Source of the DNA: Escherichia phage UPEC03
Sequence record: MW250785
Direction: 5' to 3' (one strand)
Length of the DNA stretch: 64,000 nt
The notes under the pieces were generated by a model. The model worked only from the letters and a program-made list of their open reading frames with translations, did no database searches and was not told the origin of the DNA. Positions 1 through 64,000 of the stretch are shown piece after piece. Position 1 is the first letter of the stretch. Each line of letters starts with the position of its first letter. The translations under genes were made by a program, and so were the position numbers.

Positions 1-748
1 TTCAGGTTAAAAGAGTACGCGGCGATCAAGAAAAATACATCAAGGTTCCGATCACCTATGCATCGAAAGAGAAGTTTCTCGCTTCCATGAACAAACTTAA
101 CTACACGTTGAGTCAGGAAAACGTTGCTAAAACGGAAACGATTTTACCGCGCATGAACTTATCACTGGTGGATCTGCAATATAACGCAATCCGTAAAACC
201 AGTATCGCGGTCAACCAAAAAATGACACAGTTAGCAACCCCACGAAAAACGATCACACAGTTTAACCCTGTGCCATATCGTCTGATTTTCGAACTGGGTG
301 TGTATACGCGATATGAAGATGATATGTTCCAGATCGCAGAACAGATTTTGCCATATTTTCAACCGCATTTCAACTGCAAGATTACCGAACTGCATAAGAA
401 CGAAATCACAGTTGACCGAGACATCAAAATCAGTCTCCAATCGGTTGCGCCGGATACCACATTCGAGGGCGATGCAAATCAACGCCGTCATGTTGAGTGG
501 TCATTCATGTTTGAATTACAGGGTTATCTGTACCCGCCTGTAACCGATGTTAAGGGCGAAATCAGAACCGTTTACACGGATTTCTTTTCCAACATGAACC
601 CGTTAGATAAAGATAACTTTGAATCCGTGGATAGTCAAGCCGATCCGGTAGATCTGCCTATGCAGGACTACACTGGCGAAGAATATATTCAGACGTACTC
701 GCACGATAAGCCGATCCCGTCTGGTGATGAACCTCCTAAGCCGAGGGA

Positions 749-752
<4 letters not shown>
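1..752 (+). CDS. 15: Tail sheath stabilizer/completion protein gp15 (5' end outside window)
   Basis: Frame continues from window start; translation (…VPITYASKEKF…ETILPRMNLSLVD…YTRYEDDMFQIAEQILPYFQPHFN…) matches recalled T4 gp15; stop overlaps next start. Confidence 0.9.
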
Positions 753-3095
<2,343 letters not shown>

Positions 3096-3113
3096 ATTAG
3101 AGGAAATTCTATA

Positions 3114-5105
3114 ATGGCTTTACAATCTCCAGGTATTGAAACCAAAGAAACATCGGTACAATCTACCGTTGTTCGAAATTCAACTGGTCGCGCTGCCATT
3201 GTCGGTAAATTTTCATGGGGGCCAGCTTATCAGATCCGTCAGATTTCTAACGAAGTCGAAATGGTAAACTATTTTGGTTCCCCAGACAACTTGACCGCTG
3301 ACTATTTCATGAGTGCTGTTAACTTCTTGCAGTACGGTAATGATCTCCGTGTGGTTCGCGTTGTCGATAAAGATGCCGCTAAAAACGCAAGCGCAATTTT
3401 CAACCAGATCAAAACAACTATCGCATCACAGGGTTCTAACTACACTGTAAACGATGTGATTAAAGTAAAATACAACAGCGTTGTTGTAGAAGAAAACGGC
3501 AAAGTGTCCAAAGTTGACAGTAACGGCAAGATCCTCTCGGTAATCATTCCAAGCGAAAAAATCGTTGCCCGTGCTAAACAGATTGGTACTTACCCAGATA
3601 TTTCTACTGGCTGGACTACCGAAATTGTTTCTCAGTCTTCCGGTGTTTCTGCGTCGATTACGATTGACGGCATCGAAAGCAATTCTGGGATCACTCTGTT
3701 GAACCTGGATATTGCAAAAGAAACAATTCAGGGAACCGCTTTCCAGACTCTTACCCAGAAATATCAGTTGCCGTCTGTTGTGGCTCTGTATCCTGGTGAA
3801 CTGGGTTCAACTGTTCAGGTGGAGATTATCTCCAAAGCTGCTTACGATTCTGGCGCTATGATTTCCGGCTACCCTTCTGGGGTTTCCGTTAAGAACAGCG
3901 GTCGTTCTGTAATGACCTACGGGCCACAGACCGATAACCAGTACGCTTTTGTTGTGCGTCGTGGTGGTATTGTACAGGAATCCTTCATCGTGTCAACTGA
4001 GAAGACCGATAAAGATATCTACGGCGTAAACATCTTCATGGATGACTTTTTCGCTAACGGTGGCTCTCAGTACGTTTACGGTACTTCCCTGAACTGGCCT
4101 AAAGGCTTCTCCGGTATCCTTGAGTTCGGCGGTGGTTTGTCCTCAAACGACACTGTAGGCGCTGATGAACTGATGACTGGTTGGGATATGTTCGCTGATC
4201 GTGAAGCGCTGCATGTACCTCTGCTGATTGCTGGTGCGTGTGCTGGTGAAACCGTAGAGATTATGTCTACCGTTCAGAAACATGTTATTTCAATCGGTGA
4301 TGAACGTCAGGATTGTACCGTGTTTGTGTCGCCTCCGCGCTCACTTCTGGTGAATATCCCGCTGGCAACTGCGGTTGATAACATGATTGAATGGCGTACT
4401 GGCTATAAACTCAGTGGTGGTGCTGCTGTTGATAACAATCTGAACGTAAGTTCAAGCTATGGCTTCCTGGATGGTAACTATAAATATCAGTATGATAAAT
4501 ACAATGACGTGAACCGTTGGGTTCCGCTGGCAGGTGATATCGCTGGCCTGTGTGTTTACACTGATAGCGTTTCTCAACCGTGGATGTCTCCAGCAGGTTA
4601 CAACCGTGGTCAGATCCGCAACTGTATCAAACTGGCTATCGAACCGCGCACAGCACATCGTGACGCAATGTATCAGGTTCAGATTAACCCGGTAACTGGT
4701 TTCGCGGGTGGTTCCGGCTTCGTTCTGTTCGGTGATAAAACACTGACTAACGTACCGAGTCCATTTGACCGTATCAACGTTCGTCGCTTGTTCAACATGA
4801 TCAAGAAAGACATCGGTGATAACGCGAAATACAAACTGTTTGAAAACAACGACGATTTCACCCGTTCTTCGTTCCGTATGGATACAGGTCAGTACATGAC
4901 TAATATTCGTGCGCTGGGTGGTTGCTACGATTACCGTGTAATCTGTGACACCACGAACAACACGCCGGACGTAATCGACCGTAACGAGTTTGTAGCAACG
5001 GTCTACGTGAAACCGCCTCGTTCTATCAACTACATCACTCTGAACTTCGTAGCAACGTCTACAGGCGCAGATTTCGATGAACTGGTAGGGCCGCAAGCCG
5101 TATAA
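3114..5105 (+). CDS. 18: Tail sheath protein gp18
   Basis: 663 aa; N-terminus SPGIE.KET.VQSTVV and overall size match T4 gp18; RBS GAGG upstream. Confidence 0.95.
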   Translation: MALQSPGIETKETSVQSTVVRNSTGRAAIVGKFSWGPAYQIRQISNEVEMVNYFGSPDNLTADYFMSAVNFLQYGNDLRVVRVVDKDAAKNASAIFNQIKTTIASQGSNYTVNDVIKVKYNSVVVEENGKVSKVDSNGKILSVIIPSEKIVARAKQIGTYPDISTGWTTEIVSQSSGVSASITIDGIESNSGITLLNLDIAKETIQGTAFQTLTQKYQLPSVVALYPGELGSTVQVEIISKAAYDSGAMISGYPSGVSVKNSGRSVMTYGPQTDNQYAFVVRRGGIVQESFIVSTEKTDKDIYGVNIFMDDFFANGGSQYVYGTSLNWPKGFSGILEFGGGLSSNDTVGADELMTGWDMFADREALHVPLLIAGACAGETVEIMSTVQKHVISIGDERQDCTVFVSPPRSLLVNIPLATAVDNMIEWRTGYKLSGGAAVDNNLNVSSSYGFLDGNYKYQYDKYNDVNRWVPLAGDIAGLCVYTDSVSQPWMSPAGYNRGQIRNCIKLAIEPRTAHRDAMYQVQINPVTGFAGGSGFVLFGDKTLTNVPSPFDRINVRRLFNMIKKDIGDNAKYKLFENNDDFTRSSFRMDTGQYMTNIRALGGCYDYRVICDTTNNTPDVIDRNEFVATVYVKPPRSINYITLNFVATSTGADFDELVGPQAV

Positions 5106-5150
5106 AGTCAAGGGGGCTGAAAAGCCCCCATAAATAATCCGAGGTTAAAA

Positions 5151-5636
5151 ATGCTTACTGACATTTTACGCGCCTTTGAATCCGGTGATTTCGCACGTCC
5201 GAACCTGTTCGAAGTAGAGATCCCGTATCTGGGCAAAAACTTTAAATTCAAGTGTAAAGCGGCAACCATGCCAGCGGCTACAGTTGAAAAAGTTCCGGTA
5301 GGATACCAAAACCGCAAAATCAACGTTGCTGGTGACCGTACCTATGATGACTGGACAATCACGATCTATAACGATGACGCGCATAATACGCGTGACGCTC
5401 TGGTAGCATGGTCAAACATGATGCACGGAATGGGCGATCAGATTAGTGGTGATATTCCAGCGAACTACAAAAAAACCGCTACGGTGAAACAGAAAAACCG
5501 TAACGATGAAATTACCGCCGATCACACCATCCACGGGCTGTTCCCTACTAACGTAGGCGAAGTTACCCTGGACTGGGATTCGAATAATGAAGTGTCAACC
5601 TTTGAGGTTACTTTCGCTCTGGACTGGTGGGAATAA
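5151..5636 (+). CDS. 19: Tail tube protein gp19
   Basis: 161 aa; RAFESGDFARPNLFEVEIPYLG and C-terminal DWDSNNEVSTFEVTFALDWWE match T4 gp19. Confidence 0.95.
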   Translation: MLTDILRAFESGDFARPNLFEVEIPYLGKNFKFKCKAATMPAATVEKVPVGYQNRKINVAGDRTYDDWTITIYNDDAHNTRDALVAWSNMMHGMGDQISGDIPANYKKTATVKQKNRNDEITADHTIHGLFPTNVGEVTLDWDSNNEVSTFEVTFALDWWE

Positions 5637-5640
5637 AGGC

Positions 5641-5648
5641 TATAAATA
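5641..5648 (+). promoter_or_regulatory. T4-type late promoter TATAAATA (gene 20)
   Basis: Exact TATAAATA ~40 nt upstream of gene 20 start, followed by a short hairpin. Confidence 0.6.
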
Positions 5649-5689
5649 CAGGGGTAGCAATACCCCTATCATTATTTTTCGGAGTTACT

Positions 5690-7264
5690 ATGAACTTTTT
5701 GGGCTTTGGCAATGTACTTAGCTTTTTCAAGAATTTCGCCCGTGAGGACGAATTAGATCTTGAACAGCAATTAAAAAATGATACAGGTTCGGTCGCGCCT
5801 CCTAAAAATAATGATGGTGCTTATGAAATCGAAACTGATCTGACTAATCAGAAATACGCAAGCGTATTCCAGCAGTTTTATTCTGGACAAGATCCGGCGA
5901 TTCAGAACAAAGAACAATTAATTAATACATATCGCGGCATCATGTCTTACCCAGAAGTTGAGAACGCTGTTTCTGAAATTATTGACGATGCGATCGTGAA
6001 TGAACAGGGCAAAGATATCATTACTTTGGATCTTGCCAAAACAGATTTTAGTAAGGCGATTCAAGACAAAATCGTAGAAGAATTTGATAACGTTCTAAAT
6101 ATCTATGATTTTGATAACATGGGTGCGCGTCTGTTCCGTGATTGGTATGTGGATTCCCGTATCTACTTCCATAAAATCATGCATAAAGACGAAAGCAAAG
6201 GTATCCGCGAACTGCGTCAACTTGATCCGCGTTCGATGGAACTGATCCGCGAATCTATCACTGAAACCCTTGATGGTGGCGTGAAAGTATTCCGTGGTTA
6301 TCGCGAATTTTTCGTGTATAGCGCTCCTAAAAATGGCTATACATACAACGGGCAGATCTACCAGCATAACCAGAAGGTTAAAATCCCGCGCTCCGCTATC
6401 GTGTATGCGCATTCTGGCCTGGAAGATTGCAGTAACAACATTATCGGATATCTGCACCGCGCAGTCAAGCCAGCAAACCAATTGCGTTTACTGGAAGATG
6501 CGATGGTCATCTACCGTATCACCCGCGCACCTGAACGCCGTGTGTTCTACATCGATGTAGGTCAGATGGGTGGCAACAAAGCGACACAGTACGTAAATAA
6601 CATCGCACAGGGGCTTAAAAACCGCGTTGTGTACGATGCTAAAACGGGTACTGTTAAGAACCAGCAAAACAACCTGTCAATGACAGAAGATTACTGGTTA
6701 ATGCGTCGTGACGGTAAAGCTATCACCGAAGTAGACACGCTTCCAGGCGGTGCTAACTTCTCTGATATGGATGATATCAAATGGTTTAACCGTAAGCTCT
6801 ATGAAGCACTGCGTGTGCCATTAAGCCGTATGCCTCGCGATGATGGGGGTATGCAAATTGGTGGTGGTGGCGAAATCACCCGTGATGAACTGAAATTCAG
6901 TAAGTTTATCCGCACACTGCAAATTCAGTTCAGCCCTGTGCTTTCCGATCCGTTAAAAACTAACCTGATCGCGAAAAAAATCATCACAGAGGAAGAATGG
7001 GAAGAAAACGTTAGCAAAATTTCCTTCATTTTCCAGCAGGATTCATATTACGCGGAAATGAAAGATATTGAGATTATGGAACGTCGCCTAACGTTAATGT
7101 CACAGGTTGAAGGTGTAGTTGGGAAATATGTCTCCCATAAATACATCATGAAAGAGATTCTTCGAATGTCTGATGAAGACATTGACGAACAAGCGAAGCT
7201 GATCGAAGAAGAATCCAAAGAAGAACGGTTCAAAAATCCCGAAGAGGAAGAGGAAAACTTTTGA
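5690..7264 (+). CDS. 20: Portal vertex protein gp20
   Basis: Strong similarity to T4 gp20 (IGYLHRAVKPANQLRLLEDA, MTEDYWLMRRDGKAITEVDTLPG); start chosen at ATG with GGAG RBS (track ORF begins upstream at 5627). Confidence 0.93.
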   Translation: MNFLGFGNVLSFFKNFAREDELDLEQQLKNDTGSVAPPKNNDGAYEIETDLTNQKYASVFQQFYSGQDPAIQNKEQLINTYRGIMSYPEVENAVSEIIDDAIVNEQGKDIITLDLAKTDFSKAIQDKIVEEFDNVLNIYDFDNMGARLFRDWYVDSRIYFHKIMHKDESKGIRELRQLDPRSMELIRESITETLDGGVKVFRGYREFFVYSAPKNGYTYNGQIYQHNQKVKIPRSAIVYAHSGLEDCSNNIIGYLHRAVKPANQLRLLEDAMVIYRITRAPERRVFYIDVGQMGGNKATQYVNNIAQGLKNRVVYDAKTGTVKNQQNNLSMTEDYWLMRRDGKAITEVDTLPGGANFSDMDDIKWFNRKLYEALRVPLSRMPRDDGGMQIGGGGEITRDELKFSKFIRTLQIQFSPVLSDPLKTNLIAKKIITEEEWEENVSKISFIFQQDSYYAEMKDIEIMERRLTLMSQVEGVVGKYVSHKYIMKEILRMSDEDIDEQAKLIEEESKEERFKNPEEEEENF

Positions 7265-7518
7265 TGAAAGAATTTATCGAAGCAATCAAAAGCGGTGATC
7301 TGGTGGAAGCGAAGAAACAATTCTATTCCATCATGGAAGACCGTACCGAAGCCCTTCGCCAAGAAATGCGCGTTGAACTCGCGGAAGCTGTACGTATCGA
7401 AGGTGAAACCGACGAAGACGACAACGATGACGATGACGACGACAAAGGCGGCGATGATAAAGGCGACGACAAAGACAAAAAGCCGTCTGATAAAAAAGAC
7501 GACGATAAAGACGAATAA
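7264..7518 (+). CDS. 67: Prohead core protein gp67 (acidic)
   Basis: Small ORF between 20 and 68; N-terminus MKEFIEAIKSGDLVEAKK similar to T4 gp67, acidic Asp/Glu-rich tail. Confidence 0.8.
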   Translation: MKEFIEAIKSGDLVEAKKQFYSIMEDRTEALRQEMRVELAEAVRIEGETDEDDNDDDDDDKGGDDKGDDKDKKPSDKKDDDKDE

Positions 7519-7530
7519 GAGGTGTAAATA

Positions 7531-7938
7531 ATGCAACTCGAACTCGAAGAAATCAGCGTCGAAGATCTCGAACCCCATTTAACCGAAGCGAAAGCCCGTG
7601 TTGATGTTCTGGGGATCGATGACGGCACTGTGAAGATCATCGAAAATTTGGCGGTCAATGAACCTCATTTAGCCCTGGCTATGATGTCCATTGTCGAGGG
7701 TTTGAGTTTAGATGAAGTCATTGTTAAACACGTAGATTCACGCGGTAATGTGGAACGTAAAAAAGACCGCAAAACCCGTGAACGTAATGCGTATCAAACA
7801 ACTGGTTTAACTAAATCTCAACGTCGCCAAATTGCGCGTCGTGCGCTAAAAACAAAACGTGCAAACCCTTCTATTACAACCCGCGCACAGCGTAAGCGTA
7901 AAAAAGCGCTCCGTAAACGCGCCGCATTAGGGCTATAA
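7531..7938 (+). CDS. 68: Prohead core protein gp68
   Basis: 135 aa ORF in conserved position between 67 and 21, basic C-terminus; RBS AAGAGG. Confidence 0.75.
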   Translation: MQLELEEISVEDLEPHLTEAKARVDVLGIDDGTVKIIENLAVNEPHLALAMMSIVEGLSLDEVIVKHVDSRGNVERKKDRKTRERNAYQTTGLTKSQRRQIARRALKTKRANPSITTRAQRKRKKALRKRAALGL

Positions 7939-7940
7939 AT

Positions 7941-8600
7941 ATGAATGAATCCCAACTCAATGAAAACGGCGATATGCTGCTAATCGAGGAATGGGGTTTA
8001 CCTTGTGCGGATATTTCCGATTCAATTTTAGAATCGGTCGGTGAGTCGAAAAAAGACGGTAAACTTCGGATTGAAGGTATTTTCCTCCAAGCCGAAAAAG
8101 TTAACCGCAATAAGCGACTGTATCCGAAAAAAGTATTAGAAGAAGCAGTAAACGATTATATCAGAACTCAGGTTAATACCCGTCAAGCTCTGGGTGAAAT
8201 GAATCACCCGCCGCGACCGAATGTCGATCCGCGTAATGCTTGCATCCTAATTGAAAAATTATGGTGGAAAGGTAATGACGTTTGGGGTCGCGCTGTTGTT
8301 GTCGAAGGTGATAACGGTGATGGGGATAAACTCGCGGCGTTAATTCGCGCAGGTTGGGTTCCAGGTGTTTCTTCTCGCGGACTGGGTAAACTTTCCGATT
8401 CTGGAAAAGGTTACGGTATCGTACAAGAAGGGTTTAAATTGGCAGTAGGCGTTGATGTTGTTTGGGGGCCAAGCGCTCCAGATGCTTACGTTAAGCCGAT
8501 TACCGAATCTCAGTCAAGCAAAACGCTTGTTGAGAATAATAGTGCTGATGATGACGCTTTCAGAAAACTCTCTGAACGTTTGAAAAGTCTATATAAATAA
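7941..8600 (+). CDS. 21: Prohead core scaffold/protease gp21
   Basis: 219 aa; RLYPKKVLEEAVNDYI, GEMNHPPRPNVDP, WWKGNDVWGRA, GWVPGVSSRGLG match T4 gp21. Confidence 0.95.
   Translation: MNESQLNENGDMLLIEEWGLPCADISDSILESVGESKKDGKLRIEGIFLQAEKVNRNKRLYPKKVLEEAVNDYIRTQVNTRQALGEMNHPPRPNVDPRNACILIEKLWWKGNDVWGRAVVVEGDNGDGDKLAALIRAGWVPGVSSRGLGKLSDSGKGYGIVQEGFKLAVGVDVVWGPSAPDAYVKPITESQSSKTLVENNSADDDAFRKLSERLKSLYK
8592..8599 (+). promoter_or_regulatory. T4-type late promoter TATAAATA (gene 22)
   Basis: Exact TATAAATA ~28 nt upstream of gene 22. Confidence 0.6.
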
Positions 8601-8626
8601 TATCATATCAAACAGGAAACTTAGAA

Positions 8627-9421
8627 ATGCTTAAAGAACAACTGTTGGCAGAAGCCCAGAACCTGGATACCCCAGTTGAGTTAGACAGCATTTTCGAATC
8701 AGTTGAACTTTCTGATGATGCGAAAGCAAACTTCACCACTGTATTCGAACAAGCTGTAAAAGCAGGTGCTGCGAAACTCGCTGAAACCCACATCGCCCAG
8801 ATCGCGGAACGCTCCGATGAACTGGTTGAAGCCCAGGTTGCCGAAAAAGCTGGCGAAATCGAAAATAAACTGTACGAAGATGCGAATAAATACTTCGACC
8901 ACATCGCGCAGGAATGGCTCTCTGAAAACAAAGAAGCTGTGTCCCGTGATATCAAGGCCGATCTGTTCGAATCTCTGGTAATGGGAATGAAAGAACTGTT
9001 CGTTGAACACAACGTAGTTATCCCAGAAGCGCAGGTTGATGTTGTTGCAGAACTCGAAGATGAACTGACCGAGAATCAGCAGGAAGTTAAACGCCTGTTC
9101 GAAGCTAATCAGGCTCAGGCTAAAGAGATCGCCAACATGAAACGCGATACCATCGTTTCAGAAAAAACAAAAGATCTGACTGAATCGCAAATTGAAAAGG
9201 TTCAGAACCTGATCGAAGGTTTGGAATATTCCGACAAGTTCGAATCCAAACTTACCGCAATCGTTGAAATGGTAGCGACTAAAGCGGAAAAACAGGTTGA
9301 AGAGAGTACCACTACTCAGACAACCACTAAAGATGACTTTGTTCCGGTGAATGAAAATACACCTCCAGCAGAGAAATCGAAGATCAATAAATATGTACAA
9401 GCGGCTAAAGCCCTTTCCTAA
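8627..9421 (+). CDS. 22: Prohead core scaffolding protein gp22
   Basis: 264 aa acidic coiled-coil protein in conserved position; TATAAATA late promoter upstream. Confidence 0.85.
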   Translation: MLKEQLLAEAQNLDTPVELDSIFESVELSDDAKANFTTVFEQAVKAGAAKLAETHIAQIAERSDELVEAQVAEKAGEIENKLYEDANKYFDHIAQEWLSENKEAVSRDIKADLFESLVMGMKELFVEHNVVIPEAQVDVVAELEDELTENQQEVKRLFEANQAQAKEIANMKRDTIVSEKTKDLTESQIEKVQNLIEGLEYSDKFESKLTAIVEMVATKAEKQVEESTTTQTTTKDDFVPVNENTPPAEKSKINKYVQAAKALS

Positions 9422-9440
9422 TCTTATAAGGTAAGAAACA

Positions 9441-11015
9441 ATGTCTAAGAAAAACGAATTGATGGAAAAATGGAACGATCTTCTGGAATCTCAGGAAGGT
9501 TTACCGGATATCGCTACCAAATCCAAAAAACAACTGGTTGCAGCAATTCTGGAAACTCAGGAAAAGGATGCTGATACTGATCCAGTATATCGCGACGAAA
9601 AAATCATTGAATCCTTCGGCGGTTTCCTGGCGGAAGCAGAGATCGCGGGTGATCACGGTTACGACGCAACCAACATTGCCTCTGGTAAATCCAGCGGTGC
9701 AATCACCAACATCGGCCCTGCTGTAATCGGTATGGTTCGCCGTGCGATTCCTAACCTGATCGCATTCGACATTTGCGGTGTTCAGCCTATGACTGGCCCT
9801 ACTGGTCAGGTGTTCGCACTCCGTGCTGTATACGGTAAAGATCCTCTGGCTGGCGGTACTCCTGCAAACGTTCGTGAAGCATTCCATCCGATGTTCGCTC
9901 CAGACACCATGTATTCTGGTGAAGGTGCAAACACCGCGTTTGCTGCTATCGCTTCCGGTACTGCTATCGCTTCCGGCGCTATCGTTAAGCACGTATTCCA
10001 GGAAACTGGTATCGCGTACTTCCAGAACGTAACCTCCGGCAACGTAACCGTAACTGGTGCTGATGCTGCTGCTCTGGATGCTGCTGTAATCGCAGAAAAC
10101 GAGAAAGGCACTCTGGCTGAAATTTCCGAAGGTATGGCTACCAGCGTAGCAGAACTCCAGGAAAACTTCAACGGTTCCAGCGCTAACCCGTGGAACGAAA
10201 TGGCTTTCCGTATCGACAAACAGGTTATCGAAGCCCGTAGCCGTCAACTGAAAGCACAGTATTCCGTTGAACTGGCGCAGGATCTTCGCGCTGTACACGG
10301 TATGGACGCTGACGCCGAACTGTCTGCAATCCTGGCAACTGAAATCATGCTGGAAATCAACCGCGAAATCGTTGACCTGATCAACTACACCGCGCAGATT
10401 GGTAAGACTGGTTTCACTCAGACCGTTGGCTCTAAAGCTGGTGCGTTTGACTTCCAAGATCCAGTAGATATTCGCGGCGCTCGTTGGGCTGGTGAAAGCT
10501 ATAAAGCTCTGCTGATTCAGATCGACAAAGAAGCGAACGAAATCGCGCGTCAAACTGGTCGTGGTGCTGGTAACTTCATCATCGCTTCCCGTAACGTGGT
10601 TTCCGCTCTGGCTCGTATCGACAGCGGCATCACTCCGGCAGGTCAGGGTCTCCAGAAAACTCTGAACGTAGACACCACTAAAGCGGTATTCGCTGGTGTA
10701 CTGGGTGGCACTTACAAAGTGTACATCGACCAGTACGCTCGCCAGGATTACTTCACCGTGGGCTACAAGGGTGATAACGAAATGGATGCTGGTATCTACT
10801 ACGCTCCATACGTTGCGCTGACTCCGCTGCGTGGTTCTGATCCTAAGAACTTCCAGCCAGTAATGGGCTTCAAAACTCGTTACGGTATCGGTATCAACCC
10901 GTTTGCGAACTCTCGCTCTCAGGCTCCGGCAGATCGTATCACCTCTGGTATGATCAGCAAAGAAATGTGCGGTAAAAACGCATACTTCCGCCGCGTGTGG
11001 GTTAAGGGCTTATAA
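9441..11015 (+). CDS. 23: Major capsid protein gp23
   Basis: 524 aa; extensive identity to recalled T4 gp23 (GPAVIGMVRRAIPNLIAFDICGVQPM, YYAPYVALTPLRGSDPKNFQPVMGFKTRYGIGINPFA). Confidence 0.97.
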   Translation: MSKKNELMEKWNDLLESQEGLPDIATKSKKQLVAAILETQEKDADTDPVYRDEKIIESFGGFLAEAEIAGDHGYDATNIASGKSSGAITNIGPAVIGMVRRAIPNLIAFDICGVQPMTGPTGQVFALRAVYGKDPLAGGTPANVREAFHPMFAPDTMYSGEGANTAFAAIASGTAIASGAIVKHVFQETGIAYFQNVTSGNVTVTGADAAALDAAVIAENEKGTLAEISEGMATSVAELQENFNGSSANPWNEMAFRIDKQVIEARSRQLKAQYSVELAQDLRAVHGMDADAELSAILATEIMLEINREIVDLINYTAQIGKTGFTQTVGSKAGAFDFQDPVDIRGARWAGESYKALLIQIDKEANEIARQTGRGAGNFIIASRNVVSALARIDSGITPAGQGLQKTLNVDTTKAVFAGVLGGTYKVYIDQYARQDYFTVGYKGDNEMDAGIYYAPYVALTPLRGSDPKNFQPVMGFKTRYGIGINPFANSRSQAPADRITSGMISKEMCGKNAYFRRVWVKGL

Positions 11016-11040
11016 GTTGTTGAAAAACAACGACTTTTTA

Positions 11041-11068
11041 AAGGGAACCTTCGGGTTCCCTTTTTGTT
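11041..11068 (+). terminator. Intrinsic terminator after gene 23
   Basis: aaagggaacc-ttcg-ggttcccttt hairpin followed by T-run. Confidence 0.8.
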
Positions 11069-11070
11069 TA

Positions 11071-11078
11071 TATAAATA
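11071..11078 (+). promoter_or_regulatory. T4-type late promoter TATAAATA (upstream of GIY-YIG gene)
   Basis: Exact TATAAATA directly after gene 23 terminator. Confidence 0.55.
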
Positions 11079-11101
11079 ATGAAAACTATTGAGGCTATAT
11101 T

Positions 11102-11737
11102 ATGAAACATATAATTTATAAAATAACAAACAAGATAAACGATAGAATCTATATCGGCGCACATTCGACAGATGATATTAACGATTCATACATGGGTTCT
11201 GGTAAAGCAATCAAAGCGGCTCAACGGAAATATGGAATTGAGAACTTCGTAAAAGAGATCTTGTTCGTGTTTGATACAAGCGAAGAGATGTATGAAAAGG
11301 AAAGGGAGATTGTAAACCTAGATTTCGTCAATCGTCCAGATGTGTACAATATGGGCGTGGGTGGTTCTGGTGGCCCTATGCTGGGAATGTTTCATTCAGA
11401 AGAAAAGAAACATGAAATCTCCAAAAGAACTCGTGAAAGAATGACACCAGAAGTAAAAGAACGCCTTTCAAAAATAAAAACAGGAAAGAAACAATCGGAA
11501 GAATCCAACAGGAAGCGTTCAGAGACTATCAAAGCTATGTACAAGGGTTCTGCATTCGACAGAACCGGATCTAAGCTCACAGACGCACACAAGGCCAAAA
11601 TAAGCCGTTCTGTGTCGATAGATGGAGTTGTTTACGCAAGCGGTTCCGATGCTTCTAAAGCGTTGGGGCTTTCTCGATCTGGCCTTGATTACCGTTTAAA
11701 GAGTGACAAATTTCCTGAATGGAAATTCGTTGCATAA
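11102..11737 (+). CDS. GIY-YIG homing endonuclease (seg-like)
   Basis: N-terminal YKITNKINDRIYIGAHS…MGSGK GIY-YIG motif; AT-rich; sits between genes 23 and 24 where T4 carries segD; TATAAATA late promoter upstream. Confidence 0.8.
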   Translation: MKHIIYKITNKINDRIYIGAHSTDDINDSYMGSGKAIKAAQRKYGIENFVKEILFVFDTSEEMYEKEREIVNLDFVNRPDVYNMGVGGSGGPMLGMFHSEEKKHEISKRTRERMTPEVKERLSKIKTGKKQSEESNRKRSETIKAMYKGSAFDRTGSKLTDAHKAKISRSVSIDGVVYASGSDASKALGLSRSGLDYRLKSDKFPEWKFVA

Positions 11738-11775
11738 ATAAACAATATACTCCCTATAATTCAGGAACCAAAGAA

Positions 11776-13074
11776 ATGAGTGATAAACACTACACAATTC
11801 ACAAGTTGATGCGTCAGTCTGCGCTTCCGTCTGGTAAACGAGAAAAAGTTATCAACGAAGCAACAGGCACGACCGACATCAACGTACAGAACACGCGCCC
11901 AGAACTGGTTTCTTTGACTCGCGCGGTTAACAACCTGATCTATCATGAACTGGTTGCTGTACAAGAAACAGAACTCCCTGTTGCAACACTGTTCGGTGTT
12001 CGCTATCGCAACCCTAACGGTGATATGACTTTCTCCAGTGCTGCAACCTATTCAGGCCGAATCTCTGGACGTACAGACATCGACGAAATCGATCTGACTA
12101 AAGCCTACGTTAAAGGTGATTTGTTCAAGCATGACGGCACTGACGTTGTTTATGAGGTTATCGAACCGATTACCCTGAACACTCTGGATACTGACAAAGA
12201 CACCGCGATCATGAAAGCTGTGTTCCAAAGCAAAATTCGACTGGTGAGTGAAGCCGCTGACACTTCTAAGTATGAAACCAGCGAAGATATCGCGTCAACC
12301 TCCTTCCAGATGGATCGCTGGAATATTCCGGTACGTTCGCGTAAGTTTAAAACCGAAATGACGGTTGAACTGATGCAGGATTTGGAAGCGAACCAGTTCG
12401 AAGCTGATGGGGTGATCGAAGACATCCTGGGAACCGTGGCAAGTGAAGAAGTCAACAAAGACATTATTCAAACACTGATCACCGTTTCCAAACGTTACAA
12501 CGTTGATGGACTCGTTACGGATGGTATTTTTGACGGTACTACCGCATACACCGCGAAGGATGCTCCAGCATTGGGTCGTATCCTGTATCAATTAGCGTGT
12601 GAAATGGGGCAGGAAATGAATAGAACGACTTCATTTGATGCTACCTACGTCCTCGCAACAGCGCGTGTTGTAGGCATTCTGGCTGCGTCTGGTTGGATGC
12701 ACGAAACCGACGAACAACACCCACTGGCAACAGGTAAGCTGAACAACGGTTATTATGTCTATACAGACACAACCAGTCCGTTCGATTATATGCTGACTGG
12801 CTGCAAATATGATCTGGGTGATATGGATCACGTAGGCTCTCTGTTCTTTGCTCCGTATACCGAAGCTGACGAAGCAGGTTCAATCAAAGTATCCGTAGAT
12901 CCGGCATCCCTGCAACCAAAAGTTGCTATTCTGATGCGTTACGGTCTTTCCGTGAACCCGTACACAGCAGAAAGCGAATCCGATCACCTGATCAAAGGTG
13001 ATGATTGGTCTGCTCTTGCAGGTAAATCTAAGCTGAGTCAGATCGTAGGTATTAAGTTACCTAAACTGGGTTAA
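11776..13074 (+). CDS. 24: Capsid vertex protein gp24
   Basis: gp23-paralog pattern (NLIYHELVAVQET, SRKFKTEMTVELMQDLEAN, ILAASGW, PYTAESE) matching T4 gp24; start at ATG (MSDKHY) within track ORF 11719. Confidence 0.9.
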   Translation: MSDKHYTIHKLMRQSALPSGKREKVINEATGTTDINVQNTRPELVSLTRAVNNLIYHELVAVQETELPVATLFGVRYRNPNGDMTFSSAATYSGRISGRTDIDEIDLTKAYVKGDLFKHDGTDVVYEVIEPITLNTLDTDKDTAIMKAVFQSKIRLVSEAADTSKYETSEDIASTSFQMDRWNIPVRSRKFKTEMTVELMQDLEANQFEADGVIEDILGTVASEEVNKDIIQTLITVSKRYNVDGLVTDGIFDGTTAYTAKDAPALGRILYQLACEMGQEMNRTTSFDATYVLATARVVGILAASGWMHETDEQHPLATGKLNNGYYVYTDTTSPFDYMLTGCKYDLGDMDHVGSLFFAPYTEADEAGSIKVSVDPASLQPKVAILMRYGLSVNPYTAESESDHLIKGDDWSALAGKSKLSQIVGIKLPKLG

Positions 13075-13120
13075 CAAGTTTTGTTTTGAGAAGACCATTA
13101 TAGTAATAAAGATCTATAAG

Positions 13121-13293
13121 GTCAAACGAGCGAAGCGAGTTTTCACGAACGAAGTGAGTGATGGGTAAGTACGATGTACTGTTTATAATATTTATATTTT
13201 ATATATAGAGAAAACAGTACATTTCCGTATACTTTTTAACCAACATTCACTCACTACGTTCGTTCATGTACTCGCTTCGCTCGTAGATTTGAC
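13121..13293. repeat. Long imperfect inverted repeat (~40-bp arms, 15-bp perfect core ACGAGCGAAGCGAGT) with nested 9-bp hairpin
   Basis: Left arm 13121-13160 pairs with right arm 13248-13293 by reverse-complement reading; inner gtactgttt / aaacagtac around an AT-rich loop; flanked by direct repeats TTTGTTTTGAG at 13080-13090 and 13322-13332. Confidence 0.7.
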
Positions 13294-13316
13294 TTCTTGA
13301 TCTAACTGGTTATAAT
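13289..13316 (+). promoter_or_regulatory. Sigma70-like promoter TTGACT-N16-TATAAT (uvsY)
   Basis: Consensus -35/-10; the -35 lies within the right arm of the long inverted repeat. Confidence 0.6.
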
Positions 13317-13339
13317 GTTACTTTGTTTTGAGGTGATAC

Positions 13340-13762
13340 ATGGCTGAACTAAAACTTGAAGATCTACAGGCTGAACTTGAAGAGGATATGCGTATTGATC
13401 CGTTGAAGTTACAAAGCGAATCAGCAGACATTCCGAAGATTTGGTCAAAATGGCTTCGATACCATTCGAATGCTAAGAAAAAACTTATTCAACTCCAGGC
13501 GAAGAAAGAAGCGATTGTAAAAGATCGGTTACTGTTCTACACTGGTAGACACGAAAGCGAAATGACCGATGTCATTTACACTGGTTCGGGTGAAATCAAA
13601 ATTGCTATCTCCGGTGATCCTAAGACCGTTGAAGTTAACAAGCTGATCCAATACTTCGAACTGATTGCAGAGTTTACCGGAAAAGCTCTGGATATCGTTA
13701 AGAACAAAGGCTACTCCATCAAAAACATGTTGGAGATCCGTAAACTTGAGAGTGGTGCATAA
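13340..13762 (+). CDS. uvsY: Recombination mediator UvsY
   Basis: 140 aa; LEDLQAELEEDM…KLQSES…SKWL…HS similar to T4 UvsY; preceded by TTGACT-N16-TATAAT promoter and GAGG RBS. Confidence 0.85.
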   Translation: MAELKLEDLQAELEEDMRIDPLKLQSESADIPKIWSKWLRYHSNAKKKLIQLQAKKEAIVKDRLLFYTGRHESEMTDVIYTGSGEIKIAISGDPKTVEVNKLIQYFELIAEFTGKALDIVKNKGYSIKNMLEIRKLESGA

Positions 13763-13763
13763 A

Positions 13764-13946
13764 ATGGCAGAAGAATTTGATTGCAAATGCGTTGTGTGCA
13801 AACAACCGATGAACTCCCGTAATACGGCGTTTGTCAATGAAGCTGGCCCGATCTGCGGTGTCGTATGTTTGCAATATCTCAACGAAAGGAATGATCGCGG
13901 TATCAATGAAGCCGACGATCTGAACGAAGTTCAAATGTTGCTATAG
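13764..13946 (+). CDS. Small Cys-rich (zinc-ribbon-like) protein, uvsY-distal
   Basis: 60 aa ORF, ATG overlapping uvsY stop; CKCVVCK…CGVVC motif. Confidence 0.5.
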   Translation: MAEEFDCKCVVCKQPMNSRNTAFVNEAGPICGVVCLQYLNERNDRGINEADDLNEVQMLL

Positions 13947-13954
13947 GTGGGAAT

Positions 13955-14092
13955 ATGAAAGACTATTCAAAAATCGACTTTAACGAAGTATTTCGTTTGC
14001 TGGGATTGATGGAAGAATGTGTGACCAGGGTTCATGCACTTCGAATTTCGTTTGAAAGCGGTTGTATCGAAGACGAACGCCCAGATTTATAG
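13955..14092 (+). CDS. Hypothetical small protein (45 aa)
   Basis: ATG with GGTGG RBS; not in ORF track (<60 aa). Confidence 0.3.
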   Translation: MKDYSKIDFNEVFRLLGLMEECVTRVHALRISFESGCIEDERPDL

Positions 14093-14288
14093 CAGTAAAT
14101 AGATGTGTACCCCTTGTGGGGCTTGGGCTTACCGTGTGGCGTACCCATTTGCGCCGTCCGATAGAATTTACTTTCGGTGGGGTGATTGGTAAGATACCTT
14201 CGAGTAAAGGCCAGTTAATTGTAATTCAGAATAGTACAGCACTGAAATAAAATAAATGTACGTGTCGGAACAAACGGTTTCCGAAATT

Positions 14289-14323
14289 AAAAAGCCCCTT
14301 CCTTTCGGTTGGGGCTTTCTTTT
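14289..14323. terminator. Bidirectional intrinsic terminator between convergent + strand genes and uvsW.1
   Basis: A-run, hairpin (agcccc…ggggct), T-run. Confidence 0.7.
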
Positions 14324-14553
14324 TAAAACTTCTCTTCTTCTCCGGTTTCAAGTTCGGCTTTCAGTTCTTCTCGCCGTCCCTTGATCGCGTCACGCATTGA
14401 AATGTCATCGGATGCTGCAACCTCGACTTCTTTCACGCGGGTGTTGTAATACTTTTCAAGTTCTTTCAAACCTTCTAGTGTCCGGCACGAAGCAACCTTA
14501 TTCATGAAATCATCAATCGCTGCTTCGTTTACGAATGTAGTAAAACTTTTCAT
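14323..14553 (-). CDS. uvsW.1: UvsW.1 small protein
   Basis: 76 aa ORF immediately downstream of uvsW on the same strand, as in T4. Confidence 0.75.
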   Translation of the reverse strand: MKSFTTFVNEAAIDDFMNKVASCRTLEGLKELEKYYNTRVKEVEVAASDDISMRDAIKGRREELKAELETGEEEKF

Positions 14554-14562
14554 TTTGGCCTC

Positions 14563-16062
14563 TTAAATTTCTACCTGTTTGATCGCGTAGTCGAATCGTT
14601 CTTCATTGTAGATCCGCACACGTTCCATAGCATGTTTCATACCGTAGTTTGTCGCACTGTATTTATTTTTGGCTGTCTTAGACTTTGACAGCGTAGCCAG
14701 GTTATCAACGATATCCCATACAGTAGCGAGCGCTTTCGATCCGTGCTTACGAAGTACACGACCGATAGACTGTTTCACCACAACAGCAGATTTGCAAGGG
14801 TGCGCAAAAATGATGTGGTGTAGGTTCTTGATTGAGATACCCGTACTCAGTACCCCGATCGAACCGATGACGATTAAACCTTTCGTCGATTCCGCGATTT
14901 TCTTCATTTCGTTACGATCGTCAATGTCTGTATCACCATTGACCAACACCACGTTATCGTAAACCTTGCTCAACTTCTCATACAGCCATTTTCCGTGTTC
15001 TTTGTAACGGAACATCACAAAGGCGTTTTCGTTCTTCTCACGGGCTAATTTGAGCGCTAATTTTAGAATCCACGCGTTGCGCCGTGTGTGGCTGGTTACG
15101 TACTTGATTTCCGTCTGGTAGTCCGCACCCTTCAATTTTTTGACCTCTTCTTCTTTGTATCGAAGGAAGATCGTGTTAATTTTCAGGTTGGTGACTTGTC
15201 CATCATCCATCAAACGACGTGTATCAACTGGTTTAAAGACTTTACCGAACGCACCGATGTATTGCATCATGTTCGTTTTCCCTTCTTTCAGGGAACCGGA
15301 TAAACCCAGTTTGAAGATACATTGATCCATCGTGTCGATAATCTTTTTGATGCTCATGCCTGTTGAGAGGTGGCATTCATCAACCATCAAACACATGAAC
15401 TGTTGGAACCATTCGGCAGGCATTTTAACCGCTGATTGCCAGGTAGAAACGTAAATCAGTGCATTACTGTTTTTCGCTGTACCGGAACGGATACCCAGCA
15501 TTGCCGATTTCGGGAACAAACGATAGTTTGCGATGTCCTCGATCATTTGGTCAACAAGTGCGGTAGTCGGAACGATGATCAACACTTTCCCGCTGTAATG
15601 TTCCAGACACCAACGAGAGATAAGCCCCTGAATCAGAGATTTACCTGCTGATGTTGGCAGGTTCAGAACACCGCGACGGTTTTTGATACCGTGGAACACT
15701 GATTCGCGTTGATACCAGTACGGGTCGATCTGTTTGTCGCCGTCATAAACCGGATGTTCGCTAACCCACTTATCAAAATCTTCTTGCGTGATATCCTCTG
15801 TTTCGTGGATCTTTGGATCAACCCAGATTGAATACCCGCGTGATTCTGCGAATTTGGATACCAGATAGGCTAACCCATACGGGAGTTTCCCGTTGTAGTC
15901 CATCAAGTAAATGTAACCGTTCCATCCACCATATTTGTATTTGGCCTGATACTGATAGCCTGGGGGCTGGAAGCTGAAATAGTCACGCAGTTCATAGACA
16001 ATGTTTGGTTCTGCCTGAATCTGTACGTGGCTTGTGTTTAAAAATTTGACTTCAATATCCAC
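14563..16062 (-). CDS. uvsW: UvsW DNA/RNA helicase (SF2)
   Basis: 499 aa; NLPTSAGKS Walker A, MVDECH DExH box, long blocks matching recalled T4 UvsW. Confidence 0.95.
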   Translation of the reverse strand: MDIEVKFLNTSHVQIQAEPNIVYELRDYFSFQPPGYQYQAKYKYGGWNGYIYLMDYNGKLPYGLAYLVSKFAESRGYSIWVDPKIHETEDITQEDFDKWVSEHPVYDGDKQIDPYWYQRESVFHGIKNRRGVLNLPTSAGKSLIQGLISRWCLEHYSGKVLIIVPTTALVDQMIEDIANYRLFPKSAMLGIRSGTAKNSNALIYVSTWQSAVKMPAEWFQQFMCLMVDECHLSTGMSIKKIIDTMDQCIFKLGLSGSLKEGKTNMMQYIGAFGKVFKPVDTRRLMDDGQVTNLKINTIFLRYKEEEVKKLKGADYQTEIKYVTSHTRRNAWILKLALKLAREKNENAFVMFRYKEHGKWLYEKLSKVYDNVVLVNGDTDIDDRNEMKKIAESTKGLIVIGSIGVLSTGISIKNLHHIIFAHPCKSAVVVKQSIGRVLRKHGSKALATVWDIVDNLATLSKSKTAKNKYSATNYGMKHAMERVRIYNEERFDYAIKQVEI

Positions 16063-16132
16063 TATGATTACCCTATGTACAAAGTATATACGTATTTATG
16101 TCATAAATATTGGATAAACACTGGAGATACCA

Positions 16133-16792
16133 ATGAACATTGATTACGAAAAAGTTGATGGGTTCCGTACCCTCGACGCAAAAGAACAGAAAGGTGCTTT
16201 AGCCGATTACGCTATGACTGTGTTTGCGGTTAAGCTGAACAAACAAAAATCCTTCGATAACATGCTGGCGGATCTGGTTGCTGCTTTACCGGAAGATGAA
16301 GAAAAACCGGAACTGCTGATCGATTCCCCTGAACCGGAAATCGTTGCATATAAAGGTGAGGTGACTATGGGTGAACCTGTCATCGAAGCCCCGAACGTTC
16401 CCGATGTGGTTATTGATGCTTCTGCGGATTTTATGGAGTACGTTAAAGAGGTCGCGCCGGAAGTAGCCGATCAAATCCAATTAGTACCTGATGTCGTAGA
16501 AGCTCCTGTAAGCGCTTCTGACGAGTCCAAAGGCGAACTGGTATGGTTGGAAGGGTTTAGCCCAACAATCTTCATGATGGGGCGCTCTGCGAGTTCTAAC
16601 GGGTATTATACCTGTCCGTGGTGGATCTATGACTGGATTAAGCAAACCCCAGACTGGTACAAAGATCCTGATAGCTGTCCACATGCAAGCGCAATCGACA
16701 CAATCAAATCACTTGCGTTCTATATCGTGCGTGATGGTGAAGTTCGTGTTCGCGAAACCAGAAATAGCCGATTCGAAACATTTAAGTTTTAG
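16133..16792 (+). CDS. Hypothetical acidic protein
   Basis: 219 aa ORF, first gene of a + strand early cluster; no family recognised. Confidence 0.55.
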   Translation: MNIDYEKVDGFRTLDAKEQKGALADYAMTVFAVKLNKQKSFDNMLADLVAALPEDEEKPELLIDSPEPEIVAYKGEVTMGEPVIEAPNVPDVVIDASADFMEYVKEVAPEVADQIQLVPDVVEAPVSASDESKGELVWLEGFSPTIFMMGRSASSNGYYTCPWWIYDWIKQTPDWYKDPDSCPHASAIDTIKSLAFYIVRDGEVRVRETRNSRFETFKF

Positions 16793-16813
16793 CACTTTTT
16801 GCTAAAAAACTTG

Positions 16814-16842
16814 TTGACACATACCCTCGTTTAAAGTATATT
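16814..16842 (+). promoter_or_regulatory. Sigma70-like early promoter TTGACA-N17-TATATT
   Basis: Consensus -35 with A-rich upstream (aaaaacttg), typical of T4 early promoters. Confidence 0.6.
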
Positions 16843-16891
16843 TGTACTCGAAGGCGGGGGAATGGCTCTCGCAGTGAAGAAGGAAAGCAAA

Positions 16892-17206
16892 ATGAAAAAC
16901 GAAATGATGAAAAACGCTTACTACCCAGTTCTGTTTGTTTGGGTTGATGGTAAAGTGAAGAAAGTAGTCAATTCAAATGCTCCTTACTATACTGTTGGTG
17001 AAGCTCTGCGCCACGCTTACGAAGCTGATTATCCTGTTCCTGCTGAACCTGGTTACGCTCGTTGGAACGGTTCAAAATGGATTGCTGATACCTGGGACAA
17101 CTACGAAGAAGCAAGAATGGAAGATCCTGATTTCGTTACTCGTCAGATGGAAGCGCACATGATTGCAGACCGTCGCCTTGATAACGAATCTCGCGGTTTC
17201 TATTAA
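16892..17206 (+). CDS. Hypothetical protein
   Basis: ORF downstream of TTGACA-N17-TATATT promoter; start chosen at ATG with AAGGAAAG RBS (track start 16862). Confidence 0.55.
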   Translation: MKNEMMKNAYYPVLFVWVDGKVKKVVNSNAPYYTVGEALRHAYEADYPVPAEPGYARWNGSKWIADTWDNYEEARMEDPDFVTRQMEAHMIADRRLDNESRGFY

Positions 17207-17213
17207 AATTCAA

Positions 17214-17236
17214 AGGGGGCTACGCCCCCTTTTTTG
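17214..17236 (+). terminator. Intrinsic terminator
   Basis: agggggc-tac-gccccct hairpin + TTTTTT. Confidence 0.75.
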
Positions 17237-17246
17237 TAGGTAAAAT

Positions 17247-17819
17247 ATGACTGAATTAAATCACGAATGCCTGAAAGACTTATCAGAAGGTAAAGAGATC
17301 GGAAACGTCATCTTCCTTGATATCGACGGCGTTCTAAATAATATGCGGTGCATGAAATTTGGTGAGCATATGGACATTGAATGTGCTCGACACCTGCGCC
17401 GGATCGTAAATCATGCGAACTGTGATATTGTCATTTCCTCTACATGGAGGATCGGCAACACAACCCATACTCTACGGGAAATCTTCTATCCGTGGGGATT
17501 GTATCGCATCATTGGGAAAACCTGTACGAATCTAACAGACCGACAAGCAGGACGCGGTGATGAAATCAAAGCATGGATCGACACCTTCGGATGTAAGAAT
17601 TACCTTATCCTTGATGACGATACCGATATGCTGCCGGAACAGAGTGAACATTTCATCAATACCGATGGGTTCGTAGGGCTGACAGAAGAACAATCCACTT
17701 ACGCGATCCGTAATGTGTTCGGTGTAACAAACCCGTTCTGTCCTGAATGCAACGGCTATGGGCGCGTGAACCAATATGATAAATGTCCGTCTTGTGACGG
17801 CAAAATTTTACTTCTCTAA
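17247..17819 (+). CDS. HAD-superfamily phosphatase-like protein with C-terminal CxxCxGxG zinc ribbon
   Basis: FLDIDGVLNN (HAD motif I), ILDDD; C-terminal CPECNGYGR…CPSCDGK. Confidence 0.55.
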   Translation: MTELNHECLKDLSEGKEIGNVIFLDIDGVLNNMRCMKFGEHMDIECARHLRRIVNHANCDIVISSTWRIGNTTHTLREIFYPWGLYRIIGKTCTNLTDRQAGRGDEIKAWIDTFGCKNYLILDDDTDMLPEQSEHFINTDGFVGLTEEQSTYAIRNVFGVTNPFCPECNGYGRVNQYDKCPSCDGKILLL

Positions 17820-17846
17820 ATAGAGAAAAACTAAGAGGTTTTGAAA

Positions 17847-18350
17847 ATGGCTACAGAAAAATGGACTACGGTACACCCGATCCCGTGGCGTAACACCAGC
17901 TTTACCTATCTGCCGTGGTGGATCTTTGATATCATCGTGGCTGCGAATGCTGCAAGCGAAGACTGGCGTGATTATGCCGAAGAAAAATACGCGAAAGAAT
18001 TCGACACACTGAAACAGGCGTATATTGATTACACCGATGTTGATTTCATCGAATCCCGTAACGGTTATCTGTATAAGCTGAGTGATTTTACTCCTGCTGA
18101 TCCTGTCGTAACAATTACACCAAAAACCGCTCCTGCTGATTTCAAAGTAGGTGATGCGGATCTGGCTGCAACTGATCTGTTTACCATCGATCCTTCTGGT
18201 ACAGAAATGACTCTGAGTGTTGACTCTTCCGGTCATGGTTCTATCGTTGGTGGTAAACTTCATGCGGTTAGTGAAGGTGATGTTGTCGTAACAGCAACCT
18301 CTGGATCTGTTACTGCAACTCTGACGGTAAACGTTAAACCTGCACCATAA
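17847..18350 (+). CDS. Hypothetical protein with bacterial Ig-like (Big_2-type) C-terminal domain
   Basis: C-terminal AVSEGDVVVTATSGSVTATLTVNVK typical of Ig-like beta-sandwich; RBS AAGAGG. Confidence 0.5.
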   Translation: MATEKWTTVHPIPWRNTSFTYLPWWIFDIIVAANAASEDWRDYAEEKYAKEFDTLKQAYIDYTDVDFIESRNGYLYKLSDFTPADPVVTITPKTAPADFKVGDADLAATDLFTIDPSGTEMTLSVDSSGHGSIVGGKLHAVSEGDVVVTATSGSVTATLTVNVKPAP

Positions 18351-18370
18351 TAACAACTAAGAAGGTAAAA

Positions 18371-18871
18371 ATGCTACTATTTGAATTCAATGATGTATTC
18401 GCAAAATTCAGCGACGCAATCGAAGCCAAATTTGGCAAACGCCCACAAAACATGACAGATGCAGAATATGAAGCTGCTGTATCGTCCCTGGTTCGTACAG
18501 ATTTCTATGAAAAACTGGCGATCGAGGTGTTGGGTTGGGATATGATGAAATGGGGCATGACCTATCGCGATCGCGAAGTCGGTTTTATTCTCGTCAACGA
18601 AGCAAAAAGCCCGTCCTGGGTGAATAGTCAAAAAATCGCGTACATGGATAAAGTATGCGCACAGATGGGTATTGTACGTTTAGACTTCTGGACTTGTCGG
18701 GATCTGAACGAACTGAAAGCCCACGCTTACCGTTGCCCTCTGATCTCCCGCAACGATAAGCATCGTCAAGCATGGGATAGCGCGGGTAAATATCGAAGCG
18801 TTTACCTGAACGACGATATGAACATCACTATTCAGGATGTGAACCGCTCCTTTGCGGATTACACACCGTAA
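18371..18871 (+). CDS. Hypothetical protein
   Basis: 166 aa ORF followed by strong bidirectional hairpin terminator. Confidence 0.55.
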   Translation: MLLFEFNDVFAKFSDAIEAKFGKRPQNMTDAEYEAAVSSLVRTDFYEKLAIEVLGWDMMKWGMTYRDREVGFILVNEAKSPSWVNSQKIAYMDKVCAQMGIVRLDFWTCRDLNELKAHAYRCPLISRNDKHRQAWDSAGKYRSVYLNDDMNITIQDVNRSFADYTP

Positions 18872-18873
18872 AC

Positions 18874-18906
18874 AAAAAAGGGAACCGCAATGGTTCCCTT
18901 TCTTTT
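18874..18906. terminator. Bidirectional intrinsic terminator
   Basis: A-run, gggaacc-gcaa-tggttccc hairpin, T-run; separates + strand cluster from - strand kinase/nucleotidase pair. Confidence 0.8.
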
Positions 18907-19370
18907 TATGCAATTTTTCTGATTTCTTTCAATGCTTCTTCTTTGCTACCAACGAAGAGAATCGCTTTACCTCCGGCTTTTCTGAATGGCAACACAGCTT
19001 TTGCCCTGTCATCAATCAGTATACCTTTGTCCGCATATGCTGCTTTCTCTCCGCTGCTTTTGGTGTAGTGGAATTCAGGCAGATAACCGAACACCTTCAT
19101 CAACGCTTTTCTTTTTTGTTCTGCTACCGCATCGGAATTGTATTTCCCTACGCTGGTTAAGATCGCAACCTGACCTAAAGTTCTCAAATGACAGAACAGG
19201 TCGATGCCCTCTTGTAATGGTTCCAGATTTTCGTAGAAGTCAGTTTTTGATATTTCCTGTTTTGCTTTTTTCAATTCTTCTTCCGGCATTCTCGCCGGGT
19301 CACCGTACATCGGAATAAAAGAACCTTCCCAGTCAAACAGTACACCATCCATATCAAAGAAAAATTTCAT
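18906..19370 (-). CDS. HAD-family 5'(3')-deoxyribonucleotidase-like protein
   Basis: MKFFFDMDGVLFDW matches the NT5C-type DxDGVLxDF motif; start trimmed from track ORF to the Met preceding the motif. Confidence 0.6.
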   Translation of the reverse strand: MKFFFDMDGVLFDWEGSFIPMYGDPARMPEEELKKAKQEISKTDFYENLEPLQEGIDLFCHLRTLGQVAILTSVGKYNSDAVAEQKRKALMKVFGYLPEFHYTKSSGEKAAYADKGILIDDRAKAVLPFRKAGGKAILFVGSKEEALKEIRKIA

Positions 19371-19419
19371 ATCAGTTCCTCGGTTTGTGTGTGCATAATA
19401 TTCATATATGTTCCCATTG

Positions 19420-20253
19420 TCAACCCCATGTATCAGTTTTCGGTGCGTATGCTGCAACTTTAGCCACTAACTCTTTATCAAGCTGATCAATGGATTTCTG
19501 CGGCTTGCCTTTTGCCTTAACTTTTATGTAGTTAGACTTAACAACAAACATACCGCCTTTGTCAGATTTCTTGATTTCGCTGTCAATGCCTACTTTGTTG
19601 AAACTGATCCAGATATCGCCGTCCATGTACTGTTTCAGAGAGTCGCCCATATTCAGGATCTTCGCCATAGTGAGCGCTGCCCCTTCGTGGGTATCCATGA
19701 GGATTTCTTTAGGCACAACACGATCGCGTTTAAGGTTCTGTTGCATCGCAATATGAACATCGTTCATAACCCAAACGATATGGATGTTTTCTTTCTGATA
19801 ACCCAGCGCTTCAACATCACGGGCGATACTTGCCAGCTTGCTCATGCTTTTTAGGGTTACGTCAAAGATCAGGTTTGGTTTACGGTCTTCCGGTGCTGCT
19901 GCGATACCCGCGTACACACGCGCCTGGTTTTTGTTGGATACGTTGAACACGTCTGCGATCACATGATGCAGTGTTGCTACGTTGTCCGGGTTTTTCAGGT
20001 TCATTGTTTTGACATCGTGACCAGTTTTCGCTTTGATCTCTGCTGCCAGTTTGGTACTACCCATGACCAATTTTTTGAGTGCGTCAACGTCCAGGGTGAT
20101 CCCTTCGATACCTAACAGCTTTTCGAGGGTGAACCCTTTACCAGAACCCGCACCGCCAGCCAGGATGACTACCTGACCAAATTTAGGATAAGCCTTACCG
20201 CCGAAGGTGATCAGCGCTTCATCAAGGCTCGTAAAGTCTTTGAATGATTTCAT
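19420..20253 (-). CDS. P-loop kinase-like protein (Walker A GGAGSGKG)
   Basis: 277 aa; VVILAGGAGSGKGF P-loop near N-terminus; family not resolved (does not resemble recalled T4 dNMP kinase gp1). Confidence 0.55.
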   Translation of the reverse strand: MKSFKDFTSLDEALITFGGKAYPKFGQVVILAGGAGSGKGFTLEKLLGIEGITLDVDALKKLVMGSTKLAAEIKAKTGHDVKTMNLKNPDNVATLHHVIADVFNVSNKNQARVYAGIAAAPEDRKPNLIFDVTLKSMSKLASIARDVEALGYQKENIHIVWVMNDVHIAMQQNLKRDRVVPKEILMDTHEGAALTMAKILNMGDSLKQYMDGDIWISFNKVGIDSEIKKSDKGGMFVVKSNYIKVKAKGKPQKSIDQLDKELVAKVAAYAPKTDTWG

Positions 20254-20287
20254 CTTAGAACTCCATGTGTTTATTTAAAAGTATTTA

Positions 20288-20316
20288 TTGACACGGTTTA
20301 TGAGTGTGTTTATAGT
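20288..20316 (+). promoter_or_regulatory. Sigma70-like early promoter TTGACA-N17-TATAGT
   Basis: Consensus -35/-10; spacer contains TTATGAGTGTG, shared with the promoter at 24651. Confidence 0.6.
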
Positions 20317-20429
20317 GTAATTTTTCGACGGATTACCTGTCCAGAACAAAAGAAGACGTTGAAAAAGAATTTGTTGACTTGTCGGGCGAATAACGATAAG
20401 CTGTAATCTCTGAAAACAAGGAGATAACC

Positions 20430-20747
20430 ATGAATACCATTCACTGCCGCAAAGAGTTCGTTGAGTTCTATCACGGATCATGTACTGCTGCCGGAATTGA
20501 AAGCATGTTGTTGCCTCCTTGTGCTTCTGATACTCTGTCTGAAAAAGGCAGAAAGAAAAATCTGGATCGTGTTTTCTTCACTGCTGATATCGGGCTGGCT
20601 CGTATCTATGCTGGAAGGGCTGCACGTTCAATAGGTGGTGATCCGGTACTGTATCGGGTTGTGTGTCCGGTAGATGTGGTATGCATGAACGATGACAAAG
20701 GCGCAAGCGTTTATCATGCTGCATGGGCTTTCTGTGAGGAATTATGA
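20430..20747 (+). CDS. Candidate Arr-like (rifampin ADP-ribosyltransferase-fold) small protein
   Basis: 105 aa; FYHGS…, RVFFTAD…, VLYRVVCPVD resembles the Arr H-Y-D pattern as recalled; two sigma70-like promoters upstream. Confidence 0.3.
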   Translation: MNTIHCRKEFVEFYHGSCTAAGIESMLLPPCASDTLSEKGRKKNLDRVFFTADIGLARIYAGRAARSIGGDPVLYRVVCPVDVVCMNDDKGASVYHAAWAFCEEL

Positions 20748-20917
20748 AAGATAAGGTGTTAGCGTATCTCGTTTTCTTGCTGGGATATCGCGTTGAAGTG
20801 ATGGGTGGTTATTCTTCTTTGTATGGGGATTTAACCGCGATCTGGATGGTTGCGTTGGGGGTTATGTTTACCTTTATGGCGATCTGTATTGCGAATGAGG
20901 CTGATCAAAATGCTTGA
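20744..20917 (+). CDS. Small hydrophobic (membrane) peptide
   Basis: 57 aa ORF; ATG overlaps upstream stop and its stop overlaps next ATG (translational coupling); hydrophobic LAYLVFLLGY…AIWMVALGVMFTFMAICIA. Confidence 0.4.
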   Translation: MKDKVLAYLVFLLGYRVEVMGGYSSLYGDLTAIWMVALGVMFTFMAICIANEADQNA

Positions 20918-21275
20918 ATTTTATCCTGCTGGTTGCAAGTCAAATCCGCCTGATGCATCGTTCCAATCCTGGATTTATTTTCACAGGGAACTAAACGACA
21001 TCATCGAAAGTCAGTGGAAAGACCATCCTGAACGAAGTGCCCCCGATTTAGTCGATAGCGTAACAGATGTACGCACCCTGGAAAAAGGGCTGTATGATTG
21101 TCTGGTTCAGGGAATGATGTGTAAATTGATTTTGTGGTATGCTCCGATCGGTTCAGATCTAACTCGCAAAATCGCCCGTGGTTATATCATGACGAAACGT
21201 GAGTTTGACCAGATCTGGAACGAACCCGACTGTTTCGAACGCGAAAAATACGAAAATGAGGTTAGTTGTATATGA
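20910..21275 (+). CDS. Hypothetical protein
   Basis: ORF; start at ATG (MLEFYPAG) in frame with track ORF 20850. Confidence 0.5.
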   Translation: MLEFYPAGCKSNPPDASFQSWIYFHRELNDIIESQWKDHPERSAPDLVDSVTDVRTLEKGLYDCLVQGMMCKLILWYAPIGSDLTRKIARGYIMTKREFDQIWNEPDCFEREKYENEVSCI

Positions 21276-21598
21276 AACTATTTCATGTTGTGTATGGTGG
21301 AATGAAAAACATCGACATCGCCGCGTTATCTGCTGGGATGCTGGACGAACTCGAAGCACAGATCGGGAAACGATTCAAAGCCAGTATCACCGAAACGCAA
21401 ACTTTGTTTGTCGATCACCCTACGGATATGGAAAACCTTGTCAACACTCTGGATGATCTGATGATCCCGTGTGCTGATGGTTGGAACGAAGCATCCGGTG
21501 TTCATGTAGTTGTAACTTTTGTTCTTAAAAATGTTGACAGCAGAAATGCCGAAGTGTTAGAGTTTATTCGTAAAATTGATTCTACTAAAGGAAAGTAA
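21272..21598 (+). CDS. Hypothetical protein
   Basis: ORF with GAGG RBS, overlapping-stop coupling. Confidence 0.5.
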   Translation: MKLFHVVYGGMKNIDIAALSAGMLDELEAQIGKRFKASITETQTLFVDHPTDMENLVNTLDDLMIPCADGWNEASGVHVVVTFVLKNVDSRNAEVLEFIRKIDSTKGK

Positions 21599-21600
21599 CT

Positions 21601-21945
21601 ATGAAAATCGTTCAGCGTAATATCAGCGAAGTTAGCCAGCAGGAAAAAGTACAGATTCATTTCAAATTCAATGATCTGAAACTGGGCTATGCACAGATCG
21701 CCCGTGAGCACATGCTCGATAACGGCGACATTTACGTGATTGTTCAGGAAATTGAGCGAATTCGTGCTTTCCGCGCAGAAAATCCAAAAGTGAAACATGC
21801 TCTGCGCCGTGTGTACATCAATAAACATCGTGAAGAACAGCGTAAGCCTAAGACAAAAGCTAAACGCGATCCGCGTCCAGATAACAAACGTAAAGCAATC
21901 AACGGCGCTATGGCGCTGGCGTTCCAGGAAGCGGGTTTGGTGTAA
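21601..21945 (+). CDS. Hypothetical protein with basic C-terminus
   Basis: 114 aa ORF. Confidence 0.5.
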   Translation: MKIVQRNISEVSQQEKVQIHFKFNDLKLGYAQIAREHMLDNGDIYVIVQEIERIRAFRAENPKVKHALRRVYINKHREEQRKPKTKAKRDPRPDNKRKAINGAMALAFQEAGLV

Positions 21946-21954
21946 GGGGTTTAT

Positions 21955-22497
21955 ATGTCTTCAATGATGAATCGCTGGTCGGGCGTGATAACTTCGACTA
22001 TCAAAAAGGATTTGGTGAAGGTTGAGACAAAACCAAAGCCAGTAGAATCGGAAACGGTATCCCCGAAAAAGGTTCAAACTTTGGTATCCCTCGATCCTGC
22101 TGAGTTAGAACACCGCCGCCGTGCAAAACAAATTGAATTCGATCTGCGTGTCGCTCGTTCATACAACAGTAAAAACGATGATGCGCGTAACCGCAACCTT
22201 CAATTTGCTCTGACGTTAAGCGACTGGGCGAAGTTAATGAGTGAACCCGTATGTTCTTACTCCGGCAGACCGTTTAGCAATAAAGGCGGTTGCTCTGACT
22301 CCCGAACAATGGAACGAATCAACGCTTCTCTGGGGTATACGGTTGAAAACACGATCGCAGTAACCAGCGCCGCGAATAGCGAGAAATCAAATCTCGATGC
22401 GTTTATGAAGGGTTCTGTGATCCTTCCAGAAGTAAAACTGAAACTGTTACGCAAAGCTGCGTATCAAATTGAAAAACAACTGAAAATCAAAGGTTAA
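21955..22497 (+). CDS. HNH-like (His-Me finger-type) domain protein
   Basis: CSYSGRPF…ERINASLGYTVENTIAVTSAANSEKSN resembles HNH core. Confidence 0.35.
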   Translation: MSSMMNRWSGVITSTIKKDLVKVETKPKPVESETVSPKKVQTLVSLDPAELEHRRRAKQIEFDLRVARSYNSKNDDARNRNLQFALTLSDWAKLMSEPVCSYSGRPFSNKGGCSDSRTMERINASLGYTVENTIAVTSAANSEKSNLDAFMKGSVILPEVKLKLLRKAAYQIEKQLKIKG

Positions 22498-22500
22498 ATT

Positions 22501-23547
22501 ATGTTTGTGAAATATTCTTCTCTGACTAACCATTATGAAGGTAAATTCATCAATGGTGTGATCATGAATGGTTTTACTGGTTGTGTGTGGGTTGCGCGTG
22601 AAAAGATCCACGGGGCTAATTTTAGCCTGATTACCTCGGACGGTATCAAAGTCATTCCGGCAAAACGTAGCGGTGAAATTCTCCCTGCTGAACAGTTCTA
22701 CGGTTGTGAACCAGTAGTTGCAAAATACTCCGAACCTGTTCGTAAGCTGTGGGAAATTTTAGCAAATACCTGTGAATATAAGGAATATGCTGATACTGGT
22801 TCTTTGGTTGTTCAGGTATACGGCGAATTTGCGGGGCGTGGTGTTCAGAAAGATGTTGACTACGGCGAAAAAGATTTCTACGTATTTGATATCCGCGTTA
22901 ATGGTCAATTCCTCCCTGATAACGTTGTTGCAAATTACGCTGTTGCTGTTGGCCTGAAAATGGCTCCACTGCTGGCATACGGTACGTTTGACGAGATCCG
23001 CGCATTGCCTATCACCTTTGATTCGGTGGTTAACCTGGCGAACTCCGGTGCGATCCCTGCAAAGAACGGTGTTGAACCTGAGTTCAAAAACTTCATGATG
23101 CTGAAAGATGATGAAGGTGAGAACATCGCAGAAGGTTTCGTGATGAAGCCTGTTCAACCCGCTTTCATGCCGAACGGTGAACGTGTTGCAATCAAATGCA
23201 AAACGACGAAGTTCACCGAGAAGAAGAACAAGCAAGCGAACCGCTTCAATGCTCCTTCTGAACTGTCAGAAACAGACAAAGTGAAGCTGAACGAATTCAC
23301 CTGCTTCCTGACTGAAAACCGTGTGAAAAACGTCCTGTCAAAAATTGACAGCGCGAATCTCACCGCGAAAGATTTCGGTCGCGTGATGGGGCTGACGGTA
23401 CAGGATGCGCTGGAAGAAATCGAACGTAACTACGGACCTTTCCTGGAACAGTTCGAAAATCCAACGCTGGCGAAGAAAACCTTCACTAACGAAGCGTCAA
23501 ATCTGGTTCGTGAGAACTGGGGCGCAATCCTGAACAATGAATTTTAA
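22501..23547 (+). CDS. rnlB: RNA ligase 2 (RnlB/Rnl2)
   Basis: 348 aa; WVAREKIHGANFSL (ligase KxHG motif I), DFYVFDI, VAIKCK, GRVMGLTVQDALEE match recalled T4 Rnl2. Confidence 0.92.
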   Translation: MFVKYSSLTNHYEGKFINGVIMNGFTGCVWVAREKIHGANFSLITSDGIKVIPAKRSGEILPAEQFYGCEPVVAKYSEPVRKLWEILANTCEYKEYADTGSLVVQVYGEFAGRGVQKDVDYGEKDFYVFDIRVNGQFLPDNVVANYAVAVGLKMAPLLAYGTFDEIRALPITFDSVVNLANSGAIPAKNGVEPEFKNFMMLKDDEGENIAEGFVMKPVQPAFMPNGERVAIKCKTTKFTEKKNKQANRFNAPSELSETDKVKLNEFTCFLTENRVKNVLSKIDSANLTAKDFGRVMGLTVQDALEEIERNYGPFLEQFENPTLAKKTFTNEASNLVRENWGAILNNEF

Positions 23548-24118
23548 ATCTGTTCTCGAAAACGCAAAAACGGCTACCCTGATCGGTAGCCGTGAACCCC
23601 CTGAACGTATCGCGAGTATAGCCATAAAGATTGGACGTGCTTTAAGTGATCGGGGGATCTTCGCTTACTCTGGTGGTGCTCCTGGAATGGATAGCCATTT
23701 CATGTTTGACTACTCACCAGAAAGACGGCGTATAATCCTCCCTGAGAACGGTTTTAACGGGTTGTATTCGAATGGTAAGGATATCATCGACTATACAGAA
23801 TACGACACGTACAAAGCCGCTGACGAAGCGAGAAAGGTAGCTGGACACTTCGACAACCAAAACGAATGGACACAACGCCGATACGCTCGCAATTCAATGC
23901 AGGTATTAACCGAAAACCTGGACAAACCTACAGATTTTGTTCTATTCTGGGCGGTAGAGAAAGATTTTTGTGTTAAAGGTGGTACTGCGATTGCTGCAAG
24001 GCTTGCCAGATTGTATAAAGTTCCAACGTTCAACCTTTGGAATCAAAACGTTCTGGATGAAGTCTGCGATACTTTAGGGATTAACACTAAACCTCCTACT
24101 CTGGATTTTCTCTGGTGA
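23537..24118 (+). CDS. DprA/Smf-like (SLOG Rossmann) domain protein
   Basis: GSREPPE…IGRALSDRGIFAYSGGAPGMDSHF resembles DprA GSR…SGGAxGxDxxxH motif. Confidence 0.4.
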   Translation: MNFKSVLENAKTATLIGSREPPERIASIAIKIGRALSDRGIFAYSGGAPGMDSHFMFDYSPERRRIILPENGFNGLYSNGKDIIDYTEYDTYKAADEARKVAGHFDNQNEWTQRRYARNSMQVLTENLDKPTDFVLFWAVEKDFCVKGGTAIAARLARLYKVPTFNLWNQNVLDEVCDTLGINTKPPTLDFLW

Positions 24119-24187
24119 TAACTCCCGAACAATCACGTAATTACGAACGCCTCTCTGTTGAAGAGGCATTAAAAAAGGCGAAACATA

Positions 24188-24631
24188 ATGGTAGAAATCA
24201 ATGGAATCGGTGTGAACGCACAGGCGGGAAGCGGGACATCGTGGGTCAAACGCGAAACACAAGATGATCCCCGCTGTGGACGTAGCCCGACACTGGCGGA
24301 ACGTGCGCGTAAACTGGTTGATGAAATCAACGCGAAAATGGTCGAAGCATCCCGTAAAGACATTTCCGAGTATGTCCTGAAATATCCGACTAAACAAGCA
24401 TATACCTTTGATATGAAACGTTTTATCGGTAAGGTTATGGATCAGGAATGTACCGAAAAAGCATATGCGGATCTGGGTGAATGGCTGGCGGAAGAAGGGT
24501 TTACTTTCGATACCCAGCGCAACCGACAAGCTGCGTTACTCAATACCTTCGCGGGTTCGCGTCGTATTACCAACTTTAGCGATCCTAAGCGTGACGGATA
24601 TAGCGATCTGACTTATTACATCACCTGGTGA
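24188..24631 (+). CDS. Hypothetical protein
   Basis: 147 aa ORF. Confidence 0.5.
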   Translation: MVEINGIGVNAQAGSGTSWVKRETQDDPRCGRSPTLAERARKLVDEINAKMVEASRKDISEYVLKYPTKQAYTFDMKRFIGKVMDQECTEKAYADLGEWLAEEGFTFDTQRNRQAALLNTFAGSRRITNFSDPKRDGYSDLTYYITW

Positions 24632-24650
24632 AAATAATTCGAAAAACTTG

Positions 24651-24678
24651 TTGACGGGAGTTATGAGTGTGGTAATAT
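24651..24678 (+). promoter_or_regulatory. Sigma70-like early promoter TTGACG-N16-TAATAT
   Basis: A-rich upstream, shared spacer block TTATGAGTGTG. Confidence 0.55.
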
Positions 24679-24718
24679 AGCTCCCGTAGACAAGACACTA
24701 ACCTAAAAGGAAAACATC

Positions 24719-24970
24719 ATGGAAATCAAATTAGTACCTACTTGCGCTGGCTACTGCTTGGCACTGAATGGTGTAGCACACAACGGTAAAGGCTTACGGG
24801 CTAACGTTGAAGCAATGCTGAACGAACTGGGTGCGGTTTATGAATATGATGACGTTGCAACCAGCGTTAAAATCATAAGCCTTGAAAAAGATGGTGTTAA
24901 CTGTGCGGGTTGGTGGGATTGCTACATCGACTATAGCGACAACCGGGTCTTCTTACTGACCAGCAATTAA
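24719..24970 (+). CDS. Hypothetical small protein
   Basis: 83 aa ORF downstream of TTGACG…TAATAT promoter. Confidence 0.5.
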   Translation: MEIKLVPTCAGYCLALNGVAHNGKGLRANVEAMLNELGAVYEYDDVATSVKIISLEKDGVNCAGWWDCYIDYSDNRVFLLTSN

Positions 24971-24979
24971 GGATCGAAC

Positions 24980-25444
24980 ATGTTTGGAATGAATGAGTGT
25001 TCAGAAGCGGAAGCGCTCGAAGATTGGGCTGACTTTGATGACCTTGATCTCGATAATGAAGATGGAGAATTCTTCTGTGTTGGGCGCGGGGTTGAAAGAA
25101 CAAAGCGTGAACTTCGAAGCCGTTTAGCAATGGGGCGTACTGTTGGATCTGGAAAGAAACAACAAGTTAAATATTCCGATGGTTCGATTCGAAATGAAAC
25201 GGTTGTCAAAGAAGTAAAGGGGCGTGTCATTACGTCCGAGCGGCAGAAGGACATCAAACAATTGTACGATGTTGCAAAAGCCGCTAAAGTAGGAACCATG
25301 ATCACTTGTCCTACGTGCAAAGAGTTGCACAAGAAGACGACATATCATAAGGTGTTCTGCTCTAATGGTAAAAAATCCAGGAAAGACTGTAAGAGTAAAT
25401 ACTGGAACACGATCCATCCAGAACGGTTGGATCGTATATTTTAA
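24980..25444 (+). CDS. Hypothetical protein with CxxC zinc-ribbon
   Basis: 154 aa ORF; acidic N-terminus, CPTCKELH…C. Confidence 0.5.
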   Translation: MFGMNECSEAEALEDWADFDDLDLDNEDGEFFCVGRGVERTKRELRSRLAMGRTVGSGKKQQVKYSDGSIRNETVVKEVKGRVITSERQKDIKQLYDVAKAAKVGTMITCPTCKELHKKTTYHKVFCSNGKKSRKDCKSKYWNTIHPERLDRIF

Positions 25445-25466
25445 TCAAAACGTGGAGTACGTTTAA

Positions 25467-26900
25467 ATGCAAAAATTTAATGAACTGAATAGCCTGATCA
25501 CCTCAACTGATTCCTATAAAGTGTCCCACTGGTTGCAGTATCCACAAGGCACTGATGCAGCGATGTTCTATATTGAATCTCGCGGTGGTAAGTTTGATGA
25601 AGTAGTAACCGCTGGCGTTAACTTCGTTGCGCGGGTTCTTGCTGAACCAATTACCATGAAACAAGTTGAGTTGGCACGGGTACTTTACCGTAAGCACTTT
25701 GGGAAAGAGATTTTCAACTACAAAGGGTGGAAGAAGATCGCAGAACTGGGTTATGTCCCTGTTACTTTCCGTGCGATCCCAGAAGGTACGGTTGTTCCGG
25801 TTAAAAATGCCGTTGCGACTGTGTACGCCGAACGTGAATTCTCATGGGTGGCTGGGTGGCTGGAGACAATGACGATTCGCGGTATCTGGTATCCGTCATC
25901 TGTAGCAACGCTATCGCGCGAGTGTAAAAAGGTTCTGGCTCATTACCTTGATATGACTTCTGACCTGACTGGTGAAGCATATAACATCACACTGGGTACA
26001 CGTCTGCATGATTTCGGGGCGCGTGGCGCGACCTCTGCTGAATCTGCTGGTATTGGTGGGCTGGCACACCTCTATAACTTCATCGGGACTGATACCGTTG
26101 AAGGTATGATTATGGCAATCAGTCTGTTTGCGGACTATCAAACTCTGTTTGACGAAGTTGAAAACGTCGAAGCAATCGGTGTTTCAATTCCGGCTCGCGA
26201 ACATTCGACTACGATTTCCTACGGTAAAGAGAACGAAGACGAAGCATACAAAAACAGCATCGAAATGTTCGGTACAGGGTTCTACGCTTGTGTGTATGAT
26301 TCCTGGGACTATAAAGGCGCTGTAGATCGCATCGCTGAATATAAAGAGCAAATCATTGCTGCGGGTGGTACTCTGGTTGTTCGTCCTGATTCCGGTGATA
26401 TGATTGATAACATCATGTACACCCTGCGTAAACTGGGCGAAATCTTCGGATACACCGTAAACAGCAAAGGTTATAAAGTTCTGCATAATTCAGTTCGAAT
26501 CATCCAGGGCGACGAGATCCACGGGCCTGAAACAATCAACCGTGTGTTAAGTTGGATGGAAGCGAACAAGTGGGCGAGTGAGAACATCGCGTTCGGTATG
26601 GGCGGCGGTTTGCTGCAAGAAGTTACCCGCGACACTCAAAAGTATGCTGAAAAACTGTGCGCTATCCGCGTGAATGGTGTGTGGAAAGGTGTTTACAAAT
26701 GCCCGAAAGGTTCCGAATGGAAACAGAGTAAGAAAGGTTTGCTGATGACCATCACTAACGGTGTGGAATTCAAAACAATCGACACTCTGGAAACTGAGAT
26801 TCCTGACGGGTGGCGTGATGCGATGATTACGTATTACGACAACGGTGTATTAAACACCTCCGATACAGTAGGGGTTATCCGTGAGCGAGCAAGGATTTAA
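25467..26900 (+). CDS. nadV: Nicotinamide phosphoribosyltransferase (Nampt/NadV family)
   Basis: 477 aa; N-terminal …TDSYKVSHWLQYP… signature and overall length typical of Nampt; phage NadV is known from KVP40-type T4-like phages. Confidence 0.85.
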   Translation: MQKFNELNSLITSTDSYKVSHWLQYPQGTDAAMFYIESRGGKFDEVVTAGVNFVARVLAEPITMKQVELARVLYRKHFGKEIFNYKGWKKIAELGYVPVTFRAIPEGTVVPVKNAVATVYAEREFSWVAGWLETMTIRGIWYPSSVATLSRECKKVLAHYLDMTSDLTGEAYNITLGTRLHDFGARGATSAESAGIGGLAHLYNFIGTDTVEGMIMAISLFADYQTLFDEVENVEAIGVSIPAREHSTTISYGKENEDEAYKNSIEMFGTGFYACVYDSWDYKGAVDRIAEYKEQIIAAGGTLVVRPDSGDMIDNIMYTLRKLGEIFGYTVNSKGYKVLHNSVRIIQGDEIHGPETINRVLSWMEANKWASENIAFGMGGGLLQEVTRDTQKYAEKLCAIRVNGVWKGVYKCPKGSEWKQSKKGLLMTITNGVEFKTIDTLETEIPDGWRDAMITYYDNGVLNTSDTVGVIRERARI

Positions 26901-27189
26901 TATCCGCGCCAACGATAACGGATCAGTAGTCTTCTACAACAATCAGCCCCTTGTCGCTCGCAAGGGGCTTTTTTGTAAGTTGGTGGGCTACGGGTTCAAG
27001 TTGGAACAGGTGGACAACGCGACACTAAAAGAGGTTGTTCGAATTGCTTATCTGCTGAAAGATAAAAAAGATGAACACCGTGCTATTGCAATGCTTGAGA
27101 AATTAGGCGAAAATTATTGCTTCGTGGTGAATCGTGGGTATAAGTACGAAACGATCGCCTTATTTGAGAAAGGACTTGGTGAATTATGA
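26881..27189 (+). CDS. Hypothetical protein
   Basis: 102 aa ORF with GTG start overlapping nadV 3' end. Confidence 0.45.
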   Translation: MSEQGFNIRANDNGSVVFYNNQPLVARKGLFCKLVGYGFKLEQVDNATLKEVVRIAYLLKDKKDEHRAIAMLEKLGENYCFVVNRGYKYETIALFEKGLGEL

Positions 27190-28025
27190 TTACCACAATC
27201 AAAGAAGGGGTTGACCTCCATTTAGGCGACTCCGTAAAGCTGATTAAACAGCTTGAATCTGGTTCTGTTGACTTGACCATAACTTCGCCTCCGTATGACA
27301 ACTTGCGCCATTATAACGGCTCTGGTGATGTCTGGGGTGAACACGTATGGAAAGAGTTGATATCGGAACTGTACCGCGTTACCGCTCCTGGTGGTGTGGT
27401 TGTGTGGGTTGTGGGTGACGCGACTATCAACGGTAGTGAAACGGGTACATCTTTCCGTCAAGCCTTGTACGCGATCGAACAAGGTTTTCGGTTGCATGAT
27501 ACGATGATCTATCACAAAACCGCTCTACCGAAGAACCATAACCGATACGAACAGGACTTTGAATACATGTTCGTGTGGACAAAAGGCGCACCAAAAACAT
27601 TCAACCCGATCCGCATTCCGTGTAAGTTCCCTGAAAAGGAAACCGCACGACAAAACAGCTACTTTTCCGAAACCAACGAAAAGAACCGTTCAGCCCGTTC
27701 CGGTAAGAAACGTAAACCTGTTGGCAAGGATAAAATTAAGGGTAATATCTGGTATTACGCTGTAGGGCGCAATCACTCAACGAAGGACGAGATTGCATTC
27801 AAACACCCAGCAATATTTCCTGAACAACTGGCAGAAGATCACATTAAAACGTGGACGGTTGAAGGGGACTTGGTTCTTGATATTTTCTCTGGTTCTGGTA
27901 CAGTTATGAAAATGTCGATACTAACCAACAGACGGTTCAAAGGCTTCGAACTGATGGAGAATTATTATCACGATTCTATTCTTCGTGTTCAGCCATACGT
28001 TAACAATCTGGAATCTTTTCTATGA
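27186..28025 (+). CDS. DNA amino-methyltransferase, beta-class (N4-cytosine or N6-adenine)
   Basis: Motif IV TITSPPY near N-terminus, motif I DIFSGSGT near C-terminus (beta permutation); the SPPY variant is more typical of N4C-MTases. Confidence 0.8.
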   Translation: MITTIKEGVDLHLGDSVKLIKQLESGSVDLTITSPPYDNLRHYNGSGDVWGEHVWKELISELYRVTAPGGVVVWVVGDATINGSETGTSFRQALYAIEQGFRLHDTMIYHKTALPKNHNRYEQDFEYMFVWTKGAPKTFNPIRIPCKFPEKETARQNSYFSETNEKNRSARSGKKRKPVGKDKIKGNIWYYAVGRNHSTKDEIAFKHPAIFPEQLAEDHIKTWTVEGDLVLDIFSGSGTVMKMSILTNRRFKGFELMENYYHDSILRVQPYVNNLESFL

Positions 28026-28873
28026 GTTATTTGGGTGTTATCCCGTATACAGGTAACAAGCAATCGCTATTGCCTGAACTCTTCAAGCTGTTCCCCGAAA
28101 GAAGTTCATACATGCGTTTCATTGATTGTTTTTGCGGTGGTCTTAGTGTGTCGTTAAACGTCCCTAAACCCGTTCTAAGCAACGATTATGATAAGACGCT
28201 TATTGATATGTATGAGCGTCTTAAAACGCTTCCTGACCTGTCTCCGGTGCGAGAATTGATTGCATCGAAGGGACTGGGGAAAGACAAGAAAGAAGAGTAT
28301 CTGAAATTCCGTGATGAATACAACCAGAATAAAGATCCTTTATGGCTCTATGTCCTGATCCTGCATTCATTCAGCAACGTTAACCGGACAAACGACAAAG
28401 GCGACTTCAACGCTAATTTTGGATGCCGGACGCTCAACGATGCAACAGTAAAACGCTTTGAACATTTCAAAAAGAATGTGAAAGGCATTGAGTTTTCCAG
28501 TGGTTCATTCCGTGACATTGATATCTGTGAAAATGATTTCGTGTATTGCGATCCTCCGTATCTGATCACTGATGCGGTGTATAACAAATTCTGGAACGCA
28601 GATCACGAACGCGAGTTATATGCTTTCCTTGACTCCCTGCATGAGCGGGGTATTTGGTTTGGTTTGTCCAACGTGACTCACCATGCCGGAAAACAAAATG
28701 ATACCCTGATTGAATGGATGCAGAAATACCGCGTTCATAATCTGGATAAAAAGTATCTGTTAGGCCAGCATACCGACTCTTACGAGCAAAACAAAACGCA
28801 AGAAGTCTACGTGTGCAACTACCAGAAACGCGACGTAAATACATTCCCTTTAACACTGAACGATTTAATGTAG
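28022..28873 (+). CDS. dam: DNA adenine methyltransferase Dam (T4 Dam-like)
   Basis: IPYTGNKQSLLPEL, FIDCFCGGLSVSLNV, DFVYCDPPYLIT match recalled T4 Dam. Confidence 0.92.
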   Translation: MSYLGVIPYTGNKQSLLPELFKLFPERSSYMRFIDCFCGGLSVSLNVPKPVLSNDYDKTLIDMYERLKTLPDLSPVRELIASKGLGKDKKEEYLKFRDEYNQNKDPLWLYVLILHSFSNVNRTNDKGDFNANFGCRTLNDATVKRFEHFKKNVKGIEFSSGSFRDIDICENDFVYCDPPYLITDAVYNKFWNADHERELYAFLDSLHERGIWFGLSNVTHHAGKQNDTLIEWMQKYRVHNLDKKYLLGQHTDSYEQNKTQEVYVCNYQKRDVNTFPLTLNDLM

Positions 28874-28879
28874 GTTAAC

Positions 28880-29149
28880 ATGTTTAAAATTTATGGCTAT
28901 ATCCCTTCTGTGTATAACTGCGCTCCGTGCCTGAACTCAAAGCGCTTGCTGGACGCGAAAAAACATCCGTATGAGTTCGTGTCTGTTGCGGATTCCGTGG
29001 AAGACGGTAAACCTGTACTGAACGAAGCGGTGATCGATGAACTCGAAGCGCTTGTTGGTACGCGCCGGATGACCATGCCTCAGATTTTCCATGACGGGAA
29101 ACATGTAGGCGGGTTCGACCAACTTCGTGAGTACGTCCGCACCCTGTAA
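28880..29149 (+). CDS. nrdC: Glutaredoxin NrdC
   Basis: MFKIYGY…CAPC…MPQIFHDGKHVGGFDQLREY matches T4 NrdC thioredoxin. Confidence 0.9.
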   Translation: MFKIYGYIPSVYNCAPCLNSKRLLDAKKHPYEFVSVADSVEDGKPVLNEAVIDELEALVGTRRMTMPQIFHDGKHVGGFDQLREYVRTL

Positions 29150-29181
29150 TAAATAATGACACCTTACTGAATGGTGTTATT

Positions 29182-29664
29182 ATGCTGACGAAACGAATTA
29201 CCAAAAAAGACTACCCAACTATCAAGCAAGCTCTCTTTGAAAAACAAGGGGGCTGTTGTGCTATCTGTAAACGTCCCCTGGAGGGCGAGATCGAGAAACA
29301 TCACCTTGACCATGACCATGCTTTAGACGGCGAAAACGCCGGACGTGTGCGCGGCCTACTGTGTAACCTATGCAACGGTACAGAAGGTATTGTGAAGCAC
29401 AAATTCAACAGATCCGGTCTGGTGTCCCGTGATGTCGATTACATCCAGTGGTTAGAGAACTTGCTTGCATATCTGAAACAAGACTATTCCGAAAACCGTA
29501 TTCATGACAAATTCATACCAGATAAGGTAAAATGGTTTTCAAGACTTACCAAACCTGATATGATTGCCGAAATGGTTTCTATGGGCTTCGAGTACGCCGA
29601 CAAAGACGAACGCAAAGCCTTAACCGCAAAATATAGAAAGCAATTAATGAAGGCAACGAAATGA
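29182..29664 (+). CDS. 49: Endonuclease VII (Holliday junction resolvase) gp49
   Basis: HLDHDH…GRVRGLLCNLCN…KHKFNRSGL…VDYIQWLENLLAYLK match T4 endo VII. Confidence 0.93.
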   Translation: MLTKRITKKDYPTIKQALFEKQGGCCAICKRPLEGEIEKHHLDHDHALDGENAGRVRGLLCNLCNGTEGIVKHKFNRSGLVSRDVDYIQWLENLLAYLKQDYSENRIHDKFIPDKVKWFSRLTKPDMIAEMVSMGFEYADKDERKALTAKYRKQLMKATK

Positions 29665-31778
29665 AAGTAGAAAAACGCGACGGCAAAACCGTTGATTTTG
29701 ATAAAGAAAAAATCCGTATTGCTGTAGAAAAAGCTGGCGGGACTATGACGGATGCTGATGCCGCAATCATGCTGGTTCAGTACAATCAGATCCGTGATGG
29801 TAGCGCAATGAAGATCGCCCGTATCCAGGAACTCGTTGAAGAATCCCTGATGAAAACGAACCCAGCGGTCGCCCGTGCATACATCGAATATCGCCACGAT
29901 CGCGATATTGCCCGTGAACAGAAAAGTAAGCTGTTCAAAGATATCTCCGGCATGGTGAATCTGTCCAACAAAGAGATCACCAACGAGAACGCAAACAAAG
30001 ACGCACGGGTATTCCCGACACAGCGTGATTTGCTGGCGGGTATTGTAGCGAAGCATTTCGCCCGTAATCATATCCTTCCGAAACATATCGTAGAAGCGCA
30101 TGACTCCGGCGACATCCATTATCACGATCTGGACTATAGCCCGTTCACCCCTTACACTAACTGCTGTCTGGTTGACCTGAAAGGTATGCTGGAGAACGGT
30201 TTCAAGATGGGTAACGCGGATATTGAACCGCCTAAATCGATCGGTGTTGCTACCGCTCTCATGGCACAGATCACCGCACAGATTGCCTCTCACCAGTACG
30301 GCGGGACAACCTTTGCAAACGTGGATAAAGTGCTGGCTCCATACGTTGAAATGACTTTCCAGAAGCACGTAAAAGAAGCCAGAAAATATAACGTTAGCGA
30401 AATCAAGCGATATGCTTTAGAAAAGACTGAAAAAGATGTTTTCGATGCGTTCCAGTCTTACGAATATGAAGTTAACACCCTACATACTGCCAATGGTCAA
30501 ACCCCATTCGTTACCATCACTTTCGGTACTGGATTGGGTAAGTTCGAGCGCATGATCCAGAAAGCGATTCTAAAAAACCGTATTCGCGGACTGGGTAAAG
30601 AGGGTATCACTCCGGTATTCCCTAAACTGGTTATGTTTATGGAAGATGGTATTAATTTACATCCTGACGATCGCAACTATGACATCAAACAACTTGCCCT
30701 GGAATGTGCTTCTAAACGCATGTACCCAGATATCATTAGTTCAGCTAACAACCGTGTTATTACTGGTTCTAGTGTTCCTGTATCTCCTATGGGTTGTCGC
30801 AGTTTCCTTAGCGTGTGGCATGATGATAACGGTAATGAAGTTCTTGATGGACGTAATAACCTGGGTGTGGTGACAATCAACCTCCCACGCATCGCTATTG
30901 AAGCGGAAGCACAGGAAGAAGAAGACGCGCACGACGCATTCTGGCGCATCCTTGATGAACGTCTGGAACTGTGTTTTGAAGCCCTGATGACTCGTATCGA
31001 AAGCCTACGCGGTGTTAAAGCCAGTGTTGCGCCTATCCTGTACACAGAAGGTGCTTTTGGTGTCCGACTGAAACCGGATGATGAAATTCTGGAACTGTTC
31101 AAAAATGGGCGTAGCTCTATCAGTCTGGGTTATATTGGACTGCATGAAACGCTGCTGATGTTTGGCTCAGGCCAACACCCATTTGATCGCATCGGCTCCC
31201 AGAAATTAGGTCGATTGATCATTGAATATCTCCGCGCTGCAACCGAAGCATGGAAGAAGAAAACAGGATATGGTTTCAGCCTGTATTCAACCCCTGCGGA
31301 ATCTCTCTGCCATCGCTTCTGTAAGCTGGACTTTGAGAAGTTCGGAAGCGTCAAAGGTGTCACGGATAAAGGCTGGTACACAAACAGTTTCCATCTGGAC
31401 GTTGATCGCAAGGTAACACCGTTCGAGAAAATCGACTATGAAGCCGATTATCATTACATCGCTACTGCTGGTCATATCAGTTACGTTGAATTCCCTGATA
31501 TGAAAAACAACCTGCAAGCCCTGGAAAAAGTCTGGGATTATGCGATGGAAAAACTGGACTACTTCGGAACTAACCTTCCGGTCGATAAGTGTTTTGTATG
31601 TGGCTCTGATGACGAGTTCACGCCTACAGAAGAGGGTTTCCACTGTAAGCACTGCGGTAATCACGATCCGGCTAAAATGAATGTAACTCGTCGTACTTGC
31701 GGATATCTGGGCGCTGCTGAACGTCCGATGAACAAAGGTAAACAAAACGAAATCATTCACCGTGTGAAACATAACTAA
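29661..31778 (+). CDS. nrdD: Anaerobic ribonucleoside-triphosphate reductase NrdD
   Basis: 705 aa; N-terminal ATP-cone (VEKRDGKTVDFDKEKI), C-terminal Zn-ribbon CxxC…CxxC and glycyl-radical region (RRTCGYLG); uninterrupted ORF. Confidence 0.93.
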   Translation: MKVEKRDGKTVDFDKEKIRIAVEKAGGTMTDADAAIMLVQYNQIRDGSAMKIARIQELVEESLMKTNPAVARAYIEYRHDRDIAREQKSKLFKDISGMVNLSNKEITNENANKDARVFPTQRDLLAGIVAKHFARNHILPKHIVEAHDSGDIHYHDLDYSPFTPYTNCCLVDLKGMLENGFKMGNADIEPPKSIGVATALMAQITAQIASHQYGGTTFANVDKVLAPYVEMTFQKHVKEARKYNVSEIKRYALEKTEKDVFDAFQSYEYEVNTLHTANGQTPFVTITFGTGLGKFERMIQKAILKNRIRGLGKEGITPVFPKLVMFMEDGINLHPDDRNYDIKQLALECASKRMYPDIISSANNRVITGSSVPVSPMGCRSFLSVWHDDNGNEVLDGRNNLGVVTINLPRIAIEAEAQEEEDAHDAFWRILDERLELCFEALMTRIESLRGVKASVAPILYTEGAFGVRLKPDDEILELFKNGRSSISLGYIGLHETLLMFGSGQHPFDRIGSQKLGRLIIEYLRAATEAWKKKTGYGFSLYSTPAESLCHRFCKLDFEKFGSVKGVTDKGWYTNSFHLDVDRKVTPFEKIDYEADYHYIATAGHISYVEFPDMKNNLQALEKVWDYAMEKLDYFGTNLPVDKCFVCGSDDEFTPTEEGFHCKHCGNHDPAKMNVTRRTCGYLGAAERPMNKGKQNEIIHRVKHN

Positions 31779-31831
31779 GAACACCTAGTATTAGCGCCTT
31801 CAATAAATAAAGAAAAATTGAGGGCGCTAAT

Positions 31832-32683
31832 ATGTTTTACACAATCTACAAAATAACCAACACTATCAATGGGCGTGAATATATCGGCGCTCATAAAACT
31901 GATAATCTCGATGATCGATACATGGGTTCTGGAAAGAACATCAAACATGCTATTGATTTCTATGGCATTGAATCTTTCGTAAAGGAAATATTGTATGTTT
32001 TTGATACGGAAGAGGAAATGTATCTAAAAGAAGCTGAACTCGTAACAGACGAGTATATTTCGCTTCCTCACACATACAACATCAAACCCGGTGGTAAAGG
32101 CGGAACGGCCTACGAACAAAGCGAAGAACATCGACGCAAAAACAGTAATGCGCTAAAAGGAAGAGAAATCACTCCATTACATCGCGATCGGATCTCCCGT
32201 GCATTGAAAAATCATGTCCGTAGTGAAGAACATCAACGGAAACTGAGTGAAGCATCAAAGATTGCTGTTAGTACACCCGAACATAAAGAAAAGATGTCTG
32301 CTCATTTTACAGAACTGTATAAATCTCGTCCTGAATTGAAACAGCAAATATCATCTTCTGTCAAAGCACATTATGCTAATGAAACAGAAGAAGAGAAAAA
32401 TCAACGTCGATTGCGTCATACAGGGAAGGTTCGGTCGGAAGAAACCAAACAAAAACTATCCATTGCTCATAAAGGAAAACATACAGGAGAGAAAAATCCT
32501 ATGTTCGGCAAACCTGCATCGAATCGCCGTATGGTTTCTGGTGATGGTGTTGTGTATGGTTCCGTCAAAGAAGCTGCGGAAACACTGGGGTTGTCGCAAG
32601 GAACAATCGTTGCTCGATGCAAATCACAGAAAAATGTAAATTGGTTCTATGTAGGTGTTGACTTGCCGAATCAAATCGATTAG
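31832..32683 (+). CDS. GIY-YIG homing endonuclease (seg/I-Tev-like), paralog of 11102..11737
   Basis: [30 protein letters not shown]; N-terminal ~70 aa near-identical to the other GIY-YIG ORF. Confidence 0.8.
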
Positions 32684-32732
32684 TATTTTCTACATCGAAG
32701 CAAATCAATTTGAAATCAAATAAGGTAAAATT

Positions 32733-33329
32733 ATGTTCAAGAAAATCGTAGCATTCGTGACTGGTAAAGTTGAAACTGCAATCGAACAAAACACTTCCCC
32801 AGAAGAAGCCTGGCGCAGTGCTGCACGTATCCTGATCAAAGAGATCGACCGTCTGCAACATACTCGCGTTTCTGCTGTTCAGGAAATCGTGAAGTTGAAA
32901 AAGAAAGTCAAAGAACACAAAGACCTTCACACTGGTAAAGAGTCGGAGATCAAAAAACTGCTGGCGGCGGGGCAGGAAGTGTCCAACAGTCATTATGTGC
33001 TGGCGCTGCAACATCGTAACATCTGGCAGGGCTTGCAGACGAAGATCGAAGAACTGGAAGGGATGAACAAAGAGATTGATCTCTCTGTCGTTGAACTGGA
33101 TCGCAAACTGGCTGATGTCAAAATCAACCTGGAGATTATCGAACTGAACAAGCAAACCGAAAGTCTGGGTCTGACTGTACCGGAAGACGTGATCGCCGCT
33201 GTAGGCCACACCTCCGTAAGCGTCGATACCATTGTGACGAAGATTGATGTGTTGCTGGGTGGCAAAAATGCTGCTTCTGTAACCTCCGCTGACGTTAGCG
33301 CTTACATCGACTCCCTGAACGCGAAATAA
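32733..33329 (+). CDS. PspA/IM30-like coiled-coil protein (candidate)
   Basis: 198 aa predicted helical protein; N-terminal pattern resembles recalled E. coli PspA N-terminus; followed by intrinsic terminator. Confidence 0.35.
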   Translation: MFKKIVAFVTGKVETAIEQNTSPEEAWRSAARILIKEIDRLQHTRVSAVQEIVKLKKKVKEHKDLHTGKESEIKKLLAAGQEVSNSHYVLALQHRNIWQGLQTKIEELEGMNKEIDLSVVELDRKLADVKINLEIIELNKQTESLGLTVPEDVIAAVGHTSVSVDTIVTKIDVLLGGKNAASVTSADVSAYIDSLNAK

Positions 33330-33335
33330 GAGGAA

Positions 33336-33356
33336 GGGGCGCAAGCCCCTTTTTTG
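33336..33356 (+). terminator. Intrinsic terminator
   Basis: ggggc-gcaa-gcccc hairpin + TTTTTT. Confidence 0.75.
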
Positions 33357-33358
33357 CT

Positions 33359-34312
33359 ATGTACGATTATACTATTGAATTTGATCGCGGTGAACATTGG
33401 TTGATTTCTCGTGCGAGAAACTTCTATGTTAAACTTCCAAAAAACTTTCATACTTTACCTGACGATGATACAGATCGTTTATTGAGAATTCTCATAGATG
33501 GGAATGTTCCACAGCGCGTTTTTCAGGAAATGGTTGATCATGCGTGTTCTGAATGGGATAAAAAGTATTGCGAAGAACTGACGCATGATAGTATAGTAAA
33601 CAGCAACCTTAAAGACGCTTACGAACGAAGAAGTGTATATGACATTTTTTATGAAAAAGAGAGGAAAAGTGAAATGATGTTCGAAGACGGCAACAGTGCA
33701 TTCAAACCAGCACGTAAAACTTATCCAGACTGGCGCAAACAGTACGCAGAACAGCTATGGCACATTGACATTCCCGAAGCGCTCATGAAAGCGATTAGCC
33801 CTGCGGTTGACTACTATTCAGGCTGGAAAGATGAATATGAGTTAGAAGTCGGTTCGTTTAAGGCGCACGTCATCAAAGCGACCAGAATTCTTGATTTCGT
33901 TGAAGCTGTTGCGTCATGTGATATCGTTGAAGATATTCGTATTCCATCAATCAACGTTTCGCGGTATAGTTCTCCGGGTAACATTCGCGGGGATCGTTAT
34001 GCGAACCTGGCAAGCACTACGGATAAGCTGAACTTCCACAAAATCAATGAAAAAGGGTTTGATGGTTGTGTTCTGATTTCAATGGTGGTCGCCACAACAC
34101 AAGGCGAATACAAGCTGATCATTGATTGTGACAAAGCAAACCGCGCAGTTCCCACAGTCAAACAATGCTTTGGTGAAGATTTCAAAGTGTTGATGAAAGC
34201 CCGCGCAATGGAAAAATTCATCCATTCGTGCAAAAAGAACGTGCTGGAGAAGTATGATCCGGCGCTCACATACACCAAAATTGATAAAGATCTGGTAGGT
34301 GATTTATGCTGA
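33359..34312 (+). CDS. Hypothetical protein
   Basis: 317 aa ORF; no family recognised; start uncertain (no RBS at first ATG). Confidence 0.5.
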   Translation: MYDYTIEFDRGEHWLISRARNFYVKLPKNFHTLPDDDTDRLLRILIDGNVPQRVFQEMVDHACSEWDKKYCEELTHDSIVNSNLKDAYERRSVYDIFYEKERKSEMMFEDGNSAFKPARKTYPDWRKQYAEQLWHIDIPEALMKAISPAVDYYSGWKDEYELEVGSFKAHVIKATRILDFVEAVASCDIVEDIRIPSINVSRYSSPGNIRGDRYANLASTTDKLNFHKINEKGFDGCVLISMVVATTQGEYKLIIDCDKANRAVPTVKQCFGEDFKVLMKARAMEKFIHSCKKNVLEKYDPALTYTKIDKDLVGDLC

Positions 34313-34590
34313 TTAACAAAACGCAGTGCAAAGCGATTAACTTTCTTCTACATGAACTGATTGAAAGCGGTATTCGTTTTGAATTCGTCGATCCGATTAA
34401 CAGTGATGATCGTCATCTTCTCCGCTGGGTATCTGGTAGCAATCCGCTGGATTCAGTATCCCAGGTGGTAGAGTCTGCACTTAAACATATGCCTTGTCGT
34501 GTTCTGTTGGGTAGCGTTAACGCCTCCACATGGAATGGATCTGATGCTTATTATGTCGGATTCAAAAAAGAGTTGACGGACGACGAATGA
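34306..34590 (+). CDS. Hypothetical protein
   Basis: 94 aa ORF overlapping the upstream stop. Confidence 0.5.
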   Translation: MLINKTQCKAINFLLHELIESGIRFEFVDPINSDDRHLLRWVSGSNPLDSVSQVVESALKHMPCRVLLGSVNASTWNGSDAYYVGFKKELTDDE

Positions 34591-34599
34591 TGTTATAAT
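34573..34599 (+). promoter_or_regulatory. Sigma70-like promoter (T)TGACG-N15/16-TATAAT
   Basis: Perfect -10; followed by hairpin gcccctgtag…ctataggggc. Confidence 0.45.
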
Positions 34600-34635
34600 A
34601 TGCCCCTGTAGACAACAAACTATAGGGGCTAAATC

Positions 34636-34830
34636 ATGAAAATCAAAAATACTGCTACTGAAAATCTTTGTAACGAAATCGCGGTGACTTACTGGAAAGA
34701 AGGTCACGTAAAAGCAATGAAGGATTTTCAACAGTGGTGTGATACCCAGAAGTTAGCCAACTGGGAATACGCCGTAATCGTGGAACGGATCAAAGAACTG
34801 ATCCTTGAGAAGAAAGGCACTATAAAATGA
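34636..34830 (+). CDS. Hypothetical small protein
   Basis: 64 aa ORF downstream of TTGACG…TATAAT promoter and hairpin. Confidence 0.45.
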   Translation: MKIKNTATENLCNEIAVTYWKEGHVKAMKDFQQWCDTQKLANWEYAVIVERIKELILEKKGTIK

Positions 34831-34888
34831 TTCAACTGAAATTAGACACCCATACGCTGAACAATCTGTTCCCAGAGGCAAAAGGCTG

Positions 34889-35380
34889 ATGAACTTTGAC
34901 CGCATCTACAACATGGATATGGTCAACGGTAAAGGAATCCGTGTAGTGTTGTTTGTCACTGGCTGCAATCATAAATGCGAAGGTTGCTATAACCGTAGTA
35001 CATGGAATCCCCGCAACGGTACACCATACACCGAAGAGACTGAAAACGAGTTGATTAAACTCCTTTCAAATCCCCATGTGGACGGATTGACGCTTACAGG
35101 CGGCGATCCGTTTTACCGCACCAATCATCCAACGCTCTTAAAACTGCTCCAGCGCGTCCGTGCGACGTTCCCTGATAAAGATGTGTGGGTTTGGACGGGT
35201 TACACCCTCGAAGCCTTACAGGGCGATACAGAACGCTCTAAGCTATTACCATTCATTGATGTTCTGATCGATGGACGGTACGAAAAGGATCAACCGACTA
35301 AGAAACCGTTTCGTGGTTCTGATAATCAGCGAATGATTGAGTTCAAAAAGAATTCCATCGAAATTAAAAATATCGCTTGA
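34889..35380 (+). CDS. nrdG: Anaerobic ribonucleotide reductase activating protein NrdG (radical SAM)
   Basis: VLFVTGCNHKCEGCYN CxxxCxxC radical-SAM cluster motif; size and context with nrdD. Confidence 0.9.
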   Translation: MNFDRIYNMDMVNGKGIRVVLFVTGCNHKCEGCYNRSTWNPRNGTPYTEETENELIKLLSNPHVDGLTLTGGDPFYRTNHPTLLKLLQRVRATFPDKDVWVWTGYTLEALQGDTERSKLLPFIDVLIDGRYEKDQPTKKPFRGSDNQRMIEFKKNSIEIKNIA

Positions 35381-35436
35381 CCTGGTTTGTGGTTCTGTTA
35401 AGATATCCACATCGAAACAAACTTGAGGACGAGAAA

Positions 35437-35598
35437 ATGAAAAACGCAATCATCAAAGAAATCTGTGAACTGGTTGATGTGTATGGTTGGAGTTTAGGCG
35501 CTGCTAAAGCAGAAGCCAAATCTCGTCTGGAAGTTGTAATCAAAGCCCGTAGCAAAGATGAATTTGTTACTAAATTGCAAGCCCTCTATGAGAGATAA
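35437..35598 (+). CDS. Hypothetical small protein
   Basis: 53 aa ORF with GAGGACGAG RBS. Confidence 0.45.
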   Translation: MKNAIIKEICELVDVYGWSLGAAKAEAKSRLEVVIKARSKDEFVTKLQALYER

Positions 35599-35602
35599 TA
35601 TC

Positions 35603-36553
35603 ATGATCCTGAATTTTAAAACCCGTAAAGAAGCCCGTGACTATTGCTGGAAGTGGTCGATTCCGCTGAAAAATATCAACAAACAATCCGCTGGTTCGCA
35701 TCCGTGGACGGTGAGAACAAAAGAAACCCGCTTCGTAAGCGGTAAAGATTATAAACTGATTGATGTCGAAGGTTTCACCGATAACGGCAAAAACGTTGCT
35801 AACCGCATCCAGGCGCAACAGATCAACAAATTCATGAACGGTGTTGTAAGCATCACAAGCCGTGATGGTGATCGCTATACATTCAACGCTCCAGCAGGTG
35901 TTGCTATGAACACCCTTCGTGCATGGGAAGCGAAATACTTCACAGAAGTTATTCCTGGTAAAGCCCCAGCGCCAAAACGCGCTAAAAAGCCAAAACCAGT
36001 AGGCAAACCGTCTGTTGCTCCTGCACCAGCTAAACCGGATCTGGATTCTGAACTGGATGGTGGCGTTAACCTCGCTCCAACAACAGAACCAGTTGCGAAA
36101 CCTGCTGCACCACAGCCAGCGACAGTTGAAGCAATGCCGCATAACTTTGTTGCAAATCGTCCGTATGTTCTGGTAGATGAACTAGGTTTCTTGCGCTCTC
36201 ACACTGCGAACGAACGCATTGTGCAACACATCAAAAACAACAACGGTGTTCTGGTGTTTGACTCGGTTGACGGCGACGGTGACGCGACTATCGAACAAGA
36301 TCGTAGCCTCCAGTTTGTGATGCATCGTGAGCGTGTATTCTTCCGTGAACTCGGTACTGGTAATCCGGCAAACACTCCATCGGTTCAGACCGTTGATATT
36401 ACCAAACAGCAACGCGATAAAGAGATCATCAAAGCTGCACAGGCAGTAGAAGACGCACTGGCAGAACACCAAACGGCGATCGTAGTTGTTACACAGAAAG
36501 CTCGCGCAGTTCGTGAAGCCGCTGCAAAACTTGCACTGCTGGCACGTAAGTAA
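35603..36553 (+). CDS. Hypothetical protein with Pro/Ala/Lys-rich linker
   Basis: ORF with central low-complexity APAPKRAKKPKPVGKPSVAPAPAKP linker; followed by terminator. Confidence 0.5.
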   Translation: MILNFKTRKEARDYCWKWSIPLKNINKQSAGSHPWTVRTKETRFVSGKDYKLIDVEGFTDNGKNVANRIQAQQINKFMNGVVSITSRDGDRYTFNAPAGVAMNTLRAWEAKYFTEVIPGKAPAPKRAKKPKPVGKPSVAPAPAKPDLDSELDGGVNLAPTTEPVAKPAAPQPATVEAMPHNFVANRPYVLVDELGFLRSHTANERIVQHIKNNNGVLVFDSVDGDGDATIEQDRSLQFVMHRERVFFRELGTGNPANTPSVQTVDITKQQRDKEIIKAAQAVEDALAEHQTAIVVVTQKARAVREAAAKLALLARK

Positions 36554-36561
36554 TATAATTC

Positions 36562-36589
36562 GGGGGTGCTTACGGCATCCCCTTTTTTA
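36562..36589 (+). terminator. Intrinsic terminator
   Basis: gggggtgc…gcatcccc hairpin + TTTTTT. Confidence 0.7.
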
Positions 36590-36601
36590 TTTGAGGTAAT
36601 C

Positions 36602-37336
36602 ATGGAATTATTCGCTGGAAAAACTTACGGTTTAACCGTATCCCCTGAAATCTTTGCAGAGAAAACCTGGAAAACAGGTATCGCAAACATCATTCGTGAA
36701 AAAGGTTACGTGACGATTGATCGCACCTCGATCGGTGAGTTCGAAGACCGCGCGTTTATCATGGACGGTGGTTACGAATATGAACTCCCTGCATCACTAT
36801 GGAAATGGTTCAAGGAAGTAACGCCGGAAAATGGTGAATTCACCTCAGAAGAACCAGAAGAAGTTAATCTGAGTAAAGGTGTAGAGGCTGAAAACGTTAT
36901 GCATATCGCTACGCCGGAAGAGGTTTCCGCTGGTGTTACCGGATCGGATCTGCGTCTGATGGAGATCCCTAAATTCACGTATCGCCCTGTACAGGAAAAT
37001 CCTCTGCGCGATCTCCGCATCGATCCATCATTCGGGGCTAACCTGGAAACGTTGAGCATCGCACCGATGCCTGTACGTAAATCTGATGCAATGCTTCGTT
37101 TCGCCTTGCAACATGTTTTCAGTGGTGGTAGCATCTATCAAATCAACATGGAATCTGAACTGAAAATGCAGGAAGACCAGATTGCAAACCTGTTCGAACT
37201 GCACACCCAGTTAACCGCTGTTGAGAATATCGAAAAACTGTTAGGCAAAGAGAAAAAGCGTATTTTGCAGGATCTCAAACCATACGGAAAGAAGAATGAA
37301 AGTCGAAATCTACGGAATTCCCGAAAGTCTTCATAA
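36602..37336 (+). CDS. Hypothetical protein
   Basis: ORF starting at ATG (MELFAGK) after terminator. Confidence 0.5.
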   Translation: MELFAGKTYGLTVSPEIFAEKTWKTGIANIIREKGYVTIDRTSIGEFEDRAFIMDGGYEYELPASLWKWFKEVTPENGEFTSEEPEEVNLSKGVEAENVMHIATPEEVSAGVTGSDLRLMEIPKFTYRPVQENPLRDLRIDPSFGANLETLSIAPMPVRKSDAMLRFALQHVFSGGSIYQINMESELKMQEDQIANLFELHTQLTAVENIEKLLGKEKKRILQDLKPYGKKNESRNLRNSRKSS

Positions 37337-37574
37337 CTGTTACGGGTGTATACAAGCACAAAAGCTGTTGACAGAAAAAGGGATAGAATATACATTTTAT
37401 CCCGTTCTGAAAGAAGCGAAAAACGATCTGGGCTTTGAATACGATCGCCCACGTATCGAAGAGTTAGCAAAACGGGTAAGGCAACGTAGTTTAGCGTTTC
37501 AATACCCGCGTATTTTTGTCGATAACAAACTTATCGGCGGTTATCTGCAACTGAAACAACTTATTGGTGATTAA
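37296..37574 (+). CDS. Glutaredoxin/thioredoxin-fold protein (CxxC)
   Basis: YGIPESLHNCYGCIQAQKLL…FVDNKLIGGYLQLKQLI resembles NrdC/glutaredoxin layout. Confidence 0.6.
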   Translation: MKVEIYGIPESLHNCYGCIQAQKLLTEKGIEYTFYPVLKEAKNDLGFEYDRPRIEELAKRVRQRSLAFQYPRIFVDNKLIGGYLQLKQLIGD

Positions 37575-37913
37575 ATGAGTCGTGAAATTTTACTCCCTGC
37601 TGCAAATGCTGTTCATGCTGAAACGATGGAATACATGGAGAAATTCGTTGAACGCGATAACACCGCGATCATCACTCCTACTCACCTGGACGCGCTCGAA
37701 GATCGTCTTCATAAGCAGATTAAAGATCAATTCCCTGAAAAGGTTAGCCGCAACTTCATTCGTCAGGAAATCGTTGCAATGATGCTGAAACATTACGGCG
37801 TTGAAATCTTCGGTGTCGAACCACTGAAACCGAAGAAAGCACGTCAAATGCCTAAACAGATCACCGACGAAGCAATCAAGAAATACCAGAAGAAATACGC
37901 TAAGAATAAATGA
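37575..37913 (+). CDS. Hypothetical protein
   Basis: 112 aa ORF. Confidence 0.5.
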   Translation: MSREILLPAANAVHAETMEYMEKFVERDNTAIITPTHLDALEDRLHKQIKDQFPEKVSRNFIRQEIVAMMLKHYGVEIFGVEPLKPKKARQMPKQITDEAIKKYQKKYAKNK

Positions 37914-39337
37914 TCTTTCATACGATTGAATGTGTTCCGTCAAGTGGTAAAACAAAGGCGATTCTGAACCATATCAATCAAACGGGCGAAAAAGCAATCA
38001 TCGCTTCGATTTCCATGATGTTATCAAAACAGTCTTATGACTACTACATCAACCAGGTAAAAGGGAAACGAGCGGTGATTGTGGACACGGATCACCGAAC
38101 CAAAAGAACCAATAATGATGCGCTGCGTGAGGTTGTCAAAGATTATGATGTGATCTTTATCACTCATGCAGCACTCAAAAACATTGATGACTTTGATTTG
38201 TATAAGGATTTTTCTCTGTACATTGACGAAGTTCCTGATTTGGTTGCGTTCGAAAGTCTGCGATTTAATAGCAATATCAAGCACATACGCGAGATTTGCT
38301 TGCCGTTTAGTTGCAATGCCGATGATATCGTTGATTTAAAACTTGACGAAGAAAAACGAGAACTGGTTACACGATTAGCCTATGATGGGCTTCGTAAACG
38401 TGATGATATCGCAATGAAGATGTTCCCGCTTTACCGTGCTCTGTTAGGGGCTATTCCGGTGAAGATGCAATGTAGCGATTCGGGATATGTCTGTTACTTC
38501 GTAGAGGATCATGACGTAAGCCAGTGGAAGTTCAAAAATGTAACCATTGCTTCATCCAACATCAAAGATACGATTACAGGGAAGATCCTACAAACGTTTC
38601 ATGATGTGGAGTTCAAAGATTCACCGCTTCAAACGCTGGTTGACTTTAAGCAATATAAAAACACGAAGCGCATTAAAATACATGTGCTCGCAGAGGGGGA
38701 TTATTCGCGTTATACGGGTGATCTCTCTCAATCTGGGACGACAGTATACACCCAGATTAAAAAACGCGTGGAGGCGCTTTTAGGGGGCGAACAGTTCATC
38801 TATTGCACCAACACGTATCGATCGAAGTTTAGCGAGGGGCAGGAAATCCCGTATAACTCGCACGGATTGAACTTCTATTCGAGCTATACTAACGTGGTAG
38901 CATTATTCAGTTACAACCCGTTACCCTGGCTTCGTCAAATGTTGCGAGCGGTTGCGGTGTCCTCTGGACTCGAAGAGGAAGAATTAGTTGATGCTTATGT
39001 TGTCAGTAAATATTACGAACCAGCCTTTCAGTTATGCGCTCGTTCTGATATCCGACACAACAACAGCAAAAGAAAGATTAATTTATTTGTGCCTGATATG
39101 CGGTTAGCGAAATACATGAAGGAAAAATATTTTCCCGATGCCATTATCGAAACCACAGAAGCAGTTCAAACGAAAAGGCAACGCAAATCATTTCAAACCC
39201 TTTTCCAAATGACGGACAAAGAGAAAAACGCTTTTACGCCATACAAGAAAAGAAACAAATTAGATTATGCGAATCCTCTTCATCACGCGATTGTTAAAGA
39301 TTGGCTGAACAATTACCGTGAGAAAAAGGCGACTTGA
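37910..39337 (+). CDS. P-loop NTPase-like protein (Walker A PSSGKT, Walker B LYIDEV), function unknown
   Basis: 475 aa; N-terminal VPSSGKTKAIL and ~100 aa later FSLYIDEVPD; immediately upstream of gene 34. Confidence 0.5.
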   Translation: MIFHTIECVPSSGKTKAILNHINQTGEKAIIASISMMLSKQSYDYYINQVKGKRAVIVDTDHRTKRTNNDALREVVKDYDVIFITHAALKNIDDFDLYKDFSLYIDEVPDLVAFESLRFNSNIKHIREICLPFSCNADDIVDLKLDEEKRELVTRLAYDGLRKRDDIAMKMFPLYRALLGAIPVKMQCSDSGYVCYFVEDHDVSQWKFKNVTIASSNIKDTITGKILQTFHDVEFKDSPLQTLVDFKQYKNTKRIKIHVLAEGDYSRYTGDLSQSGTTVYTQIKKRVEALLGGEQFIYCTNTYRSKFSEGQEIPYNSHGLNFYSSYTNVVALFSYNPLPWLRQMLRAVAVSSGLEEEELVDAYVVSKYYEPAFQLCARSDIRHNNSKRKINLFVPDMRLAKYMKEKYFPDAIIETTEAVQTKRQRKSFQTLFQMTDKEKNAFTPYKKRNKLDYANPLHHAIVKDWLNNYREKKAT

Positions 39338-39352
39338 TGGTCGCCTTTTTTG
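39327..39352 (+). terminator. Intrinsic terminator before gene 34 late promoter
   Basis: aggcgac…gtcgcct hairpin + TTTTTT. Confidence 0.75.
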
Positions 39353-39354
39353 TT

Positions 39355-39362
39355 TATAAATA
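39355..39362 (+). promoter_or_regulatory. T4-type late promoter TATAAATA (gene 34)
   Basis: Exact TATAAATA after terminator, ~32 nt upstream of gene 34. Confidence 0.65.
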
Positions 39363-39393
39363 TCAGTATTGAATAAGATAAAGGAAAACGATA

Positions 39394-42300
39394 ATGGTAG
39401 CTAAATCATTCCGCGCCACAAGTGGCCTTGATGCTGCTGGCGAAAAAGTTATCAACGTTGGTAAAGCATCACGCTCTGTGTTGAGCGACGGCGTGAACGT
39501 TGACTTTTTTAACGAATTTAACACGATCCAACAATACGATTCTACCCGTGGTTATGCTGCGTTTATGGCTATCATGTACGCGCGTCGTATTTGGTACGCT
39601 CGCGCAGATATTCCATCACCAGCGGGTGCTTTCGATGAAACAAAATGGATCTCAACCCGTAACGATCCAAAATGGGTATATAACAACGTAACGAGCAATG
39701 ACGGTCTCCCTGTTGAATCCGGTACGTACTTAATGGCTGACGGTCGTTTCTCTGAATTGACCTATATTCTGCCAGATGCCCCTGTTGAGGGTGATATTAT
39801 CACTATTAAAGATGGTGGCGGTCTTGCAGGGATCAACAACCTGTTAGTGCGTTCAAACACTCGTCAGATCCGTTTACGTGATATTCAGTCAAGCTCTTAT
39901 CGACTGACTCACCCATATATGACCGTTGCGTTTATTTTTAACGGCAACTTATGGCGTGTTGCTGAAATGCGTGATAACCGTGATTCGCAGTTTGTTAATG
40001 CGACTGGTTTAACCGCTTTCCAAATGCAAGCGGGTATGGTAACATTCCGTAACAGTGGAACGGGTAAAATTACGTTGCAGTTGCCTCGCTACGCAAACGA
40101 TGGTGACTCAATCACAACTTACGATCTGGATCGCCTTGCTTCGGTGAACGTTGCGACTCTGCAAGTTTATCCTGGTAGCGGACACACGATCAGTTATGAC
40201 GGTATCAATAACGTACCCTCTGTGACTTCACAGCGTTCCGGTTATGGTATTTTCATGTTCGATCAGGCTAATAACCGTTGGGTTGTTTATGACGGTGATC
40301 AGCGCGTTCGTCTGCGTCGTATCAGTGATGACCTGAACATGTTGCCGAACGATTACGTGTTCATTACTCCTGTTGCTGGTAGTCCTCCAACTGTGCGTAA
40401 CGTTACGCTGACTCTTCCGCAAGATGTTGCCGAAGGTGATCGCGTGTATATCAGTATGTACATGATGGGGAAAACGCAGAACTGCACGATCAAAGTTAAA
40501 GATGGTTCCGGTGAAAAGATCCGCACCAACAAAAACATGATGCAGTTCCCACAGCGTAAGGATTATCCGCCTAATGATTGGTTCAGTGTTGACACTCTGA
40601 CTTTCAATGCCGATACTGACTATCTTCCATACATGGAATTGTCGTATCTGAAAGCTACGAAAGAATGGGTAGTTGCACAGTATCGCCCGATCATTGAACG
40701 TGTCGATCCAACAAACCGTTCTCGTCTGGGTGTGATTGCGCTGGCTACACAGGCAGAAGTAAACAAGAACCATGAAGATACGCCGTCTGATGAACTGGCA
40801 GTAACCCCGCGTACACTGGCGAATAAAACCGCTACTGAAACGCGTCGTGGTATCGCTCGCCTGGCAACAACTGCGGAAGTTAACCAGAACACGACAGCAA
40901 CCTTCCTTGATGACGTGATCGTGACGCCTAAAAAGCTGAACGAACGATCAGCAACAGAAGATCGTCGTGGGGTGCTGGAAATCGCAACTCAGGCAGAAAC
41001 AAACGCTGGTACTGATGACACTACCGCAATCACGCCTAAGAAGCTCGACACACGCCGCGCGACCGAAACCCTAGCAGGTATCGGAAAACTCGTTACAACG
41101 GGCGCTACGACAGCGGAGGGGGCTTTACGTGGGGATGCTGGTACTAACGTCTACAACTTCAATAACGGTGTTGATCTGATCACTCCGAAATCATTGAACG
41201 AGAAGACGGCGACCGAAAAGTCAAAAGGTCTGGTTGTTCTGGCGACTGAAAACGAAGTGGTAACTGGTGCTGCTGCGGGATCTGCTTCAATGCCGATCGT
41301 AGTAACTCCTGAAATGCTGCATCGTAAAACGTCTACTGAAACGCGTATCGGATTGATTGAGATCGCAACCCAGACAGAAACAAACACGGGAACTGACGAT
41401 CTCCGTGCTGTAACGCCTAAGAAGCTGAACGATCGTAAAGCGACTGAATCACTTGATGGTATTATTGCCCTCGCTACCACTGCGGAAGTTGCAGCAGGTA
41501 CGGTAACGAATAAGGCGGTTGTTCCGGTTAAGCTGAAAGAGTTCTTCGACGTTACAAGTCATGTTGCGGTTGCTACCGATGACGGTTTAACTCAGTCCGG
41601 CACTATCTGGACAACGATTAACCTGGGGATTGCGTCTGCTACTGAAACACAGCGCGGTACTTTACGTGTTGCGACTCAGGGTGAAACTGATGCGGGTCTT
41701 CTGGATACCGTGTTCATTACGCCTAAGAAACTGCAAGCGAAGAAAGCGACGGATACCGCCGAAGGTATTATTCGTTGTGCGACTAACGCGGAAGCGGGTG
41801 CGGGTACTGCTACTAACCTGGCAATTACTCCGGCTACCATGCAGTTCTTGAACGGTACTGATCCGGCGTGGGGTGCGACGACAACTCGACGCGGTGCGGT
41901 GTTTATCACTACCCAATCAAACACTTTCATCGGTGATAATCTGGTTGGTTCTACTCAGGCCGTTGACGATTATCTCGAAGATTTCTATGCTGTATCGCCT
42001 CGCGGTCTGAACTTTGCTCTGCAAAACTTCTTACCGAAAATGGCAACGGCACAGAATAGTTTGAGTCTGGGCGGTGTGGTTGCTGCAAGCTGGATGCGTC
42101 GTGATGCAAACCAGACGGTAACTGGAAATAACACGTTTAACGGTACAAGCAACTTCGTTGGTAACGTAACCACTAACGGAACACTGACGGCTAACGCTGC
42201 GGTAACGGTTAACAACACCGTAACCACGAACAATAACATTAACCAGTCTGCGAAAGCAAACACTGTTTATGCAAATACTGTTCTGAGTGGTGAGGCTGCG

Positions 42301-43053
42301 GGAACCAAAAACTTGCTTCGTACCTTCCGTGGTGGTGTGGCGGATACGATCTGGCATGAAACTGTTCAGGCAAGCACGTATCGCCTGGCGACGGGTACAA
42401 CGGATCTGGTTGACGTTCTGACAGTAGGTGATGTCGGTAACGGCACAATGGCGTATTCCGGTACGAACATTCGTCTGAATGGTAAAGCTCTGGCTAACAT
42501 CAACACGGCGGGTGATTTGTTTGTTGCAAGTACAGCAACGCCTACGGTACAATTACGAACCGCTGCAACTAATGGTTGGAACGGTGTAACAATCAGTAAT
42601 GACGGCGGCACAACCACTGCAACCGTGATCAACACCCGAAACTTTACCCAGCATCTTGACAGTACCTATGTCAACGTAGCGGGTGATACTATGACTGGTG
42701 CGCTGTCAGTTAGCGTAAACGGTACGGGTGGACGCTTTACCAGTGTGAGCGGTACGGCACATGTTCAGGCGGGTGATTTCTCTGGGAACGTCCAGAAAAT
42801 GCGCTTAACTGGCATTGACGATAAGGTATTGACTGAGTTCAACATCAATATCACCGATTACAACAAAGCGATGATCAACGGAAACCTGATCTATCATGCA
42901 GGTCGTAAACCGACTCCGGCAGAAATCGGGGCGGTGGCGGTAGCGGGTTCAACCGTCGATACTCTGGTTGTACGTAACTATATCAAAATCGGTAACGTGA
43001 AAATCTTCGCAAACCCAGCAACTAAGACTTGTGAATTTGTGTGGGAGGAATAA
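39394..43053 (+). CDS. 34: Long tail fiber proximal subunit gp34
   Basis: 1219 aa; repeated …ATETRRGIARLATTAEVNQNTT…RRGVLEIATQAETNAGTDDTTAITPKKL… blocks and C-terminal IGAVA…NYIKIGNVKI…FVWEE match T4 gp34; TATAAATA upstream. Confidence 0.93.
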   Translation: MVAKSFRATSGLDAAGEKVINVGKASRSVLSDGVNVDFFNEFNTIQQYDSTRGYAAFMAIMYARRIWYARADIPSPAGAFDETKWISTRNDPKWVYNNVTSNDGLPVESGTYLMADGRFSELTYILPDAPVEGDIITIKDGGGLAGINNLLVRSNTRQIRLRDIQSSSYRLTHPYMTVAFIFNGNLWRVAEMRDNRDSQFVNATGLTAFQMQAGMVTFRNSGTGKITLQLPRYANDGDSITTYDLDRLASVNVATLQVYPGSGHTISYDGINNVPSVTSQRSGYGIFMFDQANNRWVVYDGDQRVRLRRISDDLNMLPNDYVFITPVAGSPPTVRNVTLTLPQDVAEGDRVYISMYMMGKTQNCTIKVKDGSGEKIRTNKNMMQFPQRKDYPPNDWFSVDTLTFNADTDYLPYMELSYLKATKEWVVAQYRPIIERVDPTNRSRLGVIALATQAEVNKNHEDTPSDELAVTPRTLANKTATETRRGIARLATTAEVNQNTTATFLDDVIVTPKKLNERSATEDRRGVLEIATQAETNAGTDDTTAITPKKLDTRRATETLAGIGKLVTTGATTAEGALRGDAGTNVYNFNNGVDLITPKSLNEKTATEKSKGLVVLATENEVVTGAAAGSASMPIVVTPEMLHRKTSTETRIGLIEIATQTETNTGTDDLRAVTPKKLNDRKATESLDGIIALATTAEVAAGTVTNKAVVPVKLKEFFDVTSHVAVATDDGLTQSGTIWTTINLGIASATETQRGTLRVATQGETDAGLLDTVFITPKKLQAKKATDTAEGIIRCATNAEAGAGTATNLAITPATMQFLNGTDPAWGATTTRRGAVFITTQSNTFIGDNLVGSTQAVDDYLEDFYAVSPRGLNFALQNFLPKMATAQNSLSLGGVVAASWMRRDANQTVTGNNTFNGTSNFVGNVTTNGTLTANAAVTVNNTVTTNNNINQSAKANTVYANTVLSGEAAGTKNLLRTFRGGVADTIWHETVQASTYRLATGTTDLVDVLTVGDVGNGTMAYSGTNIRLNGKALANINTAGDLFVASTATPTVQLRTAATNGWNGVTISNDGGTTTATVINTRNFTQHLDSTYVNVAGDTMTGALSVSVNGTGGRFTSVSGTAHVQAGDFSGNVQKMRLTGIDDKVLTEFNINITDYNKAMINGNLIYHAGRKPTPAEIGAVAVAGSTVDTLVVRNYIKIGNVKIFANPATKTCEFVWEE

Positions 43054-43058
43054 TTTAA

Positions 43059-44654
43059 ATGGCGAATAACGAATTTATGGCGTTATTCGGCCCTGATAGT
43101 TTCACGGCGAGTGTGTTTTCAGAAGCAAACGCCGTGAAATATCGCCTTGTTGTCCGTGGAACGAATAACGATTCTGCGGTCAACTCGGTTGAGGTATCTA
43201 TCAATGGGGCTGATATTATTAACCGAAACGTACAGCGCGGTCGAGGGATTAACCTTGCTGTAATTGACGGTACGAGTTTGGCTTTGCTGGATTTCAAAAC
43301 TTTTGATATGTATGGTGATCCTACTACGAATGGGACTGCGATTAGTGATTACCTATCTACACTTCCAGCAAACAGAATTGTATGTTTCTATACGTTCGAT
43401 GCTATAAAATCTACCGATGCGTTTTTGAGTTATATGCGCACAATCGGATCAGTTGCATGGCCTGAAACACGATTCTTTAACACGCCGTCATCATCAACAA
43501 ACAACCCGCACCGTTCATCCTATTCAGCAATCTATTCATCCACGATGAAAAAGATCTGTATGGAAAACTTCGTAGGTGGTTCTGGTACTGGACTCAAAGA
43601 CAACACGACGAGTTTTGTTGAGGTTGTATTCGATGAATTCAGTGATATCGGGGTAACTGGTATTCCTGAAAGAATGGTTGATGATGTTCAGGTATATCAG
43701 AACAGTGGCAGTGCTTACGGCTTCCATTTATATGGGATGTGGGATATTGGTTCTACTGTTTTCTTGGGGGACATCTTTAAGTTCACTGGTGATGTTTATT
43801 GCTCGCAAGAACTTCGCAATGCTGGCGGCGAATGTTATCTCTATATGTGGACACAGAACGCCTCTGGTCAATGGATATCCTCTGCGGTACTGCGAACAAC
43901 TGGGTTAGCTCCTGATGAATGGCATTCTCTGTCAGGATATTTCACTATCCCTACGGACGCGCTAAACGTGAAGATGGGATGTATGGTATATCACTACCCG
44001 TCTACCGTGAAAGTGGGGCTTGCTCAGTGTCGCAATGTCCAGATCAGTAAAGTTCCACGAATCGAAACCGATCGCAACGGGGCGGCAATTGGTGTAAATG
44101 GTATCAGGATGCAAACGCTTTCCGAAGTTGATGATGCTGGAACCCAAAACCCGATTGATAAATTGCTTTCTCTGCCTGTTTCGCCTACTGGGGTTATTAG
44201 TGACAAGAAAATCAGTTCGCATAACTTTGCTGAACTTGATTATATTGTTTCTGATCCGGTTGAATACACTTCGACAAATACAGCGGAGTACCAGTTCAAA
44301 GAATGGACTGCTACCCAGCAAGCGGCGGTAACGAAAGCATCACTAAGCAGTTACGGATTAAAAGCTGGTGATACGATCCGTATGCAATGCCAAATGAAAC
44401 GCGATGCAAATGCGATTGCTAACAATAAAGGCGCATATATTGTAATGCAGTTCTGGGACGCGAATAATACGTATATTTCAGGGATCAACATGCGTGATGT
44501 TGGTACGATCCCGAACGTATATTCATTCTACAAAAACGAAGGGGTTATTCCTGCTGGTGCGGTTACGTTTGATTTCGGTTTATATCGTTATCCAAACAAC
44601 ACAAACATCGGTACGATATCCGCTAAAGACGTTAATTTGTCAATCGTGAGATAA
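43059..44654 (+). CDS. 35: Long tail fiber hinge connector gp35 (enlarged, GG/ILEI-like N-terminal domain)
   Basis: Position between 34 and 36; N-terminal GINLAVIDGTSLALLDFKTFDMYGD pattern resembles the FAM3/ILEI 'GG' fold reported for gp35 proteins; 531 aa vs ~372 in T4. Confidence 0.65.
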   Translation: MANNEFMALFGPDSFTASVFSEANAVKYRLVVRGTNNDSAVNSVEVSINGADIINRNVQRGRGINLAVIDGTSLALLDFKTFDMYGDPTTNGTAISDYLSTLPANRIVCFYTFDAIKSTDAFLSYMRTIGSVAWPETRFFNTPSSSTNNPHRSSYSAIYSSTMKKICMENFVGGSGTGLKDNTTSFVEVVFDEFSDIGVTGIPERMVDDVQVYQNSGSAYGFHLYGMWDIGSTVFLGDIFKFTGDVYCSQELRNAGGECYLYMWTQNASGQWISSAVLRTTGLAPDEWHSLSGYFTIPTDALNVKMGCMVYHYPSTVKVGLAQCRNVQISKVPRIETDRNGAAIGVNGIRMQTLSEVDDAGTQNPIDKLLSLPVSPTGVISDKKISSHNFAELDYIVSDPVEYTSTNTAEYQFKEWTATQQAAVTKASLSSYGLKAGDTIRMQCQMKRDANAIANNKGAYIVMQFWDANNTYISGINMRDVGTIPNVYSFYKNEGVIPAGAVTFDFGLYRYPNNTNIGTISAKDVNLSIVR

Positions 44655-44675
44655 AGGGGCGAAAGCCCCTTTTTC
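44655..44675 (+). terminator. Intrinsic terminator after gene 35
   Basis: aggggc-gaaa-gcccct + TTTT. Confidence 0.7.
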
Positions 44676-44705
44676 ATAAATACAGTCATTACAGGAGAAA
44701 TTTTT

Positions 44706-44894
44706 ATGGCTGATTTGAAATTAGGTACAACGCTGGGTGGTGCGGGTATCTGGAGTGCTTCTAACCTTCCTCTATTGCCCTCTGGTGGACAATTAACGTA
44801 TAAAGGCTGGAGAGTATACACAGAAAATGATCGTCCAACAGCGGAGGATATAGACGCACTATCGACGATTAACGGCGGTACTGTTGCGGTATAA
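44706..44894 (+). CDS. 36: Distal long tail fibre protein (gp36/37 family), N-terminal fragment truncated by frameshift
   Basis: MADLKLGTTLGG…IWSASNLPLLPSG N-terminus parallels the downstream fibre gene and T4 gp36; terminates inside a 91-bp tandem duplication. Confidence 0.7.
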   Translation: MADLKLGTTLGGAGIWSASNLPLLPSGGQLTYKGWRVYTENDRPTAEDIDALSTINGGTVAV

Positions 44895-44979
44895 AGGCTG
44901 GAGAGTATACACAGAAAATGATCGTCCAACAGCGGAGGATATAGACGCACTATCGACGATTAACGGCGGTACTGTTGCG
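44798..44979 (+). repeat. Perfect tandem duplication, 2 x 91 bp
   Basis: Bases 44798-44888 and 44889-44979 read identically (gtataaaggctggagagtataca…ggtactgttgcg); 91 is not a multiple of 3. Confidence 0.9.
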
Positions 44980-47028
44980 AAGAATACTACATTCAATCAG
45001 AATTTGGTTGTGGGTGCTTCATTAACTGCTAACTTGATTCAATCGAATAGTGTTCTTACCATCCAACGTAGCGCAAACCCTGCGGAAATGATTTTCTATC
45101 GTCCCGATATTACGGCAACCCCGTCATCTGAAGCATGGGTTTTAAACATGTATGCGAAAGATGGTTTGAATCGAGGCATGGGTTCGTTGATTATTTCTGC
45201 TCGTACTGACGGTGGAAATAAAGTATATCTGCGGGCGAATAAAGACGGTTCCCCTAATACAAGTTTAACGCTGGATTCGCAAACCCAACAGGTAACAGTT
45301 GAGCAAGGATCTTTTCGCGTAATCGGTACTACGAATCTTGGTGTGACGAACGCCGCATCAATGGCGGTTAGCGGTGCGGTAACTGCGAATACAGTAACCC
45401 CGACAAACTGGGCTAACCATGATGAACGATATATGACGGGCATTCCTCGCGGTATGTCTGGAACAAGTTTCGGTGCTGCTGTTGTAACTGAAAAGAACGA
45501 TGTTCTGTCGGTAGGCGGTAACATCACCGACGGCCCATATGGTAACACTACGTATTACGGGCAGGTTGTCAACTATCGCCGTACATTGAATAGTGGGGTT
45601 TCATTAGTTCAAACATACTTCGGGAACGAAATGTGGTTTCGTCTTGGATCAGGTTCTCCGGGTGCGTGGTCATGGAACCAGGGCGATGCTAATGGTTGGC
45701 GGCGTGTTTATGATACGGTCAGTCCACCAACTCCGGCAGAAGTGGGGGCAGTAAACAAAGCTGGTGATACAATGACTGGTGGTTTAGCGTTACTTGGGGA
45801 TTTGACCTTTCGAAATTTGGTAAATCGTCATATTCGTTTCGAATACACCAAAAACGACGGTTCTACCGCTGTTGACGCTTACATCTATAAAGATGGTGTA
45901 GATAGCTCTACTCGCCGTGCTGGACTTCGCATTAACTGTGCCACACCGAACAAAGCGAGCGGGAATACTTTAAACTCAGGTGATTTTGTATTCGGGGAGA
46001 ATGGTAACTTCACACTGCCTGGCGGTGGTATGATTATTCAGGACGGCCTTAACTCTGGTGTTTATTGTATTTCTGCATTGAGTACATTATCAACAGGAAC
46101 GAAGAATTACCTTCGTCGTTTCCGTGGTGGTTCTGGTGATGTGATTTTTCATGAAACCGTACAAAGTAATACATGGCGTATAGCGTCGGGTGGTTCTGAT
46201 TCACAAGATGAAATGGTTCTTTCTACTGCTGGTTCTGGTTGGGTTCGATATCGTGGAGAGGTTGTTTCGCAATCAGCTAACGGGTTGCGGATTGCGTATA
46301 ACAATAAAGGATTCTTTATCCGAAATGACTCAAACACCACATATTTCTTGTTGACTAATGATAATGATCCCTATGGCTCGTACAACAGTCTTCGCCCTTT
46401 GTATATCAACAATGATACTGGTTCTGTAACGTTAGGTCATGCTGTTGGAATAGGCGGAAACCTCAGCGTCAACGGTACATTTACCACAGCAAACAGCAGT
46501 TTGAGCAATGGTCAATTAGTATTAAACGGTTCAGGCGATTCGCAAGTTTATTTTTCACGAAGTGGTGCTAACCCTCGCGATATGAGAATTTTCCATTCTG
46601 GTGATGCTTCTCGCGGGAACCGTGTTGAAATTGCTGATTCTACATCATATCTGGTTTATTTTGAGCGTCATCCGTCAAGTGGCATTCAGTTGTCCATGAA
46701 CGGTAACGGTATCTTTAACGATGTGTATATTCGTTCTGATGAAAGACTGAAAAGTAATTTCAGTAAGATTGAAAATGCATTGGATAAAGTTGATTTGCTT
46801 GATGGTATGGTGTACGACAAAGCAAACCATATCGGGGGTGAAGAAACTACCCGCGAGGCTGGTTTAGTCGCACAACAACTGCAAGAAGTATTACCGGAAG
46901 CCGTTAAGAAAGGTGTTGATGGTGAACAGAACGAGATCTTAACTGTTTCGTCTTCTGCTGTTATTGCGTTGCTGGTTAACGCGATTAAAGAACTCCGTGA
47001 GGAAGTCAGGGAACTTAAATCCCGCTAA
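44884..47028 (+). CDS. 36: Distal long tail fibre protein (gp36/37 family), main body, with C-terminal intramolecular chaperone (S74-type) domain
   Basis: Re-encodes YKGWRVYTENDRPTAEDIDALSTINGGTVA from the second repeat copy; conserved NYLRRFRGGSGDVIFHETVQ block; C-terminal DVYIRSDERLKSNF…LVNAIKELREEV self-cleaving chaperone signature. Confidence 0.8.
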   Translation: MRYKGWRVYTENDRPTAEDIDALSTINGGTVAKNTTFNQNLVVGASLTANLIQSNSVLTIQRSANPAEMIFYRPDITATPSSEAWVLNMYAKDGLNRGMGSLIISARTDGGNKVYLRANKDGSPNTSLTLDSQTQQVTVEQGSFRVIGTTNLGVTNAASMAVSGAVTANTVTPTNWANHDERYMTGIPRGMSGTSFGAAVVTEKNDVLSVGGNITDGPYGNTTYYGQVVNYRRTLNSGVSLVQTYFGNEMWFRLGSGSPGAWSWNQGDANGWRRVYDTVSPPTPAEVGAVNKAGDTMTGGLALLGDLTFRNLVNRHIRFEYTKNDGSTAVDAYIYKDGVDSSTRRAGLRINCATPNKASGNTLNSGDFVFGENGNFTLPGGGMIIQDGLNSGVYCISALSTLSTGTKNYLRRFRGGSGDVIFHETVQSNTWRIASGGSDSQDEMVLSTAGSGWVRYRGEVVSQSANGLRIAYNNKGFFIRNDSNTTYFLLTNDNDPYGSYNSLRPLYINNDTGSVTLGHAVGIGGNLSVNGTFTTANSSLSNGQLVLNGSGDSQVYFSRSGANPRDMRIFHSGDASRGNRVEIADSTSYLVYFERHPSSGIQLSMNGNGIFNDVYIRSDERLKSNFSKIENALDKVDLLDGMVYDKANHIGGEETTREAGLVAQQLQEVLPEAVKKGVDGEQNEILTVSSSAVIALLVNAIKELREEVRELKSR

Positions 47029-47031
47029 TTA

Positions 47032-47056
47032 AAAGCCCTTCGGGGCTTTTTCTTTT
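47032..47056 (+). terminator. Intrinsic terminator after gene 36
   Basis: aaagccc-ttcg-gggcttt + T-run. Confidence 0.75.
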
Positions 47057-47064
47057 TATAAATA
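47057..47064 (+). promoter_or_regulatory. T4-type late promoter TATAAATA (gene 37)
   Basis: Exact TATAAATA after terminator, upstream of gene 37. Confidence 0.65.
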
Positions 47065-47090
47065 TCATAAAAGCATTTGAGGATCTAATA

Positions 47091-49304
47091 ATGGCAGATT
47101 TAAAAGCGGGTACTACCGTTGGCGGTAATACTATCTGGAGTCAGGCAAATTTACCTGTTCTTCCTTCTGGAAATACTTTAACATACAAAGGCTTTAAGGT
47201 ATATACCGAAAACGACAAACCAACAAAAGCCGAAATCGGGTTAGGCAACGTAACGAACGACGCACAGGTGAAGAAAGCTGGCGATGATATGACCGGATCT
47301 CTGAACATCACAGGGGCGAATAGTCAATTAACTGTTCCTTATCGCCTGTTGATGCAACGTGCGGTTGCTGGAGATCCATACGTCCTGTTTGTTCGTCCAG
47401 ACAACAACCCAATTACTAACGGATATCCTTCTACAACGCTTCGTGTAATGACTATCACTGCCCGTGCTGCGACAACTACTGATCCGGTTTCTGGCGCTCA
47501 ACTGGCAAACATTTTGTCAGATCAGACAGCACAGGGTAACGGGTCATTAACTCTGCAAGCGTTTGCAGCCCCGAACACATCTACGGGCGCAAGCGGTGCG
47601 CGTACAGCGGAAGTCTATTTGAACGGTAACGGACAGTTATCAATGATAGGTTCCGGTTTAACGATCGGGATGCAGACTGTTGTAAACGGTACGATTTTCG
47701 GTACACAAATGGCTATTAAAGGCGATTCGAACCGAAACCTGTTCTTCCAGGATGCTGGCGATAATGAATTGAGTTTGATTTATGCGGATACCGGAAAGAA
47801 CTTATATGTTCGTACTGGTGGCGGCGCATATGCTACTCGTTTCGCTTCTGATGGAACTTTAGTATTAGCAAATCATCTAACCGTTCCTGGTATTGCTACT
47901 TTTAACGGTCAAGCAGTGATGAATAGCCGTTTGTCTGTGTCTACTGATTTTGACTCTCAGGGAGTCAATAGTGCGGTTATTCGTGTTGACACAAGCGGCG
48001 ACGGAAACGCGGTTGGTGATGGTGTAACCCATTTAGGATATAAAGACGGCAACGGAAGATTCAACCATTATTTCCGTGGTACTGGATCGTTATTTGTTAA
48101 CACCAAACTTGGTATGAACATCAACGTACCATCTTATTATAACGATGTACCACAAACCACTCCAGCACAATATTTCTTGTCTACGGGTACGCAAGGCGCG
48201 AAAAATTATTTGCGTCAGTTCCGAGGCGGCAACGCGGATACGATCTGGCATGAAACTGTTCAGGGTGGCTTATATCGTTTAGCGTCTGGTAGCACTGATG
48301 CGCAAGAAGAATTCATGGTTTCTACTGCTGGCTATATCAGATCTCGCGTAGAAGTACAAAGTGCTTCGTGTGGTTCTGGCGGTCAGTTCCGCGCGGTTCA
48401 GGGTAACTTCGGCGTGATGCACCGAAATGATGGTGGTAACTATTACTTCCTGATTACTAACTCTGGCGATCCGTGGGGAACGTGGAACGGATTACGCCCA
48501 TTCACCATTGGTTTGACCACGGGTATTGTATCGATGTCCAGCGGTGTTAATATCTCCGGTGGTTTCAACATCAACGGTGCTGCTGAATTTAACAACGGTC
48601 TGGGTTGTGGTACTGCAAACGGATTGGGCGCAAACGCAATATCTCTGGGTGATACCGATACAGGTTTTGTTCAAGAAGGTGATGGTATTCTCAACGCCTA
48701 CGCGAACAGCCAACGAATTCAACGTTGGACAACAGGGGCTAGTGCAGTTTATAAGCAATTGCAGGTTCAAGGCGTTAACGGGCCAGCATTACTTCTGAAC
48801 AACACCGCAAGCAACCAGTCTGTATACATGCTTTTGCAATATGCAGGTACAAACGCTGGTTATCTGGGCTTTGGTGGTTCTGATAACACCATGACAATGC
48901 ACAACTACCAGTTGAATACAAACTTACAGTTGCGCGTAAGTGACATATATGTAAACCGTGCATTGTATGGTGAAAGCACAGGCAACTTTACTGATGTGTA
49001 TATTCGTTCAGATCGCCGTCTAAAATCGAACCTGGTTGAGATTAAAGATGCTCTGGTTAAAGTAGAACAGCTTACAGGCTATGTATACGATAAACAATCA
49101 AAAGATGCGGACGAAATTGTATACCATCGCGAATCTGGTCTGATTGCACAAGATGTTCAGGAAGTATTACCTGATGCAGTAAAAGAAGATAGTAACTCCG
49201 GTATGCTTACGATTTCACCTGCGGGTGTTAACGCGCTTCTGGTGAATGCAATCAACGAACTGCGCGAACGTCTGGAAGCAATTGAAAACAAATTAGGGGC
49301 TTAA
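47091..49304 (+). CDS. 37: Distal long tail fibre protein gp37 with C-terminal intramolecular chaperone domain
   Basis: 737 aa; N-terminus MADLKAGTTVGG; NYLRQFRGGNADTIWHETVQ block; T4 gp37-like GDGVTHLGYKDGNGRFNHYFRGTG; C-terminal DVYIRSDRRLKSN…LVNAINELRERL; TATAAATA upstream. Confidence 0.9.
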   Translation: MADLKAGTTVGGNTIWSQANLPVLPSGNTLTYKGFKVYTENDKPTKAEIGLGNVTNDAQVKKAGDDMTGSLNITGANSQLTVPYRLLMQRAVAGDPYVLFVRPDNNPITNGYPSTTLRVMTITARAATTTDPVSGAQLANILSDQTAQGNGSLTLQAFAAPNTSTGASGARTAEVYLNGNGQLSMIGSGLTIGMQTVVNGTIFGTQMAIKGDSNRNLFFQDAGDNELSLIYADTGKNLYVRTGGGAYATRFASDGTLVLANHLTVPGIATFNGQAVMNSRLSVSTDFDSQGVNSAVIRVDTSGDGNAVGDGVTHLGYKDGNGRFNHYFRGTGSLFVNTKLGMNINVPSYYNDVPQTTPAQYFLSTGTQGAKNYLRQFRGGNADTIWHETVQGGLYRLASGSTDAQEEFMVSTAGYIRSRVEVQSASCGSGGQFRAVQGNFGVMHRNDGGNYYFLITNSGDPWGTWNGLRPFTIGLTTGIVSMSSGVNISGGFNINGAAEFNNGLGCGTANGLGANAISLGDTDTGFVQEGDGILNAYANSQRIQRWTTGASAVYKQLQVQGVNGPALLLNNTASNQSVYMLLQYAGTNAGYLGFGGSDNTMTMHNYQLNTNLQLRVSDIYVNRALYGESTGNFTDVYIRSDRRLKSNLVEIKDALVKVEQLTGYVYDKQSKDADEIVYHRESGLIAQDVQEVLPDAVKEDSNSGMLTISPAGVNALLVNAINELRERLEAIENKLGA

Positions 49305-49329
49305 TGCCCCTCTTTAAGAGGAATATTTT

Positions 49330-50142
49330 ATGGCTGTTGTAGGCGTACCTGGTTGGATCGGGTCTTCTGCTGTAAGCGAAACGGGTCAAAGATGGATGTC
49401 CGCTGCTGCGGGACAACTTCGATTATCTGCTGCGGGTTATATGTCACGATTTGCGGGGATCTCCCGTGAACAATCAATAACAATTTCCGCGAGTAACGCA
49501 TACGCATGGTCAACCCTGGTCAACCAGATTAAATCATTGGGTGTATCCGGTGGTGCATTCAAAATTACTGTTGTCGGGAACATCGTTTCAAACAGTGCTG
49601 GCGCTCCGTGCCTTAACTTCACATCCGATCTTGCTGGTGTCGATTATATCGAACTGATCATTAACTCCGGTGTAGGTGTTATGGGTCGTGGTGGTGCGGG
49701 TGGTGGTGATAACACAGGTGGCCCGTATTCGTCCGGTGAAAATGGTGGTGTCGGTATTACTAACGCGATCGGAAACAAACTGCGAATAACGAACAATGGT
49801 TATATTGCGGGTGGTGGTGGTGGTGGTGGCCTGGTAAACATGCCAACTTCTACATCACGACGTGTACAGGTATCCGGTGGTGGTGGTCGACCTTTCGGTG
49901 CTGCTGGTACAGGTGGTTATGACGGTAACGGTACAGCGGCAACAATTTCCGCTCCTGGTTCCGGTGGTTCTTCGAGTCTATCACAAGCTGGTGCGGGTGG
50001 TAACTTAGGTGCGGCTGGTCAATATCCACCTAAAGCCGATGGTCGTCTGGAAGCTCAAGCGGCGGGTGCTGCGGGTGCTGCGGTTAACGGTAACGCGCCA
50101 ACGTGGAGAACTGTAGGGACAATTTACGGTTCGAGAGTTTAA
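49330..50142 (+). CDS. 38: Tail fibre adhesin gp38 (T2-type, glycine-rich motifs)
   Basis: MAVVGVPGWIGSSAVSETGQRWMS N-terminus, poly-Gly islands (GGGGGGG, GGGGRPFGAAG), C-terminal WRTVGTIYGSRV as recalled for T2/T6 gp38. Confidence 0.85.
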   Translation: MAVVGVPGWIGSSAVSETGQRWMSAAAGQLRLSAAGYMSRFAGISREQSITISASNAYAWSTLVNQIKSLGVSGGAFKITVVGNIVSNSAGAPCLNFTSDLAGVDYIELIINSGVGVMGRGGAGGGDNTGGPYSSGENGGVGITNAIGNKLRITNNGYIAGGGGGGGLVNMPTSTSRRVQVSGGGGRPFGAAGTGGYDGNGTAATISAPGSGGSSSLSQAGAGGNLGAAGQYPPKADGRLEAQAAGAAGAAVNGNAPTWRTVGTIYGSRV

Positions 50143-50195
50143 GTAAATTCCTAAATATAATCGGGGGTCGGCATCCCCGAACTTGAGGATTAAAC

Positions 50196-50840
50196 ATGGC
50201 GCTATTACAAGATAAATTGGCGGTGCTTGAACGGGTAATATCGTTCATCATGGCGGTCAAAACATGGAAACAGTTATTCATTAAATTGGTTCTTATCGTC
50301 ACTATTTTCATTATGTTCGTAACATGGTACAAGTGGGATGACTTATTTTCAGTCTGGAAAACATCTTCAATCGTTATAGACGTGCCGACGATGGAGATTG
50401 AAAAGGCAAAAAAGTTTGAATCCGCATCCATCGAACAGTTAAACATAGTGCATTTAACTACGGATGCGGATTTTTCGGCAATCTTTGGTTTCAGACCTAA
50501 GAATGTCAATTATTTTGTTGATATAATTGCGTATGAAGGGAAGTTACCGCAACAGATTAACCCGAAAAATCTGGGTGGCTATCCTATAGACAAGACATCG
50601 GAAGAGTATAATAGACATATAAACGGGCTGTACTATATCTCAGATATTGCAAGCCCGTATCTTCCAACAAAAGACCTTGTTCCGGTAGCATATACCTTTA
50701 GTTGTCCTTATTTCAATCTCGAAAACTACTATTCTGGATCGATTCTAATGGAATGGTATATACAGAAGCCCGAAGTCACCGATACGAAGTTGATGATCGT
50801 GTGCAATCAGGCCGCTAGAATTTTAGGCAGGGTTCGATGA
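50196..50840 (+). CDS. t: Holin T
   Basis: 214 aa; N-terminal TM segment; FRPKNVNYFVDIIAYEGKLP, CPYFNLENYYSGSILMEWY, CNQAARILGR match T4 holin t. Confidence 0.93.
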   Translation: MALLQDKLAVLERVISFIMAVKTWKQLFIKLVLIVTIFIMFVTWYKWDDLFSVWKTSSIVIDVPTMEIEKAKKFESASIEQLNIVHLTTDADFSAIFGFRPKNVNYFVDIIAYEGKLPQQINPKNLGGYPIDKTSEEYNRHINGLYYISDIASPYLPTKDLVPVAYTFSCPYFNLENYYSGSILMEWYIQKPEVTDTKLMIVCNQAARILGRVR

Positions 50841-51098
50841 TAATTTCAGTTTCAAACCGCTTAAAGCCCGATCGATGAAATCTTTTACTTTCGTCATCGG
50901 GCTTTTGTCGTATATGTCCCATACGCGCATGAGTTCGTAAGGTGTCGGAACATATTCATCGTTCCAGTATCCAACATTACCTATCGTAACGCGTCGGAAA
51001 CCAGCCTCTACGCTGTGATATACAAAGAACCCAGCCTTACCCACAGGGGAGACTTTAAAACCGCGTGTAGCGGCTTTCATGGCTTCGTCGTGTGTCAT
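50823..51098 (-). CDS. Small protein, candidate DUF2829/Tad2-like
   Basis: 91 aa; N-terminal MTHDEAMKAATRGFKV… and …MRVWDIYD resemble the (F/M)xEAL..LK.GKKV … DWEIV pattern recalled for DUF2829. Confidence 0.3.
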   Translation of the reverse strand: MTHDEAMKAATRGFKVSPVGKAGFFVYHSVEAGFRRVTIGNVGYWNDEYVPTPYELMRVWDIYDKSPMTKVKDFIDRALSGLKLKLSSNPA

Positions 51099-51397
51099 GA
51101 TAGAATCACTTCGCCTCTGTATTGATTGTGATAGATGTATGGACGAACACCCAGTGGGTGATTATCTATGACTAAGATCAGGTCAAGTTCGTCGTGGTTA
51201 TCATCTTCTGCAACTATATCCCAGTCGGTCGCTTTCTGTTCTTCAACACTGGCAATGAATACCTGGTTAATCTCAACCTTACGGTGAGAACGGCGAATGA
51301 TCGTATCCCCTTCGCGGAACACGATCATATCTGGGTTAATCGGGCGGTACGCGGTTTTACCCGCGCACACTTCATTAAGCATTTCTTCGTATGTCAT
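51095..51397 (-). CDS. Small protein, candidate DUF2829/Tad2-like (paralog)
   Basis: 100 aa; MTYEEMLNEVCAGKTAYRP… and …ATDWDIVAED fit the same pattern. Confidence 0.3.
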   Translation of the reverse strand: MTYEEMLNEVCAGKTAYRPINPDMIVFREGDTIIRRSHRKVEINQVFIASVEEQKATDWDIVAEDDNHDELDLILVIDNHPLGVRPYIYHNQYRGEVILS

Positions 51398-52194
51398 TAT
51401 AATACCTTTACTCGCTGAACGATTGTTTGTTTAACTTCTTTGTATTCGTTGTGAAGTTTAGGTGTCGCTTTGAAGCGAATCACATCACCCTCTTCAACAA
51501 TTTTGTTTCCGTAGTAGATAACCACGTTACCATCTACGTTGATTTTGGTCATGAAACGTTCCACTTCGGTGTAATAAGAAACTTGGGTATATCCGAGAGA
51601 AATCACTTTCTCAACAACCCCGCTCATTTCCATACGCTTACCGATTTCCCCGATGTGCTGTGCTGCTGCGATCTTCGCCTGGCGCTCTGCTTCCCATTCT
51701 GCGCGGATCTCTTCACGTTTAGCGATGTAATCCTTCTCCAGCGCTACGCCCATGCAGTAAGAGCAAATAGCCTGAAATACTGGGCTATCGTTGCCGTTTT
51801 CTTTGCACTGATCAGCCCACCACAGAATCGTATACATCGGCATATCAGCAATCACTTCACCTTTACGCTTACCGATTGGCATGATGCCCTGTTCCAGCAG
51901 TTCCAGGTTTTCGGTATCCTGTACAGACAGTTTGCCGCGACGTTCAAACAGATCGAAATCTGCGAATCCCTGGAACACCATCTGGAAAGTGTCGGTCTGG
52001 TTCAGACGATCCACCATGCGATCGAAGTATTCACGCGCTTTCGCTTCTGCTTTATCTGGGTCGGTAGACAGGTTGCAGATATAGTTATCAGAAGTGAATC
52101 CACCTCCACGACGCTCTACACGCAGGGTGTACATAGCGTTTTTAGCGCCAGAAGAAATGAAGTATGTCGCGGTAACTTTAGTCAGGTTAGTCAT
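51397..52194 (-). CDS. Hypothetical protein (266 aa)
   Basis: Start at ATG (MTNLTKV) with AAGGAG RBS; first gene of a three-gene - strand unit ending with the two DUF2829-like ORFs. Confidence 0.55.
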   Translation of the reverse strand: MTNLTKVTATYFISSGAKNAMYTLRVERRGGGFTSDNYICNLSTDPDKAEAKAREYFDRMVDRLNQTDTFQMVFQGFADFDLFERRGKLSVQDTENLELLEQGIMPIGKRKGEVIADMPMYTILWWADQCKENGNDSPVFQAICSYCMGVALEKDYIAKREEIRAEWEAERQAKIAAAQHIGEIGKRMEMSGVVEKVISLGYTQVSYYTEVERFMTKINVDGNVVIYYGNKIVEEGDVIRFKATPKLHNEYKEVKQTIVQRVKVL

Positions 52195-52270
52195 GGTGAA
52201 TCTCCTTAGTGGTTTCGTTTCGACAAGGCCAATATAGCAAAAGCCCTCAACCGAAGTCAAGGGCTTTTTA

Positions 52271-52498
52271 TCATGCGTTCGAATCTTTCATAACTTTATG
52301 AAGATGGATATCAAAAATTTTCCAGTATGCTTTTCCGCGAGGATAAATTTTTGCTTTATCAATGTCTTCGTTGCTTCCCCATGTATTGTTTGGGTTACGA
52401 CAACGATTTTTTGCATAATCCATGTGCCAGAATAAGCGCTGCACCGATGAATCTGTGCCTAATGGATCTTCTTTGCTGAACAGAATTTGTGAACTCAT
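52271..52498 (-). CDS. Hypothetical small protein
   Basis: 75 aa ORF followed by hairpin terminator. Confidence 0.45.
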   Translation of the reverse strand: MSSQILFSKEDPLGTDSSVQRLFWHMDYAKNRCRNPNNTWGSNEDIDKAKIYPRGKAYWKIFDIHLHKVMKDSNA

Positions 52499-52911
52499 AA
52501 GAAGAAACCTGTTCGAACTACTAAATCGATCTGTTTTTCCGGTATCAGTGGCGCTTTATCGTCAACGTTGCACTGATAATACATCCCGACATACTCATGA
52601 GGAACGTTGGATTCGCTCGCCCATTTCAGGTTGTCATCTGTACGCGGCCCTAACATGAGGTTAACGATATTGACAGCGTGATCCTGTTCTGGGGTATTGT
52701 TGCATCCGTTCACATAATGTCCGTGAGCGGTTTTGAGGATTTCAATGATATCTTCGTCGGCTTCAACGAGATACAGCCCCGTGTTTTCTGGGATTTCCTC
52801 AAGAATAATCAAAGCGGTTTTCATCACACTTACCTTTATGTTTCTGCTTACGTTTTGCTTCTTTAAGTGCTCGCTTGCGATCGCGGTGAGTAGAAGCGCG
52901 GTTGAAATCAT
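52495..52911 (-). CDS. Hypothetical protein
   Basis: ORF; true start may be the internal Met at 52824. Confidence 0.45.
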   Translation of the reverse strand: MISTALLLTAIASEHLKKQNVSRNIKVSVMKTALIILEEIPENTGLYLVEADEDIIEILKTAHGHYVNGCNNTPEQDHAVNIVNLMLGPRTDDNLKWASESNVPHEYVGMYYQCNVDDKAPLIPEKQIDLVVRTGFFL

Positions 52912-52929
52912 GTTTCGCTACCAGGTTGT

Positions 52930-53160
52930 TCATCGAGGATATAATGGCACATGATGTTGAATACTGACTTCGCCATACAGTTTTACGATAGTTAAGCTAT
53001 CAGATCCTTTAACAATTCTGTATTTTTCTGGAACAACGCGGTCGATTTCTTTTTTGACAAAGTTAAGCAATCCGAAGTCATCTATATCTTTTGGTGCTTT
53101 GGAAATAGAAGACAACGATACTCGTTGACGTGAATCATAGTACGAAGAAATTACAAACAT
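52930..53160 (-). CDS. Hypothetical small protein
   Basis: 76 aa ORF. Confidence 0.4.
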   Translation of the reverse strand: MFVISSYYDSRQRVSLSSISKAPKDIDDFGLLNFVKKEIDRVVPEKYRIVKGSDSLTIVKLYGEVSIQHHVPLYPR

Positions 53161-53204
53161 ATATTATTTTCCTTATTGGGGCTTTTCAGCCCCATTTTAG
53201 ATAA

Positions 53205-53459
53205 TTAATCCAGCAGTTTGCGGATTTTATCCGCGATACGTCCGGCGCGTGTTGCGCTTGCGGTATGATCGCTTTCTTTGGTAGCCAGTTCAGCCAGCTT
53301 ACGCTGATGTTCTTCTTCCGCTGCTTTGCGGTCTGCTGCTACCTGTGCGACCTGTTCGTTATCGTGAGCAATACGCGCTTCGAGTTCGGTCAGGGTTTTG
53401 TCAAAAGTTGCTACGATTTCGTCTACAGAACGGATTTTGGAAAACAGTTTCATATTCAT
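53205..53459 (-). CDS. Hypothetical coiled-coil protein
   Basis: 84 aa charged helical ORF. Confidence 0.45.
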   Translation of the reverse strand: MNMKLFSKIRSVDEIVATFDKTLTELEARIAHDNEQVAQVAADRKAAEEEHQRKLAELATKESDHTASATRAGRIADKIRKLLD

Positions 53460-53467
53460 TATCTCAA

Positions 53468-53905
53468 TTAGTATGGTTGGAATTCAAAGTCAAACAGATC
53501 ATTTAGTGCGCGGTTGTATTCAGTATAGTTCTCACCATCCCCGAACCGCATCTGAATCGCGCTTTCCGCTATTGTACCAGTAAGATTCGAGAAACCAAAG
53601 AGGTTTTTAATCTTATCGTGTGCAACGAAGTACAGAGAAGCACTATCCAGCAAGGCCACCATCGCTGATGGTTCATGTTCGCGGCGTTTGATGCGTAACA
53701 GAGTACGGTTTGCGCCAGTCTTACGGCGTTGATTTGGGGCTACGTAGAATCGAAATACTACTTTACCCGTTTTATCATCAACTACCAGGTAGAAGCCGTG
53801 TTCTTTCAGGTCAACCCCTTCGAACTTGGTGAAGTCACCGCGCTTCATGTCACCTATCTTAACAGCGTATTTGTGGATGTCAAGCCTTGTCAGAATTCTT
53901 TTCAT
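53468..53905 (-). CDS. Hypothetical protein
   Basis: 145 aa ORF. Confidence 0.5.
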   Translation of the reverse strand: MKRILTRLDIHKYAVKIGDMKRGDFTKFEGVDLKEHGFYLVVDDKTGKVVFRFYVAPNQRRKTGANRTLLRIKRREHEPSAMVALLDSASLYFVAHDKIKNLFGFSNLTGTIAESAIQMRFGDGENYTEYNRALNDLFDFEFQPY

Positions 53906-54293
53906 TTTTCTTTACCAGTTTATTTCCGAATTTTGTGTTTACACCAGTTTTCATATTCATAGTCAGTGCCAGTAAGAAGATAGGGCATGACAAAATCAAG
54001 ATCGTTGATCCGAACAGCAAACGAACTAAGCGAATCAATAACGTCCCGATCCATTTCATCGGTATCTCTACCCACTTCTGAACCGTTGCGAGTACCAGCA
54101 TAACATAACCCAGATTAAATGCAAGGGCTGTTGCGATAATACCGTAAGGTTTTTTGAAGTATGTCTGTTCGCCGTCTTCTGTACGTCCAGCGGTAACGTT
54201 GCCTCCGTTCCAGAGTTCTTTGGCGGTTTTAATGGCTGTTTCTGCCCCGCTCAAGTTCTGCCAGTAGTCAGGAATGCTCTGTAGGAATTTCAT
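53880..54293 (-). CDS. Hypothetical membrane protein
   Basis: 137 aa with two or more hydrophobic segments (IIATALAFNLGYVMLVLA, STILILSCPIFLLAL). Confidence 0.5.
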   Translation of the reverse strand: MKFLQSIPDYWQNLSGAETAIKTAKELWNGGNVTAGRTEDGEQTYFKKPYGIIATALAFNLGYVMLVLATVQKWVEIPMKWIGTLLIRLVRLLFGSTILILSCPIFLLALTMNMKTGVNTKFGNKLVKKNEKNSDKA

Positions 54294-54338
54294 AATCGAA
54301 TCCTCCGCGCCTGAATCGCTCCAGGCGCTGTTTTGGGG

Positions 54339-55238
54339 TTAGTAGTGACTGAATCCCACAGTTACATCACGCATCACCTGATAACGGCATACACGCATCT
54401 TAGCGTTGTCGTAATCTGTCGGGATTGCTACAACATCGCGAGGATTAACCTTGACCTGAATAACTTTCCCGCGTCCTCCGCCATAGTGAGGCAGATACGA
54501 TTTTGCGGCAACATGCAAACCGCATGAACAGGTTCGGTTTTTATTCTCGTCTACCTGGTTACGTGGCATTTCAACCACAACACCAGGGGAGTTATCGAAC
54601 TTACCGGAAGCCAGATCGCGGAAGTCTTCGCGAACACGTTTCCATGCGTAGAAATCTCCGTCATCTGCCAGTTCGATATCGTTATGCACCATGAACCCAT
54701 AAAGCTGATACACAGCATCGCGTGAAGGGTTTTCCATCAACTTCTCAAAGAAGTTAACCAGGTGCTCGTAAGGGCGATCGTTGTACATTTCGCGAACGAT
54801 ACGTTGCGTGATACCGCTGTCAAACACAATATCTTTGTACAGGACTTTATGCCCGATGATTTTAATGTTGCCTTTGCTGTAAATCTTCAACGCTTGCGTT
54901 GTGTCCAACAGGGTAGCAACTCCCTCAATGTCACCCTTAACCATTAAAGCATGTGCTTTTTCGAAGTTAGGGTGTGACGAATCCGCTGTGATGATCTTGC
55001 CGTCCAGTACCAGAGTAATGAACGATTCAGAACCAATCATTTTAGATTTGACATCTGTTTGTGGAAGTGGTTTCGTCGCTTCCACATTATACTTAGCGTG
55101 TTGCTCGGTAATAACGCGCCCGATGGTTCGGACGCTTACACCAAATTGTTTAGCCAGTGCGGTTTTGTTTGCGCTGGTCAGAAAGCCCTCATAAACTGCT
55201 TTCTTTTGTACATCATCAAGGATCTTAACGTTTCTCAT
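54339..55238 (-). CDS. rIIB: rIIB protein
   Basis: N-terminal HTH (LAKQFGVSVRTIGRV); C-terminal FDNSPGVVVEMPRN…CSCGLHVAAKSYLPHYGG…VKVNPRDVVAIPTDYDNAKMRVCRYQV matches T4 rIIB; ATG overlaps rIIA stop. Confidence 0.9.
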   Translation of the reverse strand: MRNVKILDDVQKKAVYEGFLTSANKTALAKQFGVSVRTIGRVITEQHAKYNVEATKPLPQTDVKSKMIGSESFITLVLDGKIITADSSHPNFEKAHALMVKGDIEGVATLLDTTQALKIYSKGNIKIIGHKVLYKDIVFDSGITQRIVREMYNDRPYEHLVNFFEKLMENPSRDAVYQLYGFMVHNDIELADDGDFYAWKRVREDFRDLASGKFDNSPGVVVEMPRNQVDENKNRTCSCGLHVAAKSYLPHYGGGRGKVIQVKVNPRDVVAIPTDYDNAKMRVCRYQVMRDVTVGFSHY

Positions 55239-57487
55239 TATTTCCACCGTATAAGGTTGACCAAATCCATCACAATTTTATCATCATTAAACATACTGCG
55301 GAATGTAGAATAAGATGAATGCAACAACATGTAATGAATTGATGGGTTGCGTTCTGCAAATAAATCGTAAGCAGTATCAACGCGTTCTTTCATATCTTTC
55401 CGCATTTTGTAATACTTCGTTGACATTTCACGAAGTAACGGGTTGCGCACCACAGTTTTTGATTTGTTTTTGCCCTCGATAACATCATAGGTAAACTTAC
55501 CATCAAGATAATCGAGCAACAGATATAATTCTGGATTATATCGGTTTTTAACCATGCGATCAAGGGTTACGCCCATAGAATCGCGCAGGGTTCGGATCTC
55601 GCTTCCGTGGTTTGATGAAATCCATGCAGGGAACCAGTTAGGTTTTATCTTCTTCGCTGCGTCCGCAAAACGTTTTACCAGATAATCATCAAGGCATTTC
55701 ATGTTGCTATCTGGAATGCGACTCCACAGAGAGTTTCGCAGAACCATCACTTCGTTCAGCCCTGTAACCGTTAACATGGTCATCATACTGCTGGCGATGC
55801 TACCCAACGAATAGTTCTGTGCTTCTCCGTCCAGTCGGCTATATTCATCAACCCCATAAAGGCGCATAGCGTACATTTCATCCAGTTTCACAAACTGTGC
55901 TTTAGTCAGGTACAGATCGTTTTTCTGTAAGTTGCCCTGATCATCCAGGAAGTAATGATATGCTGTAGGCGTTTTTGGACGCGGTTCTGAATCACCAGAA
56001 GATGATTCACGCGTTGCTTTCCAGCGCTTGCGATCTTCGGTATACGTTTCGAATTCTTTGGTCATTTCACTGGTTTTCAGTGTAACGATCTCAGATTCAT
56101 CGAAATACCCAGTTCTGATCAAGTCCTGAACAGGTTCACTATTAATCTCTTTGGTTACGAAACTGATACGATCCGAACCATTCAACATGCAGTAACCGAT
56201 CAGATATGGGCGGAGTGAACGCGCTTCATTATCGTTTTCAACAATGAACAGTTTCTTCTGTCGCCACGGTTGAATCATGCGCATAACGTCCTGGCGTTTG
56301 GTAGTTTCCGCTTTGTATGTCTCGTGACGGCGACCAGAACCCATACGTTCAAATACGCAATCTTTCCCGTCATATGGGTTAGCCCAGAAACCACAGATAT
56401 ATTTTCCGGTTGCAGTTTCACTACTTTTAAGATGCGTCAGAATTTCAGCCAACGATTCTTTACCCACACGGAAACGATTATCACGGGTTACGAACCCCTG
56501 CAACAAACCAGGCAGATTATTAAACCATACGAGTTTATCGCGGGTTGTCTTCTGCTTTTTATACTGTTCCATCAACTCTTCATCAAAGCGTTTGTTGATT
56601 TTGTCCAGTCGATCCGTAATCACTTTCTTCGTGACTTTATCAAGGCTCAACTCTTCACGCGACGGCATGAAGTCCAGCGATCCCAGAGGGAAATCCAGAA
56701 TATATGCGTAATTGCTGTTACGGTAGCAGTAGAACAGCGAGTTTTCGAACATATCCAGATCGATTGGATAACAAATGTTACCCATACGCGCGTATACGCC
56801 GGAATAGTTTTTAGACTGATAACGGATGATCCCGCGATCGTCTGCTTCTTTTGGTTGCCAGTTAACATCAACCTGAACACCGATAAAGCGCGGACGGATA
56901 CCCGTAAACGGTTCGTAAACACGCGCCGCTTCTCTTTCCCATTCTTCGATATCTTCGACTTTAACCGGAACGGTGATTTGAACGCCGTTAGGTTCGTCTG
57001 TTTCGGTTTCGTAGATTTGGTCAACGAAAGGTTCACCATTATCCATATAAGCCGTGTACGCACGTTTAACGCCGTCCTGGATGGATTCGATAGTGAATGT
57101 TTCGGTGTAGCAGAACGGGGATTTACTACCCAGTCCCAGCGCCCCGATCAGTTCGTCGGTGTCGGTTTTGGTGGATTCGAAATAGGTTGCAAACACCTCT
57201 TTAACCATCCAGTCACTTAACCCTGTGCCGTAATCACGGACGATGAAACGCGGATCGAGAACAGTTGGTAACTGAACATCGAACGGGTTCATGTTACCCG
57301 CTACCATATGACCATCAATGGCGTTACTGGAGATTTCGCGAATGATTGCGCGGATCTTGTATTTGTAAATGGTTGATGACATGATTTTGTATGTTTTCGC
57401 ACTGGTAGCCATTTTAAACTTCGTGCGTTCGCCTTTATCGAAGCCCGTAGTGTGAATGGTTTGTGGTGCTAACTGACGCAATTTCAT
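55238..57487 (-). CDS. rIIA: rIIA protein (N-terminal HATPase-like domain)
   Basis: 749 aa; TYKIMSSTIYKYKIRAIIREISSNAIDGH, LDPRFIVRDYGTGLSD, GLGSKSPFCYTETFTI match T4 rIIA. Confidence 0.93.
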   Translation of the reverse strand: MKLRQLAPQTIHTTGFDKGERTKFKMATSAKTYKIMSSTIYKYKIRAIIREISSNAIDGHMVAGNMNPFDVQLPTVLDPRFIVRDYGTGLSDWMVKEVFATYFESTKTDTDELIGALGLGSKSPFCYTETFTIESIQDGVKRAYTAYMDNGEPFVDQIYETETDEPNGVQITVPVKVEDIEEWEREAARVYEPFTGIRPRFIGVQVDVNWQPKEADDRGIIRYQSKNYSGVYARMGNICYPIDLDMFENSLFYCYRNSNYAYILDFPLGSLDFMPSREELSLDKVTKKVITDRLDKINKRFDEELMEQYKKQKTTRDKLVWFNNLPGLLQGFVTRDNRFRVGKESLAEILTHLKSSETATGKYICGFWANPYDGKDCVFERMGSGRRHETYKAETTKRQDVMRMIQPWRQKKLFIVENDNEARSLRPYLIGYCMLNGSDRISFVTKEINSEPVQDLIRTGYFDESEIVTLKTSEMTKEFETYTEDRKRWKATRESSSGDSEPRPKTPTAYHYFLDDQGNLQKNDLYLTKAQFVKLDEMYAMRLYGVDEYSRLDGEAQNYSLGSIASSMMTMLTVTGLNEVMVLRNSLWSRIPDSNMKCLDDYLVKRFADAAKKIKPNWFPAWISSNHGSEIRTLRDSMGVTLDRMVKNRYNPELYLLLDYLDGKFTYDVIEGKNKSKTVVRNPLLREMSTKYYKMRKDMKERVDTAYDLFAERNPSIHYMLLHSSYSTFRSMFNDDKIVMDLVNLIRWK

Positions 57488-57497
57488 TGTTTATATC

Positions 57498-57734
57498 TCA
57501 CTTGGTGTTGAAGATGATGTTATCACATGAATATTTCATAGGCTTTTGATCAAGCCCATACTCAACAGGTGTACACATCCGGTCAAGGTATTCGTAAACC
57601 TGTTGCTTCTGACGTTCGCGGTCTTTCATATCCATGATACCGACCACGATAGCAGTTACAAAACATATTGCAATAGTACACAGCACAGCTATTGTAATAT
57701 ATTTTCCCGTTTTTGGTGCATCATATGGTTTCAT
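57498..57734 (-). CDS. Small membrane protein (rIIA-distal)
   Basis: 78 aa ORF with one TM segment (YITIAVLCTIAICFVTAIVVGI). Confidence 0.5.
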   Translation of the reverse strand: MKPYDAPKTGKYITIAVLCTIAICFVTAIVVGIMDMKDRERQKQQVYEYLDRMCTPVEYGLDQKPMKYSCDNIIFNTK

Positions 57735-58270
57735 TGAATCGCCTCTGCATATTGTTCTGGTGTCAATTTACGCGCTACTAAGCGCCCTTTGGTTGCTCGT
57801 TTGTTTCTTGAAATGTAGATGTTTGCAATGTTGCGTTTACCTTCCTGGATCTCATTGTACATCTTTTCGGTCATATTGCACTGATAAACTTCACCGTTCG
57901 GAGTTTTCAGGAAAAACGCGTATATGTCTTTTTCGCTTTCCTGAATTACTGATTTCTCACGGATACGGCTTTTGCATGGTGTAGGCTGTGCGCCCAACTC
58001 GATAGCTTTACGCTGCCATACGATCCCGTGTCCAGCCCCTTCGGTCAGAGCATGTGCAATTTCGTGCATGAGAGTATCTAAAACGTTCTCGTAGATATCT
58101 TCCTTAACGTGAGAACGGCTCAATTCAATTGACTTGCGACTGTAATTGCATTGTCCCAGAGTACGCTTGAAACGTCCGTTGATTTTGAAAGACCAATGAG
58201 ATAAGCCATGCTTCGCCATGATGCTTTTGGCCCAGATGGTTATTTCCATATCGCTACGAGTTTTGAACAT
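57731..58270 (-). CDS. SprT-like zinc metallopeptidase domain protein
   Basis: LMHEIAHAL HExxH motif with upstream WSFKINGRFKRTLGQC SprT-like region; start at ATG with GGAGG RBS. Confidence 0.55.
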   Translation of the reverse strand: MFKTRSDMEITIWAKSIMAKHGLSHWSFKINGRFKRTLGQCNYSRKSIELSRSHVKEDIYENVLDTLMHEIAHALTEGAGHGIVWQRKAIELGAQPTPCKSRIREKSVIQESEKDIYAFFLKTPNGEVYQCNMTEKMYNEIQEGKRNIANIYISRNKRATKGRLVARKLTPEQYAEAIQ

Positions 58271-58305
58271 TTTATATCCTCCCCAATCAGTGAGGACACT
58301 ATAAC

Positions 58306-58338
58306 AAAAAAGCCTCCCGCAATGCAAGAGGCTTTTTG
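58306..58338 (-). terminator. Intrinsic terminator (- strand)
   Basis: On - strand: hairpin agcctcttgcattgcgggaggct followed by TTTTTT. Confidence 0.7.
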
Positions 58339-58342
58339 TAAA

Positions 58343-59632
58343 TTATTTCAATTTCTTCGAAAGTTCTTTCAAATCATTGAGATATTCAGTTTTCGGGGTC
58401 GTTTCTTCCCAGTATTTCAGTTGCTTACGCAGTTCGTTCGCTTCGTCTTCCAGCTTTTGACGTTCATCCGTGGTTAGATGATAGATGTTCATTGCAACCA
58501 GAATTTCGGCGTGGTTCTCGCAACCCGTCCACGTAGAGACAAGTTTAACCGCTTCGCTGCGACTAAGCCCCTTCAATGCGTCAGGCTGTGCGATCATCTG
58601 GTCGATGAAGTCAACCTTCGCCAGCGCTTTATCTAACGCTTCCTTAGTCTCCTGGATGCGTTTATCAATACGCTGTTGGTAAACACCAATACGGATATCA
58701 ACGAAGTCTTTCAGCAACGTTTCAGGACGCTCGTATGAATGCAGTTTCCCGTTAAAGATAACGTTGATGTTCGGGTTTGAGTTCTCAATCAATCCGAAAT
58801 CTTTCAGGATCTTCTCACGGGTAAGCCCGTTTGCGTACTCACGTTTAAGGGTGATTTCGTAGCGGAAATCTTCTTTCGATAGATCCTTATAGCTTACGAT
58901 ATACCCTTTTTCTTCCAGCTTATCCAGAATAGAGATATATTTCACGCGATCATACTTGACCGGAATCTCTGTGATCACCAGTTTGGTTTTACCCTGGAGT
59001 TCGTACTTGCCGTACATCGTACCGTTTTCGATGTCGCCTTTGAAATGCGGGTATTTCAGATCCAGCGTGAAATCTTTCCCGTTCAGGTAACTAACACATC
59101 CATTCAGAACCGAAACCGGATCGTGTGGTGGAATGTTGGTAGCGTATGCTTTCGCAATCCCGCTGAACCCGTTCACCAATACCATCGGAATGATTGGCAG
59201 GTAATAGGCTGGCGGTACGTGTTCAGGATCTTCATGCGGAATTGTTAAATCCTCGTCCATGTAGATAGCCTTGAACAGCGGAGACAGTTTACATTTAATG
59301 TAACGCGGTGCGCCCGGCTTCTTAACCAAACGGGAACCAAAGAACCCATCACGATCGAAAAGCGGGATGTTATTGCACCAATGCGCCGCCATAAGAGACA
59401 ATGCCTCTTCAACGGATGTTTCCCCGTGGTGATAACCATACATAGCAACACCGCCAGCGATAGAGGCTACTTTCTGGAAGCCTGTACCGCCTTTCGCTGC
59501 GGAATGCACGAAGAAACGGTGAACGGGTTTGAACCCGTCTACCAGGTGCGGGATCGCACGAGAATAAATTGTGTAGAGGGCAAACGTAAGCCCTTCTACC
59601 TGCACAACATCTTTAATACTTCTTTCCATCAT
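58343..59632 (-). CDS. 52: DNA topoisomerase II medium subunit gp52 (GyrA-like)
   Basis: VDGFKPVHRFFVH, ASIAGGVAMYGYHHGE, PAYYLPIIPMVLVNGFSGIA match T4 gp52. Confidence 0.93.
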   Translation of the reverse strand: MMERSIKDVVQVEGLTFALYTIYSRAIPHLVDGFKPVHRFFVHSAAKGGTGFQKVASIAGGVAMYGYHHGETSVEEALSLMAAHWCNNIPLFDRDGFFGSRLVKKPGAPRYIKCKLSPLFKAIYMDEDLTIPHEDPEHVPPAYYLPIIPMVLVNGFSGIAKAYATNIPPHDPVSVLNGCVSYLNGKDFTLDLKYPHFKGDIENGTMYGKYELQGKTKLVITEIPVKYDRVKYISILDKLEEKGYIVSYKDLSKEDFRYEITLKREYANGLTREKILKDFGLIENSNPNINVIFNGKLHSYERPETLLKDFVDIRIGVYQQRIDKRIQETKEALDKALAKVDFIDQMIAQPDALKGLSRSEAVKLVSTWTGCENHAEILVAMNIYHLTTDERQKLEDEANELRKQLKYWEETTPKTEYLNDLKELSKKLK

Positions 59633-61530
59633 TTCACCGAAAATTTATGTTTTCCGTTCACCCAGTCTTTACGCGGATCGGATTCATCACCGAAACACAG
59701 TTCCAGAACGTCTTTGTGTTCGTCACCCAGTACGATTGTATCGTATTTTAACTGGTCGCCCAACACCCGATCGTAATCTTCTTTACGTAAAGAACCCAGC
59801 CCTTTGATATATCGTACCTCTTTCGCCTTATCGCGGAACGGTGCGAAATCTTCAAGGGAGTAGAACCATTTTTCATCTTTACCGACTTTCGCAATGATAA
59901 TCGGTGTGCGGATATAACGGATCTTTTTCTTCTCGAACAACTCAGGCCAGCGGCTAAAGAACGCAATCAGTAGGGTGAGAATATCGCCCCCGTCAACGTC
60001 CGCATCGACCATGATCCCGATGTTGTCGTAAGTCATTTCGGAAGAGTCGCCTGGATGGAGATTCAGGATCGCCATGAGTTCAGACAATTCTTTGTTTTTG
60101 AGCACTTCTAAGTTACTCATTCCCCAGGTGTTCAACGGTTTGCCACGTAGCGGAAATGCGCCTTGTGTCTCTTCGTTTCTGCACTCGATAAACTGCCCCA
60201 CAGCGGAATCACCCTCGGTCAGAAACAAAGTGGTTTCTACCCCGTCAGTGTCGATCCCTGATGCCGGAACATGTTTTGCAACCTTCGCCTTTTTCGCTTT
60301 CTTCTTCGCTTTGGTAATGGCTGCGGCTTCTGCTGCCTGTTTGCGAATCAGAGCGGACTCAATGATCGGAGTGATTATTTCAGAAGTATCCATAATCTGT
60401 TTCGCGATCTTTTTGTAGTTCAGTCCGGCGTGGTTGTTGAACTCCCCAGCGGTGTTAGTCAGTTTTTCTTTCGTCTGACTATCAAAAGCTGGTGCATTGA
60501 AGTTATGCAAAAACACAACCAAAGTCAAGCATTCTTTTACACGGGCTTTCGGGATCTCGATAGCGTGTGTTTTCTTGATCATCGGTTCGAGTTCGGAATA
60601 GATACCGTCGATCATGGTGTCAACATGAACACCGCCGTTTTTCGTATCCAGACCGTTAACGAAGGATTTCTGTTTGAAACCGTCTTCTGTGCTCGCCAAG
60701 ATGAAACTGATTTTGTTGTTTGTCTGGGTAATCGTTTTATCGCCGTACATCGCGCCATACATCGCGAATTTGTTCGGGAGGATATCGCCGTTATATGTGA
60801 ATTTAACGGCAGGGAAAGCCACTGCAAGCGCCATAAGGCGATCTTTGATGACTTCCTTTGTCTCTTCGTCGATACCGTCCACACCGAAGATAGAGAAGTC
60901 AGGGGTAAACTTAACGGTTGTCCCTTGCTCCTTCGTCGGGCTGGTGCGGTAATCCATGTTCTGCGCCCCGTCCGTACAGTTGATCGTGACTTTGCGTTTA
61001 CCGTTGGATGTTTCGCCGATAAAGATCGCGCTGTAACAGTTTGTCAGGAAAGAACCTACACCGTTCATCCCCATTGTTACGCGGTTTTCGTCATCGAAGT
61101 TAGAACCGGATTTAGCCATTGTCCAGGCTGCAACAGGTTTAGGAACAATCTTCCCTTCCGGCGTTCTCACGTCATCTTGTGGAATACCGCGCCCGTTGTC
61201 CGAAATCGTTACCAGATTGTGATCAATCTTCACTTCGATTTTGTTCGCATATTTGAAATCAGTTCGGATCGCTTCGTCGATGGAGTTATCCAGGATTTCG
61301 TTGATGATTTTCACCAACCCTTCCACGTATTCCACTTTGCGGAATTGCCCCATGATAAAACGTTCATGGGCTTCTTTGTTCACTGAACCCACGTACATAT
61401 TCGGACGTTTGCGAATGTGATCGCGATCGCTCAAGCAGAATGATTCATCCACCTTAGCGCCCTTTGCTGGGGCTTCTGGTGCTTTCTGCGGCTCGTTATC
61501 GTCCATTAAGAAATCTAAACTCATATTCAC
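59629..61530 (-). CDS. 39: DNA topoisomerase II large subunit gp39 (GyrB-like ATPase + Toprim; includes gp60-equivalent region)
   Basis: 633 aa; EILDNSIDEAIRT, DNGRGIP, GMNGVGSFLTN, TLFLTEGDSAVG match T4 gp39; length suggests 39/60 fusion. Confidence 0.93.
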   Translation of the reverse strand: MNMSLDFLMDDNEPQKAPEAPAKGAKVDESFCLSDRDHIRKRPNMYVGSVNKEAHERFIMGQFRKVEYVEGLVKIINEILDNSIDEAIRTDFKYANKIEVKIDHNLVTISDNGRGIPQDDVRTPEGKIVPKPVAAWTMAKSGSNFDDENRVTMGMNGVGSFLTNCYSAIFIGETSNGKRKVTINCTDGAQNMDYRTSPTKEQGTTVKFTPDFSIFGVDGIDEETKEVIKDRLMALAVAFPAVKFTYNGDILPNKFAMYGAMYGDKTITQTNNKISFILASTEDGFKQKSFVNGLDTKNGGVHVDTMIDGIYSELEPMIKKTHAIEIPKARVKECLTLVVFLHNFNAPAFDSQTKEKLTNTAGEFNNHAGLNYKKIAKQIMDTSEIITPIIESALIRKQAAEAAAITKAKKKAKKAKVAKHVPASGIDTDGVETTLFLTEGDSAVGQFIECRNEETQGAFPLRGKPLNTWGMSNLEVLKNKELSELMAILNLHPGDSSEMTYDNIGIMVDADVDGGDILTLLIAFFSRWPELFEKKKIRYIRTPIIIAKVGKDEKWFYSLEDFAPFRDKAKEVRYIKGLGSLRKEDYDRVLGDQLKYDTIVLGDEHKDVLELCFGDESDPRKDWVNGKHKFSVK

Positions 61531-61569
61531 CTCGTTATTAGTTCTCAGGCATTATATAGGGTTCTATGA

Positions 61570-61595
61570 AAAAGAAAACCCCTTTCGGGGTTTTA
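61570..61595 (-). terminator. Intrinsic terminator (- strand)
   Basis: On - strand: aaaacccc-gaaa-ggggtttt followed by T-run. Confidence 0.7.
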
Positions 61596-61757
61596 CTTGT
61601 TGTACGGGAATCCGTCTTTCACCATCTGCGGCTTATCAACCGTTCGTTTCGCCTCGCCCCCGCAATCACAATCTTTCGGTTCGTCGCGGCTTGCGATGCT
61701 GGACATTTTCGGAAATTCTTTTTCGCACTTGGTGCATTTATAGGTATATGTTGGCAT
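61593..61757 (-). CDS. FmdB-like zinc-ribbon small protein
   Basis: MPTYTYKCTKCEKEF…CDCGGEAKR zinc-ribbon pattern; ATG overlaps upstream stop. Confidence 0.45.
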   Translation of the reverse strand: MPTYTYKCTKCEKEFPKMSSIASRDEPKDCDCGGEAKRTVDKPQMVKDGFPYNK

Positions 61758-62188
61758 TAATAAATCTCTGACAATGGAATAAAACGGATCGGGGTTGCGG
61801 CTTTGCTGAAAACACATTGCTTGTTCCCTGCAAACATGAGATCAGTTTCGTACACCATACAAATATATCCCTGATTCTCCAAAATTTGCCGCTCCCAGCT
61901 ATCGAACCATTTAGACAACTTCTGCAATGAAGAGAAGCCGAAAATATAGCTACGATAATTTTTACCATGTTTTTTGAGGTTACGCATTAAACGAAGGTCT
62001 TCGCATGGTGCGGGGTGACGAGTCTCGGAGATACCGAAGTTTAAACCGAACTCGATTCCATGAATATCGAGATACTCATAGAGATCGTCTTCATCACCGA
62101 CACAACCCGTGTACGGGCCTAATTGCTTACACCATCCATCATATTTGGATAATATAGACGCTTTCAATTCAACGCGATAAACCAACAT
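61757..62188 (-). CDS. Hypothetical protein
   Basis: 143 aa ORF. Confidence 0.5.
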   Translation of the reverse strand: MLVYRVELKASILSKYDGWCKQLGPYTGCVGDEDDLYEYLDIHGIEFGLNFGISETRHPAPCEDLRLMRNLKKHGKNYRSYIFGFSSLQKLSKWFDSWERQILENQGYICMVYETDLMFAGNKQCVFSKAATPIRFIPLSEIY

Positions 62189-62208
62189 GATCCGATCCTC
62201 GTAATTGA

Positions 62209-62808
62209 TTAACTACAAGTAGAGTACCACTTATCTAATTTCTTATCAAGCAGTTTATTGATCACTTGCGCGATTTCTGTTGTTCCGTGGGTTGTACCCA
62301 GTTTCAGATAAATCACATCCAACGCACACACGATCGCATCAACGCTTTCTTCGACGATATCACCGCCGCGTTGAGGCTGAACGAGACATTCGGAGATCTC
62401 CCCAACCTCTGCGGACAGGTGGTGAACCACGTCGCTAACGGTTCGTTTTTTGACGCTATGAGCGGTCTTGAAAAACTTATCCAGAACTACAGCGGAATTT
62501 TCGCGCGGTACTTCCTCACCTTTATTGACGTGGATCGTAATTTCAGTTTCTGGTTCTGGTGCAACCCATACCGGATTGAAAAGCCCTTTCATATCGTTGA
62601 ACTTGATAGGAACGGGAATACCTTCAAGATAAAGAATCCCTGTTTCTTCATACACCATACTGATCCGGCGTGGTGAATTGAAGTCCATCGGGTTCTTACG
62701 CAACGCATCATACATACGACGAATCGGGTCGGCTTCGGATGCCATTTGACACACAGCCATTAACATAGATTTCGGGGCGTACATATCACCAATTTTATAC
62801 TTGCTCAT
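62209..62808 (-). CDS. Hypothetical protein with MazG-like NTP pyrophosphohydrolase-type C-terminal region (candidate)
   Basis: HHLSAEVGEISECLV…EESVDAIVCALDVIYL resembles MazG EExxE helical core. Confidence 0.35.
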   Translation of the reverse strand: MSKYKIGDMYAPKSMLMAVCQMASEADPIRRMYDALRKNPMDFNSPRRISMVYEETGILYLEGIPVPIKFNDMKGLFNPVWVAPEPETEITIHVNKGEEVPRENSAVVLDKFFKTAHSVKKRTVSDVVHHLSAEVGEISECLVQPQRGGDIVEESVDAIVCALDVIYLKLGTTHGTTEIAQVINKLLDKKLDKWYSTCS

Positions 62809-63094
62809 TTACAATACCTTTATGATAACCAACAATAAAACAGTTCACTTCTGGACGTTCGCCGGGAAAATGCACACATTGCATGACGCGTTCAGCCATG
62901 AGTTCTTCGCCCAAATAAACAGAGGTTGTTTCTTCGTTGTAATGGCAATCATACGAAGTTTTAACACTCATACCAGGCAATCCGGCAATATGCATAAACT
63001 TTGAGTTCGTGCATGGTTTTCCCTCGATGCTTTTTCCGTTTACATCAAACGTCATATGCATTTCGGTTTTGCTGTTCTTTGGGCGTCTGCTCAT
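62795..63094 (-). CDS. Hypothetical protein
   Basis: 99 aa ORF. Confidence 0.45.
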   Translation of the reverse strand: MSRRPKNSKTEMHMTFDVNGKSIEGKPCTNSKFMHIAGLPGMSVKTSYDCHYNEETTSVYLGEELMAERVMQCVHFPGERPEVNCFIVGYHKGIVNEQV

Positions 63095-63681
63095 TTATTC
63101 ACAACCTCATTATATGTTTTCAGGTTCCATTCATGCACTTCCGGCACTTTGGAGTAATGATCCAGGAATACTAACTGGACTTGCATAACACTAGCACGAT
63201 CCATATTGAAAAGGAAGCGTTGCGGGGAAGTAATACACAGAAAATCTTCGGTACTTCCTCTGCTTGCGCTAAACTCTTTTGTTTCTCCGCCGTCAAATTT
63301 AGCATATACAGGCGTAGAAAAATACGGGGCGAATAGTTCGCGTTTGGAATCGTCCGTAATCGCACTGAAACACACGTCTACGAGCTTTCCGGTTCCTTCC
63401 CGTCTGATGGTGAGCATTGTCCCTTTCGTGCGCCCTAAGACGTTTACAGAGCGCGTAGTGACATCACCAAAAGCGTTTGTGTAACTCACAGTCTCCACAA
63501 AGCCCATATCACGACGCTGTTGTAGCATTGCTTCGTGTTGTGCTTCTGCATCCTGTTCTACTACTCGTTGTGCGGCTTCATACGCCGCTTTGTTCGGATC
63601 TCTTGATTGCCATGCGAAGAATAAAACCCCTGCGGCTATCAGTCCGAAGATTGACCAACTTGCGGTCGCTGATAGTTTCAT
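63091..63681 (-). CDS. Hypothetical protein with N-terminal signal-anchor/TM
   Basis: N-terminal WSIFGLIAAGVLFFAW hydrophobic segment. Confidence 0.5.
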   Translation of the reverse strand: MKLSATASWSIFGLIAAGVLFFAWQSRDPNKAAYEAAQRVVEQDAEAQHEAMLQQRRDMGFVETVSYTNAFGDVTTRSVNVLGRTKGTMLTIRREGTGKLVDVCFSAITDDSKRELFAPYFSTPVYAKFDGGETKEFSASRGSTEDFLCITSPQRFLFNMDRASVMQVQLVFLDHYSKVPEVHEWNLKTYNEVVNK

Positions 63682-63713
63682 TTTAATATTCCAAAGGGGC
63701 CGAAGCCCCGATT

Positions 63714-63995
63714 TTAGCGAAGATAGCGAACGTACCCGCTACGGTCGATCGCGTTCTCTGGGTTGTTGAAGATATTACCGCGAATACCCTTAGCAGGTGC
63801 TTTCCATCCTGCGGCTTTCAGGATATTGCCGTCATTGTCGATGAAGCCAGCAACTGAACGCTGATTGAACATTTCACCAGTTTCTTTGTTGCGGGTATCC
63901 TGCACGATACGGTGATACTTACGGCCTTTTTCCAGAACGAACACAGTTTCGGTGTAATCGCTGAACCACATGCCAGTGTTACGGCCTTTATGCAT
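63714..63995 (-). CDS. Hypothetical protein
   Basis: 93 aa ORF at window edge. Confidence 0.45.
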   Translation of the reverse strand: MHKGRNTGMWFSDYTETVFVLEKGRKYHRIVQDTRNKETGEMFNQRSVAGFIDNDGNILKAAGWKAPAKGIRGNIFNNPENAIDRSGYVRYLR

Positions 63996-64000
63996 CGCGT

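Follow-up and report, generated by a model that had tools for sequence, protein, structure and literature searches.

Candidate late promoters with cytosine at position -13 in an RB43-like phage

In T4, late genes are transcribed by the host RNA polymerase core together with the sigma-like protein gp55, and gp33 links this polymerase to the gp45 sliding clamp riding on replicating DNA; the polymerase opens the DNA at a short box, and transcription starts ~6 nt downstream of it (PMC2988020, PMC7892883). In the cryo-EM structure of the T4 complex, gp55 flips bases -12, -9 and -8 of the box into protein pockets, and base -13 is not among them. While 32 of the 50 listed T4 late sites are perfect, 9 carry an A at -13 (PMC2988020), and Nolan et al. 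(2006) reported weak conservation of the T at -13 in RB43, RB49, 44RR and others (PMC1524935). Among more distant T4-like lineages, NATAAATA has been proposed as the late-promoter motif of cyanophage S-PM2 (PMC2984593), and the motif of Aeromonas phage Aeh1 is CTAAATA, with C at -12 (PMC1524935). A variable -13 position is already known for T4-like phages and is not special to the phage described here.

The DNA analyzed (the window) is a stretch of 64,000 nucleotides from Escherichia phage UPEC03 (MW250785). This phage is a Pseudotevenvirus of the RB43/RB16/GAP161 group of T4-like phages; GAP161 is 98.5% identical to it over window positions 3000-13000, and gene identities in the window were taken from the GAP161 annotation. 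Genes of relatives were called with a simple ORF caller, and the relative contigs are kin rather than independent samples; one of them, L003, is RB43, and its coordinates agree with the list of Nolan et al. Orthologues of rIIA, rIIB, topoisomerase and ndd, which are early genes in T4, lie in a 13-kb minus-strand block (50.8-64 kb), where no (A/C)TAAATA box was found before any gene.

Like T4 late promoters (TATAAATA, positions -13 to -6), the boxes of the window are 8-bp elements with an exact ATAAATA and no -35 element; they lie on the coding strand, tens of nucleotides before structural genes and often just after a hairpin, and they serve orthologous genes (19, 20, 22, 23, 24, 34, 36, 37 and uvsW). 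The canonical boxes named in the preliminary description (before genes 20, 22, 34 and 37 and the GIY-YIG homing endonuclease gene seg) are all present, and predictions of Nolan et al. for RB43, which belongs to the same genus, coincide with window boxes for genes 20, 22, 23, 34, 37, uvsW and hoc (PMC1524935):

5641-5648, plus strand: canonical TATAAATA before gene 20; matches RB43 Pl:131563
8592-8599, plus strand: canonical TATAAATA before gene 22; matches RB43 Pl:134500
9386-9393, plus strand: AATAAATA, with A at -13, before gene 23 (major capsid protein); matches RB43 Pl:135288
11071-11078, plus strand: canonical TATAAATA after the gene 23 terminator, before seg
39355-39362, plus strand: canonical TATAAATA before gene 34; matches RB43 Pl:165866
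47057-47064, plus strand: canonical TATAAATA before gene 37; matches RB43 Pl:173505

The five canonical boxes end 23-41 nt before the start codon; in T4, TATAAATA is located 27 nt upstream of gene 22.

Five further boxes differ from T4 in having C at -13. They match TATAAATA at 7 of 8 positions, with the ATAAATA core intact and the only mismatch at -13:

5112-5129, plus strand: gene 18 ends in this G+C-rich hairpin (GGGGGCTgaaaAGCCCCC), RNAfold dG -16.1 kcal/mol
5129-5136, plus strand: CATAAATA before gene 19 (tail tube), a putative late promoter; start predicted at ~5142, ATG at 5151
11733-11740, plus strand: CATAAATA before gene 24 (capsid vertex), a putative late promoter; start predicted at ~11746, ATG at 11776
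16093-16100, minus strand: CATAAATA, putative late promoter of uvsW, 30 nt before the GTG at 16062; predicted start ~16087
16102-16109, plus strand: CATAAATA 23 nt before the ATG (16133) of inh (minor head protein), a putative late promoter; start predicted at ~16115
44653-44674, plus strand: gene 35 ends in this hairpin and T run (AAAGGGGCgaaaGCCCCTTTTT), which lie right against the gene 36 box; RNAfold dG -16.5 kcal/mol
44675-44682, plus strand: CATAAATA before gene 36 (tail fibre), a putative late promoter; start predicted at ~44688, ATG at 44706

The boxes of genes 19, 24 and 36 had been proposed in the preliminary description as variants of the late promoter at the expected distance, and both their exact plus-strand positions and their spacing hold: they end 14, 35 and 23 nt, respectively, before the start codon, compared with the 23-41 nt of the canonical boxes. 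The proposal itself finds good support in position, enrichment and the comparison of orthologous sites, but it had missed the uvsW/inh pair, whose boxes stand back to back as the near-palindrome TATTTATGtCATAAATA. A hairpin followed directly by a box is an arrangement common to the gene 19 and gene 36 boxes and to the canonical boxes of seg, 34 and 37; at gene 36, the 5-T run is partly shared with the stem. Nolan et al. describe A or T at -13, from which the C(-13) boxes differ, and their list of 27 RB43 sites contains neither the C(-13) boxes (131074 for gene 19, 171201 for gene 36) nor the CCTAAATA boxes; the boxes of genes 19, 36, inh and 15 are absent from it (PMC1524935). Searching the literature for CATAAATA gave no hits of relevance to phages, and the T4 RefSeq record annotates CDS features only, with no promoters.

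The window holds 8 copies of CATAAATA where 2.59 are expected, a number reached by 0 of 100 dinucleotide shuffles. This window-wide excess alone is not proof of function, because the coding sequence accounts for three of the eight:

2445-2452, plus strand: copy of CATAAATA within gene 17 that spells H-K-Y; taken as incidental
2804-2811, plus strand: copy of CATAAATA within gene 17 that spells I-I-N-N; taken as incidental
7136-7143, plus strand: copy of CATAAATA within gene 20 that spells H-K-Y and lies 120 nt upstream of gene 67; probably incidental

A role as internal promoters was considered for these copies since T4 gene 17 has internal transcription. As internal promoters all three copies were rejected, given their H-K-Y or I-I-N-N codons and the synonymous alternatives found in relatives: relatives with the same residues as at 2445 encode them through CAC AAA TAT and similar codons, and the motif at 7136 is gone wherever the residues change, with no sign of selection beyond coding.

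A test confined to upstream sequence is therefore decisive; in it, the 67-nt stretch before each of 79 gene starts of the window was compared with dinucleotide shuffles. Here CATAAATA was found 5 times against 0.21 expected, a 24-fold enrichment that none of 1000 shuffles reached, and in the upstream stretches of the complete GAP161 genome it was found 7 times against 0.57 expected (0 of 1000 shuffles match). The remaining five window copies lie 14-35 nt before orthologues of T4 late genes (19, 24, 36, uvsW and inh), and in GAP161 five of the seven upstream copies likewise precede such orthologues (15, 19, 24, uvsW and 36). That genes 19, 24, inh, uvsW and 36 are expressed late in the window phage is presumed from their T4 orthologues. 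When promoter position is defined as 5-60 nt upstream of a gene start on the same strand, the count of variants gives 5/8 copies of CATAAATA in the window, the same as for TATAAATA (5/8) and similar to AATAAATA (4/6), compared with 0/2 for GATAAATA and 6/45 for the 21 variants at other box positions, pooled. Among ATAAATA boxes in promoter position, the base at -13 is T, C or A in 5, 5 and 4 cases in the window and in 6, 7 and 5 cases in GAP161, while G is absent; in both phages, unlike in T4, the three bases are about equally frequent.

Comparison of orthologous sites showed that they change at -13 (or -12) only and keep TAAATA. Directly after the hairpin before gene 19, CATAAATA is found in L002, RB43 (L003) and L006, TATAAATA in L004, L005, L009, L071, 44RR and most T-even-type loci, and TCTAAATA in L007, L008, KVP40 and Aeh1. 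The gene 19 box would give a leader of only ~9 nt, and the spacing is equal in the orthologues with T at -13. The uvsW site is CATAAATA in L081, L082 and L087, AATAAATA in L083, L084 (RB43) and L088, and TATAAATA in L085, L086 and L089, so that C, A and T all occur at -13; the RB43 box, with A, is the late promoter Pl:141366 predicted by Nolan et al. The inh site is CCTAAATA in RB43, L083 and L088, TCTAAATA in GAP161, AATAAATA in L087, GCTAAATA in L085 and GATAAATA in L090. For gene 36, CATAAATA is unchanged in all six Pseudotevenvirus contigs compared (L092-L097), in which the hairpin loop differs and gp35 is 71-87% identical; in the more distant L098 the site is TCTAAATA. Beyond the window, CATAAATA precedes genes 13 and 15 in many T-even-type contigs. 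The gene 15 site has A at -13 in T4 (AATAAATA), C in GAP161 and many T-even-type contigs, and C at both -13 and -12 (CCTAAATA) in RB43.

Taken together, the position of the motif, its enrichment upstream of genes, the interchange at orthologous sites and the absence of an overlapping sigma-70-type match make it very probable that the CATAAATA boxes of genes 19, 24, 36, inh and uvsW are T4-type gp55-dependent late promoters with C at -13; initiation at the five sites and its dependence on gp55 are what we infer from these sequence features. The boxes could instead be inactive near-misses or decayed promoters, with genes 19, 24 and 36 served by read-through from the promoters of genes 18, 23/seg and 34, but we consider this unlikely. 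Read-through is plausible in that the genes sit in long same-strand late clusters, and the hairpin before gene 19 lacks a T tail on the plus strand (a terminator-type scan calls the stem on the minus strand only), so it would not be a canonical terminator. Moreover, the RB43-type contigs without seg (L003, L005 and L006) have just TGTAAATA before gene 24, and a strong gene 24 promoter may therefore be dispensable. The relative activities of variant late promoters in vivo are not established even for T4 (PMC2988020), and a literature search found no transcript 5' ends, in vitro transcription or transcription-start data for any Pseudotevenvirus. However, inactive boxes would not explain the 24-fold upstream enrichment, which GATAAATA and most other variants do not show, or the strict retention of ATAAATA while -13 alternates between T, C and A at orthologous sites. 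The invariance of the gene 36 box in six diverged contigs also speaks against decay, and the uvsW box is the sole box of late type between two divergently transcribed genes, both of which read-through could not supply.

It is still less probable that the boxes are kept for reasons other than initiation, the one at 5129 as part of a terminator or RNA-stabilizing hairpin and the one at 11733 as a codon and stop traveling with a mobile gene. The first base of the gene 19 box, C 5129, does pair with G 5112 in the 7-bp stem, and the gene 24 box holds the TAA stop (11735-11737) of seg, positions 11733-11737 being the final codon and stop of that gene; seg ends in an identical CATAAATA box in L002, L004 and L071, one of them Slopekvirus-like. 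Yet such constraints reach no further than the first 1-5 bases in two boxes and leave the boxes at 16093, 16102 and 44675 unaccounted for. The same is true of the contigs L007 and L009, which lack seg and have their own CATAAATA before gene 24, after the gene 23 terminator and with non-homologous flanks; between L071, with seg, and L009, without it, the box is found ~30-35 nt before gene 24 in both, again with non-homologous flanks. Overlap with a hairpin or stop is also compatible with a promoter; in T4 and its relatives, the stop of gene 14 is likewise overlapped by the box of gene 15. That the boxes are -10 elements of early or middle host sigma-70 promoters is hardly credible, for although CATAAATA contains ATAAAT, loosely like TATAAT, and a GAP161 copy at 36325 lies inside the spacer of a TTGACA-type promoter, a window scan found none of the five sites overlapped by a sigma-70-type consensus match, a G+C hairpin fills the -35 region at two of them, each box precedes an orthologue of a T4 late gene, and the early-gene block has no such box before any gene.

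If the boxes are late promoters, gp55 polymerase, acting through gp33 and the gp45 clamp, would open the DNA at the C(-13) boxes, where C replaces T at the upstream edge of the element, and transcripts would start at about 5142, 11746, 16115, 16087 (minus strand) and 44688. Genes 55, 33 and 45 lie outside the window, and GAP161, which is annotated as encoding all three proteins, was used as a proxy for the comparison of gp55. GAP161 gp55 matches T4 gp55 (PDB 7d7c_F) with E = 8e-51; the pocket residues N13, L54, R57, F86 and Y97 are conserved, and two of the seven pocket residues that were alanine-tested in T4 gp55 differ (H95Y and T99N). A weak requirement at -13 is consistent with the T4 structure, in which this base is not flipped into a gp55 pocket. 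Our result agrees with gp55 reading the flipped bases -12, -9 and -8 but not -13, and it leaves the understanding of late transcription unchanged. In the six bases after the box, A or T occupies 3-5 positions for C-boxes and 1-5 for T-boxes, in samples too small to tell the two kinds of box apart.

Further boxes of the window carry A at -13 or C at -12:

17815-17822, plus strand: TCTAAATA, with C at -12, 24 nt before hoc
20282-20289, minus strand: AATAAATA 28 nt before a minus-strand hypothetical gene (19420-20253)
29148-29155, plus strand: AATAAATA 26 nt before gene 49 (endonuclease VII)
31802-31809, plus strand: AATAAATA 22 nt before a SegH-like homing endonuclease gene
50150-50157, plus strand: CCTAAATA 38 nt before the holin gene t (50196)

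The hoc site is TATAAATA in RB43 (Pl:143295 of Nolan et al.), and the holin site is CCTAAATA in GAP161 and GATAAATA in RB43. The suggestion in the preliminary description that gp55 of this phage has a relaxed specificity at position 1 is too narrow in that tolerance at -13 is a family-wide trait and in that -12 varies as well in this genus. What is distinct here is a matter of degree: C is as common as T at -13, and -12 can be C too (hoc, holin). The window has CATAAATA, which agrees with the fully degenerate first position of the S-PM2 motif NATAAATA, as well as TCTAAATA and CCTAAATA, which agree with the CTAAATA of Aeh1. Unlike S-PM2 and Aeh1, each described with one motif type, a single genome here has both A(-12) and C(-12) types, which swap at the orthologous hoc, t, inh and gene 15 sites.

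These comparisons suggest N(A/C)TAAATA as a working consensus for the RB43-like group, with T, C and A about equally frequent as the first base of ATAAATA boxes. For annotation, this means that a strict TATAAATA string or profiles seeded with T4 sites miss a sizeable fraction of RB43-like late promoters; in the window, a strict search would recover 5 of ~16 candidates. Use of N(A/C)TAAATA could give a better transcription map for a group that is widely isolated for therapy against Klebsiella, Enterobacter and Cronobacter. A less probable reading is that gp55 of the RB43 group is truly broader than that of T4, reading N(A/C)TAAATA with C(-13) as good as T and C(-12) tolerated. Which base stands at -13 (T, C or A) and at -12 (A or C) might then tune the strength or timing of late-gene promoters. 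In GAP161, CTAAATA boxes are found before the baseplate genes 3, 53, 6, 7 and 28 as well as hoc, inh and the holin gene, and ATAAATA boxes before head, tail and fibre genes.

The sequence CATAAATA, which carries C at -13 where the canonical late promoter box TATAAATA carries T, was found eight times in the window against 2.59 copies expected (0 of 100 shuffles reached 8); TATAAATA was also found eight times, against 2.3 expected. Five of the eight CATAAATA copies are located 14-35 nt upstream of start codons on the coding strand, and we consider it quite likely that these five sites represent late promoters, with the highest confidence for genes 19, 36, uvsW and inh and lower confidence for gene 24.

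CATAAATA copies in promoter position in the window
5129, coding strand: box of gene 19
11733, coding strand: box of gene 24
16093-16100, minus strand: box of uvsW, absent from the preliminary description
16102, plus strand: box of inh, absent from the preliminary description
44675, coding strand: box of gene 36

The preliminary description had proposed CATAAATA at 5129-5136, 11733-11740 and 44675-44682 as late promoter variants of genes 19, 24 and 36. All three copies are present, the TATAAATA boxes it had assigned to genes 20, 22, 34, 37 and seg (a GIY-YIG homing endonuclease gene) were also assigned correctly, and the promoter reading of CATAAATA, although weaker for gene 24, is well supported in silico and extends from three sites to five, with the inh and uvsW boxes forming a back-to-back pair. 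The other three copies are intragenic (2445, 2804 and 7136), where they encode H-K-Y or I-I-N-N; these were rejected as promoters and represent coding by-products, since relatives that share these residues encode them with synonymous alternatives.

Between positions 3000 and 13000, the window shows 98.5-98.9% identity to Citrobacter phage Citrof4, Klebsiella phage phi1_146002, Cronobacter phage GAP161 and others. GAP161 is classified in the Straboviridae, genus Pseudotevenvirus (the RB43/RB16 "pseudo-T-even" group), and its annotation was transferred to identify the genes of the window, which has a G+C content of approximately 44-46%.

Genes of the window, from the GAP161 annotation
Genes 15-24, with the GIY-YIG homing endonuclease gene seg between genes 23 and 24
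uvsY, uvsW (minus strand), inh and hoc
A nucleotide-metabolism gene block
Tail-fibre genes 34-38 and the holin gene t
rIIB, rIIA and topoisomerase genes, in a minus-strand block; the T4 orthologues are early genes

To quantify enrichment, the 67 nt preceding every one of the 79 gene starts in the window were compared with 1000 dinucleotide-preserving shuffles. CATAAATA was found in these segments 5 times against 0.21 expected (0 of 1000 shuffles reached 5), TATAAATA 5 times against 0.30, AATAAATA, the version with A at -13, 4 times against 0.50, and GATAAATA not at all against 0.27. Promoter position accounted for 5/8 of the T(-13) boxes, 5/8 of the C(-13) boxes and 4/6 of the A(-13) boxes in the window, against a pooled 6/45 for the 21 variants of TATAAATA that differ at positions other than the first; among all single-base variants, only the position-1 T, C and A versions cluster in promoter position. 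The same counting was applied to the complete 178-kb GAP161 genome, assembled from retrieved parts, where five of the seven C-boxes precede genes 15, 19, 24, uvsW and 36.

Boxes upstream of genes in GAP161
CATAAATA: 7 observed, 0.57 expected
TATAAATA: 6 observed, 0.81 expected
AATAAATA: 5 observed, 1.21 expected
GATAAATA: 0 observed, 0.76 expected

No sigma-70-type match was found overlapping any of the five CATAAATA promoter sites, and no (A/C)TAAATA box was found before any gene in the minus-strand block at 50.8-64 kb, which holds orthologues of T4 early genes. Hairpins of approximately -16 kcal/mol adjoin the boxes of genes 19 and 36, as they do the canonical seg, 34 and 37 boxes. The C at 5129 is the final stem base of its hairpin and therefore serves both hairpin and box.

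Orthologous sites were compared in related IMG/VR contigs retrieved with gp19, UvsW and gp35 as queries. The gene 18/19 spacer has the box immediately after a G+C hairpin; the box is CATAAATA in the window, RB43 (L003), L002 and L006, TATAAATA with identical downstream sequence in L004 and L005, TATAAATA also in L009, L071, 44RR and most T-even-type contigs, and TCTAAATA in L007, L008, KVP40 and Aeh1. At the uvsW site, the window shares CATAAATA with L081, L082 and L087; three sequences, RB43 among them, carry AATAAATA, another three carry TATAAATA, and two more distant contigs carry CCTAAATA. The RB43 AATAAATA copy is the late promoter Pl:141366 predicted by Nolan et al. At the inh site, CATAAATA is found in the window, CCTAAATA in RB43, TCTAAATA in GAP161 and AATAAATA, GCTAAATA or GATAAATA in other relatives. 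The gene 36 site is CATAAATA unchanged in six Pseudotevenvirus contigs, in which gp35 is 71-87% identical and the hairpin loops differ, and TCTAAATA in one distant contig.

Gene 24 is the weakest of the five promoter cases. Here the seg stop codon, TAA, lies within the CATAAATA box, an arrangement also found in L002, L004 and L071; the mobile gene therefore appears, through this box, to preserve a promoter before the host gene 24 into whose upstream region it was inserted. L009 and L007, which lack seg, have a CATAAATA of their own downstream of the gene 23 terminator, with flanks non-homologous to the seg-bearing allele, and seg-less RB43-type contigs carry TGTAAATA before gene 24. We also observed that, in the stretch at 11071-11776 running from the gene 23 terminator through seg to gene 24, seg lies between a TATAAATA box, now upstream of seg, and gene 24, and that seg-less relatives have a single box in the gene 23-24 interval.

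The preliminary description had further suggested relaxed gp55 specificity at position 1 in this phage. Tolerance at -13 is supported, but its restriction to this phage was too narrow, as it is general among T4-like phages. In T-even-type contigs, CATAAATA is recurrent before gene 13, downstream of the wac terminator, and before gene 15, where it overlaps the stop codon of gene 14; the gene 15 site is AATAAATA in T4, CATAAATA in GAP161 and CCTAAATA in RB43. Promoter-positioned boxes carry T, A, C and G at -13 in 220, 29, 19 and 6 cases in the gene 13-24 region of 45 T-even-type loci and in 14, 7, 8 and 0 cases in five Pseudotevenvirus loci, both sets of loci being phylogenetically non-independent. 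Among 50 listed T4 late-promoter sites, 32 are perfect, 9 have A(-13) and the remainder mostly show other single deviations (PMC2988020). T(-13) has been reported to be poorly conserved in RB43, RB49, 44RR, KVP40 and S-PM2, with A/T common, and Aeh1 to use CTAAATA (Nolan et al. 2006, PMC1524935); the motif given for S-PM2 is NATAAATA (PMC2984593). While the RB43 list of Nolan et al. matches all T/A(-13) boxes orthologous to those of the window, it is without any C(-13) or CCTAAATA box. The five CATAAATA boxes are new instances of an already known element type; their value lies in annotation and their general interest is low.

T4 late promoters are read at the -13 to -6 element by gp55-RNA polymerase, with activation through gp33 and the gp45 clamp (PMC1524935, PMC2988020). 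Cryo-EM has shown that A(-12), A(-9) and A(-8) are flipped into gp55 pockets and that -13 is not (PMC7892883), in keeping with a loose base requirement at -13. Gene 55 itself falls outside the window; its GAP161 product (L100:31311-31823) matches T4 gp55 (7d7c_F) with E = 8e-51, and 2/7 of the pocket residues that were alanine-substituted in T4 differ (H95 to Y and T99 to N), with N13, L54, R57, F86 and Y97 conserved. H95 and T99 belong to the -9/-8 pockets, yet A(-9) and A(-8) are invariant in the promoters.

The RB43 group seems to make heavier use of -13 tolerance than T4-like phages generally and to tolerate C at -12 as well. In GAP161, 9/15 copies of NCTAAATA are in promoter position, before genes 3, 53, 6, 7, 28, inh, hoc, t and one homing endonuclease gene; genes 3, 53, 6, 7 and 28 are baseplate genes, and the box is of the Aeh1 type. 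Two C(-12) boxes were found in the window:

17815-17822: TCTAAATA, hoc
50150-50157: CCTAAATA, holin gene t

The RB43 counterparts are TATAAATA at hoc (Pl:143295 of Nolan et al.) and GATAAATA at t. The NCTAAATA boxes probably form a second late promoter class that exchanges with ATAAATA boxes at orthologous RB43 sites, and because -12 alternates between A and C at hoc and t (window and GAP161 versus RB43), the putative working consensus for the genus is N(A/C)TAAATA.

TATAAATT, in which the final A is replaced by T, is found at 3091-3098, 15 nt upstream of gene 18 and overlapping the end of gene 17; 3/7 of its GAP161 copies are in promoter position, suggesting that the last box position may also be tolerant. 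An exact TATAAATA at 7934-7941 ends inside the gene 21 ATG and therefore cannot supply full-length gene 21 with a leader. Gene 36 (44706-47028) carries a perfect 91-nt tandem duplication (44798-44979, 2.0 copies, 100% match), found in neither GAP161 nor L092. As its unit length of 91 is not divisible by 3, the reading frame is broken into two ORFs, one of 62 codons (44706-44894) and another at 44884-47028. This duplication is either an assembly artefact or real, inactivating or altering the tail-fibre protein gp36. Finally, the gene 24-uvsY intergenic region at 13126-13284 contains nested inverted repeats with arms of 15 nt (100% complementary), 17 nt (94%) and 23 nt (78%) around an A+T-rich centre with TATAAATA on the minus strand (13189-13196) and TATATATA. 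Approximately 60 nt of this centre are found, nearly identical, twice in GAP161, downstream of gene 24 and beside gene 3, and the region has the appearance of a palindromic intergenic repeat.

Follow-up and report, generated by a model that had tools for sequence, protein, structure and literature searches.

Analyses of the 64,000-nucleotide stretch of Escherichia phage UPEC03 DNA considered here (sequence record MW250785; hereafter the window) identified two genes for Seg-type GIY-YIG homing endonucleases, one between genes 23 and 24 (ORF A) and one directly downstream of nrdD (ORF B). The best overall explanation of the data, in which we have high confidence, is that these are two long-diverged seg genes at independent sites, ORF B being a SegH-type element and ORF A an older resident. 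The useful outcome is a correction, as the two genes represent neither a recent duplication nor a recombinogenic repeat.

The ORF calls agreed with the original prediction on the position and plus-strand orientation of both genes (Table 1), and matches to Pfam, PHROG and PDB entries bore out its assignment of a GIY-YIG homing endonuclease to each locus, specifying both as Seg type. The GIY-YIG, NUMOD3 and I-TevI_DNA-bd families of Pfam were matched in both proteins: ORF A matched PF01541 at 24.2 bits (cut-off 22.6) and PF20987 at 95.6 bits, as well as PF07460, and ORF B matched PF20987 at 41.3 bits and PF07460 at 40.5 bits. Two of the ORF B matches were under the Pfam gathering cut-offs (PF01541, 15.0 versus 22.6; PF19835, 24.5 versus 25), and its GIY-YIG assignment is backed by homology to ORF A (1e-45) and to T4 SegB (9e-33). 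PHROG 314, "homing endonuclease", was matched by ORF A at 4e-61 and by ORF B at 9.5e-64. The structure of the I-TevI DNA-binding domain (PDB 1I3J) matched the C-termini of both proteins, in ORF A over residues 137–208.

Searches of the PDB by phmmer with the full-length proteins found the I-TevI DNA-binding domain alone and no match for the catalytic domain. A profile built from the N-termini of 12 Seg sequences aligned weakly (E ~0.01), although along the entire length (residues 2–92), to the I-TevI catalytic domain (1LN0/1MK0). Residues Y6, Y17, G19, E67 and N83 were invariant across the 12 sequences, ORF A and ORF B included. In the same weak profile alignment the position of I-TevI Arg27 was an insertion relative to the Seg profile, also for the T4 Seg sequences, and the invariant residues near it in the 12 Seg sequences were H21, D28 and Y30, with no invariant Arg among them.

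Both genes lie between complete ORFs and are free-standing. The prediction that nrdD is intron-less and ORF B consequently free-standing was confirmed, nrdD being a single ORF with no Rfam intron family; an Rfam search of the whole window matched zero families, group I introns included. No Seg or HNH gene besides these two was found when the window was searched. By their domain, residue, location and presence/absence features, ORF A and ORF B are assigned as Seg-type GIY-YIG homing endonuclease genes.

The gene class is already known and has been studied in depth. Proteins 100% identical to ORF A and ORF B have been deposited for Enterobacter phage EcL22g and for HMGUkp1 and KLB1, respectively. 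The ORF A gene is labelled "homing endonuclease" in EC-F1, GAP161 and RB16, and the records of both genes in relatives read "(putative) Seg-like homing endonuclease, GIY-YIG family". The seg-like genes of RB16 and KP15 have been listed in a review (PMC2993671), and the uneven spread of such genes among close T4 relatives has also been reviewed (PMC2993671, PMC2988022). The presence of the two genes is therefore ordinary and matters little beyond correct annotation.

Table 1. Features of the two seg loci. Positions are those of the window unless another phage is named.
Feature	Position	Strand	Length	Remarks
Gene 23 (major capsid protein)	9441–11015	+		Gene preceding ORF A
Intrinsic terminator hairpin of gene 23	11040–11063	+		Followed by T-run; conserved in RB43 and RB16
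T4-type late promoter TATAAATA	11071–11078	+		Perfect; 23 nt before ORF A
Inserted segment with ORF A	11079–11748	+		Window–RB43 BLAST alignment stops at 11078 and resumes at 11749
Divergent patch in ORF A	11100–11490	+		Catalytic domain and start of linker; allele replacement inside otherwise identical flanks
ORF A	11102–11737	+	211 aa	Seg-like free-standing GIY-YIG homing endonuclease, gene 23/gene 24 gap
ORF A domains				GIY-YIG aa 2–90; NUMOD3 aa 113–130; I-TevI-type HTH aa 158–209
Gene 24 (capsid vertex protein)	11776–13074	+		N-terminus MSDKHYTIHKLM, as in RB43 and RB16 gp24
nrdD (anaerobic ribonucleotide reductase large subunit)	29661–31778	+	705 aa	One uninterrupted ORF
Variant nrdD 3' end travelling with ORF B	31661–31778	+		Right after RRTCGYLG codons (glycyl-radical motif)
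Cassette with ORF B	31763–32702	+	~1 kb	Limits are BLAST break points
RNA hairpin before ORF B	31788–31833	+	17 bp	31788–31804 paired with 31817–31833
Late-promoter-like AATAAATA	31802–31809	+		7/8 matches to T4 late promoter; in hairpin 5' arm and loop
ORF B	31832–32683	+	283 aa	SegH-like free-standing GIY-YIG homing endonuclease, 53 nt after nrdD
ORF B domains				GIY-YIG aa 3–90; NUMOD3 repeats; I-TevI-type HTH aa 225–273
Replacement cassettes after nrdD	EC-F1 4889–6107; EC-W1 4357–5339; RB16 6682–7355			Numbering of the examined loci

The phage represented by the window was assigned to Pseudotevenvirus, as a T4-like phage of the RB16/GAP161 type. The best database match was 98% identical over 24.5 kb of the window. 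The 23/24 locus was 100% identical to that of Enterobacter phage EC-F1, and the nrdD-seg locus was 99.0–99.5% identical to those of GAP161, leE, Kp_GWPR59 and others.

Two further observations concern the tail-fibre region. A perfect 91-nt tandem duplication (44798–44888 and 44889–44979) lies near the 5' end of a long-tail-fibre gene (ATG at 44706). Because 91 is not a multiple of three, the duplication shifts the frame, with a stop just after ...INGGTVAV; the remainder of the gene is found as an ORF in another frame (44884–47028), and deleting one of the 91-nt copies gives a continuous ORF. All the listed relatives have a single copy of the unit (801-nt query aligning to ~709 nt), and the duplication either genuinely disrupts the gene or arose as an error of assembly. 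The same region contains diverged direct repeats, 63–73% identical (42307–42405, 46102–46200, 48201–48299 and 40831–41768), which probably encode repeated protein motifs.

The seg gene between genes 23 and 24

Comparison with gp24 of RB43 and RB16 placed the start of gene 24 at 11776 (MSDKHY...), not at 11719 as given by the ORF finder. With this start, gene 24 does not overlap the end of ORF A, as the ORF-finder frame had done. The predicted placement of ORF A between genes 23 and 24 behind a late promoter held, the promoter being a perfect copy of TATAAATA. There were eight exact sites of this sequence in the window versus 2.3 expected, and none other than this copy between it and gene 24, from which we infer that a late transcript of seg and gene 24 probably has ORF A as its first cistron. 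A search for a hairpin over the ribosome-binding site of ORF A found none (z = +0.8).

RB43 represents the empty site. Its 23/24 spacer is 93 nt long and has no seg gene, the gene 23 terminator is kept, and TGTAAATA occupies the equivalent place ahead of the gene 24 ribosome-binding site. Relative to RB43, the ORF A insertion starts directly after TATAAATA and ends short of the ribosome-binding site of gene 24. We propose that ORF A is an older insertion just after the late promoter upstream of gene 24, and that its placement there would lead to late expression at the head of the seg-24 message.

Orthologues of ORF A with at least 60% identity were found at the 23/24 locus in ~231 records from Pseudotevenvirus, Slopekvirus and relatives. 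The ratio dN/dS was 0.11 in comparison with VAC66, and dN was 0 for the C-terminal half in comparison with RB16. Judged from these comparisons, ORF A is a long-standing resident that is close to fixation in its clade and evolves under purifying selection.

Relative to phage leN, identity in 50-nt windows was 42–78% across the divergent patch of ORF A, versus 98–100% in genes 23 and 24. Codons 120–211 of ORF A were 97% identical to leN at the nucleotide level (dS 0.10), whereas dS was saturated for codons 1–95. The window-type patch was present in ~16 records, and a search for its donor found nothing above 76% identity outside its own allele class. These identity profiles identify ORF A as a gene in which the catalytic module was exchanged on a constant DNA-binding module, the reverse of the picture in which the same nuclease is joined to a retargeted binder. 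Domain shuffling in homing-endonuclease genes has been described before (PMC10448857). In the explanation favoured here, purifying selection keeps ORF A intact, and a divergent allele has taken the place of its original catalytic half.

These features also bear on the possibility that ORF A is a retained or domesticated gene and no longer selfish, maintained for competitor exclusion, as an I-TevI-like DNA-binding regulator or because of its location within the late transcription unit of gene 24. Its near fixation across Pseudotevenvirus and Slopekvirus, the purifying selection on it and its situation between the late promoter and the ribosome-binding site of gene 24 are all consistent with such a role, and entanglement with host-gene promoters is considered to favour retention (review PMC2988022). 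In addition, a paper on T4 SegD reports, by its title, that homing of the segD gene is not initiated by the enzyme it encodes, and ORF A, like T4 SegD, may no longer be homing. On the other hand, RB43 still has the empty site, which means that targets for homing exist, ORF A has kept its catalytic residues, and the allele swap indicates that exchange is still going on at the 23/24 locus. We consider domestication unlikely on balance, although it is the strongest of the alternatives weighed here, and retain the reading of ORF A as an older resident seg gene.

Divergence of ORF A and ORF B

The two proteins were homologous over their full length (BLASTP E = 1e-45, 36% identity, 140 bits). The original prediction had described their N-terminal ~70 residues as almost identical, and of this the homology stands but the near-identity does not: 48 of the first 70 residues were the same (69%), and the corresponding DNA was 64% identical, with 74%, 76% and 44% identity at codon positions 1, 2 and 3. 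The longest exact nucleotide match between the genes was 15 nt (at 11188 and 31918), and the pair was not among the repeats reported when the entire window was scanned with a seed of 12 and a minimum length of 30. With identity this low, the genes do not share the ~200 bp of near-identical DNA that had been suggested as a substrate for genome rearrangement.

Nor do the C-terminal parts simply diverge, as the prediction had it. The last ~50 residues of both proteins form a homologous I-TevI-type helix-turn-helix, 41% identical and matched in each case by 1I3J. The chief difference between the two proteins is the presence in ORF B of ~70 additional linker residues with NUMOD3-like repeats.

From the similar N-termini and the supposedly divergent C-terminal parts it had been proposed that one seg gene was recently duplicated within the genome and its DNA-binding domain then retargeted. 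Such a duplication would account for the homology of the two proteins over their whole length and for the similar 5' leaders of the genes, both of which contain ATAAATA and the Shine-Dalgarno sequence GAGG. The DNA-level data refute it. Besides the low identity at third codon positions and the short exact match, dS for the codons of the catalytic domain was saturated and not computable by the NG86 method. The prediction had itself named DNA-level divergence as the observation that would overturn a duplication, and divergence is what the pairwise DNA alignment, the test it had proposed, revealed.

Comparisons with other Seg proteins were equally unfavourable to a recent duplication, as each gene had closer relatives elsewhere. 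Over 88 aligned residues of the catalytic domain, ORF A was 61% identical to ORF B, 62.5% to T4 SegB and 59% to SegD, while ORF B was 66% identical to RB3 SegH. Scores against ORF A were about equal for T4 SegD (148.5 bits) and ORF B (147.5 or 142.8 bits), and ORF B was nearer to RB3 SegH (231 bits, 48% identity) than to ORF A (140 bits, 36%). In neighbour-joining analysis of the catalytic domain, ORF A and ORF B grouped exclusively with each other in 0.2% of the 500 bootstraps, versus 91% for monophyly of the 23/24 seg genes and 74% for ORF B with the SegH-type protein. The shared motifs (YKITN..YIGAH..YMGSG..KEIL..EEMY) are a signature common to the SegA–E group of T4, and so are family-wide. 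We consequently regard a recent duplication as highly improbable.

A second way to account for the pair is concerted evolution, in which gene conversion between the loci keeps just the catalytic halves alike; although the N-terminal halves are indeed more alike (61–69% of residues) than the linkers, and the catalytic half of ORF A was clearly replaced through recombination in this lineage, this too is scarcely credible, as stronger N-terminal conservation holds for all Seg proteins and no stretch above 90% nucleotide identity was found between the loci in this window. Derivation of the ORF A patch from ORF B by gene conversion was rejected in particular, the window-type patch being 61.4% identical to ORF B and so no nearer to it than the leN/RB16-type patch, at 60.2%. 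Nucleotides 15–148 of ORF A were 72–75% identical to T4-type segB genes and 64% identical to ORF B, and their greater closeness to the former does not support conversion between the loci. Together, these comparisons identify ORF A and ORF B as ancient relatives that came to their sites separately.

The ORF B cassette downstream of nrdD

The distribution of ORF B differed from that of ORF A. The gene was carried by ~22 of 166 related records, nearly always at 99% identity or above, and was absent from EC-W1, RB16 and EC-F1, the last of which is 100% identical to the window at the 23/24 locus. Positions 31750–32650 were 100% identical among the window, GAP161 and leE, while the flanks, in comparison of the window with GAP161 and leE, were 66–95% identical in upstream nrdD and 55–98% identical in the downstream genes. 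Such a profile would be expected if the cassette had recently spread horizontally and its flanks had been co-converted. In EC-F1, EC-W1 and RB16 the slot after nrdD is occupied by a different cassette, made up of two or three small ORFs without a recognisable domain; the replacement ORFs of EC-F1 (160, 80 and 166 aa) had no Pfam domain. A more diverged seg allele, ~75–77% identical to ORF B, was found in the Klebsiella phage Prick1_ER44, and the dN/dS of 0.07 between the two indicates that the ORF B protein is under purifying selection. The identity profiles suggest that ORF B is spreading at present and that ORF A has long been resident and has had its catalytic module replaced. Both cases illustrate, on a modest scale, dynamics already known for homing endonucleases.

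The 3' end of nrdD was found to vary with the presence of ORF B. Relative to the seg-less phages EC-F1, EC-W1 and RB16, nrdD was 94–100% identical up to ~31660, and identity dropped to 84–86%, 66% and 43% within its last 118 nt. The same 118 nt were 98–100% identical to those of the seg-carrying phages GAP161 and leE. The encoded NrdD tail is ...RRTCGYLGAAERPMNKGKQNEIIHRVKHN in the seg-linked allele and ...RRTCGYLGAPAVRGFNEGKNKEMMHRTKHQN in the seg-less allele, and the Prick1_ER44 seg allele is accompanied by the same tail type as in the window. The proposal that ORF B targets the nrdD region is plausible in the light of this co-variation of the last ~100 nt of nrdD with the gene, and of the relationship of ORF B to SegH in both position and sequence. 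We infer that the nrdD 3' end is a candidate target or immunity polymorphism of ORF B, although its co-variation with seg could instead reflect hitch-hiking.

By analogy with other Seg proteins, the helix-turn-helix and NUMOD3 linker of ORF B would anchor at or near the nrdD 3' end in seg-less phages, after which the GIY-YIG domain tethered to them would cut both DNA strands. Repair from a co-infecting, seg-carrying genome would copy the ~1-kb cassette together with the linked nrdD 3' end.

Elsewhere in nrdD, a patch at 30361–30410 was hypervariable, being 40–51% identical to EC-W1, RB16, GAP161 and leE and 94% identical to EC-F1. This patch indicates mosaic recombination within nrdD.

Analyses of the region immediately upstream of ORF B identified an RNA hairpin of −23.6 kcal/mol (z = −7.2), with none of 200 shuffled sequences folding equally well. 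The hairpin sequesters the Shine-Dalgarno sequence GAGG (31820–31823) and the AU of the start codon, and was kept in the Prick1_ER44 allele with one compensatory pair (A:U to U:A). The late-promoter-like AATAAATA was likewise conserved in Prick1. An RNA beginning just after AATAAATA, and so without the 5' arm of the hairpin, had no stable structure. Translation of ORF B would probably be repressed on read-through transcripts by the hairpin over its ribosome-binding site and released on late transcripts that begin inside the hairpin. A switch of this kind is a predicted function of the two elements, and the arrangement of a ribosome-binding-site hairpin with a late promoter has been described for I-TevI, I-TevII, I-TevIII, T4 segB and Aeh1 mobE (PMC2988022).

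Based on these observations, we speculate that the SegH-like cassette may behave as a unit, comprising the replacement 3' end of nrdD, an essential gene (last ~30 codons), and the translational hairpin switch along with the gene, that is sweeping Pseudotevenvirus while the seg gene at 23/24 exchanges its catalytic module in place. We put this forward tentatively, as a scenario somewhat more likely to be wrong than right. If true, these phages would offer a natural series for the study of Seg nuclease re-assortment and the co-evolution of host-gene targets.

In leE there was an extra endonuclease gene with HNH and NUMOD3 domains directly upstream of nrdG (11354–11995 of the examined locus), which is mobC-like and has no counterpart in the window. 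Its location beside nrdG points to the nrdD-nrdG interval as a hot spot for homing-endonuclease genes.

Comparison with known homing endonucleases

The closest known counterpart of ORF B was SegH of phages RB3/U5, which is reportedly the subject of work by Sandegren, Nord & Sjoberg from 2005 (NAR 33:6203, cited in PMC2790892). The identity of RB3 SegH to ORF B extended over 279 aa, essentially the full length (E = 6e-80), with equal domain order, and the catalytic-domain identity between them was the highest for ORF B in the set of proteins compared. RB3 and ACG-C40 have an identical 276-aa seg protein, with the co-oriented gene order nrdD-seg-nrdG, and ORF B is equal to SegH in position and orientation, directly 3' of nrdD in the nrdD-nrdG interval; in T4 this slot is filled by mobC. 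A GenBank note for GAP161 points out the relationship of RB3 SegH to the ORF B copy of that phage. There were also differences between the systems. Five more ORFs lie between the seg gene and nrdG in the window, and the RB3 seg gene overlaps the end of nrdD and lacks a hairpin comparable to that before ORF B. The C-terminal helix-turn-helix domains of ORF B and SegH were just 36% identical, and their recognition sequences may therefore differ. As a homologue by sequence and position, ORF B can be named SegH-like.

ORF A occupies the same 23/24 interval as T4 SegD, which was its best match in T4 (~40% identity over the full length). However, T4 segD runs antiparallel to genes 23 and 24 and lacks its own promoter (PMC2988022), whereas ORF A is co-oriented with these genes behind TATAAATA. 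The C-terminal DNA-binding domains of the two proteins were 14% identical, with similarity in the N-terminal half and linker only. We rejected the assignment of ORF A as a simple orthologue of T4 SegD on account of these differences in strand and C-terminal domain; the 23/24 gap seems instead to have been occupied independently in the two cases.

T4 SegB shared the catalytic-domain signature with both proteins, and over the 88 aligned residues its identity to ORF B was 56.8%, compared with the 62.5% noted above for ORF A. SegB and the other characterised Seg enzymes (SegA, C, E, F and G) are likewise free-standing, with intron-less homing, but their insertion sites and C-terminal domains differ from those of ORF A and ORF B.

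I-TevI is intron-encoded and ORF A and ORF B are not, yet all three have the same two-domain architecture. The structures of the I-TevI catalytic domain align to the Seg catalytic profile, and the C-terminal helix-turn-helix of I-TevI was 32% identical to that of ORF A and 43% identical to that of ORF B. A zinc-finger linker like that of I-TevI was not detected in either protein. The regulatory logic proposed for ORF B, in which a hairpin over the ribosome-binding site would be combined with a late promoter, is the same as that described for I-TevI (PMC2988022).

Follow-up and report, generated by a model that had tools for sequence, protein, structure and literature searches.

A three-copy compound hairpin element in RB43-type T4-like phages, a candidate DNA-unwinding site and replication origin

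The spacer between gp24 and uvsY carries one copy (copy A) of a compound hairpin element that marks three loci in RB43-type phages. Based on positional, physical and comparative evidence, we tentatively propose, as a reading that is possible rather than probable, that this element is a three-copy DNA-level unwinding and hairpin-extrusion site and a candidate replication origin in these T4-like phages. Its anatomy runs from an outward promoter through two top-strand mini-hairpins, an AT-rich central hairpin and two bottom-strand mini-hairpins to a second outward promoter. No description of the element was found in the literature on RB43 origins, inverted repeats or the motif, nor in genome reviews of T4 relatives. 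The features of copy A are given below in positions of the window, the whole 64-kb stretch of DNA that was analyzed.

11719-13074, plus strand: gp24, capsid vertex gene (late), left neighbour
13075-13339, unstranded: gp24/uvsY intergenic region (265 bp), with copy A and its two flanking promoters
13080-13090, plus strand: direct repeat TTTGTTTTGAG, left copy; its complement is approximately +1 to +11 of the leftward transcript
13097-13125, minus strand: leftward sigma-70-type promoter TTGACC-17-TATAAT, 11 of 12 consensus matches
13124-13142, plus strand: mini-hairpin hp1, with the 15-mer ACGAGCGAAGCGAGT at 13126-13140
13143-13161, plus strand: mini-hairpin hp2, with the 15-mer ACGAACGAAGTGAGT at 13145-13159
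13174-13222, unstranded: central hairpin, 11-bp stem 13174-13184 / 13212-13222, loop 13185-13211
13206-13233, plus strand: weak internal promoter-like site TAGAGA-16-TATACT; each of the three copies has one, with 9 of 12 matches
13233-13242, plus strand: conserved asymmetric box TTTTTAACCA, right of the central hairpin
13249-13263, minus strand: mini-hairpin hp2' (ACGAACGTAGTGAGT on the minus strand, GTA loop)
13270-13284, minus strand: mini-hairpin hp1' (ACGAGCGAAGCGAGT on the minus strand)
13289-13316, plus strand: uvsY promoter TTGACT-16-TATAAT, sigma-70 early type, 11 of 12 consensus positions
13322-13332, plus strand: direct repeat TTTGTTTTGAG, right copy; opens the uvsY leader and runs into the Shine-Dalgarno GAGG
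13340-13762, plus strand: uvsY, recombination mediator gene, right neighbour

The gp24/uvsY spacer is 100% identical in approximately 30 phage records, in which the coding flanks are 96–99% identical; the start of gp24 is annotated in GAP161 at approximately window position 11774. The leftward promoter of copy A aims antisense into the 3' end of the late gene 24, and both of its hexamers are unchanged in 11 phages, as is the uvsY promoter, which has no MotA box. Mini-hairpin hp1 is composed of flank pairs, a tandem G.A step, a GC/CG stem and a GAA triloop (the d(GCGAAGC) core), and hp2, starting 19 nt after it, has the inner pair in the A:T version. The central hairpin (DNA fold -9.2 kcal/mol, z = -4.9) has an AT-rich loop with an invariant TATTTTATATATAGAGAAA; at 27 nt, this loop is kinetically unfavourable to classic cruciform extrusion. 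The TAnnnT-like hexamer of the internal promoter-like site is retained in most relatives, and the asymmetric box, which gives the element a polarity, was also found in the metagenomic relative L061 and, in the form TTTTAATCA, in Yersinia phage JC221 and Morganella phage Mm5. A late promoter was considered on the minus strand of GAP161-type cores (TATAAATA) and rejected on its lack of conservation in RB43, Miller and IME-CF2, as was an intrinsic terminator for late 23-24 transcripts, none being predicted in copy A.

A sequence-only reading of the window had described the spacer as an inverted repeat with a perfect 15-bp core, and this core was recovered (ACGAGCGAAGCGAGT at 13126-13140, ACTCGCTTCGCTCGT at 13270-13284) along with a second arm pair (13145-13161 / 13247-13263) that is 94% complementary. 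The same reading was correct in placing a nested hairpin inside the palindrome but not in its length of 9 bp, the perfect stem being 11 bp (ATGTACTGTTT at 13174-13184, AAACAGTACAT at 13212-13222). The uvsY promoter lies where it had been claimed and the right arm adjoins it; the -35 box starts 4 nt past that arm and is part of the extended palindrome. Both RNA and DNA predictions returned the suspected stable fold far above chance, with energies of -92.9 kcal/mol (z = -10.2) for RNA and -53.7 kcal/mol (z = -10.4) for DNA, each matched by none of 200 shuffles. The window has 8 occurrences of the 15-mer at up to 3 mismatches, 1.3 being expected, and 4 of the 8 are inside 13075-13339; no further copies of the element are present within the 64 kb. 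The additional copies that had been anticipated were located by retrieving the whole genome of a relative: close relatives have three per genome, and two of these fall beyond the window.

The three paralogous copies of close relatives occupy fixed sites between gp24 and uvsY (copy A), rnh and gp55 (copy B), and gp3 and ORF183 (copy C). Each consists of two 15-nt mini-hairpins, a hairpin with an AT-rich loop and two inverted mini-hairpins, usually between divergent sigma-70 promoters, and imperfect inverted arms are found in all three. The mini-hairpin unit has the consensus NN-Y-GA-RC-GNA-GY-GA-R-NN and is of the d(GCGAAGC) type. The three copies in GAP161 have an identical ++ / -- hairpin order and account for 10 of the 12 strict unit matches in that genome, the 2 strays being the chance expectation. 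Three copies are syntenic in RB43, RB16, Lw1, CfP1, KPN12i and ECW2, copy B is also present in JC221 and Mm5, and copy A in the distant metagenomic T4-like phages L061 and L077. All copies examined lie upstream of a rightward gene in uniform orientation, which, together with the polarity conferred by TTTTTAACCA and the internal promoter-like site, also fits a transcriptional role. Sequence has moved between copies, the right arm of copy A in Lw1 carrying copy-C sequence; the cores are nearly identical within one genome, and the inner-stem types are mosaic in ECW2 and KPN12i. The element is also where some metagenomic contigs, as well as one GenBank record, are broken. The nearest element-less phage in the UvsY-anchored survey, KP15 of a sister genus, shows at each of the three corresponding loci a long AT-rich spacer crowded with GATC: 5, 9 and 10 sites, where fewer than 1 would be expected. 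ORF183, the neighbour of copy C, has no known domain and was dropped as a candidate initiator.

The pattern of variation supports the predicted local hairpins and central stem, and not the long-range pairing of the arms. Among 17 copies the local helices are 93–100% paired with compensatory changes at 7 of 15 pairs, and 6 of the 11 pairs of the central stem are compensatory, whereas long-range pairing is broken by variation and only 1 of its 32 pairs is compensatory. In Miller and RB43, for example, an hp1 flank pair has changed from C:G to T:A while the distant partner arm is unaltered. Across 164 unique units the inner pair is GC in 90, AT in 69 and mispaired in 5, the flank pairs are 89% and 83% paired versus 60% and 44% in shuffles, and G.T wobbles are almost absent. 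The arms are 93–100% conserved in most comparisons (84% for the right arm in RB16), and the coding flanks of the more distant relatives, at 82–87%, fall below most arm values; the left arm of copy C, 39 nt long, shows 100% identity across at least 51 records from the genus. Standard DNA energy parameters give single 15-mers only 0 to -1.5 kcal/mol, no better than shuffles, which we treat as a limit of the parameter set and not as counter-evidence to the hairpins, their stability being taken from the literature and covariation rather than from the energy model. A trans-acting binding protein co-evolving with the inner stem, an idea prompted by genomes whose three copies share one stem sequence, was rejected because the stem of copy C in ECW2 differs from those of copies A and B; it follows that the conserved feature is complementarity and that the sequence is homogenized by exchange between copies.

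When the 178-kb genome is scanned in duplex windows of 30, 40 and 60 bp, the cores of the three copies take the three lowest places in stability (-26.4, -26.4 and -27.0 kcal/mol versus a mean of -40.8 and standard deviation of 3.0), and the core at 13183 is the least stable 30- and 40-bp duplex in the 64-kb window. Cumulative GC skew has only two local minima, at 30.5 and 102.5 kb, coinciding with copies B (31.0 kb) and C (100.9 kb), copy A not being at a skew switch; this argument is not independent, since skew minima in T4-type genomes also track transcription divergence. All three copies lie at or near the equivalents of T4 oriF, oriG and oriE, with the synteny for oriG and oriE approximate (2-3.5 kb). 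According to the T4 annotation, oriF is in the 5' end of uvsY, oriG is 2.2 kb from rnh and oriE is 3.4 kb from gene 3. The unwinding-prone core is upstream, between the outward promoters; the weak internal site is the only promoter-like sequence that it follows.

T4 oriF and oriG require MotA middle promoters and the T4 origins have no common motif (PMC3016281), while RB43 has neither MotA nor a middle-promoter consensus (PMC1524935). T4-style MotA-dependent origins would thus be impossible in RB43-type phages, MotA being absent, and the element would take the place of the MotA-dependent middle-promoter R-loop origins of T4. Transcription from the divergent early promoters would push negative supercoiling into the spacer between them, and the AT-rich centre would then melt. 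The central stem and four GNA mini-hairpins could snap back within each strand, keeping the bubble open and resisting single-strand binding protein, and the resulting fork- or cruciform-like junctions, together with the outward transcripts, may provide entry for helicase loader, helicase and primase on both strands and so permit bidirectional replication. Mini-hairpins of the GCGNAGC type are exceptionally stable in DNA, bind SSB poorly and are found at the priming sites of phage G4 and RSF1010 ssiA and in the N4 hairpin promoters (PMC13037366). The hairpin unit itself is generic and not origin-specific, since REP-like arrays in many bacteria and archaea contain it, as do unrelated phages.

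A promoter-linked regulatory DNA element, in which the hairpin motifs and core would be putative binding sites for phage or host proteins, is an unlikely alternative. As an operator, insulator or activator it might co-control uvsY, gp55, rnh, ORF183 and gp3 and be a MotA-independent stand-in for middle-mode control; T4 uvsY is transcribed from a MotA-dependent middle promoter (PMC3016281), for which RB43 lacks MotA (PMC1524935). In every copy examined a rightward gene follows immediately and sigma-70-type promoters flank the element closely; the polarity box and TAGAGA-16-TATACT site are conserved, and the arms are better conserved than coding sequence. The motif is nevertheless confined to three loci per genome against dozens of early promoters, and the left neighbour of copy C is a late gene without a sigma-70 promoter. 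Covariation preserves complementarity, a free loop base and the tandem G.A rather than a fixed recognition sequence, the inner stem even varying between copies in one genome (ECW2), and regulation leaves the status of the cores as the three least stable duplexes unexplained. We give still less weight to recombination, with the element as a hotspot or fragile palindrome, or as a selfish palindromic repeat homogenized by gene conversion; gp46/47 or endonuclease VII would cut the hairpins that arise in replication, and the double-strand breaks would seed recombination-dependent replication. The very strong fold, the exchange between copies (Lw1 copy A, the near-identical cores and the ECW2 and KPN12i mosaics) and the contigs and GenBank record broken inside the element would all be expected of such a site. 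T4 origins, according to Kreuzer and Alberts in 1985, reportedly coincide with recombination hotspots. A purely selfish repeat should vary in copy number and location, yet across the genus neither the sites nor the number of copies (three) varies. Two metagenomic relatives share the arrangement at gp24/uvsY, and purifying selection acts more strongly on the mini-hairpin arms than on the adjacent genes. Recombination at the element overlaps functionally with initiation there and does not exclude an origin role.

A structured RNA, acting as a 3' stabilizer or terminator of the late 23-24 transcript, a uvsY attenuator or a small RNA, is very improbable despite the strong RNA fold (-92.9 kcal/mol, z = -10.2) and the compensatory stem changes. 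Late transcripts reading through from gene 24 would include copy A, and the last hairpin of copy B is followed by a T-run and was called terminator-like; copy A has no predicted terminator, however, and copies B and C, each set between divergent genes, have no promoter to transcribe the element as a whole and none to transcribe the left hairpins. The uvsY promoter is downstream of the element, which is therefore absent from the uvsY mRNA. The GNA loops are on the top strand in the left half and on the bottom strand in the right half, so a single RNA would have purine-loop hairpins in one half and pyrimidine-mismatch versions in the other, and wobbles of the G.U type are nearly absent. No Rfam family matched: permissive settings gave for the element only spurious miRNA-type matches that score far below threshold, and searches of related arrays at the gathering threshold returned nothing relevant, no family covering arrays of the hairpin unit. 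The sequence-only reading had stated that conservation with covarying structure in all relatives would favour a regulatory RNA over a mobile element, and both conservation and covariation were found, but in what looks like an element acting at the DNA rather than the RNA level. Its preferred explanation, a MITE-like insertion that brought in the uvsY promoter and duplicated its target site, is largely refuted and in our estimate scarcely tenable. Inverted-repeat arms, three copies per genome and a direct repeat TTTGTTTTGAG that is indeed exact over 11 bp in this lineage, where by our own estimate approximately 0.01-0.05 such repeats are expected in 265 bp, would suit a mobile element, and the hairpin-pair module in unrelated viral, bacterial and archaeal genomes could reflect horizontal spread. 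In 9 of the 10 other aligned relatives, though, the repeat is only 8 bp (GTTTTGAG), the 11-bp match being due to a local GTTTT duplication beside the gp24 stop codon; its right copy is the uvsY leader and Shine-Dalgarno region, and copies B and C have no bracketing repeat, which speaks against a target-site duplication. Recent insertion is contradicted by the orthologous positions of all three copies, seen throughout the Pseudotevenvirus genomes examined and also among more distantly related T4-like phages, with no presence/absence polymorphism and no empty site (a TTTGTTTTGAGG-uvsY junction), the corresponding spacer in KP15 being a different AT-rich, GATC-rich sequence of 304 bp. Moreover, the local hairpins withstand variation and the long-range arm pairing does not, there is no associated transposase, and the promoters on both sides belong to the conserved symmetric unit.

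As a candidate origin, the element can be compared with several known systems. Herpes simplex virus oriS and oriL have an AT-rich centre, inverted hairpin-forming recognition repeats, divergent promoters and three copies per genome, and the single-strand hairpin forms of their arms are thought to be important after unwinding. The easily melted AT-rich centre between inverted repeats and divergent promoters is present in our element too, a resemblance that is architectural only, with no sequence or protein homology. We know of no UL9-like origin-binding protein in T4-like phages, and no candidate origin-binding protein was identified for the element. Copy A lies at the uvsY promoter, where T4 oriF also sits, and copies B and C, at points of transcription divergence and skew switch, are next to rnh and gene 3 and come within 2-3.5 kb of where T4 oriG and oriE would fall. 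The oriG and oriE primers of T4 are antisense to late genes, and a conserved promoter of copy A is antisense to gene 24. The RB43-type sites differ from the T4 origins in that all share one compound palindrome, and their promoters are of the sigma-70 early type whereas oriF and oriG combine a MotA middle promoter with a downstream unwinding element (PMC3016281). Hairpin units are absent from the oriE, oriF and oriG regions of T4.

RSF1010 has two mini-hairpin signals on opposite strands. The G4 origin, RSF1010 ssiA/ssiB and the N4 promoters have the same d(GCGNAGC) or C-GNA-G core at sites of unwound DNA where synthesis of a primer or RNA begins (PMC13037366). By sequence and covariation, the mini-hairpin of the element appears to form a C-GNA-G structure of the G4/RSF1010 type, its recognition by a primase or polymerase being putative. 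Beyond that core it adds a tandem G.A step and two flank pairs, its units come in pairs 17-19 nt apart, and it resides in a large dsDNA phage with its own gp61 primase and gp59 loader. The PeSL cassettes of RB49 and phi1 likewise combine an intergenic stem-loop with a sigma-70-type early promoter and are recombination substrates between copies, but they number approximately 50 per genome, occupy hyperplastic ORFan regions, have GGGG...CCCC stems and are terminator-plus-promoter units (PMC2839356). The element, also a stem-loop and promoter composite that exchanges sequence between copies, was rejected as a PeSL on its three fixed copies in core regions, GNA hairpins, bipartite symmetry about an AT-rich core and lack of a predicted terminator in copy A. 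It resembles REP and BIME sequences as short intergenic hairpin units, often in arrays; the identical 11-mers GAGCGAAGCGA and GAACGNAGTGA form arrays with a period of approximately 19-22 nt in many bacterial and archaeal genomes. In contrast to these dispersed high-copy families it is an ordered five-hairpin module with an AT-rich core and exactly three syntenic copies, lacking a RAYT-type transposase and an Rfam model. No consistent common neighbour gene was found in unrelated contigs with the hairpin unit (homing endonuclease, primase and others were checked), and the strand orientation of the unit relative to flanking genes is mixed there.

The broadest form of the proposal is that MotA-less RB43-type phages start replication at three hairpin-extrusion origins of a previously undescribed kind, built from a universal ultra-stable mini-hairpin module, Y-GA-RC-GNA-GY-GA-R, and that this module, as a structural signal in the intergenic DNA of many unrelated phages, bacteria and archaea, is a widespread new class of cis-acting DNA hairpin; we consider this joint claim doubtful as it stands. 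The hairpin unit of 15 nt is supported by covariation, recurs in viruses, bacteria and archaea and has no Rfam model, and if it proves to be a general DNA-level signal it would be relevant to replication, genome structure and repeat elements. In practical terms, the repeat breaks assemblies of phages that are therapeutic candidates and is a site of exchange between copies. For the biology of the group, an element of 170 bp marks the three most meltable sites of the genome, with the equivalents of the three most active T4 origins at or near them, and gives an experimentally testable candidate for how T4 relatives lacking MotA begin DNA replication.

The source phage is T4-like and belongs to the RB43/GAP161 group (Pseudotevenvirus), with 99.4% identity to Cronobacter phage Cronuts over 12700-13800 and 96-99% to about 40 other records. 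The gp24-uvsY spacer lies among the following features.

9441-11015: gp23
11102-11737: GIY-YIG homing endonuclease, a Seg-like ORF between gp23 and gp24 that overlaps the start of the longest gp24 ORF
up to 13074: gp24, followed by the 265-bp spacer
13125 to 13097, minus strand: leftward sigma-70-type promoter, TTGACC-17-TATAAT (11/12 matches, both hexamers invariant in 11 phages)
13340-13762: uvsY, followed by uvsY.-2 and then convergent uvsW

The spacer contains a compound palindrome in which two mini-hairpins, a central hairpin with an AT-rich loop and two inverted mini-hairpins follow one another. The 15-bp perfect inverted repeat reported in the sequence-only reading is present at 13126-13140 / 13270-13284, and a second arm pair (13145-13161 / 13247-13263) is 94% complementary. 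The inner hairpin of that reading also exists, with a stem of 11 rather than 9 bp (13174-13184 / 13212-13222) around a 27-nt AT-rich loop, and the predicted fold is far more stable than chance as either RNA (-92.9 kcal/mol, z = -10.2) or DNA (-53.7 kcal/mol, z = -10.4). The uvsY promoter (TTGACT-16-TATAAT) was found as claimed, and conserved sigma-70-type promoters diverge from the two sides of copy A: one serves uvsY to the right, and the other points leftward, antisense to late gene 24 at its 3' end, with no ORF of at least 30 aa starting within ~100 nt downstream of it. An exact 11-bp direct repeat does occur at 13080-13090 / 13322-13332; since the two transcripts take it in opposite senses, the leftward and uvsY RNAs would be complementary over their first 11 nt. 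Symmetric GATC sites at 13111-13114 and 13299-13302, invariant in 11 phages, lie in the spacers of both divergent promoters, and a Dam methylase is encoded by this phage group (GAP161_239).

The idea that the core might recur was borne out in the whole GAP161 genome (window position 1 = GAP161 123201), where motif clusters occur at exactly three intergenic loci; the 64-kb window itself holds no second copy, the others lying outside it.

GAP161 136273-136537: copy A, between gp24 and uvsY
GAP161 30988-31310: copy B, between the divergent rnh and gp55
GAP161 100908-101175: copy C, between the divergent gp3 and ORF183

Of 12 strict unit matches in GAP161, ten fall in these loci, always as top-strand units left of the centre followed by bottom-strand units right of it (++ then --), and the remaining two equal the number expected by chance. 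The cores of ~70 bp are nearly identical among copies (...ATGTACTGTTTATAATATTTATATTTTATATATAGAGAAAACAGTACATTTCCGTATACTTTTTA...) and share one orientation. The rnh and gp55 promoters lie on either side of copy B. ORF183 (1176-1967 of locus L013), always the first gene right of copy C, encodes a conserved protein of 263 aa (phrog_7322) with no Pfam domain and no assigned function.

The element occupies the same three loci in RB43, RB16, Lw1, CfP1, KPN12i, ECW2 and one 178-kb metagenomic genome. Yersinia phage JC221 and Morganella phage Mm5 have a recognisable copy B, two distant metagenomic T4-like loci a recognisable copy A (L061, in the order gp23-gp24, element, uvsY; L077, element then uvsY), and in locus L070 a copy adjoins the dNMP kinase gene (gp1). 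Among 47 T4-like loci in a UvsY-anchored survey, the ++-- arrangement upstream of uvsY was confined to Pseudotevenvirus and two metagenomic relatives. In assemblies of these phages the repeat acts as a breakpoint or an anchor: contig IMGVR_UViG_3300045988_015308 (L031, L051) starts and stops within element cores, and GenBank record PP337149.1 terminates within the element.

The gp24-uvsY spacer matches at 100% in ~30 records, with flanks at 96-99% identity. When the copy A region was compared with RB43, RB16, Miller and ECW2, the hairpin arms were 93-100% identical in most comparisons (exceptions being the right arms of RB16, 84%, and ECW2, 91%), gp24 and uvsY coding sequences 82-87% in most (ECW2 uvsY, 93%), and the element centre 64-70%, a value lowered by indels and by compensatory changes in the stem. 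At least 51 records of the genus share the 39-nt left arm of copy C at 100% identity. Inner stems come in several versions, each complementary (ATGTACTG/CAGTACAT, AACTACAT/ATGTAGTT, ATGTCTAT/GTAGACAT and ATGTCCA/TGGACAT), one version usually being common to all three copies of a genome. In ECW2 (L106-L108, L007) the inner-stem type of copy C is unlike that of copies A and B, Lw1 has copy-C sequence in the right arm of its copy A (L059; cf. its copy C, L036), and in KPN12i (L005, L104, L105) all three cores are of RB43 type within flanks of GAP161 type. The mosaic stem versions and the Lw1 arm therefore indicate that copies exchange sequence, with selection retaining complementarity and not one stem sequence.

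Each arm carries two 15-mers, ACGA[G/A]CG[N]AG[C/T]GAGT, 19 nt apart, each a small hairpin with two flank pairs, a tandem G.A/A.G step, two inner pairs and a GNA triloop. The core of the 15-mer, GCGAAGC, is a classic "extraordinarily stable" DNA mini-hairpin (PMC13037366). Nearest-neighbour DNA energies do not predict the mini-hairpins to be stable, and the case for them therefore rests on covariation and published biophysics. In an alignment of spacers from 11 Pseudotevenvirus phages, changes are compensatory inside single 15-mers, as in Miller and RB43, whose left outer unit has T:A in place of C2:G14 with the distant partner arm unchanged, and the loop base varies (GAA or GTA). RB16 and Lw1 have the two unit types swapped on the right arm, which worsens long-range pairing and leaves all mini-hairpins intact. 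Pairing in the local hairpins is 93-100% across 17 copies from 9 phages, with double changes in 7/15 pairs, and 6/11 inner-stem pairs are compensatory; variable columns of the long-range arm helices disrupt pairing, with compensation in just 1/32 pairs. In a set of 164 unique units drawn from all retrieved loci, GC forms the inner R:Y pair in 90 and AT in 69, with 5 mispaired, and flank pairs 1 and 2 are paired in 89% and 83%, vs 60% and 44% in shuffles.

By nearest-neighbour duplex energies, cores A, B and C rank 1-3 for low stability among 30-, 40- and 60-bp segments of the whole 178-kb phage genome (about -26.4 to -27.0 kcal/mol, against a genome mean of -40.8, sd 3.0), and position 13183 ranks first in the window at 30 and 40 bp. 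The gp23-homing endonuclease spacer (11060-11130) comes second in the window for low duplex stability, and first at 60 bp. Only two local minima appear in the cumulative GC skew, at 30.5 and 102.5 kb, corresponding to copies B and C. In the T4 record, oriF lies in the 5' end of uvsY and is primed by the uvsY transcript, oriG in gene 34, 2.2 kb from rnh (primer antisense to gene 34), and oriE in gene 5, 3.4 kb from gene 3 (primer antisense to gene 5). No units were found in these three T4 regions. T4 origins have no common motif, switches of transcription divergence and skew are found close to oriE, oriF and oriG, and oriF and oriG need MotA middle promoters (Kreuzer-Brister review, PMC3016281); neither MotA nor the middle-promoter consensus was found in RB43 (Nolan et al., PMC1524935). 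Klebsiella phage KP15 (Slopekvirus) has the corresponding three loci (gp24-uvsY, rnh-55 and gp3-ORF152), at L233 1191-1494, L276 2783-3086 and L277 3801-4169. These are 304-369 bp long with 18-25% GC, share the repeats TGATCTATAAT and TAGATCTGATC, and contain 5, 9 and 10 GATC (Dam) sites vs <1 expected, an oriC/P1-oriR-like signature where the source phage has the hairpin element. The three positions are thus special non-coding loci in both genera, with different cis elements.

GNA loops fall on the top strand in the left half of the element and on the bottom strand in its right half, which makes the element mirror-symmetric at the duplex level. No promoter was predicted that would transcribe the left hairpins of copies B and C, which lie between divergent genes, and the uvsY promoter sits downstream of the element. 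G.T wobbles are nearly absent from the 164 units, no Rfam family matches and no terminator was predicted in copy A. Together these observations suggest an element acting at the level of DNA rather than RNA, and despite the stable RNA fold we consider a structured RNA very unlikely. The sequence-only reading had favoured a MITE-like insertion with a target-site duplication that brought in the uvsY promoter. The direct repeat shrinks to GTTTTGAG in relatives, its longer form in this lineage being a GTTTT duplication beside the gp24 stop codon and its right copy the uvsY leader and Shine-Dalgarno region; neither copy B nor copy C is flanked by such a repeat, and the element has no presence/absence polymorphism. 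Nor was an empty site found, KP15 (sister genus, same genome topology) having a different 304-bp spacer of 18% GC. A MITE is rejected on these grounds as scarcely credible.

We tentatively regard the element as a candidate replication-origin or unwinding module acting at the DNA level. The anatomy, conservation, covariation, ease of melting and positions are shown by the data; in the mechanism we infer, divergent early transcription would pump negative supercoils into the spacer, the AT-rich centre would open, and the central stem and four mini-hairpins would fold back on each strand, stabilising the bubble. The folded mini-hairpins may resist SSB coating like other GCGNAGC hairpins (PMC13037366). 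Bidirectional synthesis by helicase and primase, or from RNA primers, would then become possible through the junctions and outward transcripts. The protein gp59 favours fork and cruciform DNA. A promoter-linked regulatory site, with promoters beside copies A and B, is a lesser possibility, and a recombination hotspot or self-maintaining palindrome, with exchange between copies, is unlikely.

The hairpin-pair pattern GAGCGAAGCGA-N5-12-AACGNAGTGA occurs in 84 stretches of IMG/VR vs ~1 expected, and in >120 stretches of very diverse bacterial and archaeal genomes vs ~9 expected (both expectations are our own estimates). Examples, from loci L017-L096 (IMG/VR) and L109-L188 (bacteria and archaea), are:

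L017 2900-2990: IMG/VR
L088 1970-2115: IMG/VR
L084 8790-8870: IMG/VR
L117 4480-4620: bacterial/archaeal
L121 1-170: bacterial/archaeal
L187 4780-4860: bacterial/archaeal
L182 2800-3010: bacterial/archaeal

Many IMG/VR matches are unrelated phages with GC from 27% to 65%; unit pairs or arrays occupy intergenic DNA of ~100-kb phages, a giant-virus MAG and T4-type terminase contigs, in mixed orientation to neighbouring genes. In one unrelated viral contig an OTKONC RNA (RF03053, 159.5 bits; L018 11957-12122) lies ~0.8 kb downstream of a mini-hairpin array. The bacterial and archaeal matches are often REP-like arrays with a period of ~19-22 nt, the 11-mers GAGCGAAGCGA and GAACGNAGTGA building hairpin arrays or palindromes in taxa that include Rhodothermales, Calditrichia, Microbacterium, haloarchaea and Pseudomonadales; Rfam has no model for them. 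This recurrence marks the unit as a generic hairpin module. Peculiar to this phage group is the element as a whole, with five hairpins in a set order, an AT-rich core and three fixed copies.

No description of unit or element was found in the searchable literature or Rfam. The feature is a conserved three-copy DNA element, not previously described, for which the replication-origin hypothesis is well motivated and directly checkable by experiment.

Follow-up and report, generated by a model that had tools for sequence, protein, structure and literature searches.

A zeta-toxin-like kinase and an NT5C-family phosphatase encoded side by side in T4-type bacteriophages: a recurrent gene pair with a possible role in nucleotide salvage

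A number of described enzymes resemble parts of the locus examined here. The zeta toxins and AvrRxo1 are kinases that phosphorylate the 3'-OH, and not the 5'-OH, of UDP-GlcNAc or NAD, and the zeta toxins are paired with an antitoxin. In T4 Pnkp (PseT) and in mammalian PNKP, a kinase and a HAD phosphatase are combined in one protein. The 5'(3')-deoxyribonucleotidases, namely mitochondrial mdN (NT5M), cytosolic cdN (NT5C) and the bacterial 3bwv, have about 195-205 residues, and in animal cells NT5C enzymes take part with kinases in substrate cycles. NadR and CoA synthase-type enzymes, in turn, join a nucleotidyltransferase to a P-loop kinase. In this study, we have analyzed a 64,000-nucleotide stretch of Escherichia phage UPEC03 (record MW250785; hereafter the window), an RB43/GAP161-like T4-type phage, in which a gene for a P-loop kinase and one for a HAD phosphatase lie together on the minus strand (Table 1).

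The earlier note on this DNA had described the two genes as a minus-strand island amid plus-strand genes, which is what the list of open reading frames and the strand of the flanking genes (16133-18871 and 20430 onwards) show. Both genes start with ATG, preceded by GGAG at a distance of 8 nt in the case of the kinase and by GAGGAA in the case of the HAD protein, whose N-terminus reads MKFFFDMDGVLFDW. A TTG start would lengthen the latter to 183 residues; this reading was rejected, as 18 of 18 aligned homologues begin a few residues from the FDMDG motif, and the position of these starts, together with the GAGGAA before the ATG, indicates that the shorter reading is correct. Both genes are conserved, the kinase matching phrog_5268 (E 6e-153) and the HAD protein phrog_2643 (E 6e-58). 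The comparison of composition with the flanks that had been called for was carried out, and the island matches its surroundings: the two genes have GC contents of 0.46 and 0.42 (window mean 0.449 +/- 0.024), and with z-scores of +0.88 and -0.14 their codon usage does not stand out from the rest of the window either. A recent foreign insertion was therefore rejected.

Table 1. Coordinates of the two genes and of the candidate regulatory signals around them (positions in the window).
Feature	Position	Strand	Details
P-loop kinase, zeta-toxin/AvrRxo1/polynucleotide-kinase clade, phrog_5268	19420..20253	-	277 aa
HAD phosphatase, assigned to the NT5C 5'(3')-deoxyribonucleotidase family	18906..19370	-	154 aa; ORF, phrog_2643, profile, invariant columns, AF2
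Bidirectional intrinsic-terminator-like hairpin	18877..18901	.	11-bp stem, A-run before, T-run after
Sigma-70-like promoter TTGACA-17-TATAGT, 11/12	20288..20316	+	consensus scan; directed away from the island
Weak sigma-70-like site TGGACA-18-TACACT, 9/12	20314..20343	-	consensus scan; upstream of the kinase gene
Sigma-70-like promoter TTGACA-17-TATTAT, 11/12	19395..19423	-	consensus match only

The hairpin is common to the HAD gene and to the adjoining, convergent gene 18371-18871 on the plus strand, which encodes a degenerate, catalytically dead NT5C paralogue. Its stem and flanking runs, as well as its folding energy (-20.5 kcal/mol, z = -3.9; 0 of 200 shuffles fold equally well), agree with the bidirectional terminator that had been proposed, and, with an A-run before it and a T-run behind it, the hairpin would be able to act on both strands. 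At the right-hand boundary, the divergent promoter region predicted at 20254-20429 is matched by an 11/12 consensus site on the plus strand, but only by a weak one on the minus strand. In relatives, the plus-strand site precedes a 289-aa gene (phrog_7439) that is absent from the window and that neighbors the kinase there, as the NT5C HAD does. The -35 half of the minus-strand site falls past a window-specific deletion junction, at which simple microhomology is found; promoter-early stem-loop cassettes, another conceivable source of such an indel, are treated in a paper on phi1/RB49. The third site, within the 3' end of the kinase gene and just before the HAD gene, would drive early transcription of the latter independently of the kinase. 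Promoter-like sites in the region number 17, as compared with 15 +/- 4 in shuffles, that is, there is no excess, and thus the sigma-70-like sites are plausible but unproven. No T4 late promoter (TATAAATA) occurs in 16000-24500, and the sole MotA-box match in this interval, at 21899 on the minus strand, is distant from the island. The pair is probably expressed early, from sigma-70-type promoters.

From its sequence, the smaller protein can be assigned to the NT5C family (PF06941), as had been claimed, on the basis of the phrog_2643 match, the family profile and the intact motifs. The single sequence scores 21.2 bits with the Pfam NT5C model, just below the cut-off of 24.8; several homologues carry precomputed PF06941, fusion proteins with the kinase (see below) score 34.2 and 25.8 bits, and the family profile finds mdN, cdN and 3bwv in the PDB at E 6e-11 to 8e-8. 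All four HAD motifs are preserved (I-IV; D6, D8, S73, K109, D120 and D121), and among 19 HAD homologues all these residues are invariant except for S73, which is nearly so. With mdN/NT5M, cdN/NT5C and 3bwv the phage protein shares the DMDGVLxDF motif, motif IV LIDDR and a helical insert past motif I, although it is shorter and, unlike them, lies next to a zeta-like kinase or forms a single protein with one. In the AF2 model (pLDDT 97.3), helices lie between motifs I and II, which suggests a cap, a feature favoring small substrates in HADs. In this regard, the only PDB chains retrieved by the profile were 5'(3')-deoxyribonucleotidases and unrelated small-molecule HADs, with no Pnkp or PNKP chain among them.

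The identification of the larger protein as a P-loop kinase is confirmed, with a fold that lies near polynucleotide kinases and zeta toxins alike. When it was compared with profile models and structures, as the earlier note had advised, it passed the cut-off of Pfam Zeta_toxin (PF06414), 22.3 bits, with a score of 33 (E 5.3e-8), the match covering residues 104-199 only; most homologues carry precomputed PF06414. The model fold is nearest to AvrRxo1, to zeta/PezT and to the Pnk enzymes of C. thermocellum and T4, NMP kinases being more distant, and judging from the model its nearest relatives are thus kinases whose acceptor is a ribose or sugar hydroxyl within a nucleotide or nucleic acid. BFVD fold matches are mostly labelled 'Zeta toxin domain containing'. 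Fold comparison alone was informative here, as neither the single sequence nor the family profile retrieved anything meaningful from PDB sequences. Residues invariant in the homologue alignment include AGGAxSGKG, D55xD57xxK60, D131xT133, R176xR178 and T188-H189. The P-loop retains the glycine-rich loop and the Lys, and has Gly after this Lys in ~90% of homologues, so that the Walker A pattern GxxGxGK[ST] is not matched. The segment D55xD57xxK60 aligns with IDNDTFK of zeta, the segment containing catalytic Asp67; the counterparts of the catalytic Asp after strand 2 and of the substrate-site E/T/R segment are both found, and an invariant Asp occupies the general-base position used by hydroxyl-phosphorylating kinases. 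The GKG form of the P-loop leaves a phosphate acceptor conceivable.

Comparison with zeta, PezT and AvrRxo1 highlights several differences. The phage kinase is only 12-16% identical to these proteins, has Gly in place of Ser/Thr after the P-loop Lys, carries an additional C-terminal beta-rich region (about residues 210-277), pairs with an NT5C nucleotidase instead of an antitoxin, and, unlike them, occurs in lytic T4-like phages. No gene for an epsilon/PezA/Arc1-like inhibitor lies next to it in the window or in the neighborhoods of its relatives. Its family is large, with 1,125 clusters when grouped at 50% identity and 2,485 members in the 90% collection, and extends over enterobacterial (RB43, RB16, KP15, GAP161), Aeromonas and marine T4-like phages, some of the marine loci also bearing cyanophage-type genes. 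Many homologues contain inteins within the P-loop. Public names range from hypothetical protein, zeta toxin family protein, polynucleotide kinase and adenylate kinase to head morphogenesis protein, and a literature search for zeta-like kinases in T4-like phages, AvrRxo1 in phages and P-loop anti-defence kinases found no characterization. Neither protein matches any NCBIfam or PADLOC model, so that nothing connects the pair with known defence systems. NARP3, which consists of PnuC plus NadR, is unrelated.

The functional link postulated between kinase and HAD protein is upheld, as the two recur as neighbors and are also found fused, in either order. An NT5C-type HAD adjoins the kinase or is fused to it in 15 of 81 metagenomic loci, where it lies downstream, upstream or in a HAD-kinase fusion, and the linked kinases in these three arrangements are only about 52-64% identical to that of the window. 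HAD-kinase fusions measure 435 aa in L015 and 465 aa in L018 and L019; three clusters of proteins with this order (P0313, P0314 and P0330) have diverged down to 42% identity, and the reverse order is seen in P0200, with NT5C at residues 282-427. Further fusion partners of the kinase, likewise nucleotide enzymes, are HD (P0198), NUDIX (P0250) and CTP_transf_like (P0176) domains. In about 80% of kinase loci there is no HAD inside about 5 kb, and the linked cases come mainly from two clades of the kinase tree, so that part of the linkage reflects shared ancestry. The fused gene sits between regA and a DNMK-family dNMP kinase plus DNA polymerase, with a DUF1937 protein nearby, and an unfused pair (L031) also has regA and DNA polymerase on its two sides. 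Two genes upstream of the kinase, about 19 marine loci carry a homologue of staphylococcal nuclease, of a class that yields 3'-phosphate products, a synteny that may reflect inherited gene order rather than a functional link. The conserved marine neighbors c3 and c4, the fusion domains of c18-like and ParB-like type and the 289-aa gene gave no informative match in Pfam, PHROG or the PDB.

All together, these observations lead us to favor, tentatively and with somewhat less than even confidence, a coupled nucleotide-salvage or pool-remodelling module of T4-like phages. The HAD protein would be a 5'(3')-(deoxy)nucleotidase, and the kinase would use ATP to phosphorylate a sugar hydroxyl on a substrate of nucleoside or nucleotide type. 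The nucleotidase would strip the 3' (or otherwise unusable) phosphate off mono- or oligonucleotide breakdown products, the kinase would next phosphorylate the 5'-OH, and the resulting 5'-(d)NMPs would feed the phage dNMP kinase, ribonucleotide reductase and DNA polymerase. This would be a Pnkp-like logic applied to small substrates, in which a joint or fused phosphatase and kinase could operate without a futile cycle. We infer the hydroxyl acceptor, the small-nucleotide substrate, the order of the reactions and the salvage purpose. Since T4-type phages obtain 5'-dNMPs straight from host DNA, the need for a 3'-to-5' salvage is unproven, and the top structural neighbors of the kinase, AvrRxo1 and zeta, speak against a 5'-OH acceptor, as they act on 3'-OH groups. 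The pair is an extra module. Olmo, an annotated and near-identical relative, encodes PseT, an RNA ligase 1-type gene elsewhere in its genome, Rnl2, the gp1 dNMP kinase and thymidine kinase, so the kinase represents an additional activity and no replacement, and the pair is neither a split PseT nor a gp1 substitute; the kinase as a stand-in for gp1, Tk or PseT was rejected on the same grounds.

Among the alternatives, an unlikely one, although it survives best, is that the kinase acts on a ribose or sugar hydroxyl of NAD, of an ADP-ribose-derived molecule or of UDP-GlcNAc. It would then serve host takeover, control of NAD/NADP pools or the inactivation of a nucleotide immune signal, with the HAD as the opposing or downstream phosphatase. 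The Zeta_toxin score and the alignment of the zeta motifs speak for it, as do the genes of NAD/ADP-ribose type that abound nearby: NadV (25467-26900), a DprA/SLOG-like gene (23537-24118) and a 105-aa neighbor annotated in one relative as a putative ADP-ribosyltransferase, to which Olmo adds an annotated NMNAT. Zeta-like kinases of phage polyvalent proteins have been proposed to target cell-wall precursors (PMC5512222), and the homologues that join the kinase to a HIGH-type nucleotidyltransferase or to Nudix resemble NadR/NadM architectures (PMC9503650). The resemblance of P0176 to NadR and CoA synthase-type enzymes is nevertheless limited: its nucleotidyltransferase, which belongs to the HIGH superfamily, could be assigned to neither NMNAT nor PPAT, with NCBIfam scores all far under the cut-offs, and the architecture is rare in the kinase family and absent from the window. 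Against such a role stand also the deoxyribonucleotidase type of the partner, the missing inhibitor gene, the absence of NadV near the kinase in other lineages (loci of +/- 5 kb) and the setting of the fused genes, which is one of replication and dNMP kinase, not NAD.

The earlier note had put first RNA repair by a split Pnk-like module together with Rnl2, in which the kinase would act on 5'-OH ends, the HAD protein on 3'-phosphates and Rnl2 as the sealing enzyme, as a second route against anticodon nucleases; we consider this doubtful, and less probable than a kinase of NAD-type molecules. It is true that hhalign pairs FDVTLK with T4 ISDTNL and NLKRDRVVP with the T4 lid NSKRGTKAVP, that fusions in both orders recall T4 Pnkp and mammalian PNKP, and that some BFVD neighbors are named putative polynucleotide kinase or Pnkp1. 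Rnl2 indeed lies, as had been noted at ~2 kb, 2.25 kb away (22501-23547; Pfam RNA_ligase plus T4_Rnl2_C), and a HAD_SAK_2 protein, a dedicated HAD of RNA-repair type by Pfam, 1.6 kb away (17247-17819). The presence of this phosphatase counts on the other side as well, as a dedicated enzyme of this type is already there. Moreover, the HAD of the pair is of the NT5C family and has no Pnkp phosphatase among its sequence matches, the Pfam model for Pnk-type kinases, AAA_33, reaches only E 0.036, under its cut-off, and close relatives encode elsewhere a full-length bifunctional PseT homologue (38% identity, 99% coverage), with an RNA ligase 1-type gene besides in Olmo. Nor is the kinase tied to RNA ligase by conserved linkage: Rnl2 is found within ~5 kb of it in only 6 of 82 loci, those of the six closest relatives, and the fused genes lie in a replication context.

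It is improbable that two independent accessory genes merely share one minus-strand unit, the HAD being a stand-alone dNMP nucleotidase and the kinase unrelated to it. The lack of a nearby HAD in most kinase loci, the strong promoter-like site of the HAD gene itself and the abundance of small unrelated early genes in T4-type genomes would fit, but without a shared function it is difficult to account for fusions in both orders and for adjacency in three arrangements. Very improbable is a classical dNMP (NMP) kinase that reshapes dNTP pools with the nucleotidase: the P-loop GGAGSGKG is similar to that of adenylate and CMP kinases, which also has GKG, an orthologue is called adenylate kinase in one public record and the substrate cycles of animal cells offer a parallel, but the protein matches no ADK, DNMK or other NMP/dNMP-kinase model in Pfam or NCBIfam, the invariant Asp points to a hydroxyl acceptor, and Olmo already has gp1 and thymidine kinase. 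Of the pool-reshaping pair once offered as the alternative to RNA repair, the nucleotide-pool part thus fits better than repair does, while the dNMP kinase identity is lost.

A more far-reaching thought, for which we see only a small chance, is that large phages have in this kinase family an enzymatic activity that is new. Jointly with its NT5C partner, the kinase would shift the phosphate of mononucleotides from 3' to 5', a salvage route previously undescribed, or else its substrates would be NAD- or nucleotide-derived molecules, for instance immune signals, in which case the dead NT5C paralogue next to the island could be a ligand binder. The inteins in the P-loop of many homologues and the size of the family, about 1,100 clusters, suggest that the activity matters to many phages.

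The fusion of NT5C and kinase offers a concrete handle on the kinase substrate. If the role in salvage or pool remodelling is true, the pair would contribute a further step to the well-studied nucleotide supply network of T4-type phages and would allow inconsistent annotations to be corrected; if the kinase targets NAD-type molecules, it would join the NAD counter-defence pathways of phages.

The stretch comes from the RB43/GAP161 group (Pseudotevenvirus) of T4-type myoviruses; positions 17000-21000 share 98-99% identity with numerous phages, among them Cronobacter phage JC03, Klebsiella phage Kp_GWPR59 and vB_CsaM_leB, and the kinase is identical to that of Cronobacter phage GAP161. The opposite-strand island described in the earlier note, with its bidirectional terminator, is real: ORF calling places two minus-strand genes among plus-strand ones, and the closing hairpin, as predicted from its sequence and folding, can stop both convergent transcripts. 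In the divergent promoter region also proposed, the 176-nt intergenic stretch right of the kinase gene, the promoter scan finds a good plus-strand sigma-70-like site and only a weak minus-strand one. A scan of 16000-24500 turned up no late promoter motif; the sole MotA-box match in that range (21899, minus strand) lies outside the island. Both in GC content and in its codon usage the island is typical of the genome, and so it is no compositional outlier. Relative to a related locus (L001, 7348-8187), the window lacks ~838 bp at about 20328-20333, which there hold a 289-aa gene (phrog_7439) sitting between the kinase and 105-aa genes in all relatives listed; the junction shows 6-nt microhomology, AC(G/T)GAT, and the deletion joins two plus-strand promoter-like sites 5' of the 105-aa gene. 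The 105-aa protein is named 'putative ADP-ribosyl transferase' in the Cronobacter phage Cronuts record, a label without Pfam support.

Features of the kinase-HAD region and its surroundings
Feature	Position	Strand	Details
HAD_SAK_2 RNA-repair-type phosphatase	17247-17819	+	190 aa; E 2e-29, DIDGV intact
Degenerate NT5C paralogue	18371-18871	+	166 aa; phrog_2643, E 3e-54; convergent to active HAD gene
Hairpin closing the island	18877-18901	both	A-run and T-run flanks; -20.5 kcal/mol, z -3.9
HAD gene	18906-19370	-	154 aa; N-terminus MKFFFDMDGVLFDW
Strong sigma-70-like site for HAD gene	19423-19395	-	within kinase gene end
Kinase gene	19420-20253	-	277 aa
Good sigma-70-like site	20288-20316	+	intergenic
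105-aa protein	20430-20747	+	divergent from kinase; phrog_2110, function not annotated there
180-aa protein	21955-22497	+	matches 'Srd/decoy of host sigma70' and HNH endonuclease PHROGs; no Pfam match
RNA ligase 2 (Rnl2)	22501-23547	+	348 aa; 11-nt overlap with next gene
DprA/SLOG-like protein	within 22501-24118, after Rnl2	+	193 aa; phrog_768; weak PADLOC ShosA and PsyrA matches
NadV/Nampt	25467-26900	+	NAPRTase and NAMPT_N; 5 kb from kinase
N6_N4_Mtase DNA methyltransferase	27186-28025	+	adjoins Dam gene
D12 Dam DNA methyltransferase	28022-28873	+	adjoins N6_N4_Mtase gene

Both protein families are already catalogued and their genes annotated, inconsistently, in public genomes; a literature search found no experimental work on either. 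The kinase matches Pfam Zeta_toxin (33 bits, cut-off 22.3) and phrog_5268, whose function is not annotated in PHROGs; it has no NCBIfam or PADLOC match, and neither single-sequence nor profile searches detected PDB chains. Comparison of its model with known kinase folds, which the earlier note had advised, ranks AvrRxo1 (13.8), zeta (12.5), C. thermocellum Pnkp kinase (12.1), PezT (11.0), T4 Pnk (10.8), Pnkp1 (9.8) and mammalian PNKP (9.1) above NMP kinases (at most 8.8), dephospho-CoA kinases (at most 8.2) and deoxynucleoside kinases (at most 7.0), and Foldseek is in agreement. Residues invariant in the homologue alignment (AGGAxSGKG, D55xD57xxK60, D131xT133, R176xR178, T188-H189) align, in profile-sequence alignments against verified sequences, with the P-loop, IDNDTFK and IEGTGR of zeta and with the ISDTNL and lid segments of T4 Pnk; IDNDTFK holds the zeta catalytic Asp67. 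An invariant general-base Asp is the hallmark of hydroxyl-phosphorylating kinases and is not needed by NMP kinases. From the invariant Asp at this position, we infer that the window kinase would phosphorylate a hydroxyl acceptor. In one respect the window kinase departs from the Zeta_toxin family: its P-loop Lys is followed by Gly and not by Ser/Thr.

The kinase family is large, with 2,485 matches in the 90% collection and 1,125 clusters at 50% identity. Isolated phages that carry it are RB43, RB16, KP15-like phages, Aeromonas 65/CC2, Cronobacter S13 and Tenacibaculum PTm5, with distant homologues in KVP40-like phages, and the same search found none in T4, T2 or T6. The homologue of Vibrio phage TCU-VP03-AIR1 (L084, 4956-6401; ~25% identity) forms the N-terminal portion of phrog_14490, a protein of 481 aa whose gene lies directly 3' of the late sigma factor gene gp55 in KVP40-like phages. 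Many homologues (P0170, P0179, P0204, P0218, P0230, P0243, P0245, P0259, P0277) carry an intein-like insertion precisely within the P-loop (AGGAG/C...HN/SGKGF), in some cases with a homing-endonuclease-sized insert; such insertions would mark the P-loop as conserved and functionally critical.

The HAD protein has all four motifs invariant in the homologue alignment, a structure model with pLDDT 97 and a PHROGs match to the 5'-3' deoxyribonucleotidase family (E 6e-58). Because its family profile matches, in the PDB, the human 5'(3')-deoxyribonucleotidases of mitochondria and cytosol as well as a bacterial homologue (E 6e-11 to 8e-8), and no Pnkp-type phosphatase, it is by sequence an NT5C-type nucleotidase, as the earlier note had it. 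In the convergent paralogue, motif I reads FEFNDV for FDMDGV and motif IV LISRN for LIDDR, and motif II has disappeared; KP15-like relatives retain motif I and have lost II and IV. The paralogue is probably a non-catalytic nucleotide-binding pseudoenzyme.

Linkage was assessed in 80 metagenomic viral loci with kinase relatives, by calling ORFs and profile-searching for both proteins. An NT5C-type HAD was adjacent to or fused with the kinase in 15 of 81 loci, lying directly downstream, directly upstream or in a single HAD-kinase ORF (435 aa in L015, 465 aa in L018/L019), for which Pfam confirmed both NT5C and Zeta_toxin. A database search with the fusion gave three clusters diverging down to 42% identity, and an exhaustive profile search yielded the reverse order, kinase then NT5C (P0200). 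Fusion in both orders, together with three gene arrangements, argues for a shared function. The kinases linked to a HAD fall into two basal clades of a neighbour-joining tree, while the large marine clade, including loci with cyanophage-type genes, has no nearby HAD; the linkage is therefore partly inherited. The kinase is also fused to HD, NUDIX, HIGH-type nucleotidyltransferase, ParB-like and uncharacterised domains, the last two typical of polyvalent phage proteins. Where the two are fused, the gene has regA on one side and a DNMK-family dNMP kinase with DNA polymerase on the other, a DUF1937 protein being close by; an unfused pair (L031) is likewise flanked by regA and DNA polymerase, and ~19 marine loci have a staphylococcal-nuclease homologue two genes upstream of the kinase.

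The best-supported explanation is a coupled kinase-nucleotidase module acting on small nucleotide-type substrates, so that this part of the nucleotide-pool alternative in the earlier note is favoured. An AvrRxo1- or zeta-like kinase with NAD-type molecules or UDP-GlcNAc as substrate, in line with the top fold matches and the NAD-related gene neighbourhood, is unlikely, if worth keeping in mind. We regard as improbable the split Pnk-like RNA-repair pair with Rnl2 first suggested, since the HAD is NT5C-type, close relatives such as vB_CsaM_leB encode a full-length homologue of T4 PseT, as a search with that protein showed, and kinase loci beyond the closest relatives show no ligase linkage. The HAD_SAK_2 protein, whose domain is the 'Swiss Army Knife' RNA-repair HAD and which ends in a CxxC zinc-ribbon/DnaJ-like motif, is a likelier candidate than the NT5C-type HAD for a phosphatase of RNA 3' ends. 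The 11-nt overlap suggests that Rnl2 may be translationally coupled to the DprA/SLOG-like gene product, a nucleotide-binding Rossmannoid protein. That kinase and HAD are unrelated neighbours is quite doubtful given their fusions. The dNMP kinase half of the nucleotide-pool idea is very unlikely, with the invariant Asp pointing to a hydroxyl acceptor and a dNMP kinase already in the annotated relative Olmo.

Olmo is also annotated with polynucleotide kinase, an RNA ligase 1-type gene, RNA ligase 2, thymidine kinase, NadV, NMN adenylyltransferase, dUTPase, dCMP deaminase, thymidylate synthase and both ribonucleotide reductases. As it has only the Dam-type gene at the corresponding place, the N6_N4_Mtase gene appears to be an extra insertion here. 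A need for the kinase as split Pnkp or another dNMP kinase was rejected, PseT being present in relatives and a dNMP kinase in Olmo; because Olmo already encodes the other kinases, the zeta-like enzyme is an extra, fourth nucleotide-type kinase. New in this analysis are the evidence that kinase and NT5C are functionally coupled, the variety of fusions to nucleotide enzymes and the exclusion of the simplest roles.

As the mechanism of the coupled module we tentatively favour Pnkp-like chemistry on mono- or oligonucleotides, in which the 5'(3')-nucleotidase would strip a 3' or otherwise unusable phosphate, the kinase would add phosphate to the 5'-OH, and the resulting 5'-(d)NMPs would supply the dNMP kinase of the phage and its replication. 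Such a scheme would account for the kinase-phosphatase fusion with no futile cycle, and would fit the replication, dNMP-kinase and nuclease contexts in which the genes are found.
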